NCBI GenBank assembly: GCA_965248265.1
Contig: CBDFJF010000002.1
Span: 1,824,001 to 1,888,000, forward strand
Length of the DNA stretch: 64,000 bases
Reading direction: 5' to 3'
Origin: Candidatus Latescibacterota bacterium
GTDB lineage: Bacteria; Latescibacterota; UBA2968; UBA8231
Both the position numbers and the translations under genes were made by a program. The notes beneath the pieces were generated by a model that was not told where the DNA came from, made no database searches, and worked only from the letters and a program-made list of their open reading frames with translations. Positions 1 through 64,000 of the stretch are shown here, one piece after another (position 1 is the first letter of the stretch; the number at the start of each line of letters is the position of its first letter).

Positions 1-1785
1 CGGATCCTCCCCCTCATACACCCGCCTCACCAGCCGGCCCGACAGATCGTAGATCTCGAGCGACACCGGCACCGCTGACGTCACCCGCAGCAGCTTGTAC
101 GAGATGTCAACCACATCATTCACCCCATCGCCGTTCGGCGTGAACGGATTCGGCGAGATCCGAGGCGAAAACACCAGCGAGCTGCTCAGAGCCGTTGTCA
201 CCGACAGGCGATCGCTCTCGATCTCATCGGCGGCATTGCCCGGGACGATCCGTTGACGTACCTCGTGCGGCCTGTCCGTGTCGAACACCCTGCCTGCAAA
301 CTGGTTGCCCACTTCTCTCAGTACCGGAGCGGTGAACACCACCTCCACCAGCGCACCGCTGTCAGTCGGCTTCAGCCGGCGCGAGAGCAGAACCTCAAAC
401 CCAAGACCGTCTTCGTGGATAGTCCACGAGAAATCGTCGTGATCGACCGCGTCTATGCGCAGCGAATCGACCGACACCACCCCTGACGGCGTCGAGATCT
501 CCACCCCGTCAAAGCTGATGTCGGTGGAGTGGATCGTCGGACTGATGTAATACGTAAACTGCGTCGGCTCGCCCACCGCAGTCTCTATCGGGTGAATCTC
601 CCCTACCAGTTCGCGTACCAGCGGCGGTACAGACGCTTTGACTTCTATGAAGTCGATCTTGCCCCCGTCTTCGGTAGTCGATGAAAAATCCGTTCTGATC
701 TGGAAGTATTTCCGCGGCCCTGGGGATACGAAGGCAACCCCGGGATGCTCGAACGCATACGGGGACGACCAAAAACTCCAGTTCTCCGTATCCGAACTGA
801 CCCAGTCCGCCTCGTCTCGCGGCTTGAAAAGCTTAATGAGCTTTTCGTACTGGCGTGTGTACTCCGTCAGGCTCCGGTCGCCGCCGCCCTGCAGAAACTT
901 GATGCTGTCCTGCTGCTCGGGGCGGGCTTCCCAGAAAATGACCGGCTGCGGGTCATTGCCCGCCCGGGTGCGGATAGCGACCCGGGCATGGGGATCCTGC
1001 CGCCCCGACCAGCGAATCTCGCCCAGACTGGCGGTGTCGTCTAGCTCGATCACATCCGATTCGTACGACGCCGGGCTCACAAATCCTCCGCCGAAAATCT
1101 CGATATCGGCGATCCCAATCTCCTTCGGCGTAGTGCGAAAAATCCCCAAGCGTATAGACCTGATTTTTGCCCAGTGTGGCAGAGTGACGTTGACGTTGGG
1201 ATCCGTGTTTTCCCTTACCTCGACTAGTCGCGTGAAATTCGGGATTCGGTCCGGAACTCTCGTCCGTTCTCCGCTGACTTCAATCTTGAAATGGGTCACG
1301 AAATGCTCTGGTCTGTCTGCCAGAGGTCGGAACGCCACTTCCCTGATCGAGAAGCGCCCACCCAGATCGATGTAAACCCAGTTGGGCCTATTGAACTCGT
1401 GGAAGACCTCGGGTGCGATGGCTGGCCAAGTGTAAGACGTTCGCGGATCCTGATCGATCAGCGAGTGCACCCGGTCGTCCGAGACAATAGCTGTTCCGGT
1501 TGCTGTCAGGAAGCCATCTCTGGAAAAGAGCGTCGCAGCGATGCTTTCGTCCTCGTCGAAGAAGATGGGCTGCAGAGAACCCGCCTGTAACGAGTCTGGC
1601 TCGAGGGCCTCCTCGAGCTGCGAGGCCGACCACGCGATGTGCCGGAAATCGATACCGAGCCCCTCCAGACTGTCCTTCTCCGCTGCGGTAAAAGGCGCGC
1701 CGATGCGGTAGACGATCACGCCCGAAGCGTCGCGCGCATTGAGAGCGAGGGCAATTAAGATGAGCGGGAACATTCCTGTCGTCAT
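1..1785 (-). CDS. Secreted FlgD-Ig (T9SS-CTD-like) domain protein, paralog 1; 3' end runs off the window
   Basis: Not in the ORF track because it has no stop in the window. Manual translation from ATG 1785 gives MTTGMFPLILIALALNARDASGVIVYRIG...SPNPFTPNGDGVND...LEIYDLSGRLVRRVYEGEDP, open to base 1. Colinear with 29155..31152. Confidence 0.88.
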   Translation of the reverse strand, partial: MTTGMFPLILIALALNARDASGVIVYRIGAPFTAAEKDSLEGLGIDFRHIAWSASQLEEALEPDSLQAGSLQPIFFDEDESIAATLFSRDGFLTATGTAIVSDDRVHSLIDQDPRTSYTWPAIAPEVFHEFNRPNWVYIDLGGRFSIREVAFRPLADRPEHFVTHFKIEVSGERTRVPDRIPNFTRLVEVRENTDPNVNVTLPHWAKIRSIRLGIFRTTPKEIGIADIEIFGGGFVSPASYESDVIELDDTASLGEIRWSGRQDPHARVAIRTRAGNDPQPVIFWEARPEQQDSIKFLQGGGDRSLTEYTRQYEKLIKLFKPRDEADWVSSDTENWSFWSSPYAFEHPGVAFVSPGPRKYFQIRTDFSSTTEDGGKIDFIEVKASVPPLVRELVGEIHPIETAVGEPTQFTYYISPTIHSTDISFDGVEISTPSGVVSVDSLRIDAVDHDDFSWTIHEDGLGFEVLLSRRLKPTDSGALVEVVFTAPVLREVGNQFAGRVFDTDRPHEVRQRIVPGNAADEIESDRLSVTTALSSSLVFSPRISPNPFTPNGDGVNDVVDISYKLLRVTSAVPVSLEIYDLSGRLVRRVYEGEDP

Positions 1786-1940
1786 CTGGCAGCTCCCGTC
1801 GGATTGTGAATGTCCAGGTTCGGCTGGCTGCGCGAGAATCGTCGATGCTGCCAACGCACTACGACTGACAAAAAATATGCAATTGTCTGGGGCGGAACAA
1901 GATACAGGCGGGATGCGGTGGGATTAGCGTGGCAGGCTGT
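1786..1940 (-). promoter_or_regulatory. Conserved ~150-bp upstream leader of FlgD paralog 1
   Basis: The reverse complement aligns with 28957..29100 (ACAGCCTGCCACGCTAATC...TATCTTGTTCC...GACAATTGCATAT...GGACATTCACAATCCGA). Confidence 0.6.
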
Positions 1941-1984
1941 GGAGCGCGCGACCACTCGTCGCCATGACCCCACAGATCTGCTCC

Positions 1985-2105
1985 GAGGCGCGAACAGCCC
2001 TTGGTCAGTCGGAAAACCCTTGAGGAACTTCGTGACGATGACGTCGGCGTGCGAGTTGGGAAAGTATTCCGTTATAATTGCTGCGATTTTCTTCCGGTCA
2101 GTCAT
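1985..2105 (-). pseudogene. 5' fragment of a conserved hypothetical (Gfo/Idh/MocA-like) gene
   Basis: MTDRKKIAAIITEYFPNSHADVIVTKFLKGFPTDQGLFAPR is a recognisable family N-terminus. The frame then runs into the unrelated FlgD leader. Confidence 0.6.
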
Positions 2106-2264
2106 ACTGACGCGAATGCCCGAACCGAGCCACGCGAAAAGGGAACCCTCGCACCTCCCACATTGGACGACGAGCAGCGGCGCGGAGGCTGCTGGGAACC
2201 CGCGCTGACCGTGCGGGCCGGTCGGCCGGTGTGATCTTCACGTTTCGTCTTTTCAGAATTTCAC

Positions 2265-2293
2265 TTGAGAATCGACGGCTTTTGACGTAGGTT
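2265..2293 (+). promoter_or_regulatory. Sigma70-like promoter
   Basis: TTGAGA-N17-TAGGTT, followed by RBS GAGGAGG at 2308..2314. Confidence 0.55.
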
Positions 2294-2319
2294 CGTAACC
2301 TCTTCCAGAGGAGGCGGTT

Positions 2320-2868
2320 ATGAAAATTCTACTTGCAGTTGCAGCCTGCTTCGTCCTGGCTGCTGCGGTATGGGCAGGCGAGGGCGAGTGTCTCTATCAC
2401 GACGGGGTCACTGCCGACGAAGCTATTCTCATATTGCCTGGAGTCGACGCGATTGTCTCCACAAACGCCATAACTCCGCCGGCTGAAGTGACGGTCAGCA
2501 CTCTTGACGCTACTTCCATTCTCGTCCGCTGGAACCGGGTCGACGCGGCCAACGCATATCGCATCTATCGGGAGAAGACGGTTGGGCTGGAGGCCAGTGC
2601 CGACGTCCCTGGAGACATCGTCGTGGTGGAGGATGAACGGAGCATCGAAATGATGCCTTGGACCAGGGTTGAGGCCACCCCGGAGGTTGAAGTGCTCGAG
2701 GCCCTTGTCGAGCCCCGCGACAGGTTGGAGACGAGGTGGGGCGTACAGGCTCTCGGTGAAACGGAAGGAATAGAGCTGCAATCGCCCGTGGTTCTGGCGA
2801 TTCCTATGCCGGTACCAACGGGGGTTGAGAACGAAAGCTGGGGACAGGTAAAAGCCGCTACACCCTGA
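2320..2868 (+). CDS. Secreted 182-aa protein with FN3-like segment and C-terminal SWGQVK motif
   Basis: Signal peptide MKILLAVAACFVLAAAVWA, FN3-like PPAEVTV...ILVRWNRVDAANAYRIYRE, and ending PTGVENESWGQVKAATP. Strong RBS. Confidence 0.85.
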   Translation: MKILLAVAACFVLAAAVWAGEGECLYHDGVTADEAILILPGVDAIVSTNAITPPAEVTVSTLDATSILVRWNRVDAANAYRIYREKTVGLEASADVPGDIVVVEDERSIEMMPWTRVEATPEVEVLEALVEPRDRLETRWGVQALGETEGIELQSPVVLAIPMPVPTGVENESWGQVKAATP

Positions 2869-2919
2869 TCGCCCTGATCTTACCAAGGCGTGCCTTCTCG
2901 TGCGCCGGCGTGTCTATTG

Positions 2920-2955
2920 AACCTGCAGGTCTCTTACTGAGCCTGCAGGTTTTTT
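2920..2955 (+). terminator. Intrinsic terminator
   Basis: Stem AACCTGCAGG/CCTGCAGGTT followed by a T-run, lying between convergent stops. Confidence 0.8.
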
Positions 2956-3243
2956 CATGCGGGGGCCGCCACCGTCAGCCGCCCCTCGACGCCGTGCTTT
3001 TCGATCAGCTCCGACACCAGACCGCTCGCCTTGGTTTCCTCGACGAAATCGCGCAGGAACTCGGCGGCGACCGTGCGGTCGGGTTTCGTGCCGATGGCCT
3101 GCTGGACTGCGGTAAACTGGCCGGCCAGGATCCTTGCGCCGGGAAGCTTTTTCACATCTTCGACCAGCCGCGGTCGTAGACCCGCCAGGACCTATAGACC
3201 CTGCTCGACGAAAGCGTCGAACGACGCGTCGATACCCTCCAAT
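2955..3243 (-). pseudogene. 3' fragment of an amino-acid ABC transporter substrate-binding protein
   Basis: LEGIDASFDAFVEQGL*VLAGLRPRLVEDVKKLPGARILAGQFTAVQQAIGT...VAAPA*. In-frame TAG at 3192..3194 and no 5' end. Confidence 0.7.
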
Positions 3244-3526
3244 TGCTGGCGCACGTGTTTTCGATTGACGTCACCGAATGCCCCGACTGCGGGGGGCAGA
3301 TGACTCGTCGCACCGCTTGATCCGACAGGATCGATGTGCCTGAATCGTCCTTGAGGGTCGCAGAAGCGTCAAGAAAACCAGCCGCGGCCTGAAACCACGT
3401 CCGACAGTCCCGTCGAAGTCTACGAAACATCGTTCCACCCTTCACAAAAAACACCAGGTCCTACTCGACACCAGACACCCAAGCGATTTAGACTATCTAT
3501 AATGTCGCTTATCGTTCCTAACCGTC
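3241..3526 (+). mobile_element. IS91/ISCR-type remnant (transposase scrap, 3' tail and oriIS-like end A)
   Basis: 3244..3302 encodes LLAHVFSIDVTECPDCGGQM, matching the transposase C-terminus near 19630. It ends in ATAATGTCGCTTATCGTTCCTAACC (3499..3523). Confidence 0.75.
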
Positions 3527-3650
3527 CGCAGTGACGAGGGTTCGCTTGAAGTTCACGGCTTTGCTGAAGATTCTCTGTGACCGATGTGTTTACCTGCTCT
3601 GAAGTCTAGCGTAGTCTCCGTGCCCGCACAATCGCAAGGATCCGACTCAA

Positions 3651-5633
3651 ATGGCCGATGACCACGAGCCGGCCGGCGAGCTCTCCACGGACTCGCGCGG
3701 TGTCAGTCTGCGTTCCGTCGCCATCGGCGGAGCGGCAGCCCTCTTCATCGGGGTGTCGCTGCCTTACACGAACATGGTCATCAAGGGCGGCCTCCTCGCC
3801 CACAACCACAACGCGCCGGCAGCCCTGTTCGTGTTCTTTCTCTTCGTCGGCCTCGTGCACACGGCCACGGCCGCGATCAAGCGCGGCTGGTCTTACACGC
3901 GCTCGGAGCTCACGACCATTTACGTCATGGCCCTGGTGGCCACAGCGATTCCGACCATCGGCTTCTCCGAGTACCTCCTGCCCATCATCGCCGGTTTCAC
4001 CTACTACGCCACGCCTGAGAACAACTGGCAGGCAACCTTCCAACCCCTGCTGCCGAACTGGGCGGTACCACAGGACGATGTCGCCGTGCGCCATTTCTTC
4101 GAAGGCCTGCCCGACGGCCTGCCCCTGCCCTGGGGTGCCTGGCTCGAACCCCTGCTCTGGTGGGTCGTCTTCATCCTCGCCGTCTACTGGACGTCGGCCT
4201 GCTTGATGGTGATCGTGCGCCGGCAGTGGATGGAACGGGAGAAGCTCAACTATCCCCTCATCCAGGTCCCTCTGGAGATGATCCGCGACGAACCCGGCCG
4301 CCCCTCGTTGCTCAAGCCCTTCTTCCGGAATCCGGTGATGTGGATCGGCTTCGCCGTGCCCTTCCTGCTGGGATCCTACCATTCTCTGCACGAGTACTTC
4401 CCGGCGCTCCCGCGGGAGGGACCGCTGACGACGACCTACCAGCTTTTCCGTGGCACCACACCGCTCGTCGTCATGCTCAATTTCGGCCTCATCGGCTTCG
4501 CCTTTCTGCTGCGGCGCGATCTCGCTCTGGGTCTGTGGGTATTCTGTCTGCTCGCCGTGATCCAGCGCGGCACCTTCAACGTCCTCGGAATCGCCAGCAC
4601 CGAGACCCTGAGCCGCTTCGCCAACCACAGCGGCCCCTACCTGGCCCATCAGGCCATGGGGGCGATGACGGTGCTGGTGCTGTCCGTTCTCTGGCACGGA
4701 CGAGCCCATCTGCTCGACGTCTGGCGCAAGGCCATAGGCCGCGACAACGCCGTCGACGACAGTGACGAGATCCTCTCGTACCGCACCGCCGTATTCGGCC
4801 TGATCTTTGGCGTAACCGTCGTCGGCGTCTGGATGTGGCAAGCGGGACTGCCCGGGTGGCTCGTGCCCGTTTTTCTGTTCGCCGTGTTCGTCGTCTTCAT
4901 GGCGCTGACCCGTGCCGTAGTCGAGGGCGGCGTCGCCGTCATCCGCACGCCCCTTACTCCGGCCGACTTCGTCGTCTCCGGATTCGGCACGAACGCCGTC
5001 GGCGGCTTGGGCGTCGCTTCGCTGGGCCTGACGTACGTCTGGGCAGCCAACATCCGCATCCTCTTCATGCCGGCCTTCGCCAATCTCCTGCGCCTCGTTC
5101 ACGGCATCGACCGCGGCAAGTCGCGGTTGAAATGGGCCGTCGGACTGGCCGTGATCGCGGCCCTCAGCGGATCCCTGTGGAGTGTCTTCGTGCTCTCGTA
5201 CGAGCACGGCGGCGTCAACCTGCACGGCTTCTGGTTCATCGAGGTGCCGCAACTGGCCGGCAACTACATGGTGCAGTTCCTGGCCGACCCGATCCCACCC
5301 GATTGGGGGGGTTGGGGGTTCACTCTGATCGGCGGCCTCGTTCAGATGCTCCTCGTCGTCGCCCGCGCCCAGCTAGCCTGGTGGCCCCTGCACCCACTGG
5401 GCTTCGCCGTCAGCACCTTCTTCATCATGACCTACGTGTGGTTCAGCGTCATGATCGCCTGGGCAGTGAAATCTGCCGTACTCCGGTACGGCGGCCCGGC
5501 ACTCTACCGGAGGACGCGGCCGTTCTTCCTGGGTTTGATCCTCGGACAGATCTCGGTCTCAGGGTTGTGGCTCGTCATCGACCACTTCACCGGAATGGTG
5601 GGCAATGCGCCGATGGGGCAGTCGTTCGTGTAG
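3651..5633 (+). CDS. Polytopic membrane protein, DUF6785/DUF6784-like putative transporter
   Basis: 660 aa with many hydrophobic segments. Family motifs YYATPEN, RRQWMEREKLNYPL, DDSDEILSYR, WWPLHPLGFA and RPFFLGLILG are shared with three other loci. Confidence 0.88.
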   Translation: MADDHEPAGELSTDSRGVSLRSVAIGGAAALFIGVSLPYTNMVIKGGLLAHNHNAPAALFVFFLFVGLVHTATAAIKRGWSYTRSELTTIYVMALVATAIPTIGFSEYLLPIIAGFTYYATPENNWQATFQPLLPNWAVPQDDVAVRHFFEGLPDGLPLPWGAWLEPLLWWVVFILAVYWTSACLMVIVRRQWMEREKLNYPLIQVPLEMIRDEPGRPSLLKPFFRNPVMWIGFAVPFLLGSYHSLHEYFPALPREGPLTTTYQLFRGTTPLVVMLNFGLIGFAFLLRRDLALGLWVFCLLAVIQRGTFNVLGIASTETLSRFANHSGPYLAHQAMGAMTVLVLSVLWHGRAHLLDVWRKAIGRDNAVDDSDEILSYRTAVFGLIFGVTVVGVWMWQAGLPGWLVPVFLFAVFVVFMALTRAVVEGGVAVIRTPLTPADFVVSGFGTNAVGGLGVASLGLTYVWAANIRILFMPAFANLLRLVHGIDRGKSRLKWAVGLAVIAALSGSLWSVFVLSYEHGGVNLHGFWFIEVPQLAGNYMVQFLADPIPPDWGGWGFTLIGGLVQMLLVVARAQLAWWPLHPLGFAVSTFFIMTYVWFSVMIAWAVKSAVLRYGGPALYRRTRPFFLGLILGQISVSGLWLVIDHFTGMVGNAPMGQSFV

Positions 5634-5639
5634 CCCCAG

Positions 5640-5860
5640 CTCTAAGACCGAGACTGGCATGCCGTCGTAGGCGAGCTCGAATCCGCGACGCGCGAGTGTG
5701 TCCGCGGCGATGTCGTCATGCGGCGCTACATGGCCGACACTGATATGCGACCCGATTCTGCGCCGGCAAACCGCTTCCCATTCCACACGTTGCCGTCGGC
5801 GAAATCGAGACTGCGGCCGATCGCCTCGCTGCCGTAGACATCGAGCCCGCCGGGAATGCC
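5640..5860 (-). pseudogene. Possible degraded MBL-fold (PhnP-like) hydrolase fragments
   Basis: Short pieces LDVYGSEAI and APHDDIAADTLARRGFELAYDGMPV resemble PhnP-type segments. Weak resemblance only. Confidence 0.3.
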
Positions 5861-6497
5861 AAGGGCGTGCACGCCCAGAACTACCACATCTTCACACCTG
5901 CCGGAGAAGGGCGGGATTGGGTGTTCGTCTGGGGGTGTCAGCCGTGGATCGGCCAGTTGCCGTACGCCAACCACGCCTACTCCTACGATTTCGAGGAAGG
6001 CGAGAGCGGAAAACTCGTGCTAGAGTTCTGGATCACACCCTTCGACTACGCGCCGTACGATGGCCCGGAGCGGGCCGCTGTGTCCAAGCTGGAGGAAAAC
6101 AGCCTGATCGCCCTGTCCTGGGCGGTCCTCGACTTCGACGAGGACCACACGGAGTATGAGGGGTTCTGGAACCTTTCGCACGACGCACATGTACGACGAC
6201 GCCTCGAACCTGTGCGCCTTTCGCTTGATGCCGCTGGAGCCGGAGTACCTGAAACCGCTCGAGGCGCAATACTCCTATACGGTCGTCGACATGGATCGTC
6301 GGATGGTCGCCTTCACGGATCGATCCCGTGGTGAGATCACGTCGTGGTCGTGGGATTTCGGCGATGGCACTTCATCGGCCGAACAGCACCCGATTCACCA
6401 GTACGACAGACCGGGAGAATTCGTGGTCATCTTGAACGTCAAGGGGCAGCAGGGGAAAGCCCGGCGCGTCAAAGTGAATCAGGTGATGGTGAAGTGA
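5861..6497 (+). pseudogene. PKD-domain protein, 5'-truncated and frameshifted
   Basis: GVHAQNYHIFTPAG...FWNLSH, then a frame change near 6180 to TTHMYDDAS...SWSWDFGDGTSSAEQHPIHQY (PKD signature). Confidence 0.8.
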
Positions 6498-6553
6498 ATC
6501 CAGCCTGAACGGATCGCGGCCCGTGCTCAGGCTTCCTTCTCTCCGCAGCACGT

Positions 6554-7927
6554 CTATACGATCGAGAAGCTGTACAGGCAGGTATTGCTGAACTTGAAGC
6601 GGATGCTGATCTGTCCGGACGGTAGGGCGCTGCTCGTCTCCCAGTGGACGGGCTGACGGACACCATCGTCGGCAACCGGTCGGCAATCCGAGAGGTGATA
6701 CCCCGGCACGGGCACTCCCGATGGGTATAGGACCTCGGCCCTCAGCTCTCCCTTTCCTGCATCGGCGTTGACGATCAAACCCTGACCGCCCGAGGGCATC
6801 AGCGTGGTCTCAACGGCGCCCGGCCTCTCCCCGGCGTCGAGCGACACCCAGCCGTCCAGCCGCCAGGCTGCCCGGGCAATCGTGATCTTCTTCTTCGGCA
6901 TGTAGCCGCCGTGGGTCGTCGTGATGCCTGTGTAGTAGAGCCTGACTTCGTCGTCCGATACGATGGGCCCGTTGCCGACACCGAGGATACAGCCGGCGTC
7001 GTAGTCGTGAGGACCGTTCGCGATGACGGGCGACCGGTCTTCGCACCGGGACCACGAGCGGCCATTCCGGCTGTACGCGAGCTGCACGTCGATGGGTCCA
7101 TCGGCGGGGCTCTGTTCCGGACCCTTCTCGACAGGTGGACCCGTGTGCCGGAAGTGAGTGACAAAACCCAACCACATCCCGCCATATGGGATGACCCCCA
7201 TGTGGTAGAACTGCGAGAATAAACCGCCCTCGCCCTCGGTCTGGGCGTCGTCGGTCTCGTCCGGTGCCATGACCAGTTCGTAGTCGGACCAGCTCTGCAT
7301 ATCGGGGCTGGTTGACAGATAGACCAGGCGACGTCTCTGGCCTCGGTGATTGCCGTAGCGTTTGTGAAAAGCGAGGTAGTCGCCGGTTGCGGGGTCCCGT
7401 GCAAAGCTGCAGGTGTCTCCGCCATCCAGGATCGGGTTCTTCGCGTAATACTGCCAGTTCAATCCGTCAGCGGAATGGGCTACGCAGTAGCCGCGGCTCT
7501 CAGGCGAGCGTGAAACCCCGAGTATCTTGTAGCGGCATGCGGGATCGGGGTCCGTCGGATCGTCGATGACACTGGGGCTGTGAAGACGGATCGGAAGAGC
7601 GTTGTTGCCTGTGCTGCCGGCGCTCTCGACAAGGCCGAGCTCCGGACGGCGCCAATCCACGCCGTCATCCGATTCGGCGTAGAGGACCCAGTCCTGGTGG
7701 CGCATGTACCACATCCGCAGGCCGTCCCCATCCTCGGCGGGCAGGACCGTGCCGTAGACGTAAACACGCCGGTCATCGGAGGGCGCCTGCCAGGTTTCAA
7801 GACCGGATATGACGGGTTGGGGCAGCTTGCGACAGGCGTGGGTACGGCGAACGACGCCCTCCTTGCGGGCGATCATGACGTCGTCGACGAAGAGGTGGGG
7901 TACACTCGATGTGTCTGTTGTGCTCAT
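6554..7927 (-). CDS. Five-bladed beta-propeller glycoside-hydrolase-like protein (GH32/43/130-like) with C-terminal beta-sandwich
   Basis: 457 aa with motifs LFVDD, YAESDDGVDWRRP, DVQLAYSRNG and RLDGWVSLDA. Paralogs at 33843, 35194 and 62551. Confidence 0.8.
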   Translation of the reverse strand: MSTTDTSSVPHLFVDDVMIARKEGVVRRTHACRKLPQPVISGLETWQAPSDDRRVYVYGTVLPAEDGDGLRMWYMRHQDWVLYAESDDGVDWRRPELGLVESAGSTGNNALPIRLHSPSVIDDPTDPDPACRYKILGVSRSPESRGYCVAHSADGLNWQYYAKNPILDGGDTCSFARDPATGDYLAFHKRYGNHRGQRRRLVYLSTSPDMQSWSDYELVMAPDETDDAQTEGEGGLFSQFYHMGVIPYGGMWLGFVTHFRHTGPPVEKGPEQSPADGPIDVQLAYSRNGRSWSRCEDRSPVIANGPHDYDAGCILGVGNGPIVSDDEVRLYYTGITTTHGGYMPKKKITIARAAWRLDGWVSLDAGERPGAVETTLMPSGGQGLIVNADAGKGELRAEVLYPSGVPVPGYHLSDCRPVADDGVRQPVHWETSSALPSGQISIRFKFSNTCLYSFSIV

Positions 7928-7973
7928 CTTGGGCGATTCCCTGCCAGCTCTCTGACAGTCGTTGAGAATTCCA

Positions 7974-10900
7974 CTATTTCAGCAACAAAAACCTGCGCGA
8001 AGCTACTCGCTCCCCTGCTTGCAGCCTGTACATGTACACGCCACTGGCGAGCTCACGGCCATGATCGCCCCGGCCGTCCCACGTAACCGAGTGATTCCCC
8101 GCATCCACGACCGCGCTCACCAGCTTCCGGGTTTGCTGACCAGCCAGATTATAGATCGCGAGCTCGACATCACCCCGCGCCGGCACCGAAAACCTGATTG
8201 TGGTGGTTGGGTTAAATGGATTGGGAAAGCTCTGCTCCAGCCTGAACTCGTGGGGTACCGTGACTGGCTCCTCCATCACAGCGGTCATCGCCGCCAACGC
8301 CATCAACTCCGACAGCACTCTAATCCGGGCCTCGTCCGCCAGCGTGCGGTCCATTTCGCTCAGCCAGTTGGTCCCATGGCCCGCCGACTCCAAGACACTC
8401 GTCGGCAGGCTCTCCAGCAACCGACGCGCTTCCTCCACCCCAGGACCCGCCGCCCCCTGCGCAGACGCCTCCCGGATCGCCCGATCCAACATCACGAAGT
8501 ACTCGTAGTCCTGCACCCCTTCCCGCGCCGCCTCGAGATGTTTCCCGGCCGTCACCGAGACCTGGTCGATGAACATGGGGGAGTACCCATCCTTTAAAGT
8601 CAGATACTCGTTCCACGATGACGCGCCGCCCGTGTCCGTCAGCGACCACATGTAGAAGGCTGTCGCTCCGTAGCGCCAGCTCGTCCACGCCATGAGGCGG
8701 CCCGCGTACGGATCATAAACGCGACTCGTCCATGCCGTATAGAACTCCAAGCCGATCCCCTGCTCGCGTTTGTCCACGAAGTAGTCGCGATAGTCCTCGC
8801 CCCTGGTCAGGAAGGCCTGGTAGTTGGGGCTCAACACGTGGCACGCATCGATCATCTCCTGGTTCGCCTGGCTCATGTCCTCGTGGGTGACATCCTCCCA
8901 GACGCGGATCCCCGTGTTGGCTTCCCGGATGGCAATCGCCCAGGCCAGAATGCGCTCATCCATCCACGGCTCGTCTGGCTCATCCACCAGCAGCAGCGCC
9001 AGCTGTTCCGGCCTCACGCCCCTGGTCACCGCATGCTCCGCCCAGAACTGGACCCATGCCTTCACCGCCGTCGTGAATTCCGGCGTGCCCATGGGCCACG
9101 ACTCGAATTGATCGCCCACTTTCGCAAACACCATGTACTGGGCGGCATCCGGCCACAACTCGATCCAGGCATCGAAGTAGTCGGTGTCGGGTGGCGCCGT
9201 CATCGCTCCCGTCTCATCGTGCGTGCCCCGCGGCAGCGCCAGCTTGAGGGCCCATGGCGAGTCGACGCGGTGCTCGCGCAGGTGCTCGATGATCGCCGAC
9301 CGGTTCTGCTCTGTGATGAAGGGGAAATGACCGACCCGGTCCGTATAGTCCCATCCGCCAAAGTGAAGCGACTGCTTTTCCGGGAAGTCCAGGGGATACA
9401 AGTGCATGAACAATGGAAACCGCTTGCCTCCGGGCGTCGATGCTACGACGACCTCACCCTCGTAGGTACCGGGCTCCACGTCGACCGGATGGAAGGTCAG
9501 CCACACCTGGCGCGTCATGCCCGAGGGCACGCTCAGCGTGTACAGACCGCTCTCGGCAACAACCTCTGGCAGGGCTGCCGCCACCGCTACGCCAGATCGG
9601 GTATCCGTCCAGGCTACTTCGTGAACCGTTATATATTCCGGATTGTCGCCCCCGGGTAGGCCGCTCAAGCGGAACGTCGCCTGCATCGGCTCGTCACTGC
9701 TGTTGCTGACGTTGAACGCAGCCGCCCGGTGTTCCTTCCGCATCAGGTGCACCTCGACGGCCAGTTCTCCCGCCGTATCCGGCGTGCCGATAAGGGGAAG
9801 CGGATCCCACAGATTCGAGCGCCAGAACGTGAGCGGCTCCAAACCCCTGGCGCGCCAGAGCCACGCCTGCGTGCGCAATACCCGTTCGTGCTGCGAATTC
9901 AGCGGCAGAACCGCCCGGAAGCCGTCCTCGAACGCGGTGGCCAGCCCCAGATCCGCTTCTACGGCCGACAATTCGCCGAGCACGTCAGTTCGTATCTGAA
10001 CCGGGATACCCTCTTCTCCGGCCGTCTGCCGTAAGACCTCGATGTCTCGCATGAGGCGCGTCTGAATCCCGTTCTGGATGGCGATCCCACCCGCATACAC
10101 TCTCAGGTCTGCGATGGCTGGCCCGGGCAGCGGCTCATCCAACCACTCTGGCTCGCCCACGTAGACCTCGATTTCGTCCACGAACGTGAACGGCTCGTTC
10201 CACACCACCAGACCGACATAGCGGCCGTGCGTCCGCAACTGGTCCGTGACATATCGATGAACCCCATACCCCGTCGTCGGGGGTGTGCCGTGTTCGGCGC
10301 TCAATTCCACCAAATCCCCGAGCTCATGGAACTGCCCATCTTCACCCGCTATGAGGATCCGGATCTGCTGCGGCCAACTCACCCCTGCCCTGCCGGCCGC
10401 CGTATGGAACGAAACACCTCGTATCGGCTGCACCGCACCCAGGTCCAGCGTCACGATCACGGGACTCTTTTCCTGCCAGCCCACGGTCGACAGCTTTCCC
10501 CACAGACTCTCCTGCGTGTCGAGCTGTACCCCGTCGGTCAGTTGCTCGTAGTCAGCGGCGTCCGAGCTCAGCCCGTAATTCGGCCCCGGATCCAGTGTGT
10601 AGCTCGCCCCGAAAGCGATGTTCTCGCTCGGATCCTCGATGTCGATCCGGCTCACATATTCCCTCAGGTCCGCAAAGGCCGGCCCCGGCAGCGGCTCATC
10701 CAACCACTCTTCTCCCTCGCCCAAGTAGACCTCGATTTCGTCCACGAACGTGAAAGGCTCGTTCCACACCACCAGACCGACATAGCGGCCGTGCGTCCGC
10801 AGCTGGTCCGTGACAAATCGATGTACCCCATATTCCGTTGGTGAAGGGGTTGGGGAGCGTTCCTCGCTCAATTCCACCAAATCCCCGATCTCATGGAATT

Positions 10901-11267
10901 CTCGGTCTTCACCCGCCGTGAGGATCCGGATCGTCTGTGGCCACGTCACGCCCGCCCTACCGGCCGCCGTATGGAACGAAACACCTCGTATCGGCTGCAC
11001 CGTACCCAGGTCCAGCGTCACGATCACGGGACTCTTGTCCTGCCAGCCGACGGTCGACAGCTTTCCCCAGAGACTCTCCTGCGTGTCGAGCTGTACCCCG
11101 TCCGTCAGTTGCTCGTAATCAGCGGCGTCCGTGCTCGACCCGTAATTCGGCGCCGGCTCCAGCGTGTAGCTCGCCCCGAGGGCGATGTTGGCGCCACGGT
11201 CCGCGGTGTCCTGCGACCACGCCACTGCGACCATCAGCCCTACTACCGCTGCCGATGTCTGTCTCAT
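7974..11267 (-). CDS. Secreted multidomain protein: 2x discoidin/CBM-like, GH123/DUF4091-like core, FlgD/T9SS-like CTD
   Basis: Start moved to MRQTSAAVVGLMVAVAWSQ (signal peptide). Contains KHLEAAREGVQDYEYF (DUF4091-like) and ends LEQSFPNPFNPTTTIRF...ASGVYMYRL...FLLLK. Confidence 0.85.
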   Translation of the reverse strand: MRQTSAAVVGLMVAVAWSQDTADRGANIALGASYTLEPAPNYGSSTDAADYEQLTDGVQLDTQESLWGKLSTVGWQDKSPVIVTLDLGTVQPIRGVSFHTAAGRAGVTWPQTIRILTAGEDREFHEIGDLVELSEERSPTPSPTEYGVHRFVTDQLRTHGRYVGLVVWNEPFTFVDEIEVYLGEGEEWLDEPLPGPAFADLREYVSRIDIEDPSENIAFGASYTLDPGPNYGLSSDAADYEQLTDGVQLDTQESLWGKLSTVGWQEKSPVIVTLDLGAVQPIRGVSFHTAAGRAGVSWPQQIRILIAGEDGQFHELGDLVELSAEHGTPPTTGYGVHRYVTDQLRTHGRYVGLVVWNEPFTFVDEIEVYVGEPEWLDEPLPGPAIADLRVYAGGIAIQNGIQTRLMRDIEVLRQTAGEEGIPVQIRTDVLGELSAVEADLGLATAFEDGFRAVLPLNSQHERVLRTQAWLWRARGLEPLTFWRSNLWDPLPLIGTPDTAGELAVEVHLMRKEHRAAAFNVSNSSDEPMQATFRLSGLPGGDNPEYITVHEVAWTDTRSGVAVAAALPEVVAESGLYTLSVPSGMTRQVWLTFHPVDVEPGTYEGEVVVASTPGGKRFPLFMHLYPLDFPEKQSLHFGGWDYTDRVGHFPFITEQNRSAIIEHLREHRVDSPWALKLALPRGTHDETGAMTAPPDTDYFDAWIELWPDAAQYMVFAKVGDQFESWPMGTPEFTTAVKAWVQFWAEHAVTRGVRPEQLALLLVDEPDEPWMDERILAWAIAIREANTGIRVWEDVTHEDMSQANQEMIDACHVLSPNYQAFLTRGEDYRDYFVDKREQGIGLEFYTAWTSRVYDPYAGRLMAWTSWRYGATAFYMWSLTDTGGASSWNEYLTLKDGYSPMFIDQVSVTAGKHLEAAREGVQDYEYFVMLDRAIREASAQGAAGPGVEEARRLLESLPTSVLESAGHGTNWLSEMDRTLADEARIRVLSELMALAAMTAVMEEPVTVPHEFRLEQSFPNPFNPTTTIRFSVPARGDVELAIYNLAGQQTRKLVSAVVDAGNHSVTWDGRGDHGRELASGVYMYRLQAGERVASRRFLLLK
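10080..11189 (-). repeat. Intragenic tandem duplication with 567-bp (189-aa) period
   Basis: NIALGASYTL...DEPLPGPAFADL begins at 11189 and NIAFGASYTL...DEPLPGPAIADL begins at 10622. Confidence 0.92.
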
Positions 11268-11434
11268 CGCTTGGCTCTCGCTGTCGAATGAGTGCTTGTG
11301 TTCAATCGTCGGTAAGTCCTTCTTTGATCGCCAAATGAATATGAATTGCGGCTTCAGGGAGTGCCACCGGGACTGTTGCGCCAAGCGGTTGGGAGGTGTG
11401 CGGTAGCTGGGAGCACGATCTCGAAAGGGAAGTC

Positions 11435-12718
11435 ATGACGGCGAAACGGTATGTGTTGGTGGGTACGGGTGCGCGCGGACTAGCGATGTATGCAAGGCCG
11501 CTGATGGCGGATTTTCCGGATACGGCCGCCTTGGTTGGACTCTGCGACCACAATGGACTGCGGCTCGAGGCGGCCAACCAGATGCTGGGAACTGACCTGC
11601 CGCAATTCACCGATGTTCAGGAGGCGCTCGCCGCGCTCGATCCGGACGGGGTCATCGTCTGCACCCAGGACCACACCCACGCCGAGTTCATCGTCCAGGC
11701 GCTGGAGGCGGGCAAGCGCGTCTACTGCGAGAAGCCGCTGTGTACGACGGCCGAGCAGTGCCGGCGGATCGTGGACGCTGCCGCTCGGTCTCCCGGCGAG
11801 GTCTTCGTCACCCACAACCTGCGCTACGGTCCGGTCGCGCAGAAGCTCAAGGAGCTGGTGGATGGCGGCAGGATCGGCCGCCCGCTCTCATTGGAGTTCA
11901 ACGAATTTCTCGACCGCAATCACGGGGCGGACTACTTCCGCCGTTGGCACCGGAGAAAGGAAAGCAGTGGCGGTCTGCTGATCCACAAGGCCAGTCACCA
12001 CTTCGACGCGATGAACTGGCTGGTGGAAAGCCGGCCCGAGGTGTTGACGGCAATGGGCAGCCTTTTGTTCTACGGCCGCAACGGAGACATGCGTGGTGAT
12101 CGCTGCTTGGATTGTACCCACGCGTCCGAGTGCGACTTCCACATCGATCTCGGCGCCGACGAGCGCGCCCGCGCCCTATATCTGGAGACTGAAGCGGACG
12201 ATGGCTACCATCGCGACGGATGTGTTTTCGATCAACACATCGACATCGAGGATACCGCATCGGTGTCGTACTCGTATGAGAACGGCGTGCGGGTCAATTA
12301 TTCGCTGTTGGCCTACGCTTCCTATCAGAGTATGGCGCTGGTGCTGGAAGGAACCGAGGGGCGGCTGGAGTACCGGGCTGTGGTGAATACGAGCTTTGTA
12401 ATAGGCCATCGCCCGGTGGCGGGCATGGAGGCATTGGAGGGCGAAACCCTCTGCTACTACCATCCGCGCAAGGGGCATGAAGTATTGGAGGTCCCCCGCC
12501 AGGAAGGCAGCCACGGCGGCGCCGACCCGGCGCTCAGGGCTGATTTATTCGCCCAACCCTGGGACGCGGGAGGCAACGACCGAATGGCCACGCTGGACGA
12601 AGCCGTTCAGGCCGTCCTCGTCGGGGCGGCAGCCAACACCAGTATCGCCAGGGGCGGCTCACCGGTGCGCGTGCAGGAGCTGCTCACCGGAGGCGAGGAC
12701 GCGGAACAGGTGCGGTAG
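11435..12718 (+). CDS. Gfo/Idh/MocA family oxidoreductase
   Basis: LVGTGARG Rossmann motif, CEKP, YFRRWHR, GLLIHKASHHFD and HGGAD. Confidence 0.92.
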   Translation: MTAKRYVLVGTGARGLAMYARPLMADFPDTAALVGLCDHNGLRLEAANQMLGTDLPQFTDVQEALAALDPDGVIVCTQDHTHAEFIVQALEAGKRVYCEKPLCTTAEQCRRIVDAAARSPGEVFVTHNLRYGPVAQKLKELVDGGRIGRPLSLEFNEFLDRNHGADYFRRWHRRKESSGGLLIHKASHHFDAMNWLVESRPEVLTAMGSLLFYGRNGDMRGDRCLDCTHASECDFHIDLGADERARALYLETEADDGYHRDGCVFDQHIDIEDTASVSYSYENGVRVNYSLLAYASYQSMALVLEGTEGRLEYRAVVNTSFVIGHRPVAGMEALEGETLCYYHPRKGHEVLEVPRQEGSHGGADPALRADLFAQPWDAGGNDRMATLDEAVQAVLVGAAANTSIARGGSPVRVQELLTGGEDAEQVR

Positions 12719-12986
12719 CCTGGCGTCAGCTGACGACCGCAATGCCCCTGGTCCACGGGCGGTAGACGATCACCGCCCAGGTTCTCACTCTACGGCCAGT
12801 CATTCGACTCAAATAGCGTCTCAGTTGACGGGCGGCAAACTGAACCGGCCTGTCCTTGCCCAGGCGGTAGACGGTCAGCGCGCTCACTTGAGGTATACCA
12901 GCAGTATCACATGATCCATATCGGCAGGATATACGGTTTGTCGTGCCAGATCGTGTGTCCTATTCGATACACGCCCGGCTGCTCCA

Positions 12987-13706
12987 GCACACAACCTGCA
13001 AACAGGAAAGGGGAGTGCGACAGAGACAGGCGCAAGTGGATCGCGAGTTGCTCATGAGCCGGCACTATGCTGGCCGCCGCCATCCGCACACCCGCCTATC
13101 GCCGCCGCCAACCGGTCGGATCCTTGTTCTTGTGCATGAAGCGGACCAGGAGGGATGGTAACATCGGTATTTTGACGGCACCAACCCCGTTCAAGCGCTA
13201 TTCGACCGACGGGCCTCCTCCGGGATAGTCCACGGACGACCTGCGGAGGGCGCAGAGCATGGATTATCTGGCTCCGGCTGAAACCATGCCAGTTGCTGGC
13301 GCGCGTGTTTTCGATTGACGTTTCAGAATGCCCCGACTGCGGGGGGCAGATGAAAATAGTTGCTGCCCTGACGGACCCTTCCTCGATTCGGTCTTACCTC
13401 GAGGGCGTCGGCCTGCCGGCGCGACCGCCACCTATCGCACCGGCACGACCTTCGCCCCAGCACGAGCTCGAATTCGCGGCCTGACAGACGCATCAGACGG
13501 TTCGGTATATCTGAATCGCGCTCAGTATCTAAAATTCGCAGCAAACAGATCGATCGACAGCCGCCACTACTCCACCTGCCCGAGCTCAGCAACCGTTCTT
13601 AGCGCCATACCCCCACGACACACCACGAAAACGCGGTTCTTGACTGATTGACGGCGATCGACCACGACGACTTGACCATCGATAACGCTACTTATTTATC
13701 CTATAC
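12987..13706 (+). mobile_element. Non-autonomous IS91/ISCR derivative (5' end, foreign filler, transposase 3' end, oriIS B)
   Basis: 12987..13115 is near-identical to ~18306..18432. 13288..13484 encodes LLARVFSIDVSECPDCGG...ELEFAA*. It ends in ATAACGCTACTTATTTATCCTATAC. Confidence 0.82.
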
Positions 13707-13816
13707 TCCGTGCCATGATCCAGGCCGTCTATGGCGCGCAAAACGGGTGATCCAGGTTGGCCGCATATCAAGCGACCCATTTCCAGACCTCACGAAAAAT
13801 TTCGCGTGCAATGGTA

Positions 13817-14992
13817 TCACGAAGCAGAGGCGCATGGAGCAACCTGATCGTCCCCGTAGAACCAATCCACGGGTGAAACCCGGAGCCTCATTACATCGTG
13901 CACCTTCTCTCTAACTCCATCGATGATCTTGTACACTCGATGAACATAGACAAGGTAGGCGTTGTTTTGGATAAACTGGACGCGTGGCGCCCTGTTCATG
14001 TGAAATTCATCGGCACGCATCGTATCCACGTCCGCGGGACCTGGCGAGCCGATATGGCCGGGTGGGTCCAGGTTGACAATGCGCGAGATTCGCTCCTGTC
14101 CTGGCGACATCACGACGGTGCGGAACCGCTCCCACGTCTCGCCGCTATCTCTCGAAATAGCCGACGTAATGCGAGACCGATAGTAGCCTCCCTTGATCTC
14201 ATCAGGAGTCGCCTGATTCCATAGACACAACAGATCGCCCGTCGACGGCACGCGCGCCAGGTATATTTCTGAGTTGCTGTTCACTAAATCGTTCAGATGT
14301 ACGTGGCTCCAGGTGCGCCCGTCATCCGTGCTGTAGCTTTGGGCGATGCGTTGGTAATGAGTGCGCATGAACATGAGCAGCCGACCGTCTGTCGTCTCGG
14401 CCACGACAGGGACTTCGCAGTTACCCTGCCGCGCTCCGCCCTCGTCCCACACCCACAGGCTGTCGCGGGACTCGCTCCAGGAATCGCCCTCATCGTCCGA
14501 GTAAAAAGCGCTGCAGATGCCTATACCTACGTGCTGGCCGTTACCCGGCTGGGCGAACCAGTACTCGTTCGGCAGCACGAGTGTCCCGTCGCTGGTCTGT
14601 GCGAGCCAGGTGGCGTTGGTAGGCACATCGGACGGAGTAATGGGAACGGGTTCGGACCAAGTCTCGCCCTCGTTGAGAGATTTGCTGAAGAAGGCGTCGA
14701 GCCGCGTAAGAATACCGGTCGACCCTGGCTGCTGGACCTCGAACTTCAGGCCAATCGCTCCTGAATTCAGACGAACGAGATTCATGATGTACGCCCGCCT
14801 GGGCTCATCGCCCGCGATCGGCCTGCCCCCATGACCGACAAGCCTACCCGCGTCCTGCCACGTCCGTCCGCCATCGGACGACTCCATCTTTGTGATAGAC
14901 CGCCGGTCCAGGCCAAGGAGTCGCCCGTCGCTCAGCCCGATGGGCTCAACAAAGCTCGAAGCCAGGTCAACTTCGAACATCGATTCGGACAT
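13817..14992 (-). CDS. Sialidase-family (Asp-box/BNR) protein
   Basis: Start moved to MSESMFE, with GGAGG RBS. Asp-boxes SSDGGRTW, SLNEGETW, SDDEGDSW, STDDGRTW and SRDSGETW. Confidence 0.85.
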   Translation of the reverse strand: MSESMFEVDLASSFVEPIGLSDGRLLGLDRRSITKMESSDGGRTWQDAGRLVGHGGRPIAGDEPRRAYIMNLVRLNSGAIGLKFEVQQPGSTGILTRLDAFFSKSLNEGETWSEPVPITPSDVPTNATWLAQTSDGTLVLPNEYWFAQPGNGQHVGIGICSAFYSDDEGDSWSESRDSLWVWDEGGARQGNCEVPVVAETTDGRLLMFMRTHYQRIAQSYSTDDGRTWSHVHLNDLVNSNSEIYLARVPSTGDLLCLWNQATPDEIKGGYYRSRITSAISRDSGETWERFRTVVMSPGQERISRIVNLDPPGHIGSPGPADVDTMRADEFHMNRAPRVQFIQNNAYLVYVHRVYKIIDGVREKVHDVMRLRVSPVDWFYGDDQVAPCASAS

Positions 14993-15006
14993 AGGATCCT
15001 CCAAGC

Positions 15007-15352
15007 GCTTAGTGAGGATAAGATAGGTTATCGTTACTAAGTCAGGCGGCGTTTTTTGCAATTTGCCGCATTTTGCCAGCATTGATGGCGGTTCTTTGTG
15101 GGGTGACGGTCGATCGACGAAAGCTGAGGCTTCGAACAGTGTCCTCGGAGCCGCTCTGAGCGAAACGGGCGTTTTCAGCGACAGATCAGGGCACAGCGGT
15201 GACGTTGCTGTGACCGCGAATCGATTTCAGGCGGCGAAATCCAGTTCAGGTTGGGGGTGGGGGCGTGCGGGTGCGATCGGCGGTGCCCGTGATGGCAGGC
15301 CGACGCCTTCCAGGTAGCGCGCAATGGAGCGGGGCTCGGTAAGGGCCGCAAC
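15007..15352 (-). mobile_element. IS91/ISCR-type remnant (transposase 3' end, tail, oriIS C)
   Basis: 15352..15227 encodes VAALTEPRSIARYLEGVGLPSRAPPIAPARPHPQPELDFAA*. It ends in ATAACCTATCTTATCCTCACTAAGC. Confidence 0.8.
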
Positions 15353-15402
15353 TCCCTGCTCACAGCTGTTCACCGCGCGGCACCATTCCCAGCCTCAAGG
15401 TT

Positions 15403-15610
15403 CATCATCATGATCCACTGTTTACCCAGGTCTATCAACGGCAGATCGATCGCGGTAAGCACCACCTCGTTGCGCTCACCCACGTCGCCAACAAGATGCT
15501 CCACGTCGTTTTCTCTGTGATGAAAAACAACCGACCTTACACACCTATCCTCAACTGACCGGAGACCCGATATTTGCCCACGATTGGTGTTGACATGTTA
15601 CCGCTTGTCT
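15403..15610 (+). mobile_element. IS110-family remnant (transposase C-terminus and probable right end)
   Basis: HDPLFTQVYQRQIDRGKHHLVALTHVANKMLHVVFSVMKNNRPY...* (stop 15558), followed by TTGACATGTTACCGCTTGTCT. Confidence 0.7.
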
Positions 15611-15638
15611 ATGCTCACCGCTTATTAAGGAATACCCC

Positions 15639-17230
15639 GTGACCCAGCTCAAAGACGTCAACACCACCGACATCCGCGACGCCATCCGTCTCGGCTGCCA
15701 GAACATGTGCAAATCGTTGAATGCGGACGACGGGGACATTCCCTACGGGAGCGCGAGAGTCCGGCCCGAGGCTGGCCTAGGTGGCAGCTCCGAGGCCCAC
15801 TCGCCTGGCCGCCACCTGAATGCCGTGCTGAACGCCGAGGACGCCGCCGGTATCGAGCTGGACGAGGACTGCATAGACAAACAGGCCAACGCAGCCTTCT
15901 TCTCCTACTCTCGGGCCGCGCTGCCCCTCACCGCGTTGGCGACCGGATCAACGGCGAGGGCACCCCGGTCGAGCTGCAAGACCACGACCTGCGTGAGGGG
16001 TTCCACGCCCTCTACTCGCTGACCAAGTATCGCGGCTCCGATCGGGCGCGGGAGCTGGCGGAAGCGAGCATACAGGTGATCTTCGACTACTGGGTCCCCA
16101 CCGAACAGTGGGAGATGGAGCGCATCGAAAGGGACCTGCCAGTCAAGATCATGCGTGAGGGGTACTGGACCTACATACAGCGTCTGGCGCGCTCTATAGG
16201 GCCTCTGGTCAAGTTCTACCGGACGACTGGCCATGGGCCGGCACTTCAGCTAGCCGAGGTCCTCAAGGAGAAGGCGATACGGGAGTTCTTCACGGAGGAC
16301 GGCGCCTTTTCTACCGAGCTGTTCGGTACCCACGCCCACTCGACGACATGCGTGATGTCCTCCCTGGCACAGCTCGCCGACCTCACCCAAGACGCCAGCC
16401 TGTTGGACCGGGTCAAGGTCTTTTACGACAACGGCCTCTGGGACATGCGCGACCAGATCGGCTGGTCCGTCGAGGGAACCTACCCTGTGGGGGAAAACTG
16501 TGGCCGCGGCGAGGCGAACAACACAGGTGACATCGTGGAGACCGCGCTCATTCTCGGCCGCTGGGGTTATACCGACTACTACGCGGACGCGGAGCGGATT
16601 CTCCGAAGCCACCTACTGCCGTCCCAGCTAAGGGACGTCTCGTTCATTGTCGAGCCCGACAACCCTGATGGCGTGGACGGCAAGAAGAATGTCGCTCATC
16701 GCCTGCAGGGTGCCTTTGGCTTTCCAGCCCAATACGGCCACGAGCCGGCGGGTATCTGGGAGTCTGACAAGCCGCGCATCGGCTTCAACCTCGACATCGT
16801 GGGCGGCTCGGTGGCCTCGCTGTGCGAGGCCTATCGCGAGGTCGTTCGGTTCGACGAGACGGGCCATTGGGTCAATATGCTATTCGACCACGAAACCCCG
16901 GACATCGTCGTCCAGTCGCCCTACACCCACGACCGGCTGGCGGTGAAGGTGAAGCGGCCAGGGCCGCTGCACGTGCGCATGCCGCCGTGGATCGAGCTGA
17001 AGCAGTTCAACATCGCGGGACCCGTCGGCATCCCCAGGTCCGCCAACGGCTACATGGTCTTCTCGGACCCCGGCGTGAACCGGTGGATCACCTTCGACTT
17101 CCAGCCGCCCGAATACGACCTGACGCTGACGTGGAGAGATACCGAGACTCGCGCCCGCCTCAAAGGTGACGAGGTCATCGCAATGGAGAACTTCGGTACC
17201 GACCTGACCTTCTTCGACCCGATCGACTAG
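15639..17230 (+). pseudogene. ~530-aa (alpha/alpha)6-barrel, GH127/146-like protein with one frameshift
   Basis: Two overlapping ORFs join as ...AALPL[N]RVGDRING if one A is restored at ~15930 (CTC-AC-CGC). This could be a sequencing indel. Confidence 0.7.
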
Positions 17231-17248
17231 GGTCAGGACAGCGACGCC

Positions 17249-17420
17249 CTAGCTCATCCCCTCGACCCAGTGACGGAAGAGGGGCTTGACGTCCTCTGGG
17301 AACGCGTTGAAGACGTCGCGGGGCACGGGCATCTGCATGTTACGTTCCTTCGTCCCGTCTTCAGCCGTCATGTACTCTCGCTCCGGCCGACCAGGCAGCT
17401 GGAGACCGTCAGTCGTCGGG
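17249..17420 (-). pseudogene. 3' fragment of an unidentified gene (possibly a PhyH-like C-terminus)
   Basis: Protein-like tail ...PVPRDVFNAFPEDVKPLFRHWVEGMS* with no credible start. Confidence 0.4.
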
Positions 17421-17454
17421 AATGCTGAAAATTGAGCGCTCAAATATGCGCGTC

Positions 17455-17490
17455 GCTGATTATTCAGCTGATTATTCAGCTGATTACTCA
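17455..17490. repeat. 12-bp tandem repeat x3
   Basis: GCTGATTATTCA GCTGATTATTCA GCTGATTACTCA. Confidence 0.95.
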
Positions 17491-17508
17491 TCTGGGAAAT
17501 ATCTCGTC

Positions 17509-18237
17509 ATGGACGCAGAAAGCGATGTTTTCGACCTTCTGACCATGCACACCAGCAAAATCCTCGAGGCAGATCATTTCCAATACCACTGTCTGGACCC
17601 GGATGGTGGACGGACTTCAGCAGTCAGCTTCCAGACCGTGTGCCCGGATTACCACATCCTGGACCGGCTCGGCATCGTGTCCGTCCCGTTCGAAACCGGA
17701 TTGCGCTGCACCGGTCTGGCTGTGCTGGCCTGGACTACCGCCTACTACGATGCGATGCGCGCGTCCTACCCGGACGGTTTCTTCAACTACCCGCAGCACT
17801 ATCTCTTCTACACTGAATCGGAAACGCTCACCGACAAGGCCCTGGGAAGCTGGGGGCATCTGGACGTCTGGCCGGACTGCAAGCGAGTCGCTTCTCCGGA
17901 CTCGGTGAGCGGTATCGTTGAGAGGTTGTTCAACTACGAAATCAACCGCTTGCTGTGGCCCCACTCTCTTTGTGCGGTAGGGGGTCAGGCCTCACTGCCA
18001 AACCATGTGAAGCGCATGCTGAGTACCCGGTTGAAGGCCGTCTACCTCTACGACAGCGACTCACCCACATTCGAGATCCACGGTGCCGAACCGGCGATAC
18101 GATTGACGCGGGAAACGTTCGAGCAGGCCGGTCTGGACGGTAGCGACTCGTCAGAGCTGTCCGTCGAGGCCTACCAGCAGATCGACGTCGACCGCTTTCT
18201 CGAGACCTTCCTCGGTTCCGTCTTCGACCGATCCTGA
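17509..18237 (+). CDS. Conserved hypothetical protein
   Basis: Coding-like ORF with DRLGIV, TTAYYD and FFNYPQHY. Start uncertain (17509 or 17545). Confidence 0.7.
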   Translation: MDAESDVFDLLTMHTSKILEADHFQYHCLDPDGGRTSAVSFQTVCPDYHILDRLGIVSVPFETGLRCTGLAVLAWTTAYYDAMRASYPDGFFNYPQHYLFYTESETLTDKALGSWGHLDVWPDCKRVASPDSVSGIVERLFNYEINRLLWPHSLCAVGGQASLPNHVKRMLSTRLKAVYLYDSDSPTFEIHGAEPAIRLTRETFEQAGLDGSDSSELSVEAYQQIDVDRFLETFLGSVFDRS

Positions 18238-18296
18238 CATCAGCACATCAGCATGTTCGCACGGCTGCAACAGTTCGGACGCTCCATCTTCGTCAA

Positions 18297-20059
18297 GCAG
18301 GTGTTGCACAACCTGCGAACAGGAAAGGGGAGTGCGACAGAGACAGGCGCAAGTGGATCGCGAGTTGCTCATGAGCCGGCACTATGCTGGCCGCCGCCAT
18401 CCGCACACCCGCCTATCGCCGCCGCCAACCGGAGAAGGAGCCCCTCTACCAGGTCCTCGCCGAGCATCTCGAGACCTTTCTGGAGCAAGCGCGCACATCC
18501 GAGCATCGGTTGCCGTTGCAGGTAGAACAGGAGATGCGGGCTTACCTGGAGTGCGGACTGCTCCCATACGGGTTCATGCGGGTACAGTGTGAGGGCTGTG
18601 GGCACGACCGGGTCGTCGCGTTCTCCTGCAAAAAGAGGGGATTCTGCACCTCGTGTGCCGGCCGGCGCATGGCGGACACGGCGGCTCGCCTGGTCGACCA
18701 CGTGCTGCCCCGTGCGCCGGTGCGGCAGTTCGTGCTCAGTTTCCCCTACGAGATTCGCTACCACCTGGCCTGGGACGGCGAACTGATCGCCGCTGTACTG
18801 AGGGTGTTCCAGCGCGTAGTCGGAGGTTGGTACCGGCGCCAGGCGCGGGCGCTGGGGCACAGCGACGGGCGCTGTGGCTCGGTCACCTTCGTGCAGCGAT
18901 TCGGGTCGTCTTTGAACGTCAACCCCCACATCCACGTGCTTTTTCTGGATGGGGTCTACGTCGACGGGGACGATGGGCCGGAGTTCATCGCCGCACCGAA
19001 ACTGATTGACGACGATGTCCAGCAGATTATCGAAACTACGGCCCACCGCCTCATCCGGCTATGCACAAAGCGCGGCCTGCTCGACGATTCCCAGGTCGAT
19101 ACCCTGGCCGACGAAGAGCCCGTGCTCGCCGCCATCACCGCCGCCTCAGTGCGCTGCGTCATCGCCACTGGCGAGCGTGCCGGACAGCGGCTTCGACGGG
19201 TGCTCCGGGACCCGGCCACCGGGGTGCGCACGGCGCCCCTGTGCTTCGCCTCGCGCGGATTCTCTCTGCACGCGGCCACGCGGATCGCGTCCGAGGATCG
19301 GCTTGGCCTCGAGAAATTGTGTCGCTATGTTGCTCGCCCGGCTCTGGCGGCGGGCCGATTGCGCATCCTCGACGACGGCCAGCTCGCCTTCACTCTCAAG
19401 ACGCCCTGGTCAAACGGCACTACCCGCCTGCTACTGTCCCCCCATGAACTGCTCGAAAAGCTGGCCGCCCTCGTACCGCCGCCACGGCTCAACCTGATCC
19501 GGTACCACGGGTGTTTGGCGCCCAACGCGCGAGACCGTGACCGGATCGTGCCCGGCGGCGACGACGAGCCCTCGATGACGGGCGAATCTGACTCACCACC
19601 GTGTCCTCACCGCCTGTCCTGGTGCCAACTCCTGGCGCGCGTTTTTTCCGTTGACGTTACAGAGTGCCCTGACTGCGGGGGCCGGATGAAGATAGTTGCC
19701 GCCTTGACGGACCCAACCTCGATCCGGACCTACCTGAAAGGTGTCGGCCTGCCGGCGCGGCCGCCTCCGATCGCGCCGGCACGACCCGCCCCACAGCCCG
19801 AGCTGGAAACGCTGCACACAGCGTCCGCCGCCTGAGCGGATGCGCCTGGCGTGTTCAGAACGGATCGCCACGCCCACACGGGCCGGTTTTGTGACCACGA
19901 ACGGACCGACAGGCCTCATCGACCCGTTGGCAGGCCCTGATCCACCCCAATCCATTCGCCCATCGCACCCGGCACCCAATCCACCGTTCACATTCCCTCT
20001 CGACACCATCCCGCCGCCAGCTAAACTAATCATAATGGTGCTTTATCGGTCCTATACGT
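18297..20059 (+). mobile_element. IS91/ISCR-type rolling-circle element, apparently complete
   Basis: Hairpin GCAGGTGTTGCACAACCTGC at 18297..18316 (terIS candidate), then the transposase. The 3' end GTGCTTTATCGGTCCTATACGT resembles ISCR oriIS ends. Left boundary uncertain. Confidence 0.8.
18384..19835 (+). CDS. IS91-family HUH transposase with N-terminal Zn-binding domain
   Basis: CEGC...FSCKKRGFCTSC, HUH motif NPHIH, GFSLHA, EKLCRYVARP, LIRYHG and C-terminal CPDCGG. Confidence 0.95.
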   Translation: MLAAAIRTPAYRRRQPEKEPLYQVLAEHLETFLEQARTSEHRLPLQVEQEMRAYLECGLLPYGFMRVQCEGCGHDRVVAFSCKKRGFCTSCAGRRMADTAARLVDHVLPRAPVRQFVLSFPYEIRYHLAWDGELIAAVLRVFQRVVGGWYRRQARALGHSDGRCGSVTFVQRFGSSLNVNPHIHVLFLDGVYVDGDDGPEFIAAPKLIDDDVQQIIETTAHRLIRLCTKRGLLDDSQVDTLADEEPVLAAITAASVRCVIATGERAGQRLRRVLRDPATGVRTAPLCFASRGFSLHAATRIASEDRLGLEKLCRYVARPALAAGRLRILDDGQLAFTLKTPWSNGTTRLLLSPHELLEKLAALVPPPRLNLIRYHGCLAPNARDRDRIVPGGDDEPSMTGESDSPPCPHRLSWCQLLARVFSVDVTECPDCGGRMKIVAALTDPTSIRTYLKGVGLPARPPPIAPARPAPQPELETLHTASAA

Positions 20060-20252
20060 AGAAGCCGCGCGAGGCAAAGCACAGCCGTCCCGTGCGTATT
20101 CCCGTAGCAGGATCCCGCAGTACCCGTCGCAATCGCTGACCGGCGCGCTCTCCGGTGGCGATGAGACCGCGCACGGAGGCTGAAGTGATTGCGGCCAGCA
20201 CGGGCTCCTGGTCGTTGAGGGGATCCGTTTGGGTGTTATCGAGCAGGCCGCG
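20058..20252 (-). pseudogene. Inverted internal fragment of a related IS91 transposase
   Basis: RGLLDNTQTDPLNDQEPVLAAITSASVRGLIATGERAGQRLRRVLRDPATGIRTGRLCFASRGF, diverged from the intact copy. Confidence 0.85.
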
Positions 20253-20253
20253 A

Positions 20254-20363
20254 CAGAGCTGACGAAGTGGGAATGCTGGAGCCAGCGGCTCGGAGACACA
20301 CAGGTCGAGGACATCTTCCGGAACAACGCGGTGAGGTTGTTCAGGCCGTACCTTGGCTCTTGA
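20254..20363 (+). pseudogene. 3' fragment of an amidohydrolase-like gene
   Basis: ...LGDTQVEDIFRNNAVRLFRPYLGS* matches a typical amidohydrolase C-terminal motif. Confidence 0.5.
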
Positions 20364-20418
20364 CGCCAGGGAGGCAAACAGCGGTAGGTAGAGAAGAGAA
20401 ATTCAAAGGAGGTCCAAT

Positions 20419-20769
20419 GTGCCCAACGTAGCATTCCTGGAAGCGTTCGCCGACGCGTGGAATCGGCATGATATCGATACCATCATGGCTGCGATGACGG
20501 AGGATTGCGTGTTCGTCACGTCGACGGGCAATCGAATCGAAGGACAGGAAGCTGTTCGAAAGGTCTTCGAACACATAATCGATTCGTACACCGGATTGAC
20601 GTTCAAGAACGCGCGTCACGCCGTCGATGGGGAGCGCGGACTATCGGAGTGGACCTTCAGTGGTGTCGACGTCGAGGACGGGGAGAAGACGGAAATCGAA
20701 GGGTGCGACGTGTTCACCTTCCGTGAGGGGTTGATCGCGCTGAAGAACAGCTACATGAAGCAGAGCTGA
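20419..20769 (+). CDS. NTF2/SnoaL-like protein
   Basis: FADAWNRHDIDTIMAAMTEDCVF...GLSEWTFSG...GCDVFTFR, with GGAGG RBS. Confidence 0.9.
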   Translation: MPNVAFLEAFADAWNRHDIDTIMAAMTEDCVFVTSTGNRIEGQEAVRKVFEHIIDSYTGLTFKNARHAVDGERGLSEWTFSGVDVEDGEKTEIEGCDVFTFREGLIALKNSYMKQS

Positions 20770-20803
20770 ACCTGCCTCCCCGCGCACCCTTTACTGCACT
20801 ATC

Positions 20804-21180
20804 ATGAATGATCTGACTGACGCGTACAGCTGGAGCTGTGTGACCTCGGAGGTGCCGTGGTCGCCTCGCGACGGGGCACAGCTCGTCTCCTTCCAGGATA
20901 AGCTCTTCCTGCTGGGTGGCTGGAATCAGTACGCCAGCGATAGGCCCGACCTCGCTGGCGATGGCGTCGGCTCATTTGAGGCGGACGTGTGCTCGGAGGT
21001 GTGGTGCTCGGATGATGATGGCGCTAGCTGGTCGCTGGCGGCCACTGCACCGTGGAGCGGCAGGCACATGCACGGAGCCGTCGTGCACGACGATCACATC
21101 TGGATCGTCGGGGCAGAGAGCGGGACGGATGACGACGTGTGGAAGTCGAAGGACGGCCTGAAATGGGAGCTGGTACAGCA
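20804..21180 (+). pseudogene. Kelch-like repeat protein, 3'-truncated
   Basis: Repeats PWSPRDG...LFLLGGW and APWSGRHMH...DVWKSKDG. Homology stops at ~21180, where an IS91-like tail begins. Confidence 0.75.
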
Positions 21181-21270
21181 ATCCGACCCATTCGCACCCT
21201 TCGAAACGCCTCTCGACCAACCCAGATTCTCGTTGTACACTACTGATAACCCTTCTTATCGGCCCTATCC
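21181..21270 (+). mobile_element. IS91/ISCR tail remnant with oriIS E
   Basis: CCATTCGC...CTCTCGAC as in 19951..20004, then ATAACCCTTCTTATCGGCCCTATCC. Confidence 0.7.
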
Positions 21271-21322
21271 TTTGATTTGGATCGCTTCCAGGTTAGCAGG
21301 ATCGATCGAAGGAACTAACCAG

Positions 21323-21599
21323 CTAGCTGAATTGGAACGCGTAAAGGTCGACGTCACGCATGACGAAACGTAGTCGAATAGGTTTTCCGGCTAGTTCGCT
21401 TATGTCTGATTTGCCTTGCCAGGTTACAACTCTGTTGATTTCGTTGGTTGTGTGAATGCGGTCGCAATCTTCGAGTCTGTAGCCAGCTGATCCAGAGAGA
21501 GTGATAGCTCCCAGCTCATCCAGGATCTCCACCCGAAGTTCTCCTACCGCTGACGTGTCCACGTTCAACATTAGCTCGTTTCCATTGAATCTCAGTACT
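21323..21599 (-). pseudogene. 3' fragment of a beta-propeller GH-like gene
   Basis: VLRFNGNELMLNVDTSAVGELRVEILD...IRLRFVMRDVDLYAFQFS* abuts the IS3 left end. Confidence 0.85.
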
Positions 21600-21650
21600 T
21601 GAATCGCCCCGGGGTTGCCGGAGGCTCCATTTCTTGAGAGGATTGGAGTC

Positions 21651-22882
<1,232 letters not shown>

Positions 22883-22912
22883 CCGAGTCTCCGAAAAACC
22901 CGGGGCGATTCA

Positions 22913-23518
22913 ATCCCAGAAACCCACGTTCTGCGAGTCGAAACCGCCCTCGGTAATCAGGGGCCTGTCGCTGACGAGCTCCCAGTGCAAGCCATCGGGG
23001 CTCTGCATGCCGTAAAGCCCTGCACCCTCCCCTGTTCCATGACGCCCGAAGGCCTTGTACCTGCTCTCCGGTTTCAGCCCGGGCCTCTCGTCCCTGAAAG
23101 GGGTGAATCCGTGAGTCCCGACCTGGTCCGGGTCCGCCCCGTCCAGGACGATATTGTTCCTCTTCGAGCCATCGATCTCGCAGATGTCCAGTTCGGGTCT
23201 CTCCCACATGATACCGTCCCGGCTCTCGGCGTAGGCGATACGCAGCGGCGTGAGGTCCTCCCTGTACTTGCCGGGACCGTCCTCCGAGAGGACGCCGTGA
23301 TGGGCCTTGTAGTACATCCTGACGACATCACCGTCCGCGAAGGCGGTTACGTATCCCGCGTGATTCCCTTCCCATGGGGCGTCCGTGACCAGTGCCGCTT
23401 CCCGGGGGACGGGCTCATGGAGCCGGTACTCCGCCCTGCCCTTGAGCTCTTCCGCAAGCCATTCGTCGACGAAGAGCTCCAGACGGCTGCCGATGTCCAT
23501 TACTTCCTTCGGTTCCAT
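22913..23518 (-). pseudogene. 5' fragment of a beta-propeller GH-like gene cut by IS3
   Basis: MEPKEVMDIGSRLELFVDEW...FDSQNVGFWD ends exactly at the IS3 right end. Colinear with the first part of 35194..36681. Confidence 0.88.
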
Positions 23519-23615
23519 AGTCCCACTTCCTTGCTCATGACGCCCGAGTTTGCGCAGCTCAGCACGGGCAATACGTCCCTACACCAGCACAACCTTCCCT
23601 CCGTACGGTCGTGAG

Positions 23616-24422
23616 TCAGCGAAGCGCGCCACGCGGCTGCAGGGCGTGTTTGCCGAAGATCACGGGGAAAGCGTCGCCGCTCTCGATGCTTCTCGTGCGC
23701 GCGTCCATGTAGGCGATGCTGAAGGCCCGGCGCGGCCTGTCCGTCGCATTGACCCCAGAGCGATGCAGCATCCAGTTGTGGATCAGCACGGCCTCACCCA
23801 CCGGCACTTCGAGGTCAATCACCCGGTCGGGCGAACAGTGCGCCTGCTGTTCTTGCGATGAGGCGAAGTGACTCTCGTTCAGAATCCCCAGCTTATGGCT
23901 ACCGGGCACGATCTGCATACAACCCGTGTCTACAGTCGCATCGTCGAGGGCCGTCCACACGGTCGTCGTCGGGTTCGAATCGATTCCCCATCCTTTGCCC
24001 ACGTCCTGATGCCAGGGAAGCTCCGTGCCTTTGTTGGCCGGTTTGTTCATGAACATCGAGCGAAAGACGGAGACATTGTCACCGATGTAGCGGCGAGTAA
24101 TCTCACGGAAGAGTGGATGCCGCATGTAGGTGAGAAACAGTTCATCGTGATGCAGTTCGTCGACGCGGCGGTAAGACAGGCTGCGCTCTGAAATACCGGC
24201 GGTAGCCTGTGCCAGGATGTAGCTGCTGCTGTCCCCATCCAGCTGAAATTGAATGCCCTCAATAACGACGTTGCCGAGCATCAGATCGTCGATGCGCGTA
24301 CGAAGAGCTGAGAGTTCGCCGTCCGAGAGCAAGCGGCCGAGACGCGCGTAGCCGTCCTGCTCGAACTGCTCGCCTTGCATGTCCGTGAAGGGCGGACAGG
24401 ATGTCGATGCATTCAGCGTCAT
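23616..24422 (-). CDS. Phytanoyl-CoA dioxygenase (PhyH) family protein
   Basis: LPWHQD, GCMQIVPGSH and LHRSGVN...RRA. Confidence 0.92.
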   Translation of the reverse strand: MTLNASTSCPPFTDMQGEQFEQDGYARLGRLLSDGELSALRTRIDDLMLGNVVIEGIQFQLDGDSSSYILAQATAGISERSLSYRRVDELHHDELFLTYMRHPLFREITRRYIGDNVSVFRSMFMNKPANKGTELPWHQDVGKGWGIDSNPTTTVWTALDDATVDTGCMQIVPGSHKLGILNESHFASSQEQQAHCSPDRVIDLEVPVGEAVLIHNWMLHRSGVNATDRPRRAFSIAYMDARTRSIESGDAFPVIFGKHALQPRGALR

Positions 24423-24464
24423 TCGCGCAAACCTGCCATCGTGCTCATTTCTCGACGGTGACCT

Positions 24465-24880
24465 TCACCTTGCGCTCGGGGCGCCCAGCTCCCGACGCAC
24501 CAGCCGTGTTCCTTCGACCAGGGCGATGAGCTTGGCATAGGCTACATCTCGGTCAAAATACTTGAGTCCGCAGTCGGGTGCCGGTTGCAGCCGCTGGGGT
24601 GACGTGTGCTCCATCGCCCCACGGATGCGCTCGGCCACTGTCTCAGGCGTCTCGATCTGCCGTAACCGCAGCAGATGTGGATGGCCTTCGTAGCCTGGAC
24701 GCCGTCTAGGGCCGCGTTGAAGGCGTCGATCCCGTACTCGAGCGCCTGCTCGGTCCGTGCTTCCATGTAGGGCTCGTCCAACTGGATCACGTCTGCGCCG
24801 GCCGCAGCCAGATCGTGCATTTCCTCGTTGACGGCACGCGCCAGATCCATCGTCAGCCGGCGAGGGTCTCCGTAGTGGTT
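24465..24880 (-). pseudogene. metE: Cobalamin-independent methionine synthase (catalytic-domain type) fragment with internal deletion
   Basis: GADVIQLDEP...AIHICCGYG is joined out of frame to IETPETVAERI...APDCGLKY. No 5' end. Confidence 0.82.
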
Positions 24881-25021
24881 TATCAGTATCCCTGTTGTTC
24901 CTCAAAGAAGCTTCAGCGATGTGCATTATAAGGCGCTGTAAACGATGGTCCAACCGAGTATTCATTCTCGTCATCACGGCCTGTCGCCGGGACGGGATCT
25001 CTGCTGAAGCACAAGGCGTTG

Positions 25022-25050
25022 TTGTCGCCGGCCCTCCGATTCACTACAAT
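25022..25050 (+). promoter_or_regulatory. Sigma70-like promoter
   Basis: TTGTCG-N17-TACAAT upstream of 25088. Confidence 0.5.
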
Positions 25051-25087
25051 GCCCAGCGAGTGTGCTGAAGCAAACCGAGGAAAGGCC

Positions 25088-25912
25088 ATGATCAAGCTTG
25101 GATGGTCGACGAGGGCCCCCGAGCCCTCCGGTTACGTGGAACAGATCGAGTTCGCCCGCGAGCTCGGACTCGACATCATCGATTTCCACCTGCAGGGAAT
25201 TCCCAACGATGTGGAGTTCCTGATGGGACTCAAGATGCAGTGCCTGAAGGCTGGCCTGCCCATTGGTTATCTGGGCGCTGGGAGCCTGGCGGGTCCTGTC
25301 GAGTTGAAAGAGGAGCGGCTGGTCAAGGCCAAGGCAGATGTCGATCTGGCCTCGTACCTCGGTGCCCAGATGGTGCGCGTGTTCGCGCGGGGAAAGTGGC
25401 CGGACGAGCCCGCTGAGCAGGAGGCGGTGTGGGGTCCGATGATCGAATCGTTCCAGGAACTGAGTGACTACGCGGCGGAGCGCGGCGTCGTTCTGGGGCT
25501 GCAGAACCACAACCACGGCGGCTGCGCCAGGAACGCCGATCTGGTGCTGAAGATTCTGGCCGACACCGGCCGGCGCAACCTGACCTTCATCATGGACACG
25601 GGCCAGTGGCAGGGTTCGATGGGAGGGTCTCCTCGAGGCTGGATGGATACCGCCGTGGACATCTACAGAGATTACATGGCGCGCACTGCCCAATACACTT
25701 CCAGCGTGCGGGCGAAGATCTACAAGATCGACACCGGTCGTGAAGAGTGGCTGGACTATCCGCGAATCATGAGGATTCTGAATGACGCCGAGTTCAACGG
25801 CAACATCTCCATCTGTCTCGAAGGCCGCGATCGCAACAGCTGCGAGCCGGACGAGTGCCTCAAGTTGGCGGCAGAGTACCTACGCAAGGTGATTGCCGAC
25901 TTCTCCGGATGA
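25088..25912 (+). CDS. Sugar phosphate isomerase/epimerase (xylose-isomerase-like TIM barrel)
   Basis: Start moved to MIKLGW. Motifs VRVF, LGLQNHNH, MDTGQW and ISICLEG. Confidence 0.88.
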   Translation: MIKLGWSTRAPEPSGYVEQIEFARELGLDIIDFHLQGIPNDVEFLMGLKMQCLKAGLPIGYLGAGSLAGPVELKEERLVKAKADVDLASYLGAQMVRVFARGKWPDEPAEQEAVWGPMIESFQELSDYAAERGVVLGLQNHNHGGCARNADLVLKILADTGRRNLTFIMDTGQWQGSMGGSPRGWMDTAVDIYRDYMARTAQYTSSVRAKIYKIDTGREEWLDYPRIMRILNDAEFNGNISICLEGRDRNSCEPDECLKLAAEYLRKVIADFSG

Positions 25913-25937
25913 GGGCCGTCGAGCGGCAGACTCTGAA

Positions 25938-27089
25938 CTATGGCAGCGCCTCCATGAGGCGGTCGATGTCGTCGTGGTTGTTGTACACCGACGGCGACAG
26001 GCGCATCTTGTTGCCGAAGCGCATGGCGATGTGAACGCTGTTGTTCCGGCAGCTGGCCAGGGTTGCATCCGGATCGGGCGCTTCGAAGGCGACAATCGGG
26101 CTCTCGTTCCCCTTGGGGGTTATCGGTTCGAAACCGCGCTGCGGCAACTCTTCCTGCAGGCGCCCCGTCAGTTCCCTCGCATGGCTTCGAATGTTCTCGA
26201 CCCCCAGGTTCAGGATGTATTTGACGCTTTCCCTGGCACAGACGACTCCTTCGTATGAGGGATAGCTGACCTCGTGGGCGCCGATTCCGGTCCGTGGTGA
26301 AAACGAGAGCTCTTCCCCATCCGGATTCGGATTCTCGCTCCACGGCGGGTAGTGATACGAAACCCCCCCGGTGGGCTGGGACGGCTTGAGTACCGTTCCC
26401 TGTAGATCGGAGCGCACGTACAGAAACCCGAAGCCCTTGACACCCATCAGCCACTTGAAGGTCGAGCAGGCAGCGAAGTCGATGCCCATCGCCTTCACGT
26501 CGATCGGAACACCCCCCGCTGCTTGCATGATGTCGACGTAGAGGTACGCGCCGTGGTCGTGGGCGAGCTTTCCCAGGGCGGTCACGTCCGCCAGGTAGCC
26601 GTTGATATTCGACACCAGCGCCACCGAGATGAGGCGGGTGTTGCCATCGACCGCCTGGCACATCGCCTCCATATCGATCTGCCAGTCGCGATTCCTGACG
26701 ACGCGCACGTCGAGGCCTTCCCGCTCGCGAAATTTGTAGTTGCCGACACAGGGGTTGAAGTTCAGATCGGAGATGACCACGTTTCCGCCCTGGAGGTGGT
26801 CATTCAGTCCATTCAGAATATTGCTTTCCGATTCCACAGTACTGCGCGCGTGGGCGATCTCTTCGGGGTCGGCGTTGATGAGCTGGGCAAAGAGGGTTTT
26901 CGCCTCATCCCGTGACCCGGCCCAGTCCGGCCACCAGGGCTCGCCTACATCATGTGTCACCCATTCCACGTAGCGATGCAGGGCTGCAGCCGACTGCACA
27001 CTGATGGGATGCGACGAGGCGTTGTCGAAATAGGCCATCGTACGCGACCTTGGAAAATCCTCCCGCACCGTGTCGAACAGGCCGCTCAT
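25938..27089 (-). CDS. Class V PLP-dependent aminotransferase-fold enzyme
   Basis: YFDNAS, VDIMQAAG, STFKWLMG and RLSPSVYN. Confidence 0.9.
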   Translation of the reverse strand: MSGLFDTVREDFPRSRTMAYFDNASSHPISVQSAAALHRYVEWVTHDVGEPWWPDWAGSRDEAKTLFAQLINADPEEIAHARSTVESESNILNGLNDHLQGGNVVISDLNFNPCVGNYKFREREGLDVRVVRNRDWQIDMEAMCQAVDGNTRLISVALVSNINGYLADVTALGKLAHDHGAYLYVDIMQAAGGVPIDVKAMGIDFAACSTFKWLMGVKGFGFLYVRSDLQGTVLKPSQPTGGVSYHYPPWSENPNPDGEELSFSPRTGIGAHEVSYPSYEGVVCARESVKYILNLGVENIRSHARELTGRLQEELPQRGFEPITPKGNESPIVAFEAPDPDATLASCRNNSVHIAMRFGNKMRLSPSVYNNHDDIDRLMEALP

Positions 27090-27203
27090 GTCTGTCGAGT
27101 GCCCAGCGCTCGAGCCGGTTGGTCGTGATCAGCCACCCTGTATTCCCCACAGGTTTTCCTTGAGTCAGCTGTTAATGTTGATTGACGATCAGGTACAGAT
27201 TTC

Positions 27204-27643
27204 ATGACCCACCCTTCACCTCTTTCCTTGAAGGGACTCCTCATCGGAGCGGCCATGAGCCTCGCCGTCGGGCTGGCGGCTCCGTATGGCCTCGCCTTCA
27301 CGTATTTCCGCATCGGATTCAACCCCTCGTCACCGGGCGCCATCTTCCTTTTCCTCGTCCTTCTCCTCGTCAACGTTCTCTTCAGCCTCGTGCGGTGTCA
27401 ATTCACGCTGTCGCGGGCCGATCTCGTGCTCGTCTATTGCATGCTCCTGATGGCGGTCACCACGCCGACCTGGGGGCTCATGTTCTCTGGTGGCCCTTCC
27501 ACCCCCTCGGTTTCGCCCTCAGCGTCGGCTGGCTAACCGGCGATTTCTACATCGCTGATTCAACCGGAGACCTCTACCAGCTGACTATGGTGCCGCCGGA
27601 GGATCGTCCGTCGGAACAGGATTACGTCAACATCTGGCGTTGA
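27204..27643 (+). pseudogene. Chimeric remnant: DUF6785-like 5' part, DUF6785-like 3' scrap, and the 3' end of an unrelated gene
   Basis: MTHPSPLSLKGLLIG...PTWGLMF (to 27486) | WWPFHPLGFALSVGWLTG | DFYIADSTGDLY...YVNIWR*. Confidence 0.85.
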
Positions 27644-27712
27644 GATCGAACCTTCCTTTTCCTTCTCAGTGCCCGTCAGATCCATACTGCGATTCCCGGG
27701 CGCTGCCTGCTA

Positions 27713-27744
27713 AACGGCACGCCGTGCGGTGACGGCGGCACTAT
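27713..27744 (-). repeat. REP-like palindrome, copy 1
   Basis: AACGGCACGCCGTGCGGTGACGGCGGCACTAT, near-identical to 62493..62524. Confidence 0.65.
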
Positions 27745-27775
27745 GGGAGATCCCGGTCAACCGGAAAGGCAGAGC

Positions 27776-28831
27776 ATGACCAGATTACCAGAAATTCACG
27801 TCGATTCGGTGCGCAAGATTTTCGACGACGGGAGTCACAACGGGTTTACCGACATGTGCCGTTTCGGCGGCAAGATGTATCTGTGCTTCCGCTCGTGTCC
27901 AGACGGACACATGGTGTTCCCCACCTCCCGCGTCGTCGTCCTCTCCAGCAACGATGGTGTGGACTGGGAGCAGGTGCATGCGTTCAGCGTGCCTGATCGG
28001 GATACGCGCGATCCGAAATTCCTGAGCTTCAAGGACCAACTGTTCGTCTACACCAGCACCTGGTACTGCGGGGATTTGGCGCCAGAGGGGAATTGGAGGC
28101 ACCCCGAAATGAACCAGCAGCTTGGGTATGCAGCGGTAAGCGCCGACGGCAGCACGTGGAGCGAGCCGATCGTACTGGAAGGAACCTACGGGCATTTCAT
28201 CTGGCGGGCGGCAGCGCACGGCGGAACGGCGTACCTGTGTGGCCGACGAAAGCGCGGATTCGTCGAGCTGCAGGACGACGATCGGTCCTTCCACGAATCC
28301 GCTATGCTGGCAAGCGACGACGGGCTCGTCTGGCGGACACACGCTTTTTTTCAAACGACGCACGGAAACGAGACCGCTTTTCTGTTCGAGCCCGACGGTA
28401 GCGTGTTGGCGGTTGCCCGGTGCACGATGGATAACTCACAACTCTGCCGCTCCAACCCGCCGTATTCCGAGTGGGTCCGAACCGACCTGAATTGCTTCAT
28501 CGGCGGCCCGCTGTTGGTCAAATGGGGTGCCCGGTACCTGGTCGGGGGGCGCAAGCCCTTCAAGCCGGTATCTGGCCGGTATCCATTGGGCTTCTACACC
28601 GACACCGATGCCCTACCACCGGACGATCCCCGGACAGTCCTGTACTGGTTGGAAGGCGACCGTCTGGTCGATGCCGCAGAGTTGCCCAGCGGCGGTGACA
28701 ACTCCTATCCCGGGTTCATCGAACTCAGCCCCACGAGGGGGCTACTTTCGTACTATTCCAGTCACGAGGGCAGCCGGTCGGGGGTCGCGCCCTGTTCGAT
28801 CTACCTGGCGGAGCTAAGCTTGAGCGAGTAA
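27776..28831 (+). CDS. Sialidase-like beta-propeller protein
   Basis: HNGFTD, RDPKF, NET, GGP and LPSGGDNSYPG...YYSSH. Close paralog of 60437..61447. Confidence 0.82.
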   Translation: MTRLPEIHVDSVRKIFDDGSHNGFTDMCRFGGKMYLCFRSCPDGHMVFPTSRVVVLSSNDGVDWEQVHAFSVPDRDTRDPKFLSFKDQLFVYTSTWYCGDLAPEGNWRHPEMNQQLGYAAVSADGSTWSEPIVLEGTYGHFIWRAAAHGGTAYLCGRRKRGFVELQDDDRSFHESAMLASDDGLVWRTHAFFQTTHGNETAFLFEPDGSVLAVARCTMDNSQLCRSNPPYSEWVRTDLNCFIGGPLLVKWGARYLVGGRKPFKPVSGRYPLGFYTDTDALPPDDPRTVLYWLEGDRLVDAAELPSGGDNSYPGFIELSPTRGLLSYYSSHEGSRSGVAPCSIYLAELSLSE

Positions 28832-28843
28832 GGAGGCCAACAC

Positions 28844-28920
28844 ATGCGATTCTTTCACCTTATCACACTCGCCGTCTGCTGCCTGGCCGTCCGTCCGGGG
28901 CCTGTCTGGACCCGTGGCCG
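28844..28920 (+). pseudogene. Probable orphan signal-peptide-encoding gene start
   Basis: AAGGAGG RBS followed by MRFFHLITLAVCCLAVRPG, after which the frame runs into the FlgD leader. Confidence 0.4.
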
Positions 28921-28956
28921 CCAACTGGATGAGGAGAACGACCGACAGCTCGCCCA

Positions 28957-29100
28957 ACAGCCTGCCACGCTAATCGCACCGCATCTCGCCTTTATCTTGT
29001 TCCTCCCCCGACAATTGCATATACTTTCATTGTGCGTTCGGCTGCATCAACAGACCATCCTCGCGCAGCAAGCCGCAGCCCGGACATTCACAATCCGAGG
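28957..29100 (+). promoter_or_regulatory. Conserved upstream leader of FlgD paralog 2
   Basis: Aligns with 1940..1799 on the minus strand. Confidence 0.6.
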
Positions 29101-29154
29101 GCGCTTGACATGACATATTCGATGCTATCCACCTCCTCCAAATCCTTCTGCCAG

Positions 29155-31152
29155 ATGACGACGGGAATGCTCCTGCTCGTCTCAATCACCCTCGCTCTCA
29201 ATGCGCGCGTCGCTTCGGGTGTGACCATCTACCGCATCGGCCAGCCCTTTTCCGAGGCGGAAAGGGATAGCCTGGAGGGGATCGACATTGAGCTCAGGGA
29301 GCTCGGGTGGTCGGAGAACTCGCAGCTGGAGGACGCCCTCGATCCGGACTCGCTACAGGTCGGTATCCTGCAGCCCAATTTCATCGGGGGAGACCACGAT
29401 ATTGCCTCATCGATATTGGACAGAGGCGGCTGGGTGGTCGCGCAGCGGCGGGCTGGCAAAGGTACCTTCGACCAAACACAAGCAAATGCAATGCTCGATC
29501 AGGATCCGAATACGTATTACTCGTGGCCGGCCCAAACTCAGGCGTACCTCGACCTTCGCGCCTCCTGTTGTAACGACCCTTTTGCAGCGTTGCATGTGAA
29601 TTTCGATCTGGGCGGGCGATTCCACATCACGGAAGTGAGATTCCGGACTCTACCGGACAGCACGAACCACTTCGTGGAGCGATTCAGGTTCGGTGCCGGC
29701 GACGAGGTTATCGATTGCTGTAACTGGACCGGGGATCTCCCGCTTGTTGCGGAGGTGAAAGACAATACCGAACCCGAGGTCATCTTGAAGCTCGATCCTG
29801 GGGTGACGACCAACTTCGTTCAGTTGCTGATCATGCGGAAGACGCCCAAGGAGGTCGGGTTGGCTGCGTTCGAGCTGTACGGAGGAGGGTACGCGAAGCA
29901 GGCCTCGTATGAATCCGACGTCATCGAGCTGGACGACATCGCCAGTCTGGGCGAGATCCGCTGGTCTGGACGGCAGGATCCCCGCGCCCAGGTCGCTATC
30001 CGCACCCGGGCAGGCGCCGACGCGCACCCGGTCATTTTCTGGGAGGTCCGCCGCGCGCAGAATGACCTCGTCCCGTTTCTGCTGGGGGGCGGCGACCTGA
30101 GTATGACGGAGTACAAGAGCCAGTATGACAGACTGCCAAATACTGCCAAACCGGACCCCGAGCCGCCCAAGGACCTCGGCGGCTTCGTGGGCGGCGTACG
30201 GGGGGACCCGATTACTCTCGACACGGAGCACTGGAGCTTCTATTCGCGTCCGTATGCGTTCGGGAATCCCGGGGTCCCTGTCGCATCCCCCGGTCCTCGA
30301 AAGTTCGTCCAGATCAGTGTGGATTTTGCCTCCACCACCGTCGCGGAGGGGGGCAAGCTCGACTACATAGAGTTCAAGGCATCGGTACCGCCGTTGGTCC
30401 GCCGCCTGGTAGGTGAGATTCACCCGATCCTGACCCGGGTGGGCGAAGCGACGCAGTTTACGTATTACCTCAGTCCGACGATCCGTTCCGGCGACAGCAG
30501 CTTCGATGGAGTGGAAATCGCGACGCCTTCAGGGGTGGTGTCGGTCGATTCGCTGCGCATAGCCGGGGAAGACCAGGATTTTTCGTGGACCGAACACGAC
30601 GATGGCCTGGGTTTTCAGCTTCTGCTCCCGCGCCGGCTGGAGTCGACGGACAGCGGCACGCTGGTGGAGGTGGTGTTCACCGCTCCCGTACTCAGAGAAG
30701 CAGGCACCCTGTTTGAAGGCAGGGTGTTCGACACGACCCGGCCGCACGAGGTGCGGCAGCGGGTTGTGCCGGGCAATGCCAACGATGAGGTCGAGGGTGA
30801 TCGCCTGTCGGTCAGTACAGCGCTGAGCGAATCGCTGGTGTTTTCACCTCACGTTTCGCCCAATCCGTTCACGCCGAACGGCGACGGGGTGAACGAGACG
30901 GCGAACGTAGCGTACAAGCTGCTGCGGTTGACCTCAGCAGTACCGGTTTCGCTCGAGATCTACGATCTGTCGGGCAGGCTGGTGAGGCGGGTGTATGAGG
31001 GGGAGGATGCGGTGGGTGAGTACAGCCACGCGTGGGACGGCCGGGACGACGGAGACGAGCTCGTGCCGCCTGGGCTGTATCTGTACCGGCTCGTGGTGGA
31101 CGTACAGTCAGGTAAGGAGACCAACAGCGGCGTCGTCGCGGTGGCCTATTGA
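29155..31152 (+). CDS. Secreted FlgD-Ig domain protein, paralog 2
   Basis: Start inferred from the paralog (MTTGMLLLV). Ends SPNPFTPNGDGVNE...WDGRDDGDELVPPGLYLYRL...VAVAY. Confidence 0.88.
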   Translation: MTTGMLLLVSITLALNARVASGVTIYRIGQPFSEAERDSLEGIDIELRELGWSENSQLEDALDPDSLQVGILQPNFIGGDHDIASSILDRGGWVVAQRRAGKGTFDQTQANAMLDQDPNTYYSWPAQTQAYLDLRASCCNDPFAALHVNFDLGGRFHITEVRFRTLPDSTNHFVERFRFGAGDEVIDCCNWTGDLPLVAEVKDNTEPEVILKLDPGVTTNFVQLLIMRKTPKEVGLAAFELYGGGYAKQASYESDVIELDDIASLGEIRWSGRQDPRAQVAIRTRAGADAHPVIFWEVRRAQNDLVPFLLGGGDLSMTEYKSQYDRLPNTAKPDPEPPKDLGGFVGGVRGDPITLDTEHWSFYSRPYAFGNPGVPVASPGPRKFVQISVDFASTTVAEGGKLDYIEFKASVPPLVRRLVGEIHPILTRVGEATQFTYYLSPTIRSGDSSFDGVEIATPSGVVSVDSLRIAGEDQDFSWTEHDDGLGFQLLLPRRLESTDSGTLVEVVFTAPVLREAGTLFEGRVFDTTRPHEVRQRVVPGNANDEVEGDRLSVSTALSESLVFSPHVSPNPFTPNGDGVNETANVAYKLLRLTSAVPVSLEIYDLSGRLVRRVYEGEDAVGEYSHAWDGRDDGDELVPPGLYLYRLVVDVQSGKETNSGVVAVAY

Positions 31153-31239
31153 GGCAAAACAGAGCTCCCCAGCTCCACCCCCGGAGCGCGCGTCAAGGGA
31201 GCAGCACAATCAGATGACAGCCAGATGACAGCGCGGCAC

Positions 31240-31365
31240 GACCGGCGCCGTATGACCAGAAGGTGTCCATCCTGCCATCCATGACGTCGGTGTCGCTCGG
31301 GCGATTGGATCCGGCAGCTAATAATATTCCGCCGCCGAACTCGGCGGCATTGAGGGCGGCGTTGA
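31240..31365 (-). pseudogene. Internal fragment of a probable secreted discoidin/FlgD-family gene
   Basis: NAALNAAEFGGGILLAAGSN...VMDGRMDTFWS resembles the GG...DxDxxTxW segment of the FlgD paralogs. Confidence 0.4.
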
Positions 31366-31379
31366 GCGGCCCCCGCATG

Positions 31380-31415
31380 AAAAAACCTGCAGGCTCAGTA
31401 AGAGACCTGCAGGTT
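31380..31415 (-). terminator. Intrinsic terminator (cassette copy 2)
   Basis: Same hairpin and T-run as 2920..2955. Confidence 0.8.
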
Positions 31416-31466
31416 CAATAGACACGCCGGCGCACGAGAAGGCACGCCTTGGTAAGATCAGGGCGA

Positions 31467-32015
31467 TCAGGGTGTAGCGGCTTTTACCTGTCCCCAGCTT
31501 TCGTTCTCAACCCCCGTTGGTACCGGCATAGGAATCGCCAGAACCACGGGCGATTGCAGCTCTATTCCTTCCGTTTCACCGAGAGCCTGTACGCCCCACC
31601 TCGTCTCCAACCTGTCGCGGGGCTCGACAAGGGCCTCGAGCACTTCAACCTCCGGGGTGGCCTCAACCCTGGTCCAAGGCATCATTTCGATGCTCCGTTC
31701 ATCCTCCACCACGACGATGTCTCCAGGGACGTCGGCACTGGCCTCCAGCCCAACCGTCTTCTCCCGATAGATGCGATATGCGTTGGCCGCGTCGACCCGG
31801 TTCCAGCGGACGAGAATGGAAGTAGCGTCAAGAGTGCTGACCGTCACTTCAGCCGGCGGAGTTATGGCGTTTGTGGAGACAATCGCGTCGACTCCAGGCA
31901 ATATGAGAATAGCTTCGTCGGCAGTGGCCCCGTCGTGATAGAGACACTCGCCCTCGCCTGCCCATACCGCAGCAGCCAGGACGAAGCAGGCTGCAACTGC
32001 AAGTAGAATTTTCAT
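31467..32015 (-). CDS. Secreted 182-aa SWGQVK-motif protein, copy 2
   Basis: Identical to 2320..2868 except for one V-to-A change. Confidence 0.85.
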   Translation of the reverse strand: MKILLAVAACFVLAAAVWAGEGECLYHDGATADEAILILPGVDAIVSTNAITPPAEVTVSTLDATSILVRWNRVDAANAYRIYREKTVGLEASADVPGDIVVVEDERSIEMMPWTRVEATPEVEVLEALVEPRDRLETRWGVQALGETEGIELQSPVVLAIPMPVPTGVENESWGQVKAATP

Positions 32016-32146
32016 AACCGCCTCCTCTGGAAGATGTTGCGAACCTACGTCAAAAGCCGTCGATTCTCAAGTGAAATTCTGAAAAGACGAAACGTGAAGA
32101 TCACTCGGAGACGACTCGGGCACAGGCGTCCACGTCAGCCCCAGGC

Positions 32147-32178
32147 GACGGTTAGGAACGATAAGCGACATTATAGAT
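32147..32178 (-). mobile_element. Minimal oriIS-like end F
   Basis: 32 bp identical to 3495..3526 (ATCTATAATGTCGCTTATCGTTCCTAACCGTC). Confidence 0.75.
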
Positions 32179-32313
32179 GTTACCGTCGATGCGGGGAATC
32201 ATGTCATGGGGGAACTGGAAGATCTTGAACTCAGTGTCGGTGCGTTGCAGGGCCTGACTCGATGAGGTGGTCAACAACCCGGCCATCAGTGCTATACAAA
32301 CTTGCTTGATCAT
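32179..32313 (-). pseudogene. 5' fragment of a secreted (probably PKD-family) gene cut at oriIS F
   Basis: MIKQVCIALMAGLLTTSSSQALQRTDTEFKIFQFPHDMIPRIDGN runs directly into the ori motif. Confidence 0.7.
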
Positions 32314-32377
32314 GCGATCCCCACTCGTATATGTTGATCGAAGGCGTGCACTTGGGTAGCTCTTCTGTAAGGTGTGG

Positions 32378-33829
32378 ATGATGCAGACACAAACCGGACA
32401 AACCATGAGATGGTCCAGAAAGACCGTAATACTTCTGGACATCCTTCTGGTGGTTACCCCCTTTCTGCTGCTGGCAGGCCTCGAGATCTATTTGCGGCAC
32501 ACGCGTTACGGCCTCGATGAAAGGCTGTTCATCCCCGCCGGCCAGACTCGGCATCAACAAAGCTCCACTTCGACGTACCAGCTCAATCAAGAGCTGCACC
32601 ACAAGTATTACCCGGCTGATGATCCAATGGTCAAAAACCTGATCCCCAGGATCAGGATGAAGCAGCTGAAATCAAACGACGATTTTCGCGTTTTCTGCCT
32701 TGGAGGATCGACGACAGGAGGGCCGTTCCCCGCAATACTAAACGAACTATTGATCCGCTCCGAAGTGAATAAAGTTGCAGAAGTCGTGAACCTGGGAATA
32801 ACCACCTTCAACAGCTATCAGGTCCTCGACATCGCCAAAAAGCTTCCCCAATACGATCCGGACCTCCTGATCATATACATGGGGCACAACGAAATCTACG
32901 GACCACTCGGTGTGGGATCGAAAGTGGCGTTGGGCACGTCCCGCGAGGTGATCAACCTGGTTTTGCGATTGCGTGAGTTCAAGATATACCAGCTGGCAAA
33001 CAGCATTTACTCATCGTTGAGAGCTTCTCCCAGTCACTCCGGAAAGGAACGAACCCCGTACAAAAGGATGGTAAACAGCTCTCTCACCCCTCGTCATCCG
33101 CTGCGGGAGCAAGCTATCGAGAATTTCACGGAGAATCTCCATGAGATTCTCTCTATCGCAGACCGTCATCAGATCCCCGTGATTGTCGGGACGATCGTTT
33201 CGAACCTTCGAGATTGGCGCCCGTTCGATTCAGAGCCACCGCCCGATACGCTCGATGTCGCCCGATGGCAACAGCTCTTGGAGAGCGGCAAGGCTGCCTT
33301 TGAGCAAAATCGCCTGGAGGAGGCGAAGCGTATCTATCAGGCCGCGATCGAGCTTTTCCCAGATCACGCCCAGACTCATTTCGATCTGGGTCACGTCTAC
33401 CTTGCCATGGGGCATCGAGACCAGGCTGAGCGATCGTTCACGACAGCAAGGGACCTGGATGTCCTGCCGATCAGAGCCCCCTCGGCGGTCAACGAAACCA
33501 TAAGGCGTGTTGCTGAGGAAGCGGACGTCGTACTAGCTGATTTCGAAGCTGTATTCCAGGATCACCATGCTGACACCGTGATGGGCAAGCCCGTGTTCTT
33601 CGAACACCTGCATCCAACAGTTCCCGGAGATTATCTGATCGCCAGCCATCTGACCAACATCATTATAGATGAGGCGTATCTAGTGGCGAAAAGGAGACTG
33701 GATTTTGATGATCCGTCACTCAAACGAGAATTGCGCATAGACCTGAGCGGAGTGAGCACGGACCGACTCGGACGGATGCTGAGGCTGTGGCCATTCAACA
33801 TCAACAACGCAGGCTATCAATTTCCGTAA
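32378..33829 (+). CDS. Membrane-anchored SGNH/GDSL-like protein with TPR insert
   Basis: N-terminal TM, CLGGSTT, YMGHNE, TPR (AIELFPDHAQTHFDLG) and EHLHP. Visibly lower GC than its neighbours. Confidence 0.85.
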   Translation: MMQTQTGQTMRWSRKTVILLDILLVVTPFLLLAGLEIYLRHTRYGLDERLFIPAGQTRHQQSSTSTYQLNQELHHKYYPADDPMVKNLIPRIRMKQLKSNDDFRVFCLGGSTTGGPFPAILNELLIRSEVNKVAEVVNLGITTFNSYQVLDIAKKLPQYDPDLLIIYMGHNEIYGPLGVGSKVALGTSREVINLVLRLREFKIYQLANSIYSSLRASPSHSGKERTPYKRMVNSSLTPRHPLREQAIENFTENLHEILSIADRHQIPVIVGTIVSNLRDWRPFDSEPPPDTLDVARWQQLLESGKAAFEQNRLEEAKRIYQAAIELFPDHAQTHFDLGHVYLAMGHRDQAERSFTTARDLDVLPIRAPSAVNETIRRVAEEADVVLADFEAVFQDHHADTVMGKPVFFEHLHPTVPGDYLIASHLTNIIIDEAYLVAKRRLDFDDPSLKRELRIDLSGVSTDRLGRMLRLWPFNINNAGYQFP

Positions 33830-33842
33830 GTGGGTCTGCTCT

Positions 33843-35210
33843 CTAGTCGCACAGGCGATAGGAATACAGGTTCGTAGCCTCGATCTCGAAGCGTAATTGT
33901 ACGACCCGCCCCACGAGTTCACTCAGATCGCTTCTTCCGCCCCAATCGATGAGGGCGTCCGTCTCGTCGCCGCAGAAAGGGGTGCAGTCCGTAGCGGCAA
34001 ACCCGGGAATGGACTGGCCTCGTTCATCCTCGATCTGCACTCTGACTCCACCGCCACTCGAGAGCTCTGGATTCGGGCCACTGGTGGCGGCGTTCAGCCG
34101 CAGCTGGCTTCCGTTGCAGTTAAAGGGACGGGTAACGACGGATCCCGGACTCGTGGCGTCGAAGGAGCAGAAGCCATCAAGTCGGAAAGTGGCCAGACCG
34201 ATGCGGCCGTCCTGATCAACGGCCAGTGCGTGGTGGGGCACTGTCAGGCCGCAGTAGTACAGCCAGAGCTGGCCGTCTTTCTCCACCGGCACCGTCGACG
34301 GATAGATCTGCGCCGAATCGAACGCCCCGCCGTGGTACTGATTGGTCTGGACCAGATGCATGAACAGCTTGCGGTCGGCCGTGCGGTCCCAGCTCAGGCC
34401 GTCGCGACTGGACACCACCTGCACATCCAATGTGTGCGGGTAGGTGTGGTAGACCCACAGCAGACCCAGGTACTGGCCGGCGTAGGGAAAGGCCGACAGT
34501 CCGTAGAACTGTGTGTCTGGTGGGTCGAATGCATCAGGCGCCAGCACGAGGCGGCTCTGACCCCAGTGCACGAAGTCGTCGCTGACCATCCGCGCCACCA
34601 GGCGCAGCGGCCGGGAGGGGGTGCGCGCCTTGTGATAGAGCCAGTACTGGCCCGACACCGGATCGCGCATGACGCTGCACGTGTCACCGGTGGCCCGGCG
34701 CGGCACCACCGGGTTCTCATCGCACAGCTTCCAATGCACGCCGTCCGGTGAGAAGGCAGCGTACATCCCGGACCCATCCACCGGCCAGTAGAGCAGCTTG
34801 TACCGCCTGTCGGCGTCGGCGTCCGCATCGTCCTTGAGGACGCAATGGGTCCACGACACGTTCTGGAGCTGGATGTTGTTCGCCGTCGAGCCCTGGAATT
34901 CGACGAAGCCCAGCTCCGGTTTGTCCCAATGGAGGCCGTCGGTCGAGGTCGCGTAGCAGAGGTTGTACCCGGCGTCCGGCTTGTCCCGACTCGGCTGGGA
35001 GTTGTACCACATCTGGAAGCGCTCGTTCTCCTCGTCGTAGACGACCGTTCCGGGCTGCAGAACCACGTAGCCCTCCCAGTCCCGGTCGGCGACGAGTACC
35101 GGGTTGTCCCGGTGTTTGACGGGGTGATGGAGCGAACGCCAGACGTTGTCGGTGTGGGCGACCATGGCATCGTCAGCGAAGATGTGCTTCTCCCTACACC
35201 TTGGACTCAT
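33843..35210 (-). CDS. Beta-propeller GH32/43/130-like protein
   Basis: YATSTDGLHWDKP, DVQVVSSRDG and RLDGFCS. Confidence 0.82.
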   Translation of the reverse strand: MSPRCREKHIFADDAMVAHTDNVWRSLHHPVKHRDNPVLVADRDWEGYVVLQPGTVVYDEENERFQMWYNSQPSRDKPDAGYNLCYATSTDGLHWDKPELGFVEFQGSTANNIQLQNVSWTHCVLKDDADADADRRYKLLYWPVDGSGMYAAFSPDGVHWKLCDENPVVPRRATGDTCSVMRDPVSGQYWLYHKARTPSRPLRLVARMVSDDFVHWGQSRLVLAPDAFDPPDTQFYGLSAFPYAGQYLGLLWVYHTYPHTLDVQVVSSRDGLSWDRTADRKLFMHLVQTNQYHGGAFDSAQIYPSTVPVEKDGQLWLYYCGLTVPHHALAVDQDGRIGLATFRLDGFCSFDATSPGSVVTRPFNCNGSQLRLNAATSGPNPELSSGGGVRVQIEDERGQSIPGFAATDCTPFCGDETDALIDWGGRSDLSELVGRVVQLRFEIEATNLYSYRLCD

Positions 35211-36681
35211 CTCTACCTCGGAGCCGCCTGAACTGCATGCTGTACAGGTCAGCGTCGCTCAGTGCGAAGCGCAGGCGCAGAGGCCTACCGATCAGAGCGC
35301 TGACGTCGCCGGCCCCGTTCCAGGTGACGGTGTGGTCCAGGTAGTCACCGAAGATCTCGTCGCAGTCGCTGAGGCTGTACCCCTTCAGTGCCTTGCCGTC
35401 GGCGTCCTGGATCTCGACGCGGGCGGAGCCGGCGGCGGAGGTGCTGACGTTCAGACTCAGGGCCATCGCCGGGCTCGAGAAGGTGAAGGGCCGGGTGATC
35501 AACTCGCCCCCACGGAGGGGCGCGTTGGCGGCAACGAAGCCGTCCATGCGCAGCGTGAAGCGTCGCAGGCAGGCGACTTCGTTGCTGTAATACGCCTCGC
35601 TGGTGAAAATGGATAGCTCCTTTGGAGCTGTCTCCAGGTGGTTCTTGGTCTCCAGAATGCCCCAGGCCGTCATGTTGTTCCGGGTCTCCCAGCGCTCCCG
35701 CTGAGGCCCGGGGCGTACGAAGGCCTCGTCCCAGCGCTTGAAATGCAGGCCGTCGCGGCTGCTCATGAACACGCCGTCCGACAGGCCGATCGCCATGTTG
35801 CCGACGACGCTGCGATCCGGCATGAGACGCTTCGGGAAGCCGACGTAGATGTGCGGAGCCCGGTAGTAAGGAGTCACCGCGTTGGTGTAGAGATGGTCGA
35901 GGCGCGCCTCACCGTAGTCGAGCAGCTGCCCCTTGGTCCAGCGGCGGTAGTCCTTCGAGGTCGTCGTCATGATCTGGCGATAGCGCACGCCGTCGGGGTA
36001 GATGGAGTCGCGGTAGAATCCGACGTAGCAGCCGCGCTGCCGATCCCAGAAGGTCGTGTTCTGGGAGTCAAAGACGTTGACACCCATCGTGTGATCCATC
36101 ACCGGCTTGTCCGATATCAGGCTCCAGTGCACGCCGTCGGACGATTTCAAGGCGAGGAGGGCCTGCTCCTCGTGGTTGCTGGCGTGCGGGCTGCCCAGGG
36201 CTTTGTACTCCTCGCCCTTGCGGCAGTCCGGGTTGCGGTCGCGAAAGGGAGTGAAGTTCATCGATGCGGGGCCGTCCCAGACGATGTTGTTGCGCGTCGA
36301 GCCCATGTAGCTCACGATGCCCAGCTCCGGCCGGTTCCACTCGATACCGTCACGGCTCTCGGCATAACAGACTACCGGCTTGTAGCCTCCGTCGTGGTAA
36401 TGCGAGCCGCGGTAGTACATGCGAAACAGGTTGCCGACCTGGAACACGGTGTGGTAGCCGCAGGTGTTGCCCTCCCAGGGAGCGTCGTGCTCGATCGCCA
36501 CGTTGCGCGGCACCGGCTTCTGCAGGCGCAGCTCGACGCGGTCGAGCCGATCGATCAGATAGTCATCGACGAACAGCTCGCGCCGGTCGCCGAGCTCGAT
36601 TACGCCAGCCGGGGCGGTTCCCGCACGGGCTTTGCTTGCCGTCGTCTTCTTCTTCGTTTTTGCTGCCTTCCTTTTTGCCAT
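35194..36681 (-). CDS. Beta-propeller GH-like protein with Lys/Ala-rich N-terminal tail
   Basis: MAKRKAAKTKKK..., RELFVDD, YAESRDGIEW, FDSQN and RMDGFVA. Confidence 0.85.
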   Translation of the reverse strand: MAKRKAAKTKKKTTASKARAGTAPAGVIELGDRRELFVDDYLIDRLDRVELRLQKPVPRNVAIEHDAPWEGNTCGYHTVFQVGNLFRMYYRGSHYHDGGYKPVVCYAESRDGIEWNRPELGIVSYMGSTRNNIVWDGPASMNFTPFRDRNPDCRKGEEYKALGSPHASNHEEQALLALKSSDGVHWSLISDKPVMDHTMGVNVFDSQNTTFWDRQRGCYVGFYRDSIYPDGVRYRQIMTTTSKDYRRWTKGQLLDYGEARLDHLYTNAVTPYYRAPHIYVGFPKRLMPDRSVVGNMAIGLSDGVFMSSRDGLHFKRWDEAFVRPGPQRERWETRNNMTAWGILETKNHLETAPKELSIFTSEAYYSNEVACLRRFTLRMDGFVAANAPLRGGELITRPFTFSSPAMALSLNVSTSAAGSARVEIQDADGKALKGYSLSDCDEIFGDYLDHTVTWNGAGDVSALIGRPLRLRFALSDADLYSMQFRRLRGRDESKV

Positions 36682-36785
36682 TCCAGGTTCCTTCCTCACT
36701 CAGGCGTGACTCCGCCGACAAGCTGTGCCGGCATCTGCGAGCGGCTAACGTAGGCCAATGTCGCTGAGTGGACCAGGGAAGGCGC

Positions 36786-38750
36786 TCAGACCTGGGTCAG
36801 GAAGCTGCCAGTGCTGCCGGTGATGTAGTCGACGATCAGGAACAGTCCGGCGGCGACGATCTCACCCAGGATCAGTCCCAAAAAGAGGGGCCGCAGGTTG
36901 CGGTACAGGCGCACGCCTCCGTAGCGCAGGATCAGCAGCTTCAGGATCCAGGCCAGCAGCGCGCTGCAGAAGATGTGGCCCGTCTTCCAGTTGGCGGCGA
37001 TGGCGAACCCGAGCGGGCTGAGCGGCCACCATACGAACTGGTGGCGCGCCCACATGAGCGCTGACATCACGCCCGCGCCGATGCCCATGAACTGCAAGGC
37101 GTCCCAGCGCGGTCCTTCGGGTTCGGCCGTGATGCGCGGCGTCATGTCCATGGGTCCGAAATGGGTGGACTGCCATGAGAAGAACAGGGAATTGAGATTG
37201 ATGCCGCCGTGCTCGTACGCCATGACCAGGGTGACGTAGGAGGAGCCGGCCAGGGTGACGAGGACGGCCACGACAATGGCCCAGAACAGGCGGCGTTTCG
37301 GGCCGTGGATGACCTCACTCATCTTCAGTCCGTTGGCGACCGAGGACATTACGAAGGAGCGAACCTCGGCGTGCCAGCCGTAGGAGAAACCGAGCGCCAT
37401 CAGCCCCGGGGCGCCGATGTTGGCGGTGCCAACTGTCGAGATCACGAAGGTCGAGGTCATCAAGGGCGGACGCATGGTCGGGATGCCGCCCTCGGCCACC
37501 ACCCGGGTCAATCCCAGGAACAGGACCATGGCGCCGAAGACGAACAGCACCGCCACCAGGAAGGGCAGACCGATCATCCACAGCCAGATGGCGACGGCCA
37601 GCAGGCTGCCCAGGAGCCCAAAAAACGCCTGCCGATAGGAGAGGATCTCGCCGCTGTCATCGACCTCCTGTAATCCCCTCACGGCCTTTGCCACTACATC
37701 GCGCAGATGCCGCCGCGCCACCCACAGACCGACGAGGACGAAGGCGATCATCGCCCCGAAGCCCTGGTGGGCCAGGAAGGGATCTTCCCTTGAGTAGAAG
37801 TCGACCCGCTGGGTGCTGAGTATGCCGACCTCGTTGAAGATGCCATGCTGCAGCCTGGCGAGGATGTAGAAGAACCAGATCGAGGCCAGGATGTCGAGGT
37901 TGACGAAATAGAAGAACCCGGTCCAGGGTGGGCTGAAGTAGAAGCTGAGCCTGGTGTTGCCGAGCAGGGGCAGGCCCACGGCGCGCTCGAAGCCCGGAAA
38001 CTCCGGGTAGTAGGAGTGCACGCCGTTGATGGCCAGCAGGAGAAACGAGAAAGCAAACCCCAACCACATCGCTTTGTTGGTGAAGAACGAGCGGCCAACG
38101 GCACCGCCATCCTCGCGCTGGAGCATCTCCATCGGTACCTGCACCAGGGGGTAGGCGAGCTTCTCGTGGTCGACCCACTGCTTGCGCAGGATGACCATGG
38201 TGCAGATCATGGCGAACCCGAGGGCGAGGAAGAAGCCGAACCACAAGCTCAGAGGCACGACCCAGGCTTCCCACGGGATCGAGGCACCCTCGGGCAGCCC
38301 CTCGAAGAAGTAGCGCGCCACCTCGTTGCCCCGCGGGATCATCCACTCGGGTATGTACTGGTTGTAAACCCCGTCCCAGTCGTTCTCGGGTGTGGCGTAG
38401 TAGGTCGACCCGAGGAGGCAGGGGATCATGAACTGGGTGAAGCCCATACCGGGAATGCAGCAGGCCACCACCAGCATGATGTAGATGGTGACCAGCTCAG
38501 AACGGGTCAACGCCAACCAGCGGTGGAGGAGGCCGACAACGCCGTTGGCCAGGACGAGGAGGAAGATGAAGAAGAGGGCAGCCGGGGTGCTGAAGTTCAG
38601 GGTCAGGTAGGAGCCCATGATCGCGTTCGTCGCGTAGGTATCGCATACGCTGAGAACGAGAGACAGCGCTGCCCCGATCAGGATGCCCCGCAGCGGTATC
38701 CCCTGCAGATCCGGCCCGTGTCGTCGGTCCTCCCGAGGAGGCGCCGTCAT
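36786..38750 (-). CDS. DUF6785/DUF6784-like membrane protein
   Basis: 654 aa with the same motifs as 3651..5633. Heads a co-oriented cluster with two GH-like genes. Confidence 0.88.
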   Translation of the reverse strand: MTAPPREDRRHGPDLQGIPLRGILIGAALSLVLSVCDTYATNAIMGSYLTLNFSTPAALFFIFLLVLANGVVGLLHRWLALTRSELVTIYIMLVVACCIPGMGFTQFMIPCLLGSTYYATPENDWDGVYNQYIPEWMIPRGNEVARYFFEGLPEGASIPWEAWVVPLSLWFGFFLALGFAMICTMVILRKQWVDHEKLAYPLVQVPMEMLQREDGGAVGRSFFTNKAMWLGFAFSFLLLAINGVHSYYPEFPGFERAVGLPLLGNTRLSFYFSPPWTGFFYFVNLDILASIWFFYILARLQHGIFNEVGILSTQRVDFYSREDPFLAHQGFGAMIAFVLVGLWVARRHLRDVVAKAVRGLQEVDDSGEILSYRQAFFGLLGSLLAVAIWLWMIGLPFLVAVLFVFGAMVLFLGLTRVVAEGGIPTMRPPLMTSTFVISTVGTANIGAPGLMALGFSYGWHAEVRSFVMSSVANGLKMSEVIHGPKRRLFWAIVVAVLVTLAGSSYVTLVMAYEHGGINLNSLFFSWQSTHFGPMDMTPRITAEPEGPRWDALQFMGIGAGVMSALMWARHQFVWWPLSPLGFAIAANWKTGHIFCSALLAWILKLLILRYGGVRLYRNLRPLFLGLILGEIVAAGLFLIVDYITGSTGSFLTQV

Positions 38751-38941
38751 CTGGGACGTGGCTGGGGGGAGTGCGTCACGAGGTGGCGAGGGATGTACGG
38801 CCGCAACCCAAATTGAGTAAAGCCAGTGTCCATCCCTTCGTCATTCTCCTCTGCGTTCGCCTAATGACGCTACGGTTGGTCTACTACCCCAGTCGAATCT
38901 ACGGGGACCGATCGAGTCCGAGCAACTCTCCCTGCCGCATG

Positions 38942-40176
38942 TGACGGTTCGCTGGTTGAGTTGCGTCTACTTATGTTGAATCGCCAGTGTTCACGGATAT
39001 CAGTGCCTCGTCGCGAGGTGACATCAAACTCATAACCAGTGGGGCTTGCTCTGATGGCTCAGATTCTAACTCGCCACACCGTCGTCCGCGACGGCTGGCA
39101 CAACATGTGTACGGACCTCTGCTTCTGGCAGGACACCTTCTGGCTCGCCCACGCTCGGCCGTCCGCACACAGCTCCCCAGACGGCCTCGTCGTCCTGCAC
39201 CGGTCGGCAGACCTGCTACGCTGGAGCGAGGTCGCCGTATTCAAGGGGACGTGCGATTTGAGAGATCCGGCGCTGGTGGGCACCGACGACGAGCTCTTCC
39301 TGTTCGCCATCGACAGCCACTATGAGCTGGAGGCGAGCGGAAAGGAGCGGGAGATAGCCGACACCTACGTCTTCGCATCGAAGGACGGCTACCGGTGGTC
39401 GGAGCCGGAGAAGGCATATGAAAAGAACTACTGGCTGTGGCGCGTGCGGGAGCACAAAGGAACCTTCTACAGCCCGGAAAAGGGAGGCGAGCTCTTGTCC
39501 AGCCCGGACGGCCGCACATGGTCATTCCTGTCGAGGATTGCCGATGATGGGATGAGCGAGCAGGAGCGCCAGGAGCTGCGCAAGGTAGAGCACCGTATGA
39601 CGCCGAACTTCAACGAAGCGGACGTCATCTTCCGGCCGGACGGGGAGCTGTGGTGTGTCTCGCGTACTAAGCGGGAGGGCCATCATTCGCTCCTATACAT
39701 TTCCAAACCGCCATACGAGGACTGGGAGTCCGTGGACCTCAAGGCGATGATCCACTGCCCGGCGCTGTGTGAGTCGGGGGGGAAGGTTTATGTGGCCGGG
39801 CGCCGTGCTACCGACACTCCGTGGATTCCGCAGCACTCGCCGCCGGGTAACACGGCGATCTTCCTGCTGGACCGCAACGGGGTGACGCCGGTGTTCGCGC
39901 TGCCGAGCAGCGGCGACGCGGCCTATCCGGGCCTTGTCTCGATCGAGGAGGACCGGCTGATCATCAGCTACTACTCGCAGCACGCCTATCTGAGCGGGGT
40001 GATCGAGGGCGAGAAGAGGTCCCTGCACCACATCGAGCGGTGGGCCTCTCTCAATCGTGCAGCACCGCCGCCCGACTACCCTCTGGAGCTGTCGCACTTC
40101 AAGAACGGGCCTGCCGACATCTACGTCGCCGAAATTGACCTGACGGCCGAGGGCGCGGAGCTGTCATTCTGACGAT
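38942..40176 (+). repeat. ~1.23-kb direct repeat, copy 1 (copy 2 at 41089..42317)
   Basis: Homology from TGACGGTTCG through CTGTCATTCTGACGAT, including the upstream region. Confidence 0.92.
39054..40172 (+). CDS. Sialidase-like beta-propeller protein, copy A
   Basis: HNMCTDL, RDP, FNEAD and LPSSGDAAYPG...YYSQH. Confidence 0.82.
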   Translation: MAQILTRHTVVRDGWHNMCTDLCFWQDTFWLAHARPSAHSSPDGLVVLHRSADLLRWSEVAVFKGTCDLRDPALVGTDDELFLFAIDSHYELEASGKEREIADTYVFASKDGYRWSEPEKAYEKNYWLWRVREHKGTFYSPEKGGELLSSPDGRTWSFLSRIADDGMSEQERQELRKVEHRMTPNFNEADVIFRPDGELWCVSRTKREGHHSLLYISKPPYEDWESVDLKAMIHCPALCESGGKVYVAGRRATDTPWIPQHSPPGNTAIFLLDRNGVTPVFALPSSGDAAYPGLVSIEEDRLIISYYSQHAYLSGVIEGEKRSLHHIERWASLNRAAPPPDYPLELSHFKNGPADIYVAEIDLTAEGAELSF

Positions 40177-40230
40177 TGGTGCGTGTCGCCTGTGTGTCCG
40201 CTAGTAATCAGTAGCGGAGAATGGGGAATT

Positions 40231-41091
40231 ATGGCTGTTCTGAGTAAGGAAGATTGGGCGTTTTGGGAGGAGAATGGGTATGTGGTCGTGCCCGACGCCG
40301 TGCCGCAAGAGAATCTCGACGCCACAGTCGATGCAATCTGGACTTTTTTAGAGATCGACCGGGACGATCGGGAGCAGTGGTACGGGCACAAGCCCTATAC
40401 GCGCGAGGATTATGGCAGCTCGCCAATTTCGGCGGGAGGGATTGTGGAGATTTACCAGCACCAGGCGTTGTGGGACAATCGGCAGTATCCCGAGGTCCAT
40501 CAGGCCTTTTCTGAGATTTGGGGGACCGAGAAGTTGTGGGTGTCGGTGGACCGGGCGTGTATGAAGCCGCCGGCGCGGGAGGATAACCCGGAGTATAGCA
40601 ATAAGGGGTTTATCCACTGGGATGTGGATACGGCTAACCATCCGGTCCCCTTTGGGGTGCAGGGCGTGTTGTACCTGACCGATACGGCGGAGGACCAGGG
40701 GGGGTTCCAGTGCGTGCCGGGCTTTCACCGGATGTTCGACGAATGGGTCAAGACGCAACCGGAGGATCGCCATACGCGGCGGCCCGATCTGCAGGGATTG
40801 GAGGTCAAACCGATTGCGGGCCAGGCGGGAGATTTGTTGATCTGGCATCGGATGCTGGCGCACGGCAATGGCCCCAATCGATCGGACAGACCGCGGATGG
40901 CCCAGTATATCAACATGTCGCCGGCGGGAAACGGCAAAGAGAAGCGGCAGCAGCTGATCGAGGGTTGGCAGGAGCGGCGGGCGACGGCCGGCTGGCCGGG
41001 AGACGACCGCGATTGGGAGCACAAACATCAGGAGCCGGCGGTGTTGACCGAGCTGGGTCGCAAGCTGCTCGGCGTGGATTCGTGGAGTTGA
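40231..41091 (+). CDS. PhyH-family dioxygenase
   Basis: FIHWD, GGFQCVPGFH and LAHGNGPN...PR. Confidence 0.92.
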   Translation: MAVLSKEDWAFWEENGYVVVPDAVPQENLDATVDAIWTFLEIDRDDREQWYGHKPYTREDYGSSPISAGGIVEIYQHQALWDNRQYPEVHQAFSEIWGTEKLWVSVDRACMKPPAREDNPEYSNKGFIHWDVDTANHPVPFGVQGVLYLTDTAEDQGGFQCVPGFHRMFDEWVKTQPEDRHTRRPDLQGLEVKPIAGQAGDLLIWHRMLAHGNGPNRSDRPRMAQYINMSPAGNGKEKRQQLIEGWQERRATAGWPGDDRDWEHKHQEPAVLTELGRKLLGVDSWS

Positions 41092-42317
41092 CGGTTCGAC
41101 GGCTGAATTTCGTCTACTTATCTTGAGCTGTTCTCCGATAGCAGTGCCTCGTCGCGAGGTACCACCACACTCATAACCAGTGGGGCTTGCTCTGATGGCC
41201 AAGATTCTAACTCACCACACCGTCGTCCGCGATGGCTGGCACAATATGTGTACGGACCTTTGCCACTGGCAGGACACCTTTTGGCTCGTCCATACCCGGA
41301 CCTCCGCGCACACCTCGCCGGACGGCGTCGTCGTCCTGCACCGATCGGCGGACCTGCTACGCTGGGAAGAGGTCGCGGTATTCAAGACGCCGAACGGTGC
41401 AGGGGATCCGAAGCTGGTGGCCACCGACGACGAGCTCTTCGTGTTCGTCATTGACAGCCACTTTGAACTGGAGGCGAGCGGACGGGAGCGGCAGATAGCC
41501 GACACCTACGTCTTCGTTTCGGACGACGGCTACAGGTGGTCGGCGCCGACGAAGGCATATGACAGAAACTACTGGCTGTGGCGCGTGCGGGTGCACGATG
41601 GAATCTTCTACTGCCCCGAAAAGGGAGGCGAGCTCCTGTCCAGCCCGGACGGCCGCGAGTGGTCATCCGTCTCGAGGATTGCCGATGATGGGATGAGCGA
41701 GCAGGAGCGGCAGGAGCTGCGCCAGGTAGAGCACCGCATGACGCCGAACTTCAACGAGGCGGACGTCATCTTCCGGCCCGACGGGGAGCTGTGGTGTGTC
41801 TCGCGCACGAAACGGGACGGCCACCATTCGCTCCTCTACATTTCCAAGCCACCATACGAAGACTGGGAGTGCGTGGACCTCGAGGCGATGATCCACTGCC
41901 CGGCGCTGTGTGAGTCGGGGGGGAAGGTCTATGTATCCGGGCGCCGCGACACTAGCACAGCCTGGATTCCGCAACACTCGCCGCCGGGCAACACGGCGAT
42001 CTTCCTGTTGGACCGCAACGGAGTGACGCCGGTGTTCGCGCTGCCGAGCAGCGGCGACGCGGCCTATCCGGGCCTTGTCTCGATCGAGGAGGACCGGCTG
42101 ATCATCAGCTACTACTCGCAACACGCCTATCTGAGCGGGGTGATCGAGGGCGAGAAGAGGTCCCTGCACCACATCGAGCGGTGGGGCCGTCTCCGGCGGT
42201 CAGCGCCCCCACCCGACTACCCGCTCGAGCTGTCGTACTTCAAGAATGGGCCTGCCGACGTTTACGTCGCCGAAATCGACCTGACGGCCGAGGGCGCAGA
42301 ACTGTCATTCTGACGAT
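41089..42317 (+). repeat. ~1.23-kb direct repeat, copy 2
   Basis: See 38942..40176. Confidence 0.92.
41195..42313 (+). CDS. Sialidase-like beta-propeller protein, copy B
   Basis: Same length as copy A and colinear with it. Confidence 0.82.
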   Translation: MAKILTHHTVVRDGWHNMCTDLCHWQDTFWLVHTRTSAHTSPDGVVVLHRSADLLRWEEVAVFKTPNGAGDPKLVATDDELFVFVIDSHFELEASGRERQIADTYVFVSDDGYRWSAPTKAYDRNYWLWRVRVHDGIFYCPEKGGELLSSPDGREWSSVSRIADDGMSEQERQELRQVEHRMTPNFNEADVIFRPDGELWCVSRTKRDGHHSLLYISKPPYEDWECVDLEAMIHCPALCESGGKVYVSGRRDTSTAWIPQHSPPGNTAIFLLDRNGVTPVFALPSSGDAAYPGLVSIEEDRLIISYYSQHAYLSGVIEGEKRSLHHIERWGRLRRSAPPPDYPLELSYFKNGPADVYVAEIDLTAEGAELSF

Positions 42318-45300
42318 CGCACATGTCGCCATCGTCTTTTCAGCGCTGATCGTCTGGTGCCTCTCGCACGGCGTGGCGGCTGCTGAAACATCCATAGCGC
42401 TTCGCGCAACCGAGCTGGCCGGGGCCGACCGCGACGGCGAGATCGTCACTTCCGGCGTGCCGTTGAGCATGGGCATGCTCAACGACGTGTCGCAGAGCCG
42501 GCTGCTGGACGCGGAGGGTAATGGAGTGCCCTTCATCGGCACCGTGCTGGCGCGCTGGCCAGACGAGTCGGTGAAGTGGCTGCTCCTCGACTTTCGCGCC
42601 TCCGTTGCCGCGCGGCAAACGGCCCGTTTCACGCTGGATTGTGGTGGAGGATCGTCGAGGGCGAAGCTGAACGGACCGCTGGTGTCCGTCAGCGAAGGTG
42701 ACCGCTTCATAGAGGTCACCACCGGGCCGCTGCGCTTCCGCGTCAGCCGCCTCCCGCGCTACACCTTCCTGGACGGTGTATGGTTCGACGTCGACGGCGA
42801 CGGTGCCTTCTCAGCGGCCGAGTCCGTGGTGGCCGCCGGAGAGGGCGACAGCCGACTCGAGGTCGAGACCACGCCGCCTGGACCGCCGCAGGAGGAGAAC
42901 TGGCTTCTCGACGCAGCGGGTGGCCCCCGCGACAGGTACGAAGCCGTTGTCACCGAGGCGCGGGTGGAGTTCGCCAATCCCCTGCGCGCTGTGGTGTTGG
43001 TTCGGGGCCAGTACCGGGACGACGGCGGCGGCAGCATCGGTCCGTTCTGGACGCGATACACGGCGTGGGCCGGCGCTACAACCATCGGCGTCGAGCACTT
43101 CTTCGCCTTCGACGCCGATGTGGAAGAGGCGTTCCTCCGATCGCTGTCGCTGGGGCTGAGGTTTGCCGGCGACGGGCCGCTGCGGGCGACGTTCGGACTC
43201 GGGGAAGGCGAGAGCGCTGCGCCCGATACAACCCTCGCTGAGACAGCGCTGGTCGAGGTGATGCCGGATCGGTTTTACCACCTCGTGCCGTTGAGCGTCG
43301 ACCGACGGGTGCGATACCAGGTAGTCGGCAAGCGCGCTGACGGCGATGATCAGGTGCTGAAGGAAGGCGTAGAGGCAGCCGGCTGGGTTCGGCTAGAAGG
43401 CGACCGGGCGACGACGACGATCGCCTTGCGTGACTTTCCGCGGCTGCACCCCAAAGAGATCCGAGTCGAGCCGGGCGAGAAGTCGTTGCGCTACTTCCTG
43501 TGGCCGGAACGCGGCGACAAGGTCCTGGATCTGCGCCGTCGCTACCAGGGACAGCGGGTAGAGGACCACTACGACACCGGCGAATATGACCCCGCTGGCC
43601 GCGGCTTCGGCAAGACCCATCAACTGCTGATCGACTTCAGTGTCAATACGATGAGTGACGCCGCTGCGAGCGCAGATGCTGCGGCCGCTGCATTGGCCCG
43701 TCGCGCCGACGAGCCGTTGCGTGCGTTCTGCACCCCCGAGCACTACGCCTCGTGCGATGTTTGGAACCGGTTCCACACCGTCGACACAGATCGTTTCCCC
43801 CAGACCGAGGCGATGATCCGCCTGGGAATCGAATGGGCCCTGCGTCTGCCGCGGACCTTCCACTGGGACGGCATCGTCGACTGGGGCGACACCTTCTTCC
43901 AGGGGTACGAAGGGGCCCCGCACGGCCAGGTCGCCGACGTGCCTAAGACGAGTTGGGTCTCGCGTGGGTACGACGGCTGGTTCAACAACGACTGCAACGT
44001 GGCCCACGACCTCATGATCCTGTTCCTGCGCTCGGCCGATGACCGGCTCTTCCAGTACTGGGAGCGGATGGTCCAGCACGTCATGGACGTCGACACGATC
44101 CACGCCGCCCAGGACTCGACCGAGGTCGGGGGCGGCCGGCGTCACGACCAGCAGCACTGGGGCGCATCGTACACGGGCTACGGCACGGCCGCCGTCGAAG
44201 CAGGAGAGCTCTACTACCTCACCGGCAGCCTCTGGGCGAGGGAGATGCTCATCAAGTATGCCGACTGGTACATGGTGGGCGGCGGCGCGGAATGGGAGAC
44301 CCGCCTGCCCTGTCTGGTCCTGGCCTGGGAGGCTACCGGCGACGAACGATACATGCGCTACATCGAGCGTCCGGAGATGCGGGACGACGTCTACGGACTG
44401 GCGATGGGTATGCACGGCGGCATCGACGACCCACACTTTCGCACCAATGGCGTCGAAGTCGGAGTCGACTTCCTGTATCGGGCCACCGGCGACGCCCAGT
44501 GGCTGGACCATCTGACCACAGCGGCGCACCGTATGATCGAAGGCAACCCGGGCAACAAGTACGGCCGGTCGCTCGTGGCGAAAGCGTACCTGGCTACCAG
44601 CGACCCGGAAGTTCTCGACTGGCTGCGGCGACTGCTGGTAGTAGCCGATCCGTACGGGCGTGTGGGGCTGGCGGAGTTCTTCCAGCAGAATCGGATCCCT
44701 GACGACCTCAGCGGTCTCCCATTCGGCGAGCTTTCCGAGCTGTTCAAGACTTCCGCGATGGAGGGCGTGCGCAAATTCATCTACACCTACCGGTACTTTC
44801 CCTACGTGATGGCGGCACTGACAGAGGCGGGGCTGGACGAGGGCCAGATGGAGCTGATCGACTTCACCCTCGACCGGCGCGGCATGGGACAGTACCACCT
44901 GCGCGGGGCCGATGTGATAACCCCGGCTGACGCGCGCTACGAGTCGGTGCCAATCGTCACCGTGGCGAACACCGATCCATTAGCGGACCCATTCAGTCTA
45001 TATGCACAGTGGCAGCGGCATCCCCTCCAGCCGGGCGAAATCGGCTTCGATTTCGGCGAGCGGCAGGTCAGTATCGATGCGGGAGAGACTGAGCCTGGCT
45101 ACCTGCCTGTGCGCACAGCCACGGCGTATCCGTACAAGGCCCCGATCCCGCGCGCCGCGGAGCATGATGGTACGAATCTCATCGGCCTTCCCTTTGGCAC
45201 GACCTGGCACATCAACAGCGTGCCCTTCGACTTGCCGGACCCGGCGTCGGTCACGGACGGGCACACGATGCTCGTAGTCGGCAAAGGCGAGCGAGTGGTC

Positions 45301-46527
45301 ATTCCCATCGGCCGGACCGTGCGCAAGCTCTACGTGCTCGGACACGTGGTGCGGGCCCGCTCGAGCTGGAAGGAAACGGGTGCGCACTACCACCTCAACT
45401 ACGCCGACGGCACTACACGACGCATCGACCTGGACAACCTGACGGACTACGAAAACGTGTTCCAGTGGGGGTTCGCCTCGCGCAGTTTGTTCGCCCGCAA
45501 CTGGAAGGTGCAGGGCGGCTGGGACGGCGGCGCGCCGATCCTGAACAACTACCCGATCCAATGTGAGGCGAAACCGCTCGATGAGCTCGTCATTGAGGAC
45601 GCCGGACAGGGCATCGGCTTCATGATCCTGGCGGTCACGGCCGAGGTCGAAGGTGCCGTGCCGGAAGAGCACGTAATCGACCTGTCTTTCGCCGAACCGG
45701 GTGCGTCGAGGAATCTGTGGCGCGAAGGATCAGTTTCCGGCTGGCTCAACGTTGAGGGGGAACTTACAGAAAGTAGCGGCGTGTTGTCTGACGGCACGGC
45801 GACGTACAGGACCATGCTGGACGATGGCCAGTACGACGCAGAACTGGAATTGTCCGGCGTCGGCTGGGGTGGACCCTTCAACGTCCGCGCAAATGGACGC
45901 ATGGTCACTCGTGGTTACGTGGCCAGTAGCGGAGGCGTTCCCGGCGTCACCAGCCGTCCCGAGCGCATCCGCTTCCCGGTGACCGTTTCCGGAGGCAAGC
46001 TGGACCTCACGCTGGAAGCCGACCGCACCGTTGGCAACTGGTGGCATCCCAAGCGGCTGAGCGGGGGCGCATGGCAGCTGACGCACATGCGTGTGTTTGC
46101 TTCGCAGGAGCGGGTGCCAGCGGCACGAGAGGAGATCATCCATGGGTGGCTCGAGCCGGACCTGACCGTGATGCCGCTGCCACCGGACGAGGTCGGTCGC
46201 CTCCCGGACGCACGCCTGCGCACCTGTATCCGCAGCAAAGATCCCTCTGGTACCTTCCGTGCCGACTTCCCGCCGGGCGACTACGAAGTCGAGCTGACCT
46301 TCGCCCTCCGCGGCGCCGGGACGCGTGAAGGGCCGGTGAAGATGGACGTGACACTGCAGGGCAAGCGTGTTCTCACGGATTTCGACGGCGGCGCATACGA
46401 CAGGCCGGTTGTGCAGACCTACCCTGTGCGCATTGAACCCGACGGTCACCTGGAGGTCAAGCTCGAGAGCGCGAGTGGTGACAACGAATGGGGGATCAGC
46501 GCGTTGGTCGTGCGGCCGATCAGCTGA
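42310..46527 (+). CDS. ~1400-aa secreted protein, exo-rhamnogalacturonan-lyase (PL26/YetA)-like core with C-terminal lectin/malectin-like domains
   Basis: Signal-like LTIAHVAIVFSALIVWCLSHGVAAA, TSGVPL...LARWPDESVKWLLLDF, WFNND and GGGRRHDQQHWG. Start codon uncertain. Confidence 0.75.
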   Translation: MTIAHVAIVFSALIVWCLSHGVAAAETSIALRATELAGADRDGEIVTSGVPLSMGMLNDVSQSRLLDAEGNGVPFIGTVLARWPDESVKWLLLDFRASVAARQTARFTLDCGGGSSRAKLNGPLVSVSEGDRFIEVTTGPLRFRVSRLPRYTFLDGVWFDVDGDGAFSAAESVVAAGEGDSRLEVETTPPGPPQEENWLLDAAGGPRDRYEAVVTEARVEFANPLRAVVLVRGQYRDDGGGSIGPFWTRYTAWAGATTIGVEHFFAFDADVEEAFLRSLSLGLRFAGDGPLRATFGLGEGESAAPDTTLAETALVEVMPDRFYHLVPLSVDRRVRYQVVGKRADGDDQVLKEGVEAAGWVRLEGDRATTTIALRDFPRLHPKEIRVEPGEKSLRYFLWPERGDKVLDLRRRYQGQRVEDHYDTGEYDPAGRGFGKTHQLLIDFSVNTMSDAAASADAAAAALARRADEPLRAFCTPEHYASCDVWNRFHTVDTDRFPQTEAMIRLGIEWALRLPRTFHWDGIVDWGDTFFQGYEGAPHGQVADVPKTSWVSRGYDGWFNNDCNVAHDLMILFLRSADDRLFQYWERMVQHVMDVDTIHAAQDSTEVGGGRRHDQQHWGASYTGYGTAAVEAGELYYLTGSLWAREMLIKYADWYMVGGGAEWETRLPCLVLAWEATGDERYMRYIERPEMRDDVYGLAMGMHGGIDDPHFRTNGVEVGVDFLYRATGDAQWLDHLTTAAHRMIEGNPGNKYGRSLVAKAYLATSDPEVLDWLRRLLVVADPYGRVGLAEFFQQNRIPDDLSGLPFGELSELFKTSAMEGVRKFIYTYRYFPYVMAALTEAGLDEGQMELIDFTLDRRGMGQYHLRGADVITPADARYESVPIVTVANTDPLADPFSLYAQWQRHPLQPGEIGFDFGERQVSIDAGETEPGYLPVRTATAYPYKAPIPRAAEHDGTNLIGLPFGTTWHINSVPFDLPDPASVTDGHTMLVVGKGERVVIPIGRTVRKLYVLGHVVRARSSWKETGAHYHLNYADGTTRRIDLDNLTDYENVFQWGFASRSLFARNWKVQGGWDGGAPILNNYPIQCEAKPLDELVIEDAGQGIGFMILAVTAEVEGAVPEEHVIDLSFAEPGASRNLWREGSVSGWLNVEGELTESSGVLSDGTATYRTMLDDGQYDAELELSGVGWGGPFNVRANGRMVTRGYVASSGGVPGVTSRPERIRFPVTVSGGKLDLTLEADRTVGNWWHPKRLSGGAWQLTHMRVFASQERVPAAREEIIHGWLEPDLTVMPLPPDEVGRLPDARLRTCIRSKDPSGTFRADFPPGDYEVELTFALRGAGTREGPVKMDVTLQGKRVLTDFDGGAYDRPVVQTYPVRIEPDGHLEVKLESASGDNEWGISALVVRPIS

Positions 46528-47533
46528 CGGCAGCAATCCACTCTTGAAAGCTGTCGTCGTCGACGTTGCGCCCACTGACGACGATGACGACATCGCCCTC
46601 CCCATCCTTCACGTCCACCGCTCCGGTCAGGGCGGCCGCCACCGCGATGGCCCCTGACGGCTCGGTGCGCAGGCCGTGCTGCTGGTACAGCCAGCGCATG
46701 GCCGCCTGCGTATCCGTATCGGGCACAGACACCGCCGACGGCACGAGTTCGCGCAGGATCGGCCAGTTGTGCTCACCGACGTCATACGAGAGCAGCCCGT
46801 CGCAGATACTCTCTGGCTTTTCGATCGAGATTCGCTCGGCCGCCGCCAGTGATTGGCAGTAGTCGTCGGCGCCCGCGGGTTCGACGCCGACGATCGCGGC
46901 CTGTGGAAATCCGTCGGCGATGGCGAGCGCGTGACCGGCCATCAGCCCGCCGCCGCTGACTTGACAGATGAACTGCGAAACATCTCGATCCTGGCGGCGC
47001 AGCTCTTCGACAATCTCGAGACCGCCGACACCGTTGCCGGCGATCACGTGATCGTCATCATAAGGCGAGGCCTGGACCGCGCTCTCTTCCTCGGCAATCT
47101 CCCGCGTCAGTTTATCCCGTTGACCGGTCAGATGATCGGTAGCGATGTCGAAGGTGCGGATCTCGGCGCCGAACGACCGCGTGCGTTCGAACTTCACTCT
47201 GGGAGCGGTGTCCGGCATGACGATGATGACCCGCTTGCCGTAGCGCATGCCGGCGAAAGCGATCCCCGAGGCGAAGTTGCCCGACGAGTGCGCGGCGACC
47301 GGCTTGTCGCCGATCCGTTCGAGGTTGTTCGCCATCCAGTTAAGCGCGCCGAGAAGCTTGAACGAGCCAACGGGCGTCCAGCCGTAGTCCTTCAGCCACA
47401 CCTGGCGACCTTCTCCGAGTTCCAGCTCTCGCTCCAGGGCGTAGGAGCGCACGAGCGGAGCGGGAGACACGTGCCGGCGTATGACTTCCTGCGCTGTGCG
47501 GACGTCGTCGATGGTGGCTATGCGAATGGACAT
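46520..47533 (-). CDS. Threonine/serine dehydratase-like PLP enzyme
   Basis: GSFKL, SSGNFA, SGGGL, EPSGA and SGRNVD. Confidence 0.9.
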   Translation of the reverse strand: MSIRIATIDDVRTAQEVIRRHVSPAPLVRSYALERELELGEGRQVWLKDYGWTPVGSFKLLGALNWMANNLERIGDKPVAAHSSGNFASGIAFAGMRYGKRVIIVMPDTAPRVKFERTRSFGAEIRTFDIATDHLTGQRDKLTREIAEEESAVQASPYDDDHVIAGNGVGGLEIVEELRRQDRDVSQFICQVSGGGLMAGHALAIADGFPQAAIVGVEPAGADDYCQSLAAAERISIEKPESICDGLLSYDVGEHNWPILRELVPSAVSVPDTDTQAAMRWLYQQHGLRTEPSGAIAVAAALTGAVDVKDGEGDVVIVVSGRNVDDDSFQEWIAAVS

Positions 47534-47560
47534 GATCGTGGCTCCACTGGAGGTCAGACT

Positions 47561-48988
47561 TCAGAACGTGTCCTTGGGATTGGTCAGCGGGCACCACCGA
47601 GCCTCGAACAGCGAGTCGAGCAGCGCCTGAAGGGCTCTCGGTGATCCGATCTTTCGCAACGCCAATCCACCGTAGAAGCGGTTGTAGCGGTTCTCGTCAG
47701 ACAACAGCGGCAGGATGTCGCGGACCGCTGAGTCAGCCTCAGGGCCAATCTTCGCCAGCGTCAGCGCGGCGTTGCGACGCACCCGATAGTCACTGTCGCC
47801 AACCGCTTCGCTCATCGCCGTGACGAGATCGCCGCCGTACACGCCGATCATGCCGAGCCCCTCGGCCGCGTTGCGCCGGACCCACCAGTGCTCGTCACGC
47901 ACAGCACACATCAACGCCGGGACGGCCTCCTCGGCCTCTGGCCCCATGCGGGCCAGGGCACCGGCGGAGACAGCGCGCACCCACCAGTGTTCATCGCGCA
48001 TCCCGTCTGTCAGGGCCGGAATCGCAGCCGACCCCACCGCCGTCAACGCCGTGGCCGCCGGCCCGGGAGTCGGGTTCGTTCCGTGGGCGTTGTCCGGGGT
48101 TTTGGCGGTGGTCTCCTCGATCGCAGCCAGTGTCTGTGCGCGCATCGCTGCAACCAGCTCGTGAACCGCAGGCGCGCCAGTGGCGGCCAACTGGTAAGCT
48201 TCTTCGAGCCGAGCAGCCTCGGAATCGCCGTTTGCTGCGCTCGCAGCCGCAACGCCCTCGGCTCCATCACGCCGGCTCCTCCCACGAAGCCAATCCCAGA
48301 TATCGCGGGACACTTCCGGATTGGGGGTGTCTATCCAAGGCGCCCAGGCGGTGCTCCGGTGGTCCCACGCGGGCGCGATCGGCTCCCGCATGCGCGCGAA
48401 CTGGAACTTGAGCATGTAGCGATTGCGGTCACTGACATTCTGAATCGCCCTGTGCCACGAGTCGAAATGAATGAGGGCCACGGTGCCGGCGGGGCCACAG
48501 ATGCCAGCCTCTTCCTCGCGTGTTTGAGTGGGATCCGGATCGCTGATCGTGCGGTAGAACTGCGTCCGCGGCAGCACTCCGGACGGCCCCATGTCGGGGG
48601 TGGTGTCCTGGGGGTAGTAGAAGGCCAGGAGCCAGTAGAAACGCGGATGCCGCAGGTTGTGGTCGTAAACGTAACAGTCCTTGTGCCACTTCTGGCCTTT
48701 GCTGCCGGGCAGGTTGAGGTGACAGTGTCGATGCGGATTCAAGTTGTAGCCCGGTCCCAACAGGCTGGTCAGGGCGCCAGCCACAGCAGGGTGCTCGAAC
48801 ACCCGCCCGAGGTCGGGAATACGCGGCAGGATGTTGTTGCCGGGGTTGCCTTCGTCCTCGAACACTTCGTCGATCTGTCGGCAGACACCTTCGTGGAAGG
48901 AGGGCCGGTAGTCGGCGCGAACGGTCAGGTACCCGTTTGCGATGAATTGCTGTACCTGCTCGTCCGTTAACAGTTTCAACTGGCTCAA
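47561..48988 (-). CDS. PhyH-family dioxygenase fused to HEAT/PBS repeats
   Basis: TTG start with GGAGG RBS. Motifs QKWHKD and WHRA, plus repeats DEHWWVRxxAAxxL. Confidence 0.88.
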   Translation of the reverse strand: MSQLKLLTDEQVQQFIANGYLTVRADYRPSFHEGVCRQIDEVFEDEGNPGNNILPRIPDLGRVFEHPAVAGALTSLLGPGYNLNPHRHCHLNLPGSKGQKWHKDCYVYDHNLRHPRFYWLLAFYYPQDTTPDMGPSGVLPRTQFYRTISDPDPTQTREEEAGICGPAGTVALIHFDSWHRAIQNVSDRNRYMLKFQFARMREPIAPAWDHRSTAWAPWIDTPNPEVSRDIWDWLRGRSRRDGAEGVAAASAANGDSEAARLEEAYQLAATGAPAVHELVAAMRAQTLAAIEETTAKTPDNAHGTNPTPGPAATALTAVGSAAIPALTDGMRDEHWWVRAVSAGALARMGPEAEEAVPALMCAVRDEHWWVRRNAAEGLGMIGVYGGDLVTAMSEAVGDSDYRVRRNAALTLAKIGPEADSAVRDILPLLSDENRYNRFYGGLALRKIGSPRALQALLDSLFEARWCPLTNPKDTF

Positions 48989-49021
48989 GGTGCACCTCCG
49001 GAGTAGGCCGCCGCTCGCCGC

Positions 49022-49089
49022 CTACATGTTACTGAGAAACCGCCCCCGTTCGCCAATCAGTGAAAAGACCATCCCCCACACCCCGTTCA
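49022..49089 (-). pseudogene. 68-bp 3' tail of a DUF6785-like gene
   Basis: NGVWGMVFSLIGERGRFLSNM* compared with NGVWGIIFSLIGERGRILSNM* at 51140. Confidence 0.85.
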
Positions 49090-49186
49090 ATCAACAAACT
49101 CCAAGCCAAACTGACAAGGCGAGCGTCGGCCTGTCCGAAATCACCACTTGACTGACTACCGATAACCTGTTTTATAATCACTATCC
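49090..49186 (+). mobile_element. IS91/ISCR tail remnant with oriIS-like end G
   Basis: TTGACTGACTACCG-ATAACCTGTTTTATAATCACTATCC. Confidence 0.62.
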
Positions 49187-49232
49187 ACTAGCCGTTCGCA
49201 GCACCTCTCGCCGTATTCGGTACAATAGCGCC

Positions 49233-50819
49233 ATGCCAAGTCCGCGCGGTTCGCGCCCCAACATCGTTTTGATCATGGCCGACGACCTGGGCTACTCCGA
49301 CATCGGTTGTTTCGGCGGTGAGATCCAGACGCCGAACCTGGATCGGCTCGCGGCCGGGGGCGTCCGGTTCACCAACTTCTACAACAACGCCGTGTGCGTG
49401 CCGACGCGGGCATCGCTGCTGACCGGTCTCTATCCGCACCAGGTGCTCTCCGGGCAGGGGGGCAAGCTCCTCACTAGCAACAACGTCACCATCGCCGAGC
49501 TGCTGCGCGATGCCGGATATCGAACGCTGATGGCCGGCAAATGGCACAACGGGTACTGGCCGGACGCGACGCCGGTGGCCCGCGGCTTCGACCGCTACTG
49601 GGGACTGCTGTCCGGGTGCAGCAACTACTTCAATCCCGGTGAGCAGCGGCCGGGCGAACCGGCGCCAGCGCACAAGTTCCCCGACGACATGCGTCGTTGG
49701 GGCGATCAGGATCGGGTGATGTTTCCCTACACTCCCGAGGAGCGCGATTTCTACACCACCGACGTGTTCAGCGACAAAGCCATCGCCTTCCTCGATGAGG
49801 ACGGCGCCAGCGAGCAGCCGTTTTTTCTGTATCTGGCCGAATGCGCGCCGCACTCCCCGCTGCATGCATGGCCCGAGGACATAACACGGGTTGGCGACCG
49901 CTACCGCATCGGGTGGGACGAGTCGCGCCGCCGGCGCGCTGCGCGCCTGCAGGAGGAGGAACTGGTCGAGTCGCGCTGGGGTGTCTCACCGCGGGACGAT
50001 CGCGCTCCAGCGTGGGACGACGAGCCGGATCAGGCGGGGCGAGCCCACGCCATGGCCGTGTATGCAGCGATGGTGGAGCGCATGGACTTCGCCATCGGGC
50101 GGGTCTTGGACAAGATCCGCGCGCTCGGCAAAGAGCAGGATACGCTGGTGCTGTTCCTGTCCGACAACGGCGCCGCTGCACAGGCCATTCACAACACGCC
50201 CGACGTACCGCCCGGCCCGGTCGACTCCTATCACACCATCGATGCGCCGTGGGCCAACGCCAGCAACACGCCGTTCCGGCTGTATAAAATGTTCGACCAC
50301 GAGGGCGGCATCTCGACGCCCCTGATCGCCAGTTGGCCACGGATGATAGCCCAGGGTGGAGCGATCGACCGCACAGTCGGGCATGTGCTCGACTTCTTAC
50401 CGACCTTCGCCGAGCTGGCCGGCGTCGACGTGCCTGCCGAGTTCGACGGCCATCCGGTGCTCGCTCCCGAGGGTCGGAGCCTGGCGACGCAGCTCACCGG
50501 CCAGCGCCCATCAATCGAGCTGGCCGATGAAGATCGCATCCTGTGCTTCGAATTCAGCGGCTGCCGGGCCATTCGCCACGGGGGCTGGAAGCTGGTGAGC
50601 CAGGGCGCACCGCGCCAGCACGCAGGGATGACGATCGATGTCGCCGCCGACCGCTGGGAGCTCTACGACATCCACGCCCGCTGCGAAGGTACGGATCTCG
50701 GTGACCGCCACCCGGACATCGCCTCCCGTCTCGAAGGTGATTGGCAAGACTGGCTGCGACGATGCGCCGCTGATGCCGCCGCCGCCGGCGCCGTCACGGC
50801 CGCTCGCGGCAACCGCTGA
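49233..50819 (+). CDS. Arylsulfatase (Cys-type, formylglycine-dependent)
   Basis: RPNIVLIMADDLGYSD, CVPTRASLLTG, GKWH, APHSP and SDNG. Confidence 0.95.
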   Translation: MPSPRGSRPNIVLIMADDLGYSDIGCFGGEIQTPNLDRLAAGGVRFTNFYNNAVCVPTRASLLTGLYPHQVLSGQGGKLLTSNNVTIAELLRDAGYRTLMAGKWHNGYWPDATPVARGFDRYWGLLSGCSNYFNPGEQRPGEPAPAHKFPDDMRRWGDQDRVMFPYTPEERDFYTTDVFSDKAIAFLDEDGASEQPFFLYLAECAPHSPLHAWPEDITRVGDRYRIGWDESRRRRAARLQEEELVESRWGVSPRDDRAPAWDDEPDQAGRAHAMAVYAAMVERMDFAIGRVLDKIRALGKEQDTLVLFLSDNGAAAQAIHNTPDVPPGPVDSYHTIDAPWANASNTPFRLYKMFDHEGGISTPLIASWPRMIAQGGAIDRTVGHVLDFLPTFAELAGVDVPAEFDGHPVLAPEGRSLATQLTGQRPSIELADEDRILCFEFSGCRAIRHGGWKLVSQGAPRQHAGMTIDVAADRWELYDIHARCEGTDLGDRHPDIASRLEGDWQDWLRRCAADAAAAGAVTAARGNR

Positions 50820-50871
50820 AGTCGGTGTCTAAGGCCGCGTCATTGGTAGTCTAGTTCGGCTGAGAGATGGC

Positions 50872-51106
50872 GTCGTAGACGTAACAGTCCTTGTGCCACT
50901 TCTGGCCTTTGCTGCCGGGCAGGTTGAGGTGACAGTGTCGATGCGGAGGTCAGGGCGCCAGCCACAGCAGGGTCCTCGAACACCTCGTCGATCTGTCGGC
51001 GGACACCTTCGTGGAAGGAGGGCCGGTAGTCGGCGCGAACGGTCAGGTACCCGTTTGCGATGAATTGCTGTACCTGCTCGTCCGTTAACAGTTTCAACTG
51101 GCTCAA
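50872..51106 (-). pseudogene. Decayed duplicate of the PhyH-HEAT 5' end
   Basis: Near-identical to 48662..48988 but with 63-bp and 29-bp deletions, and truncated. Confidence 0.92.
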
Positions 51107-51357
51107 GGTGCACCTCCGGAGTAGGCCGCCGCTCGCCGCCTACATGTTACTGAGAATCCGCCCCCGCTCGCCAATCAGTGAGAAGATAATCCCCCATACC
51201 CCGTTCACGGTGACCTCCCCGAGGATGAGGCCGAGAAAGAACGGCTTGAGGTTCTGATACAGTCGGGCGCCGCCGTAGTGCATGATGGTGAGCTTGATGA
51301 CCCAGGCCACGAGGCAGGTGAACCAGATGTGGCCGGTTAGCCAGCCGACGCTGAGGG

Positions 51358-52669
51358 TACAAACCGGGTAGATTGGTAACACATCTGACCGGGTTGATGG
51401 GTGACACTCCTTCTACTTTTTGACCAACCCCAATTGGGAGGTTGGTCGATGCCCTGGATGGAGACAGCACCCATGGAACAACGTAAGCGATTTATCGCCG
51501 ACGATCAGCGCGGGCACTACTCGAGAGCGGAGCTGTGCGAGCGATACGGGATCAGCCGCAAAACCGGATACAAGTGGCTTCAGCGGCACGCCGAAGAGGG
51601 GGTGCCCGGGTTACAGGACCGCAGTCACGCGCCCCACACCTGTCCGCATCGCATGGCGCCAGAGATTGCCGAGCTCATTCTCGGAGCGCGCACACGGCAC
51701 CCCGATTGGGGACCGAACAAACTGTTGGACTGGCTGGCGCCTCGACATCCGCACATCTGCTCCTGGCCGGCGGTCAGTACGGCAGGCGATCTGCTGGTGC
51801 GCGAAGGCCTGGTGAAGAAGCGACGACGACGACGCCCACGTCAGCACCCCGGAGCCGTGCCGCCGACCACCGACAACCCCAACGATCTGTGGACGGCCGA
51901 CTTCAAAGGCCAATTTCCTACCAAGAACGGAGTTTGGTGTTTCCCTCTCACCATCAGCGATCAGCACACTCGCTATCTCCTGACCTGCCGCGCCCTGCCC
52001 GACATCAAGACCTTGCATGCGCGTCCGGTCTTCGAGAGAGCCTTCCGCGAATTCGGCCTGCCTCAGGCCATTCGCACCGACAACGGCGTTCCCTTTGCTT
52101 CCAGAGGATTGCATGGGCTATGCCGACTCAACGTTTGGTGGATGAGGCTCGGCATCGTGCACCAGCGGATCCGCCCGGCATCGCCGCAGGAAAATGGCGC
52201 CCACGAACGCATGCATCGCACCTTGAAGGCCGCTACCTGTCGGCCACCCGCCGCCAACAAGGCCGCCCAGCAGCGATCCTTCCAGCGCTTCCGACAGCTC
52301 TACAACGACGAGCGTCCCCATGACGCCCTCAACGGCAAGACTCCTGGCTCCCGGTACCACCCATCACCCCGGCCCTATCCCGGCCGCATGCCGACCATTG
52401 AGTACCCCGGTCACTTCGTCATCAAGCACGTCACCCGAGCCGGGACCATACGCCTCGGCCACAAGCTCATCTTCATCGCTCAGTCTCTCAAGCATCTCGA
52501 CATCGGTCTCGAGGAGATCGACGACGGCGTCTGGGCCATCTACTTCAACACCGTCCTCCTAGCCACCGTCGACGAGAGGGACATGATCGTACGGGAGTGA
52601 ATTCAATCAAAACAATAGTGTCACCCATCAACCCGGTTTAGACTGTTACCTATCAGCCCGGTTGCTGCA
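51358..52669 (+). mobile_element. IS481-family insertion sequence, ~1312 bp
   Basis: ~50-bp imperfect IRs, each with two ACCGGG-N2-GAT-N-GGT-N-ACA units. GAGGG is duplicated at 51353..51357 and 52670..52674. Confidence 0.92.
51449..52600 (+). CDS. IS481-family transposase (DDE)
   Basis: MPWMETAPMEQRKRF, GISRKTGYKW, WTADFKG, RTDNG and PQENGAHERMHRTLK. Confidence 0.95.
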   Translation: MPWMETAPMEQRKRFIADDQRGHYSRAELCERYGISRKTGYKWLQRHAEEGVPGLQDRSHAPHTCPHRMAPEIAELILGARTRHPDWGPNKLLDWLAPRHPHICSWPAVSTAGDLLVREGLVKKRRRRRPRQHPGAVPPTTDNPNDLWTADFKGQFPTKNGVWCFPLTISDQHTRYLLTCRALPDIKTLHARPVFERAFREFGLPQAIRTDNGVPFASRGLHGLCRLNVWWMRLGIVHQRIRPASPQENGAHERMHRTLKAATCRPPAANKAAQQRSFQRFRQLYNDERPHDALNGKTPGSRYHPSPRPYPGRMPTIEYPGHFVIKHVTRAGTIRLGHKLIFIAQSLKHLDIGLEEIDDGVWAIYFNTVLLATVDERDMIVRE

Positions 52670-54552
52670 GAGGGCGAAACCGAGGGGGTGGAAGGGCCAC
52701 CAGAACCAGCGATGCTGGGCCAACGTGAGTAATCCCGACGCGAGGCCGCCGATTCCCTTGAACAACCAACCGCGCATGTTGGCGTCGGGCGGATCGAGGA
52801 TCTCTCTGGCGATGCGCGGCCATCCGTGAGCGCCGGTCCAGCTGATGCCGTTGAGATTGATGGCGCCATAGACGTGGCACAGGTAGATGGTCATGAACGC
52901 GGCGCCGATGAAGCTGAGGGACAGAGCGATCATCATGCCCCAGAAGAGACGCGTCTTAGAGCCGACGATGGATTCGGCGAGCTTGATACCGTGGGCGCAG
53001 GCCAGTAGCGGTGAAGTGCGCGACTCTCCCTGCCACACAAAGGTGAAGTCGAGGGCTACCAGGCCTTTCGCGCCCAATGCCGAGGTGCCGAACCCGGATA
53101 TGATGAAGTAGGCGGGCACGTGCGGGCTTCTCGCCGTGGCGACGCCTGCCGTGGCCACGGCGCGTGCCACCCAGATGAAGAAGATGAGGCTGACGATGAC
53201 GAGAATCGGCACGAAAACGGCCGGCACCCCCGAGCGCCACAACCAGAAGCAGACGAACAGGAGGCTGGCGACGAAGCCGATGACGGCCGTGCGGTAGCGC
53301 AGCAGCTCCTCGCTGTCGTCGAGGCCGGAGTCGGGATTCCAGACCTTTCGCAGCACGTCGGCAAAATGGCGACGGGCGGTCCAAAGGCCCAGGAGGACGA
53401 AGACGATGACGGCGCCGGTGGCCTGGTGGGTCAAGTCCGCAGACTGGTGGTCGTCGTAGCCGCTCTGCAGCTCCGTGCTTCTGATGCCGAGGAAAGTGAA
53501 CAGGCCGTCTTCGAGCTTGCAGAACAGGTAAAAGAACCAGATGCTGAACGTAATCTGCAGATTGACGAGATAAAAGAAACCGATCCAGGCGAAGCTGAAG
53601 GCCATGGGCAGGTGGATCATCCCGCGCCACAACCTGATCGGCTCCAGCCGGAAGTTGAACTCGGGCACGGCGGGAAAGAACTCGTGCAGTCCGGTACAGC
53701 TGAAGTAGACGAAGGGGATCGCGAAACCGACCCACATGATTTTGCTGCGGAAGAGCGGCGCGACAGCGCCGAAGGCACCCTCGCTTTTTTCGATCATCCT
53801 GTTAGGCAGCTCCATCATCGGGTAGGAGAGGCGTTCGTGGACCGACCACTGGCGGTGCAGGATGGAACTGACGCAGAAGAGCATGAATCCCATGGCCATG
53901 ATAAGGGAGAACCAGTAGGCCAGCGGTTCGATCCACGCAGACCAGGCGATGGAAGCGCCTGCTGGGAGGCCCTCGTAGTAGTGCATGATCGACTGCATGT
54001 CCTGCGGCACCATCCAGGTGGGAATGTGATCGTGGAGGAGCTCGGCGTAGCGGTTCTCGGGGGTGGCGTAGTAGTAGGGAAACACCATGGTGCCGAGGAG
54101 GAAGAACATGAGCCCCCAGGTCGGCGTGGTGACCGCCATCAGGAGCATGCAATAGACGAGCACGAGATCGGCCCGCGACAGCGTGAAGTGACGCCGCACG
54201 AGGCTGAAGAGAACGTTGACGAGGAGGAAGACGAGGAAAAAGAAGATGGCGCCCGGCGACGAGGGGTTGAACCCGATGTGGAAATACGTGAAGGCGAGCC
54301 CATATGGAGCCACCAGCCCGACGGCGAGGCTCATGGCCGCTCCGATGAGGAGTCCCTTCAAGGAAAAAGGTGAAGGGGGGTTCATGAAACGCTCATCCAA
54401 GGTCAGCGCCCGTTTCCAAGAGCGCGTCAATGCTGCCCTGCTGATTAGGTGTTTGCGAGTGTAGTGATCCAGTGTTATTCGTGAAGAAAGGACCTGTCGC
54501 AATCGGTCGGCAAGAGAGAAGGGAGCTACGATCTTCCATCATCTGACAACGA

Positions 54553-54830
54553 TCAGAAACAGCCGTCAAGCTTGCTGTCGCCGTCAGGACAATGGGCTGA
54601 CGTCGTGGCGGTCCTACTCGGCGGCGCCTTCTCCCTCCACTGCTCCCGGCACTCAGCCACGAAACGCTCGAAGAAGGCTCTGGTATTACTCGCGAGACCA
54701 TCGAGATAACCCGGGGTGTCGAACCAGGGCTGGTTCGAGAAGTAATCGAACCGAGGCATTGAGGCCTTGGTGTAGGTGAATAGGAGAGTGCGGCGCAGCT
54801 TGTCCGTGTGATAGCGCCCCCTGTGGAACC
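54553..54830 (-). pseudogene. 3' fragment of a PhyH-family gene
   Basis: FHRGRYHTDKLRRTLLFTY... begins a few bases after the upstream stop. Confidence 0.65.
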
Positions 54831-54838
54831 GCCTGACC

Positions 54839-57361
54839 TCAGCGCTCAGCCAGCTTCATCAACGCCGCCAACACTCGAATCCGCGCGCCGTCGGCCAACG
54901 TGCGATCCATTGTCTCGTCCAGCCACCACGTCGTCTCGGAGAACGCGGCCTCGCAGACACTCGCCGGCACGCTCTCCAGCAGCTGACGCGCCTCCGCCAC
55001 GTCCGGACCCGTCGCCCCCTGCGCAGACGCCTCCCGGATCGCCCGATCCAACATCACGAAATACTCGTAGTCCTCCACCCCTTCGCGCTGCGCCTCCAGG
55101 TGTTTGCCAGCCGTCACCGAGTCCTCGGCGATAAACAAAGGCGTGTACGCCGTCCCCTTGGCCAGATACTCGTTCCACGATGAGGCGCCGGCCGCGTCGG
55201 TCAGCGACCAGAAATACATCCCCGTGGCCCCATAGCGCCAACACCACCACGCCGTCAGCCGGTAGTAGGCGTACGGATCCAGAAGCCGCGCCGGGCCATC
55301 AGCATTATAGAACTCCAACTCGATCCCCTGATCGCGCTTCTTCAGGTAATACTCGCGAAACTCCTGGGCCGCGTCAGGAGGCCGTATAGGTGTAGAAGCA
55401 TTCAGGAAGATCTTGAGGTGCGGGCACAACACATGGCACGCATCTATCATCGCCTCCGTCGCCTGGCTCATGTCCCGGTAGGTCGGATCCTCCCAGATGC
55501 GGACCCCCGTATCCGCCTCCCGGATAGCCTTAGCCCACGCCAGAATGACCTGGTCAGCCTGCCGCACCTCGTTCGGCTCATCCACCAGCAGCAGCGCCAA
55601 CTGTTCCGGCTTCAACCCCTTCTCCACTGCATGCCCCGCCCAGAACGTCACCCACGCCTTCACCGCCGTCGCGAATTCCGGTGTGTCCATGGCCCATGAG
55701 TACTTTTCGTCGCCCGCATACGTGAATCGATCGCCCACTCTCACGAACACGAGGTACTGGGCTGCACCCGGCCACAACTCGAGCCACGCATCGAACTTGG
55801 CTGTGTTGGGTGGCGCCGTCATCGCTCCCTGCGCATCATACGTGCCCTGTACATCCGGGTAGCTCGGATTCAGCAGCCGGGGCGAGCCCCACGGCGAGTC
55901 CACGAAACGTTCGCGCAGGTGCTGAACGATCAGCGATTGGTTCTGCTCCGTCACCAACTTGGTCTTACTGATGGTCTCATGCGTATAGTCCCATCCGCCC
56001 AGGTGAAGCGACTGCTTCTCCGGGAAATCCAGGGGATACAGGTGCATGCGCAACGGAAACCGCTTGCCCCCGGCCGCAGACTCCACGAGGACCTCGCCCT
56101 CATACGTACCCGGCTCCACCTCCACCGGATGGAACGTCAGCCACACCTGCCGCGTCATCCCCGAGGGCACGGTCACCGTATACAGATTGTCCTCAGCAGA
56201 AACCTGCGGCAGCGCCGCCGCCACCGGCACGCCAGATCTGGTATCCGTCCAGCCTACTTCGTGAACCGTTACATATTCCGGATTGTCGCCCCCGGGAAGC
56301 CCCCTCAACCGGAACCTCACCTGCGCCGACTCATCACTGCTGTTGCTCACGTTGAACGCTGCCGCGCGATATTCCTTCCGCATCAGGTGGACCTCGACGG
56401 ACAGTTCCGGCGCCGTGTCCGGCATGCCGATGAGCGGAAGCGGATCCCACAGATCCGAACGCCAGAACGTGAGCGGCTCTAAACCCCTGGCGCGCCACAG
56501 CCACGCCTGCGTACGCAACACCCGTTCATGCCACGAATTCAGCGGCAGTACGGCCCGAAAATCTTCCCCGTACGCCCTGCACGCCTGCCCCAACTCCCCT
56601 TCCACGGCCGTCAACTCGTCGTGCACATCTTGCTGTGTCTGGACCGGGACCCCCTCCTCCTCCGTCGCCTTCTTCAGGGCTTGGATGTCCTGCACAAACC
56701 GCCTCCGAATCGCCACCTGAATGGCGAGCTGGCCCGAATGCGCCTCCACGTCCGTAAAACCCGGGCCCGGCAGCGGCTCATTCACCCACTCCGGCTCTCC
56801 CGCGTAGACCTCGATTTCGTCGACGAACGCGTACCGCCCCACGGGCCACACAACCAGGCTGACATAGCGGCCGTGAGTCCTCAACTGGTCCGTCCAGTAC
56901 CGATGCGTCCCATACGTCCCATACTCCGTCGGTAAGGGGGGGCCGTGTGCGGCGCTCAACCCCACCAGCTCCCCGATCTCATGGAATTTCTTGTCTTCAC
57001 CCGCCGTGAAGACGAAGATCGCCTCCGGCCATTTCACGCTCGAAGCGCCGGCCGCCGTATGGAACGAAATACCCCGTATCGGCCTCACCGTACCCAGGTC
57101 CAGCGTCAGGATAACGGGCTTCACTCTGACCCAGCCCACTGTCGACAGCTGTGTCCAAAGACTTTCCGCCGTTTGATCGTACACGCCATCCGTCAGTTGC
57201 GTGACATCAGCGGCGTCCGTGCAATGCTCATAATTCGGCGCCGGCTCCATCGTGTAGCTCGCCCCCAAGGCAATGTTCTCGCTCGGACGATCCACCGCCG
57301 TGTCCTGCGCCCACGCCAGTCCCACTATCAACAACCCTATTGCTGCCAATGTCCGTTTCAT
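54839..57361 (-). CDS. Secreted discoidin plus GH123/DUF4091-like protein (no CTD)
   Basis: 840 aa with a signal peptide. Colinear with 7974..11267 but lacking one repeat and the CTD. Confidence 0.85.
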   Translation of the reverse strand: MKRTLAAIGLLIVGLAWAQDTAVDRPSENIALGASYTMEPAPNYEHCTDAADVTQLTDGVYDQTAESLWTQLSTVGWVRVKPVILTLDLGTVRPIRGISFHTAAGASSVKWPEAIFVFTAGEDKKFHEIGELVGLSAAHGPPLPTEYGTYGTHRYWTDQLRTHGRYVSLVVWPVGRYAFVDEIEVYAGEPEWVNEPLPGPGFTDVEAHSGQLAIQVAIRRRFVQDIQALKKATEEEGVPVQTQQDVHDELTAVEGELGQACRAYGEDFRAVLPLNSWHERVLRTQAWLWRARGLEPLTFWRSDLWDPLPLIGMPDTAPELSVEVHLMRKEYRAAAFNVSNSSDESAQVRFRLRGLPGGDNPEYVTVHEVGWTDTRSGVPVAAALPQVSAEDNLYTVTVPSGMTRQVWLTFHPVEVEPGTYEGEVLVESAAGGKRFPLRMHLYPLDFPEKQSLHLGGWDYTHETISKTKLVTEQNQSLIVQHLRERFVDSPWGSPRLLNPSYPDVQGTYDAQGAMTAPPNTAKFDAWLELWPGAAQYLVFVRVGDRFTYAGDEKYSWAMDTPEFATAVKAWVTFWAGHAVEKGLKPEQLALLLVDEPNEVRQADQVILAWAKAIREADTGVRIWEDPTYRDMSQATEAMIDACHVLCPHLKIFLNASTPIRPPDAAQEFREYYLKKRDQGIELEFYNADGPARLLDPYAYYRLTAWWCWRYGATGMYFWSLTDAAGASSWNEYLAKGTAYTPLFIAEDSVTAGKHLEAQREGVEDYEYFVMLDRAIREASAQGATGPDVAEARQLLESVPASVCEAAFSETTWWLDETMDRTLADGARIRVLAALMKLAER

Positions 57362-57586
57362 CGCCTGTCTCTCACAGTCTGATTCTAGTGCCGTGTCCCG
57401 GAAGTATCAGCGCCGATCCATCCAGACTCGCGGCGTTGCTCTCACTTGCGATATGCTCCGCTACCCGTACCACAGTAACAAGATCCCGTAACCTGAGGAG
57501 AGCGCTTGCGTGAGGTAGAGGATTTCCAAATGCCAGCACCATCGGATTAGCGTTGAGAGAGGACGCCTGGAGGTCGGCGCCAGACC

Positions 57587-60202
57587 TCACCGCTCAGCCA
57601 GCGCCGTCAGAGCCGCCAACACCTGAATCCGGCCCTTGTCCGCCAGGGTGCGGTCTATCTTCTCGTTGAGCCAGTCGTGCCTCCCCGGGGACCTCGAATC
57701 CCCGATCTCGTGGCCCCCGGCCTGCAGGACGCTCAGCGGTAGGGTCGCCAACAAGCGACGCGCCTCCTCCACCTCCGGACCGATCACCCCGGACGCCGAA
57801 GCTTCCTGAATCGCCCGATCGAGCATCGCCAAGTACTCGTAGTCCTGCACACCTTCCCGCGCCGCCTCGAGGTGTTTTCCGGCCGTCACCGAGGTCTCGT
57901 CGAGGAAGATGGGGGAGTAGGTATTGTTGAGGGAGAGGTATTCGTTCCACGATGAAGCGCCGCCCGTGTCCGTCAGCGACCACGTGTAGAAGCCATCGGC
58001 CCCGAAGCGCCAGCACGACCACGCGTTTAGCCGGCCCGAATACGGATCGGAATCCCGACCGCTACCCCCGTAGAATTCCAGCGCGATGCCCTGGTCCCGC
58101 TTCGTCAGGAAGTAGTCGCGATACTCCGGGTCGCCCCTCAGGAAAGCCCCGTAATTGGGGGACAGTACGTGAACCAAATCGATCATCTCCTGATCGGCCT
58201 GGCTCATGTCGCCGTGGGTCACGTCCTCCCAGATGCGGACCCCTGTGGCGGCCTGGCGGATCGGCTTCGACCATTCTAGTATGAGCTCGTCCTGGAAGGG
58301 CTCGTCGGGCTCGTCCACCAGCAGCAGGGCCAACTGTTCGGGCTTGAACCCCTTCGACACCATGTACTCCGCCCAGAAGGTCACCCAGTCCCTGACCGCC
58401 GTCTCGAACTCCGGTGTGCCCATCTGCCATGACTGGAACTTGGGTTCCGCTTCGGCGAAGACCATGTACTGGGCCGCGTCCGGCCACAACTCGATCCAGG
58501 CGTCGAAGATGTCGGTGGAGGGTGGCGCGATCATCGCTCCCCGTTCGTCGTGGGTGCCGCGCGGCAAGGCCAGGCTGAGGCCCCAGGGCGAGTCGACCCG
58601 GTGCTCGCGCAGGTGCTCGACGATCGACCTCCGGTTCTGCTCGGTGATGTAGGGAAAATGACCAATACGGTCGGTGTAGTCCCAGCCGCCCATGTGCAGA
58701 GTCTGCTGCTCGGGAAAGTCCAGGGGATACAGGTGCAGGCGCAACGGAAACCGCACGCCACCGGGGGAGGGAACTACGACCTCGCCCTCGTACACACCCG
58801 GGGCCACGTCCACCGGGTGGAAGGTCATCCACACCTGCCGGGTCATTCCAGACGGCACGGTTACCGTGTACAGACCGTTCTCGGGAGCCACCTCTGGCAG
58901 CGCCGCTGCGACAGGCATCCCGTGCCGGGTGTCCGTCCAGAGCACCTCGTGAACGGTGACGTATTCGGGATTGTCGCCGCCCGGTAGCCCACTCAGGCGG
59001 AACGAGACCTCCTTCGGTTCGTCGGCGCTGTTGCTGACGTTGAAGGCGGCGGCGCGGTGTTCCTGCCGCATCAGGTGCACTTCGACGGCCAGCTCGGCCT
59101 CGGCGGTTAGTACCGCCGCCGTGTCAGGCGCGCCGATGAGGGGGAGTGGATCCCACAGGTTTGAGTGCCAGAACGTGAGCGGTCTAAGACCGGCGGCGCG
59201 CCAGAGCCAAGCCTGGGTGCGCATCACCCGTTCGTGCCACGGATTCAACGGCAGTATGGCCTGGAAGTCATCGCCGGACTCGGTGGCCGGCCCCAGATTC
59301 GCTTCCACGTGTGCCAGCTCGCCGAGCACGTCAATTCGTACCTGAACCGGGACACCCTCTTCTTGGGCCGTCTGCCGTAAGGCCTCGATGTCCTGCGCGA
59401 GGCGCGCCCGAATTCCCTTCTGGATGGCCAGCCGCTTCGCGTACGCCTTCGGATTAGGGACGGCTGGCCCCGTCAGCGGCTCATCCAACCACGCGGGTTC
59501 GCCACCGTAGACCTCGATCTCGTCGACGAACGTGTACGGCTCGTTCCACACCATCAGACTGACGTAGCGTCCGTGCGTTCGAAGACGGTCGGTCCAGTAG
59601 ATGTAGGTCCCGTACCTGGCGGCGCGCTCCTCAATGGCATCGCGAAGCACCTGGGCACGCACTTCGGGGGTGAACTTCGGCCCGAAGCGGTCCTTGCGGA
59701 ACGCGTAGTGATGGTGTACTTGAGCGTTGCTGAAACCCTCGTCGATCCAAATGTCAGGGTTCGCCCTCGTCGGAACGAGCGGTCCGTGCTGTTGTTCGCT
59801 CAATCGCACCAGGTCGCCGACCTCGTGGAACTGCTCGTCTTCATCGGCCACGAGGATGCGGATCGTCAGGGGCCACTCCACGTCCGCGAACCCTCCCGCC
59901 GTACTGAACGAGACGCCCCGGATCGGCTGTACCGCACCCAGGTCCAGCGTGAAGATCGAAGGGGCCTTTTCCTGCCAGCCCACCGTCGACTTGTTGACCC
60001 AGAAGTAACCCTCCGTGTACTCCCCGTCCGTCAGCTGCTCGAGATCACCGGGGTCGGAGCAGAGCCCGTAGTTGGGACCCGGGTCTAACGTGTAGCTCGC
60101 CCCGAGCGCGATGTTACCGCTTGGGCGGTCTGCGGACTCCGCGGCCTGTGCCCACGCCAGTGCAACTATCAGCGATGTCGCTGCCGCCAGCATCGGTCTC
60201 AT
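57587..60202 (-). CDS. Secreted discoidin plus GH123/DUF4091-like protein (no CTD, with insertion)
   Basis: 871 aa, third paralog, with an extra ~50-aa segment RANPDIW...EERAAR. Confidence 0.85.
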   Translation of the reverse strand: MRPMLAAATSLIVALAWAQAAESADRPSGNIALGASYTLDPGPNYGLCSDPGDLEQLTDGEYTEGYFWVNKSTVGWQEKAPSIFTLDLGAVQPIRGVSFSTAGGFADVEWPLTIRILVADEDEQFHEVGDLVRLSEQQHGPLVPTRANPDIWIDEGFSNAQVHHHYAFRKDRFGPKFTPEVRAQVLRDAIEERAARYGTYIYWTDRLRTHGRYVSLMVWNEPYTFVDEIEVYGGEPAWLDEPLTGPAVPNPKAYAKRLAIQKGIRARLAQDIEALRQTAQEEGVPVQVRIDVLGELAHVEANLGPATESGDDFQAILPLNPWHERVMRTQAWLWRAAGLRPLTFWHSNLWDPLPLIGAPDTAAVLTAEAELAVEVHLMRQEHRAAAFNVSNSADEPKEVSFRLSGLPGGDNPEYVTVHEVLWTDTRHGMPVAAALPEVAPENGLYTVTVPSGMTRQVWMTFHPVDVAPGVYEGEVVVPSPGGVRFPLRLHLYPLDFPEQQTLHMGGWDYTDRIGHFPYITEQNRRSIVEHLREHRVDSPWGLSLALPRGTHDERGAMIAPPSTDIFDAWIELWPDAAQYMVFAEAEPKFQSWQMGTPEFETAVRDWVTFWAEYMVSKGFKPEQLALLLVDEPDEPFQDELILEWSKPIRQAATGVRIWEDVTHGDMSQADQEMIDLVHVLSPNYGAFLRGDPEYRDYFLTKRDQGIALEFYGGSGRDSDPYSGRLNAWSCWRFGADGFYTWSLTDTGGASSWNEYLSLNNTYSPIFLDETSVTAGKHLEAAREGVQDYEYLAMLDRAIQEASASGVIGPEVEEARRLLATLPLSVLQAGGHEIGDSRSPGRHDWLNEKIDRTLADKGRIQVLAALTALAER

Positions 60203-60436
60203 GGCTTGTCCTTGCTATCTGATGAGCGCTTCTTCCTCGTACTCTCAAACTGCAAAAAGGCGGGCTGCAACGCGAACGATGGGTGGCCGCGTCATGCGCC
60301 CTCTCACTGGTTCTGGCTCGCTTTTGACGATGGCGATCGGTATCATCCTGCAGATCGACACCGGCCCCAATCATCAAAAACAGTGGTCGCCGGGCGAGAA
60401 CCGATCATGACCTCTCGCGAACAAGGAGAAGACCGA

Positions 60437-61447
60437 ATGTCTGAACCTGCTGAAATCCGGGTGACGAACGTCCGCCGCGTCTTTCACAACGGCGAGCACA
60501 ATGCGTTCACGAGCCTGATACGTTTCCGTGACCGGTACTACCTGTCGTTTCGCAGCTGCCCCGATGGGCATTATGCCTATCCGACGTCGTCGCTCATCAT
60601 TCTGGCCAGCGACGACGCCGAAACATGGGAACAGGTGCACAGCTTCAGCGTTCCGAAACGGGACGTGCGGGACGGGCACTTCCTGGTTTTCGAGGACAAG
60701 CTTTTCGTCTACACCGGCACGTGGTACTGCGGCGATTCCTCGCCCGACGCGGACCGGGGGCGCGGACACGCCTGCGAGATGAACCAGCAGCTCGGATATG
60801 GAGTTGTGACGGAGGACGGGCAGACGTGGAGCGACCCGATCATGCTGGAGGGGACCTACGGCCATTTCATCTGGCATGCCACCCAGCACGACGGCGGCGC
60901 CTATATGTGCGGACGGCGCAAGCGTGAATTCGTCGCCTTGGAGGCGGACGATCGGTCGCTGCATGAATCGGCCATGCTGGAGAGCGACGACGGGCTCGTC
61001 TGGCGGACGCGGGCCCTGTTTCAGACGACCCACGGCAACGAGACGTCGTTTCTGTTCGAGCCGGACAGCAGCGTGTTGGCGGTCTGCCGGTCCAGAATGT
61101 CCAGCTCACAGCTGTGCCGCTCGCAACCGCCGTACAGGGATTGGACCCGAACGGACATCAACCGCTTCATCGGTGGTCCGATGCTGGTGAAGTGGGGCGA
61201 GCGTTACCTGGTCGGCGGGCGCAAGGGCGATTACGATGAGGCACCGGAGACGGTGCTGTCCTGGCTCATTGACGAGCAACTGCACGATGTTGCGGTGTTA
61301 CCGAGCGCCGGCGACAACTCCTATCCCGGCTTCGTCGAGCTCAGCCCGACGCGCGGCGTGATCTCATGGTATTCGAGCCACGAGCAGGACGCCGCTGGCA
61401 AAGCCATGACCGCGATCTACCTGGCGGAACTGGAGATCTCCGAGTGA
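60437..61447 (+). CDS. Sialidase-like beta-propeller protein
   Basis: Start moved to MSEPAEIRV (GGAG RBS). Paralog of 27776..28831. Confidence 0.82.
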   Translation: MSEPAEIRVTNVRRVFHNGEHNAFTSLIRFRDRYYLSFRSCPDGHYAYPTSSLIILASDDAETWEQVHSFSVPKRDVRDGHFLVFEDKLFVYTGTWYCGDSSPDADRGRGHACEMNQQLGYGVVTEDGQTWSDPIMLEGTYGHFIWHATQHDGGAYMCGRRKREFVALEADDRSLHESAMLESDDGLVWRTRALFQTTHGNETSFLFEPDSSVLAVCRSRMSSSQLCRSQPPYRDWTRTDINRFIGGPMLVKWGERYLVGGRKGDYDEAPETVLSWLIDEQLHDVAVLPSAGDNSYPGFVELSPTRGVISWYSSHEQDAAGKAMTAIYLAELEISE

Positions 61448-61526
61448 GGTCGCACTCTAACGGAGACTCAGGCCAGTCGGCAGCCATCGCGGTGACGCGT
61501 CCACACACCAGTCGCGGTCGACGGAA

Positions 61527-62336
61527 TCAGCCGTTGAGGACCTTCATCGTCCTCTCGACAGGCTCGCGGAACGCTTGAGGCAACGACGCGAGGTACTGGG
61601 GATCGGCGTACTCCGGCTCCTGAGCCCAGGCGTTGATCACCGCATCCTTCGCGGAGTCGACATTGCCGTACACGATAAAGAGGGATCGACGTTTCACGCC
61701 CCTCGGTGTGAGTCCACGGTGGATGCCGCGCGAGTCGAAGGGCACGGCGCTGCCGGCACGGACCTGCAACTGAATTGCCCCGGTGAACATCTTGTCACCG
61801 GCCGTAGGTCCTTCCCCGAAACGAGCTTCCTCCTCCTCGGTGTTGGCGCGGTTGTGGGAGCCGGGAACGAACCAGAAGCTCGCATCGTCCTCGAGGGCCA
61901 GCAGAATTTGCGTCGCCGGGAGGGTCTTCATCTCCCTTATCTGCCGCTCAAAGGCCGAATCCTTGCCCCAGGCGAAATAGGAATCCCGATGCCAGGGACC
62001 GCGGTAGTCGTACTCCGGGTTTATGGCAAAAGCCGCAATGCCGTGCATGGTCGCATCATCGCCGAACAACGCCTGGACAACATCCATGATGGCCGGCGCC
62101 GCCAGGGCTTCCATGACCGGATAGCGCGCGATCTCGGGGTGGTGTGGATCCTGGAATCGGTGTTTGCTGAGGAAGCCGGTCTCTTCATCGCGTTCGGCCC
62201 GTCCCACGTTCATCGCAGCTTCGATGATCTCTTCGTAACTGTCCTGCACCGCTGCCAGACTGTCAGGCGCTACGGCATCCTCCAGAACGACGTAGCCGTC
62301 GCGGTTGTATTGATCGATTGCCTGTTGTGTGTTCAC
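61527..62336 (-). CDS. PhyH-family dioxygenase
   Basis: GPWHRD, FVPGSHNR and GIHRG...RRS. Confidence 0.88.
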   Translation of the reverse strand: MNTQQAIDQYNRDGYVVLEDAVAPDSLAAVQDSYEEIIEAAMNVGRAERDEETGFLSKHRFQDPHHPEIARYPVMEALAAPAIMDVVQALFGDDATMHGIAAFAINPEYDYRGPWHRDSYFAWGKDSAFERQIREMKTLPATQILLALEDDASFWFVPGSHNRANTEEEEARFGEGPTAGDKMFTGAIQLQVRAGSAVPFDSRGIHRGLTPRGVKRRSLFIVYGNVDSAKDAVINAWAQEPEYADPQYLASLPQAFREPVERTMKVLNG

Positions 62337-62492
62337 TCTTCGAGCTCCGGCCGGATAGATGATCTCCAGTTCGAGTCACGTTCTCTGGATAGCCTACGGT
62401 ACGCCCCTCCCGATGGGCAAGACCGCAGCAGGCGACCGAATCGTCGATGATGGTCATTGACCCGGCCTGCCGAACGCCTACGATACACATCG

Positions 62493-62524
62493 AACGGCAC
62501 GCCGTGCGGTGGCGGCGGCCCTAC
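62493..62524 (-). repeat. REP-like palindrome, copy 2
   Basis: Minus strand reads GTAGGGCCGCCGCCACCGCACGGCGTGCCGTT. Confidence 0.65.
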
Positions 62525-62550
62525 GAGAACCCCGGGAGAAGGAGAGGACC

Positions 62551-64000
62551 ATGGCAGACGCAACTCAGGTATGGCCTGTAGGGATACGCAAACAGCTGCT
62601 GTTTGACCGTCGCTTCGTCGACTCGTCCGCGGGCCTGCAGTTCACGGTCAATCCCCCCCTTCGCACACCCATCAATCTGCCATCGCTGCGCGGTCTGCAC
62701 GCCCGTCACTTCCTGACCGTGCTCGACGTCGACGATCGTTTCTGGATGTACTACCACCTGAGGCCTGACGAGACGCAAGAACGTGATTGCGTGAATGGCA
62801 TGTTCTGCCTGGCCTACTCGGACGACGGCATCGACTGGGAACTGGCGCCTGTGGACCAGTTCGAGGTGGAGGGATTGTCTCGGAATAACGTGGTTATGCC
62901 CGGGGTGTTGGGAACGCCGTTCCTCGACCCCCAGGAGACCAGCGGTTGCAGATTCTGGTTTGCGGGAACAATGGGCGAGCGCACCGAGCCGCCGTTCTGG
63001 GACGAGGCCCGGGATACCTACTTCGGCGGTTACGACGCCCCCGACGGGCGCAGAGTCCACGCCGGGCTGTACCTGCTCCAATCCGAGGATGGCATTTCCT
63101 GGCGCCGGCAGCGCAGCGGAGTCATCGTGCCCTTTCGCTGCGACTCGCAGAACCAGGTCCTCTACGATGCCGGCGCCGGCGCCTACGTCGCCTATGTGCG
63201 CGGCGCGTCCCCCGTGCCAGGAAGAAGGCGGACAGTTGCTCGTTTGACCTCCCCCGCGCTTACGGAGTTACCGTTTGATTTCGTTGAGGACACCACGTTA
63301 CCCCGGAGCCCGGTCGGGCTGTACGACCGGCTGCCGCCGCAATGCGCCCCGTTCGTCATGGAGGGTGACGACCGTGATCCGCCGGCCACGGACGTCTACA
63401 CGCCCTGCGTCAACCCGTACGCGTGGGCGGACGACGCTGTTTTTGCGTTCCCTACCGTGTTCCGCCATTACGAGGGGCAGGACAGCCATGGGCGGGACCA
63501 ACGGGGGGAAAGCGCTAGCGACGGCCCGCTGGACGTGCAGCTTGCCGTGAGTCGCGATGGCGTCACATTCGAGCGGTTCCGTACGCCCTACGTTGGCCTT
63601 GGTCTGATGGAAGAGCCGCAGCTCGGGGGATCCGTGTACATGGGCGTAGGGCTGGTAAGGCGGGGGAACTTCATCTACCAGTACTACGCCGAGGGAGCGC
63701 GCACCCATGTCCGTGAGGTCGACGTGAGCCTCTGGCAGGCCAAACAGCGCCTGGACGGTTTCGTCTCGGTGGATGCGGGGCCGGATGGCGGGTGGTTTGC
63801 AACGCCGCCGATCGAGTTCGCCGGAAATCGTCTGCTGCTGAACATCGACTGCGGCGCCATGGGCGAAGCGTGGGTCGAGCTCCAGGACGAAACCGGCAAG
63901 CCGCTACCGGGGTACACGTTCGAGGACGCCGTGTCGATCGACCGCAACGGTGTCGCGCAGGAGGTCTGGTGGCGGAGCGGCCCCGATGTCGGCTCGCTGA
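62551..64000 (+). CDS. Beta-propeller GH-like protein; 3' end off the window
   Basis: Manual translation is open to the edge: MADATQ...KQLLFD, LAYSDDGIDW, CDSQN, DVQLAVSRDG and RLDGFVSVDA. GGAGAGG RBS. Confidence 0.87.
   Translation, partial: MADATQVWPVGIRKQLLFDRRFVDSSAGLQFTVNPPLRTPINLPSLRGLHARHFLTVLDVDDRFWMYYHLRPDETQERDCVNGMFCLAYSDDGIDWELAPVDQFEVEGLSRNNVVMPGVLGTPFLDPQETSGCRFWFAGTMGERTEPPFWDEARDTYFGGYDAPDGRRVHAGLYLLQSEDGISWRRQRSGVIVPFRCDSQNQVLYDAGAGAYVAYVRGASPVPGRRRTVARLTSPALTELPFDFVEDTTLPRSPVGLYDRLPPQCAPFVMEGDDRDPPATDVYTPCVNPYAWADDAVFAFPTVFRHYEGQDSHGRDQRGESASDGPLDVQLAVSRDGVTFERFRTPYVGLGLMEEPQLGGSVYMGVGLVRRGNFIYQYYAEGARTHVREVDVSLWQAKQRLDGFVSVDAGPDGGWFATPPIEFAGNRLLLNIDCGAMGEAWVELQDETGKPLPGYTFEDAVSIDRNGVAQEVWWRSGPDVGSL

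Follow-up and report, generated by a model that had tools for sequence, protein, structure and literature searches.

The window analysed here, a stretch of 64,000 nucleotides from a Candidatus Latescibacterota bacterium, contains one intact transposable element, three stubs with C-terminal transposase scraps and three further stubs of ~35-100 nt (Table 1). Each of them closes with the motif ATAA-N6/7-TTAT-N4-MCTAWNC, and all seven sites named in the first-pass annotation were found as exact matches (7/7). They had been described as seven sites with a varying spacer; the pattern holds throughout, but the sites at 3499 and 32150 are not independent variants, as they represent one identical 32-bp sequence. 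Other insertion sequences, of the IS3, IS481 and IS110 types, have also inserted nearby.

Table 1. Mobile element copies, repeats and associated genes in the window.
Feature	Position	Strand	Description
739-bp cassette	2231..2969	+	5' leader, 182-aa ORF, terminator-like hairpin
Stub	3225..3525	+	Transposase scrap (aa ~410-464, tblastn), ~225-nt oriIS region, motif 3499-3523
Mosaic remnant	12990..13708	+	Closes with 3' region and motif 13682-13706
Stub, second subfamily, 353 bp	15005..15357	-	Motif 15007-15031; end ...CACTAAGCGC
Intact ISCR-like IS91-family element, ~1.75 kb	18308..20059	+	76-nt left region, transposase gene 18384-19835, 222-nt 3' region, motif 20032-20057
Internal fragment of another ISCR-like transposase gene	20061..20276	-	aa ~220-293 (tblastn, blastn)
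oriIS stub, ~99 nt	21172..21272	+	No transposase sequence; motif 21246-21270
739-bp cassette, second copy	31366..32104	-	99.6% identical; downstream of the 35-nt remnant
Terminal remnant, ~35 nt	32147..32182	-	32 bp identical to 3495-3526; motif 32150-32174
Repeat copy 1	48662..49089		5' part of HEAT/PhyH gene (minus), intergenic DNA, last 68 nt of DUF6785/DUF6784 gene
oriIS stub, ~97 nt	49090..49188	+	46 nt before sulfatase start; motif 49162-49186
Sulfatase gene, candidate captured cargo	49233..50819	+	Pfam Sulfatase 2.6e-62; bracketed by repeats
Repeat copy 2	50872..51207		97% identical over 236 bp, two internal deletions

The intact element is ISCR-like

Members of the IS91 family encode a single HUH/tyrosine transposase, and rolling-circle replication that proceeds from oriIS to terIS is their presumed mode of movement. 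The transposase gene preceding the motif at 20032 encodes the domains Y2_Tnp (Pfam, 2.7e-28) and Zn_Tnp_IS91 (3.6e-19), in agreement with the earlier assignment of this site to the end of an intact IS91 element. The protein is 38-42% identical to the transposases of ISCR1, ISVsa3 and a third IS91-family element (~39-41% across >90% of the length for plasmid ISCR1/ISVsa3), and the H-x-H and RY columns are invariant in the alignment. The best NCBIfam model was ISCR element clade Ia; however, the 378 bits obtained are far under its cut-off of 925, and therefore the transposase is placed in a separate clade.

Both borders of the element are defined by related copies. On the left, a paralogue (C1:1258xxx) can be aligned as far as 18307, which is also where the 126-bp copy at 12990 begins, and on the right 99.4% identical copies at C2:2691338 and 2692496 stop at the border. 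Neither an inverted repeat between the two ends nor a target duplication at this copy was found. The description as Helitron-like applies to the common HUH enzyme class, but the domain search yielded no helicase domain. Directly past the end, the fragment of another transposase gene lies on the opposite strand.

The motif is the oriIS end

ISCR1, ISVsa3 and the third IS91-family element end with TTTAT/TTTGA-N..-CCTATAC 230-242 nt past the stop codon. The intact element ends 222 nt past its stop codon and shares 20/26 terminal bases with ISCR1, and over all seven sites 13-20 of the 26 bases are identical to the ISCR1 terminus; the ATAA arm is AAAA in the three known ends. On a MAG contig, a transposase with 87% identity is followed by the same end architecture, and a Latescibacterota MAG has two co-oriented copies of it at a distance of 2166 nt. 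A hairpin at the ends is not supported, as RNAalifold gives zero pairs over 33 distinct ends and single-end folds range from z -2.3 to +2.2. The four bases past the motif form no fixed IS91-type tetranucleotide (GTTC in 2/42).

No pattern match occurred in any of 100 dinucleotide-preserving shuffles, a test that is weak on its own because the pattern was written only after the sites had been seen. The whole 7.3-Mb genome contains 42 matches, and a profile built on the last 82 nt recovered 74 ends (E<=0.01). The ends fall into two or more architectures and several subfamilies, with 6 full-length transposase loci versus ~70 oriIS ends. Homology among the copies reaches tens to hundreds of nucleotides upstream of the motif and halts at it, the sequences diverging immediately beyond: 383 of the 502 end-region alignments break off between -8 and +5 nt relative to the end, and only 3 run across it, due to an IS110 insertion.

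The short inverted repeat ATAA/TTAT and the many copies upstream of genes would also fit a transcription-factor operator or an ordinary promoter element without connection to mobile DNA. This is extremely improbable, since copies lie where homology to the transposase, or to its 3' region, stops on the 3' side, 41 of the 42 matches are clustered on one contig (C2), and ISCR1 and ISVsa3 end in homologous sequence; together with the homology borders, clustering and end homology already contradict an operator. Transposase homology, position, likeness to real ISCR ends and the sharp homology borders thus bear out the oriIS-like end of an IS91/ISCR-type element that had been claimed. The seven motifs belong to ISCR/IS91-type rolling-circle elements, a known kind of mobile DNA, of which one copy is intact and six are broken.

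Truncated copies retain the oriIS side

As noted before, three motifs follow 3' scraps of a transposase, at 3225-3389 (motif at 3499), 13224-13472 (13682) and 15352-15239 (15031). The first stub gives 70-75% DNA matches to other ends, every one halting at the motif, and faces the DUF6785 gene. The mosaic remnant includes, besides its C-terminal scrap, a 99.2% identical 126-bp copy of the left end of the intact element and 174 bp also present at C2:1147473-1147646. Contigs of runs X5, X6 and X7, from three studies, match the window only from 13707 on, with the break exactly at 13706/13707. The array C2:1134270-1156254 contains copies that match the second-subfamily stub at 99.7% identity. The stub adjoins the ATG of a BNR_2 sialidase-like gene, which is preceded by GGAGGA, and the same junction is present in the X5, X6 and X7 contigs.

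The three sites without transposase sequence indeed truncate a gene on their upstream side. At 21246 the left border of the stub cuts a 394-aa Kelch-like gene after the first ~125 codons, and a paralogous 335-bp segment (C2:2775323-2774990, 94%) begins 1-2 nt past the motif. At 32150 a gene with a paralogue at C2:1799251-1800315 is cut after ~46 codons, and at 49162 a minus-strand DUF6785/DUF6784 gene is reduced to its final 68 nt. The flanks of these three short stubs are mutually non-continuous and therefore the stubs are not simple insertions of copies that were born truncated. Four sites face an intact co-oriented gene as described, with starts at 3651, 14992, 32015 and 49233 lying 127, 14, 134 and 46 nt past the motif; the other 3/7 do not.

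The six broken copies have lost the terIS side to differing extents, with 353 nt down to ~35 nt kept. Of the 50 transposase-like loci identified throughout the genome, 6 are full-length, while 36 retain just the C-terminal part, 6 an internal part and 2 just the N-terminal part. Truncation is thus directional (36 versus 2), and a further ~30 stubs carry no transposase sequence at all. With oriIS-proximal pieces remaining, every end therefore marks a seam joining unrelated DNA. As transposition starts at oriIS, incomplete or irregularly terminated events would leave such pieces; alternatively, later rearrangements anchored at oriIS could produce the bias. The left borders of the stubs follow no rule, which lends no support to termination at a defined pseudo-terIS: four left junctions in the window show GT microhomology, and 0/5 second-subfamily borders start with GT. 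These arbitrary left borders, together with the insertions of IS3, IS481 and IS110-type elements, could also point to undirected decay by random deletions and nested insertions, unconnected with the transposition mechanism. However, such decay predicts similar numbers for both sides, and with the observed 2 versus 36 and the stubs devoid of transposase sequence it appears very unlikely.

Putative outward promoters

Promoter-like hexamers lie inside conserved boxes at three of the seven sites: TCGACA-18-TAGACT (3465-3494), TCGACA-16-TAAACT (20000-20027) and TCGATA-17-TATACT (13679-13707). Across subfamilies the TCGACA/TTGACT and TAAACT/TAGACT boxes are kept and the spacers are variable. The promoter scan found 7 sites versus 4.4 expected in the scanned stretch and none at 15007, 21246, 32150 or 49162. 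For ISCR1, proven outward promoters in the oriIS region and co-orientation of 84% of the downstream genes are reported (PMC6218425, excerpt). The subterminal boxes resemble such sigma-70 promoters, and the stubs may therefore drive the gene they face.

According to our own crude gene caller, on which the orientation test depends, the first downstream gene is co-oriented at 46/68 ends (random 0.51, sd 0.06) and a co-oriented start lies within -130..+300 nt at 33/68 (random mean 9.7, maximum 18, 200 trials). Along with the conserved boxes, the ISCR1 precedent and the end at 15007, which lies 14 nt from an ATG with its GGAGGA, this might indicate that stubs are retained as mobile outward promoters, i.e., domesticated regulatory modules instead of debris. 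Judged from sequence, we consider this unlikely, as the boxes are equally explicable as transposase-binding sites, 22/68 ends are wrongly oriented and several face gene fragments.

The sulfatase unit and the question of gene capture

At the sulfatase gene the order is host segment, oriIS stub, sulfatase and a decayed duplicate of the host segment. Repeat copy 1 stops where the stub starts, and copy 2 runs on rightward into the remaining DUF6784 tail (51208-51351). The seam is as the ISCR1 model would predict, with one-ended rolling-circle transposition, a circle and entry by homologous recombination. This circle-plus-recombination model was reportedly put forward by Toleman et al. in 2006. Alternatively, a segmental duplication and a subsequent insertion could have produced this layout. 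The relatives compared are too distant to reveal an empty site. The sulfatase is the only neighbouring gene with a layout that suggests actual capture.

The 739-bp cassette has been duplicated recently. One copy lies 43 nt from the 35-nt remnant with its identical 32-bp end, the other coincides exactly with a unitig of run X1, and its 182-aa ORF matched no family in Pfam or NCBIfam.

The first-pass annotation proposed that an active, diverse HUH-transposon family captures, assembles and reshuffles catabolic genes, with the genes downstream of the ends as cargo. The sulfatase unit with its duplicated flank, the duplicated cassette, the strain-level break at 13706/13707 and the moderate co-orientation bias fit this proposal. 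The same holds for same-orientation stub pairs and arrays with 1-7 kb of unrelated genes between them and for the IS91-family circles reported to mobilise catabolic genes in a sphingomonad (PMC5737581, excerpt).

However, the ends do not track catabolic families. Their number per 200-kb bin is uncorrelated with sulfatase, DUF6785 and GFO genes (rho 0.006, 0.22 and -0.05) and weakly follows PhyH (rho 0.35, p 0.03 uncorrected). No stub in the genome has been duplicated along with the DNA that follows it, save for 3 alignments due to the IS110 insertion. The downstream genes are functionally mixed: the 29 co-oriented ORFs scanned outside the window include 9 without a Pfam match, 2 IS110 transposases and at least 3 5'-truncated gene pieces. 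Moreover, a full transposase is kept at only 6 of ~50 loci, and the standard one-ended model, as given in excerpts of PMC13181058 and PMC3575428, moves DNA on the terIS side, not DNA after oriIS. An active capture system is rather unlikely.

Comparison with known elements

The closest known elements are ISCR1, ISCR2/ISVsa3 and their relatives, which form the 'common region' subgroup within the IS91 family. They share with the copies described here the Zn_Tnp_IS91 and Y2_Tnp domains with H-x-H and a single RY, a ~220-240-nt 3' non-coding region ending TTAT-N4/5-CCTATAC, the lack of inverted repeats, truncated copies that keep the oriIS end, and variable DNA past oriIS, often with co-oriented genes (PMC6218425, excerpt). 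In contrast, the host here is an environmental, marine-type genome and not a beta/gammaproteobacterial plasmid, the neighbours are glycan-degradation and miscellaneous genes instead of resistance genes, many subfamilies occur together in one genome, and the left arm differs (ATAA versus AAAA).

The order in the sulfatase unit is the same as in complex, ISCR1-linked class 1 integrons (3'-CS, ISCR1, variable region, second partial 3'-CS), where the variable region follows ISCR1 with 3'-CS duplications (PMC3575428, excerpt). However, the unit carries just a ~97-nt stub, with neither a transposase gene nor an integron. Classical IS91/IS801/IS1294 elements have the same rolling-circle type of HUH transposase; the family is described as having oriIS and terIS ends that differ from each other, as mobilising adjacent DNA by one-ended transposition and as producing no target duplication (PMC13181058, excerpt). 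The transposase of the window differs in scoring 106 bits on the NCBIfam IS91 model (cut-off 125), and its ends have no fixed GTTC/CTTG tetranucleotide past them and no subterminal palindrome supported by folding. In Sphingobium herbicidovorans, IS91-type elements such as cIS91sdpA move catabolic genes as circles, with a conserved oriIS 167 bp past the gene (PMC5737581, excerpt), the same idea as the catabolic gene shuffling suggested for this locus; there the circular form was sequenced, whereas the elements of the window are known from sequence alone.

The wider inference of gene assembly is thus partly supported, at a local level. Very probably, the motif, extended by 2 bases, forms the outermost ~25 nt on the oriIS side of ISCR-like IS91-family elements, and the sites are mostly debris of a known type rather than an organised gene-assembly system.

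The motif is the oriIS end of ISCR-like elements

The motif ATAA-N6/7-TTAT-N4-MCTAWNC, which the first-pass annotation had reported at seven dispersed sites, matches at each of the seven and at no other position of the window, and 100 dinucleotide shuffles of the window gave 0 matches. As the pattern had been fitted to these sites, independent support was sought. In the whole genome (two contigs, C1 and C2, 7.32 Mb, about 60% G+C; window at C2:1824001-1888000) the pattern occurs 42 times, with 41 matches located on C2 between 0.85 and 3.92 Mb. Comparison of the flanks of these 42 matches revealed that many copies have their upstream flanks in common and diverge directly after the motif, and eight copies are identical or 1-2 bases apart across the 45 nt compared. 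A genome scan with a profile of 33 distinct ends recovered 74 ends at E<=0.01, four of them on C1. A hot spot of ISCR-like ends, with 22 of the 74, lies in a single 200-kb bin at C2:2.6-2.8 Mb.

In the IS91/ISCR group the oriIS end lies about 170-240 nt past the stop codon. Three members from plasmids, ISCR1, ISVsa3 and one further IS91-family element, end in ...CCTATAC at 230, 233 and 242 nt; in the window element the distance from the stop of the transposase gene is 222 nt. Its last 26 bases are identical to the ISCR1 end at 20 positions, and the seven sites range from 13 to 20 of 26. ISCR1 and ISVsa3 have AAAA as their left arm, and the window motif has ATAA. When the end regions of the copies were aligned with each other genome-wide, 383 of 502 alignments break off within -8 to +5 nt of the end, with only 3 extending beyond it. 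Because an ISCR-like transposase, the position and likeness of the end and the sharp homology borders agree, the motif is the oriIS terminus of ISCR-like elements, i.e., the origin end, which is unlike the terminus end (terIS), and the earlier naming as an oriIS-like end of IS91/ISCR elements was correct.

Elements of the IS91 family have a fixed target tetranucleotide of the GTTC/CTTG type beside oriIS. The first two bases after the window-type motif vary by subfamily (GT 15, GC 11, TC 6, AT 5, AC 4 and TT 1 among the 42 matches), and GTTC follows in 2 of 42. No subterminal palindromes were detected: the 33 distinct ends yielded no consensus pairs and single folds were no more stable than shuffles; for terIS the analysis covered one copy. 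A hairpin formed by the ATAA/TTAT arms was likewise rejected, as it had neither consensus structure nor excess stability.

The intact element and its transposase

The gene at 18384-19835 is the sole intact mobile gene adjoining any of the seven sites. PF14319 (Zn_Tnp_IS91, 3.6e-19) and PF04986 (Y2_Tnp, HUH, 2.7e-28) are the only domains found on its 483-aa product. The proposed likeness to Helitrons is confined to the shared HUH enzyme class: Helitrons have a Rep endonuclease fused to a helicase and a eukaryotic host, and no helicase was found on the protein of the window element. With the ISCR1 and ISVsa3 (ISCR2) transposases in plasmid records the product shares 39-41% of residues across more than 90% of its length, and alignments to three IS91/ISCR proteins gave 38-42%. 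When the protein is aligned to ISCR1, ISVsa3 and two further relatives, H182, H184 and R314-Y315 are invariant; the H-x-H and tyrosine columns are the catalytic ones. Among the NCBIfam models ISCR element clade Ia scores best, with 378 bits; as this is well under the cut-off of 925, the transposase belongs to a different clade. The IS91 equivalog model scored 106 bits against a cut-off of 125. Judged by these scores, the protein is related to both curated models and a member of neither.

The intact element spans about 18308 to 20059. On the left, the alignment with a paralogous C1 gene reaches 18307, and the first 126 bp of the element recur at 12990-13115 with 99% identity. On the right the last 161 bp recur in two 99.4% copies elsewhere, which stop 2 bases past the motif. 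Terminal inverted repeats were not found (first versus last 80 nt, no match at E<=50), nor was a target-site duplication in the flanks ...GGTGTTGC and GTAGAAGC..., and the circle joint 20057->18308 was not among the 15 joints listed of 73 from contigs of four sequencing runs. The element resembles the IS91 family and ISCR elements in its unlike ends, end position, CCTATAC-like terminus and border role, and differs from them in showing no subterminal palindromes and in scoring under the curated NCBIfam cut-offs.

A window-type end also follows a transposase of 87% identity on a MAG contig of 2.6 kb, and two such ends lie 2166 nt apart and co-oriented in a Latescibacterota MAG. The nearest named relatives of the transposase come from MAGs labelled Chloroflexota (the 2.6-kb contig), Latescibacterota and Planctomycetota. 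For the RpoB of the host genome, clusters of Bacteroidota, Verrucomicrobiota and Planctomycetota scored equally. The clade is common in metagenomes, with at least 2232 protein clusters at E<=1e-20 among 8000 candidates scored, many of them on short contigs.

Stubs retain the oriIS side

Features of the seven sites, the 739-bp cassette and the sulfatase unit (stub, oriIS-side remnant without the rest of the element; positions of the seven sites are those of the motif)
Feature	Position	Strand	Description
Stub	3499	+	follows C-terminal transposase scrap 3225-3389
Remnant	13682	+	mosaic: copy of the left end, 174 bp of other DNA, transposase scrap 13224-13472, 3' region
Stub	15007-15031	-	353 bp; C-terminal transposase scrap 15352-15239; 99.7% identical to copies in array
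Intact element	20032	+	terminus of the element
Stub	21246	+	~99 nt kept; interrupts Kelch-like gene after ~125 of 394 codons
Remnant	32150-32174	-	~35 nt kept, 32 identical to 3495-3526; interrupts gene after ~46 codons
Stub	49162	+	~97 nt kept; abuts last 68 nt of DUF6785/DUF6784 gene on opposite strand
Cassette copies	2231-2969 and 31366-32104
Repeat copy 1	48662-49089		5' part of HEAT/PhyH gene, intergenic DNA, last 68 nt of DUF6784 tail
oriIS stub of sulfatase unit (the 49162 stub)	49090-49188
Sulfatase gene	49233-50819		candidate cargo
Repeat copy 2	50872-51207		97% to copy 1 over 236 bp, two internal deletions

The arrangement described earlier for the seven sites could be reproduced. 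C-terminal transposase scraps lie upstream of three of them (3499, 13682, 15031), three sites lack a transposase and cut genes (Kelch-like at 21246, ~46 codons at 32150, a DUF6785/DUF6784 tail at 49162), and four ends point into intact co-oriented genes starting 127, 14, 134 and 46 nt past the end. Of the other three, one faces a convergent gene at its 3' end, another an inverted transposase fragment and the third an opposite-strand ORF disrupted by IS3. The array related to the 15007 stub has seven members on the same strand and is 690 kb distant.

A census that queried the genome with five of its own transposase proteins gave 50 transposase loci, of which 6 are full-length, 36 keep the C-terminal part alone, 6 an internal part and 2 the N-terminal part alone; one query came from a shortened ORF call, by which one or two of the 50 may be misclassified. 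About 30 further ends are without any transposase sequence. Under random decay or nested insertion both sides should survive with equal frequency, whereas a bias of 36:2 fits a process anchored at oriIS, where two papers place the beginning of transposition (PMC13181058; PMC3575428). The stubs probably arose by incomplete or irregular termination, or by later oriIS-anchored rearrangements. Since the flanks of the short stubs are discontinuous with each other, these are not plain insertions. A pseudo-terIS rule, by which stubs start at GT or GTTC, was tried and rejected: four window junctions agree, having GT in common with the host paralogue, but the stub borders of the second subfamily (the 15007 type) lie at arbitrary sequences and 0 of 5 start with GT.

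The ends have in common the boxes TCGACA..., then TAAACT/TAGACT or TTGACT, then ATAA-N6/7-TTAT-N4-CCTAWNC, with varying spacers. Three stubs contain matches to the promoter consensus (TCGACA-18-TAGACT, TCGACA-16-TAAACT and TCGATA-17-TATACT), and the scan made no call at the remaining four sites. These are 3 of 7 promoter calls in 19 kb, where 4.4 are expected by chance. For the oriIS region of ISCR1 two proven outward promoters are described (PMC6218425). Possible outward promoters in the stubs are a lead.

A sulfatase gene as candidate cargo

The best case of gene capture is the sulfatase, which together with its stub is bracketed by two repeats. Copy 2 runs on rightward into the remaining DUF6784 tail. 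The same order of host segment, oriIS end, cargo and duplicate of the host segment is given for ISCR1-linked integrons in PMC3575428. In difference to an ISCR1-type capture unit, the sulfatase unit has neither a complete ISCR transposase gene nor a class 1 integron context, and no transposase homology was found within 47561-51350. Toleman et al. in 2006 reportedly attributed the ISCR1 order to recombination of a circle made by rolling-circle transposition. Judged by its layout, the sulfatase unit is the one convincing and tidy ISCR1-like unit in the window; a genome-wide screen gave two further brackets of this kind, both non-stub.

For comparison 20 relatives were available, all of other genera and with 63-74% DNA identity in genes. 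The HEAT/PhyH gene is present in all eight relatives examined, with a DUF6785 or PALP neighbour in 0 of 8, and one of the eight has merely a distant sulfatase 4.4 kb from it. As the relatives belong to other genera and have no matching neighbours, no empty site can be demonstrated. In a literature search for IS91 together with sulfatase and polysaccharide genes, one apparent match proved to be 'IS911'.

An IS481-type element (51352-52671) additionally splits the gene to which the DUF6784 tail belongs. Of this IS481-family and of an IS3-family element (21587-22770) the genome holds many copies with 100% identity across the part compared (about 8 and about 11, respectively), in addition to diverged ones.

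Other seams in the window

A 739-bp cassette, consisting of a leader, a 182-aa ORF without Pfam or NCBIfam match and a terminator-like hairpin, is present in two copies of 99.6% identity. One copy starts 43 nt past the 35-nt remnant and the other lies ~530 nt before the 3499 end. This duplication beside ends is a second hint of capture. In the public sequencing run X1 a unitig equals the exact cassette at a depth ~2x that of its neighbours. Contigs of X1 and of two further runs, X6 and X7, join 3028 to 3200, a length variant of 171 nt (3029-3199) between cassette and transposase scrap.

In contigs of the runs X5, X6 and X7, which come from three studies, both the sialidase-like gene and its junction with the 15007 stub are nearly unchanged. 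Leftward these contigs match the window just from 13707, the first base past the 13682 motif, and are preceded by 514 unlike bases. This break at 13706/13707 in other samples is a third hint of capture. The BNR_2 sialidase-like gene (13707-15004) is located between two inward-pointing oriIS ends, 13706 on the left and 15005 on the right; its right junction is common to the contigs of these three runs and the left one is not.

An IS110-family element of ~1.54 kb (DEDD_Tnp_IS110 and Transposase_20) occurs at C2:2705446, C2:2725785 and C2:2769672. One of its ends lies within the oriIS core of ISCR-like ends of two architectures (...CCACT|CGTATAATAGGTGC and ...GTCCT|CGTATAATAGGTGC), and the oriIS motif itself appears to be its target. 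Beside the 15007 stub there is a 206-bp piece from an end of this element (15409-15614).

Little support for a general gene-shuffling system

Orientation was counted with our own crude gene caller. In 46 of 68 cases the first gene past the end is co-oriented with it (random 0.51, sd 0.06), and at 33 of 68 a co-oriented start lies within -130 to +300 nt (random mean 9.7). The co-orientation bias is real and weaker than the 84% reported for ISCR1 (PMC6218425). The downstream ORFs outside the window (29 of the 33) are mixed and include a TonB receptor, sugar dehydratase, GH2, PhyH, a sigma-54 activator and two IS110 transposases; nine are without any family and at least three are gene pieces without a 5' part. 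Per 200-kb bin, ends were not associated with sulfatase (rho 0.006), DUF6785 (0.22) or GFO (-0.05) genes and weakly with PhyH (rho 0.35, p 0.03 uncorrected). No stub duplicated together with its downstream DNA was found in the genome beyond the IS110 cases.

The idea of a system assembling and reshuffling catabolic genes therefore has local support: one ISCR1-like sulfatase unit and suggestive seams support it, but evidence for catabolism-specific or organised assembly was not found. The seams that the motif marks were made by rolling-circle insertion sequences of a known type, and no new kind of system is revealed. That IS91-type elements move catabolic genes as circles is already published (PMC5737581), and the ISCR mechanism itself is described in PMC13393415 as not experimentally proven. 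The window is a glycan-utilisation neighbourhood. It contains three paralogues of a DUF6785/DUF6784 membrane protein (3651-5633, 36786-38750, 52646-54502; 33 loci genome-wide), whose genes are accompanied by many PhyH, BNR_2-like and GFO/IDH/MocA genes.

It is a long shot that the transposase-less stubs still act, served in trans by a few master transposases, as origin and as insertion/termination site. If so, trans-acting use of stubs would produce same-orientation stub-gene-stub arrays and place outward promoters before genes. A marine glycan degrader would then possess an integron-like platform for cassettes that depends on an HUH enzyme, and the sulfatase unit and the 739-bp cassette would be recent products of it.

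Work on ISCR elements has dealt nearly exclusively with the resistance genes that they carry in clinical proteobacteria. With ~70 oriIS ends in several subfamilies, 6 full transposase loci, the 36:2 bias and the sulfatase unit, this genome is a convenient natural data set, suited to asking how ISCR-like elements terminate and whether their stubs stay substrates.
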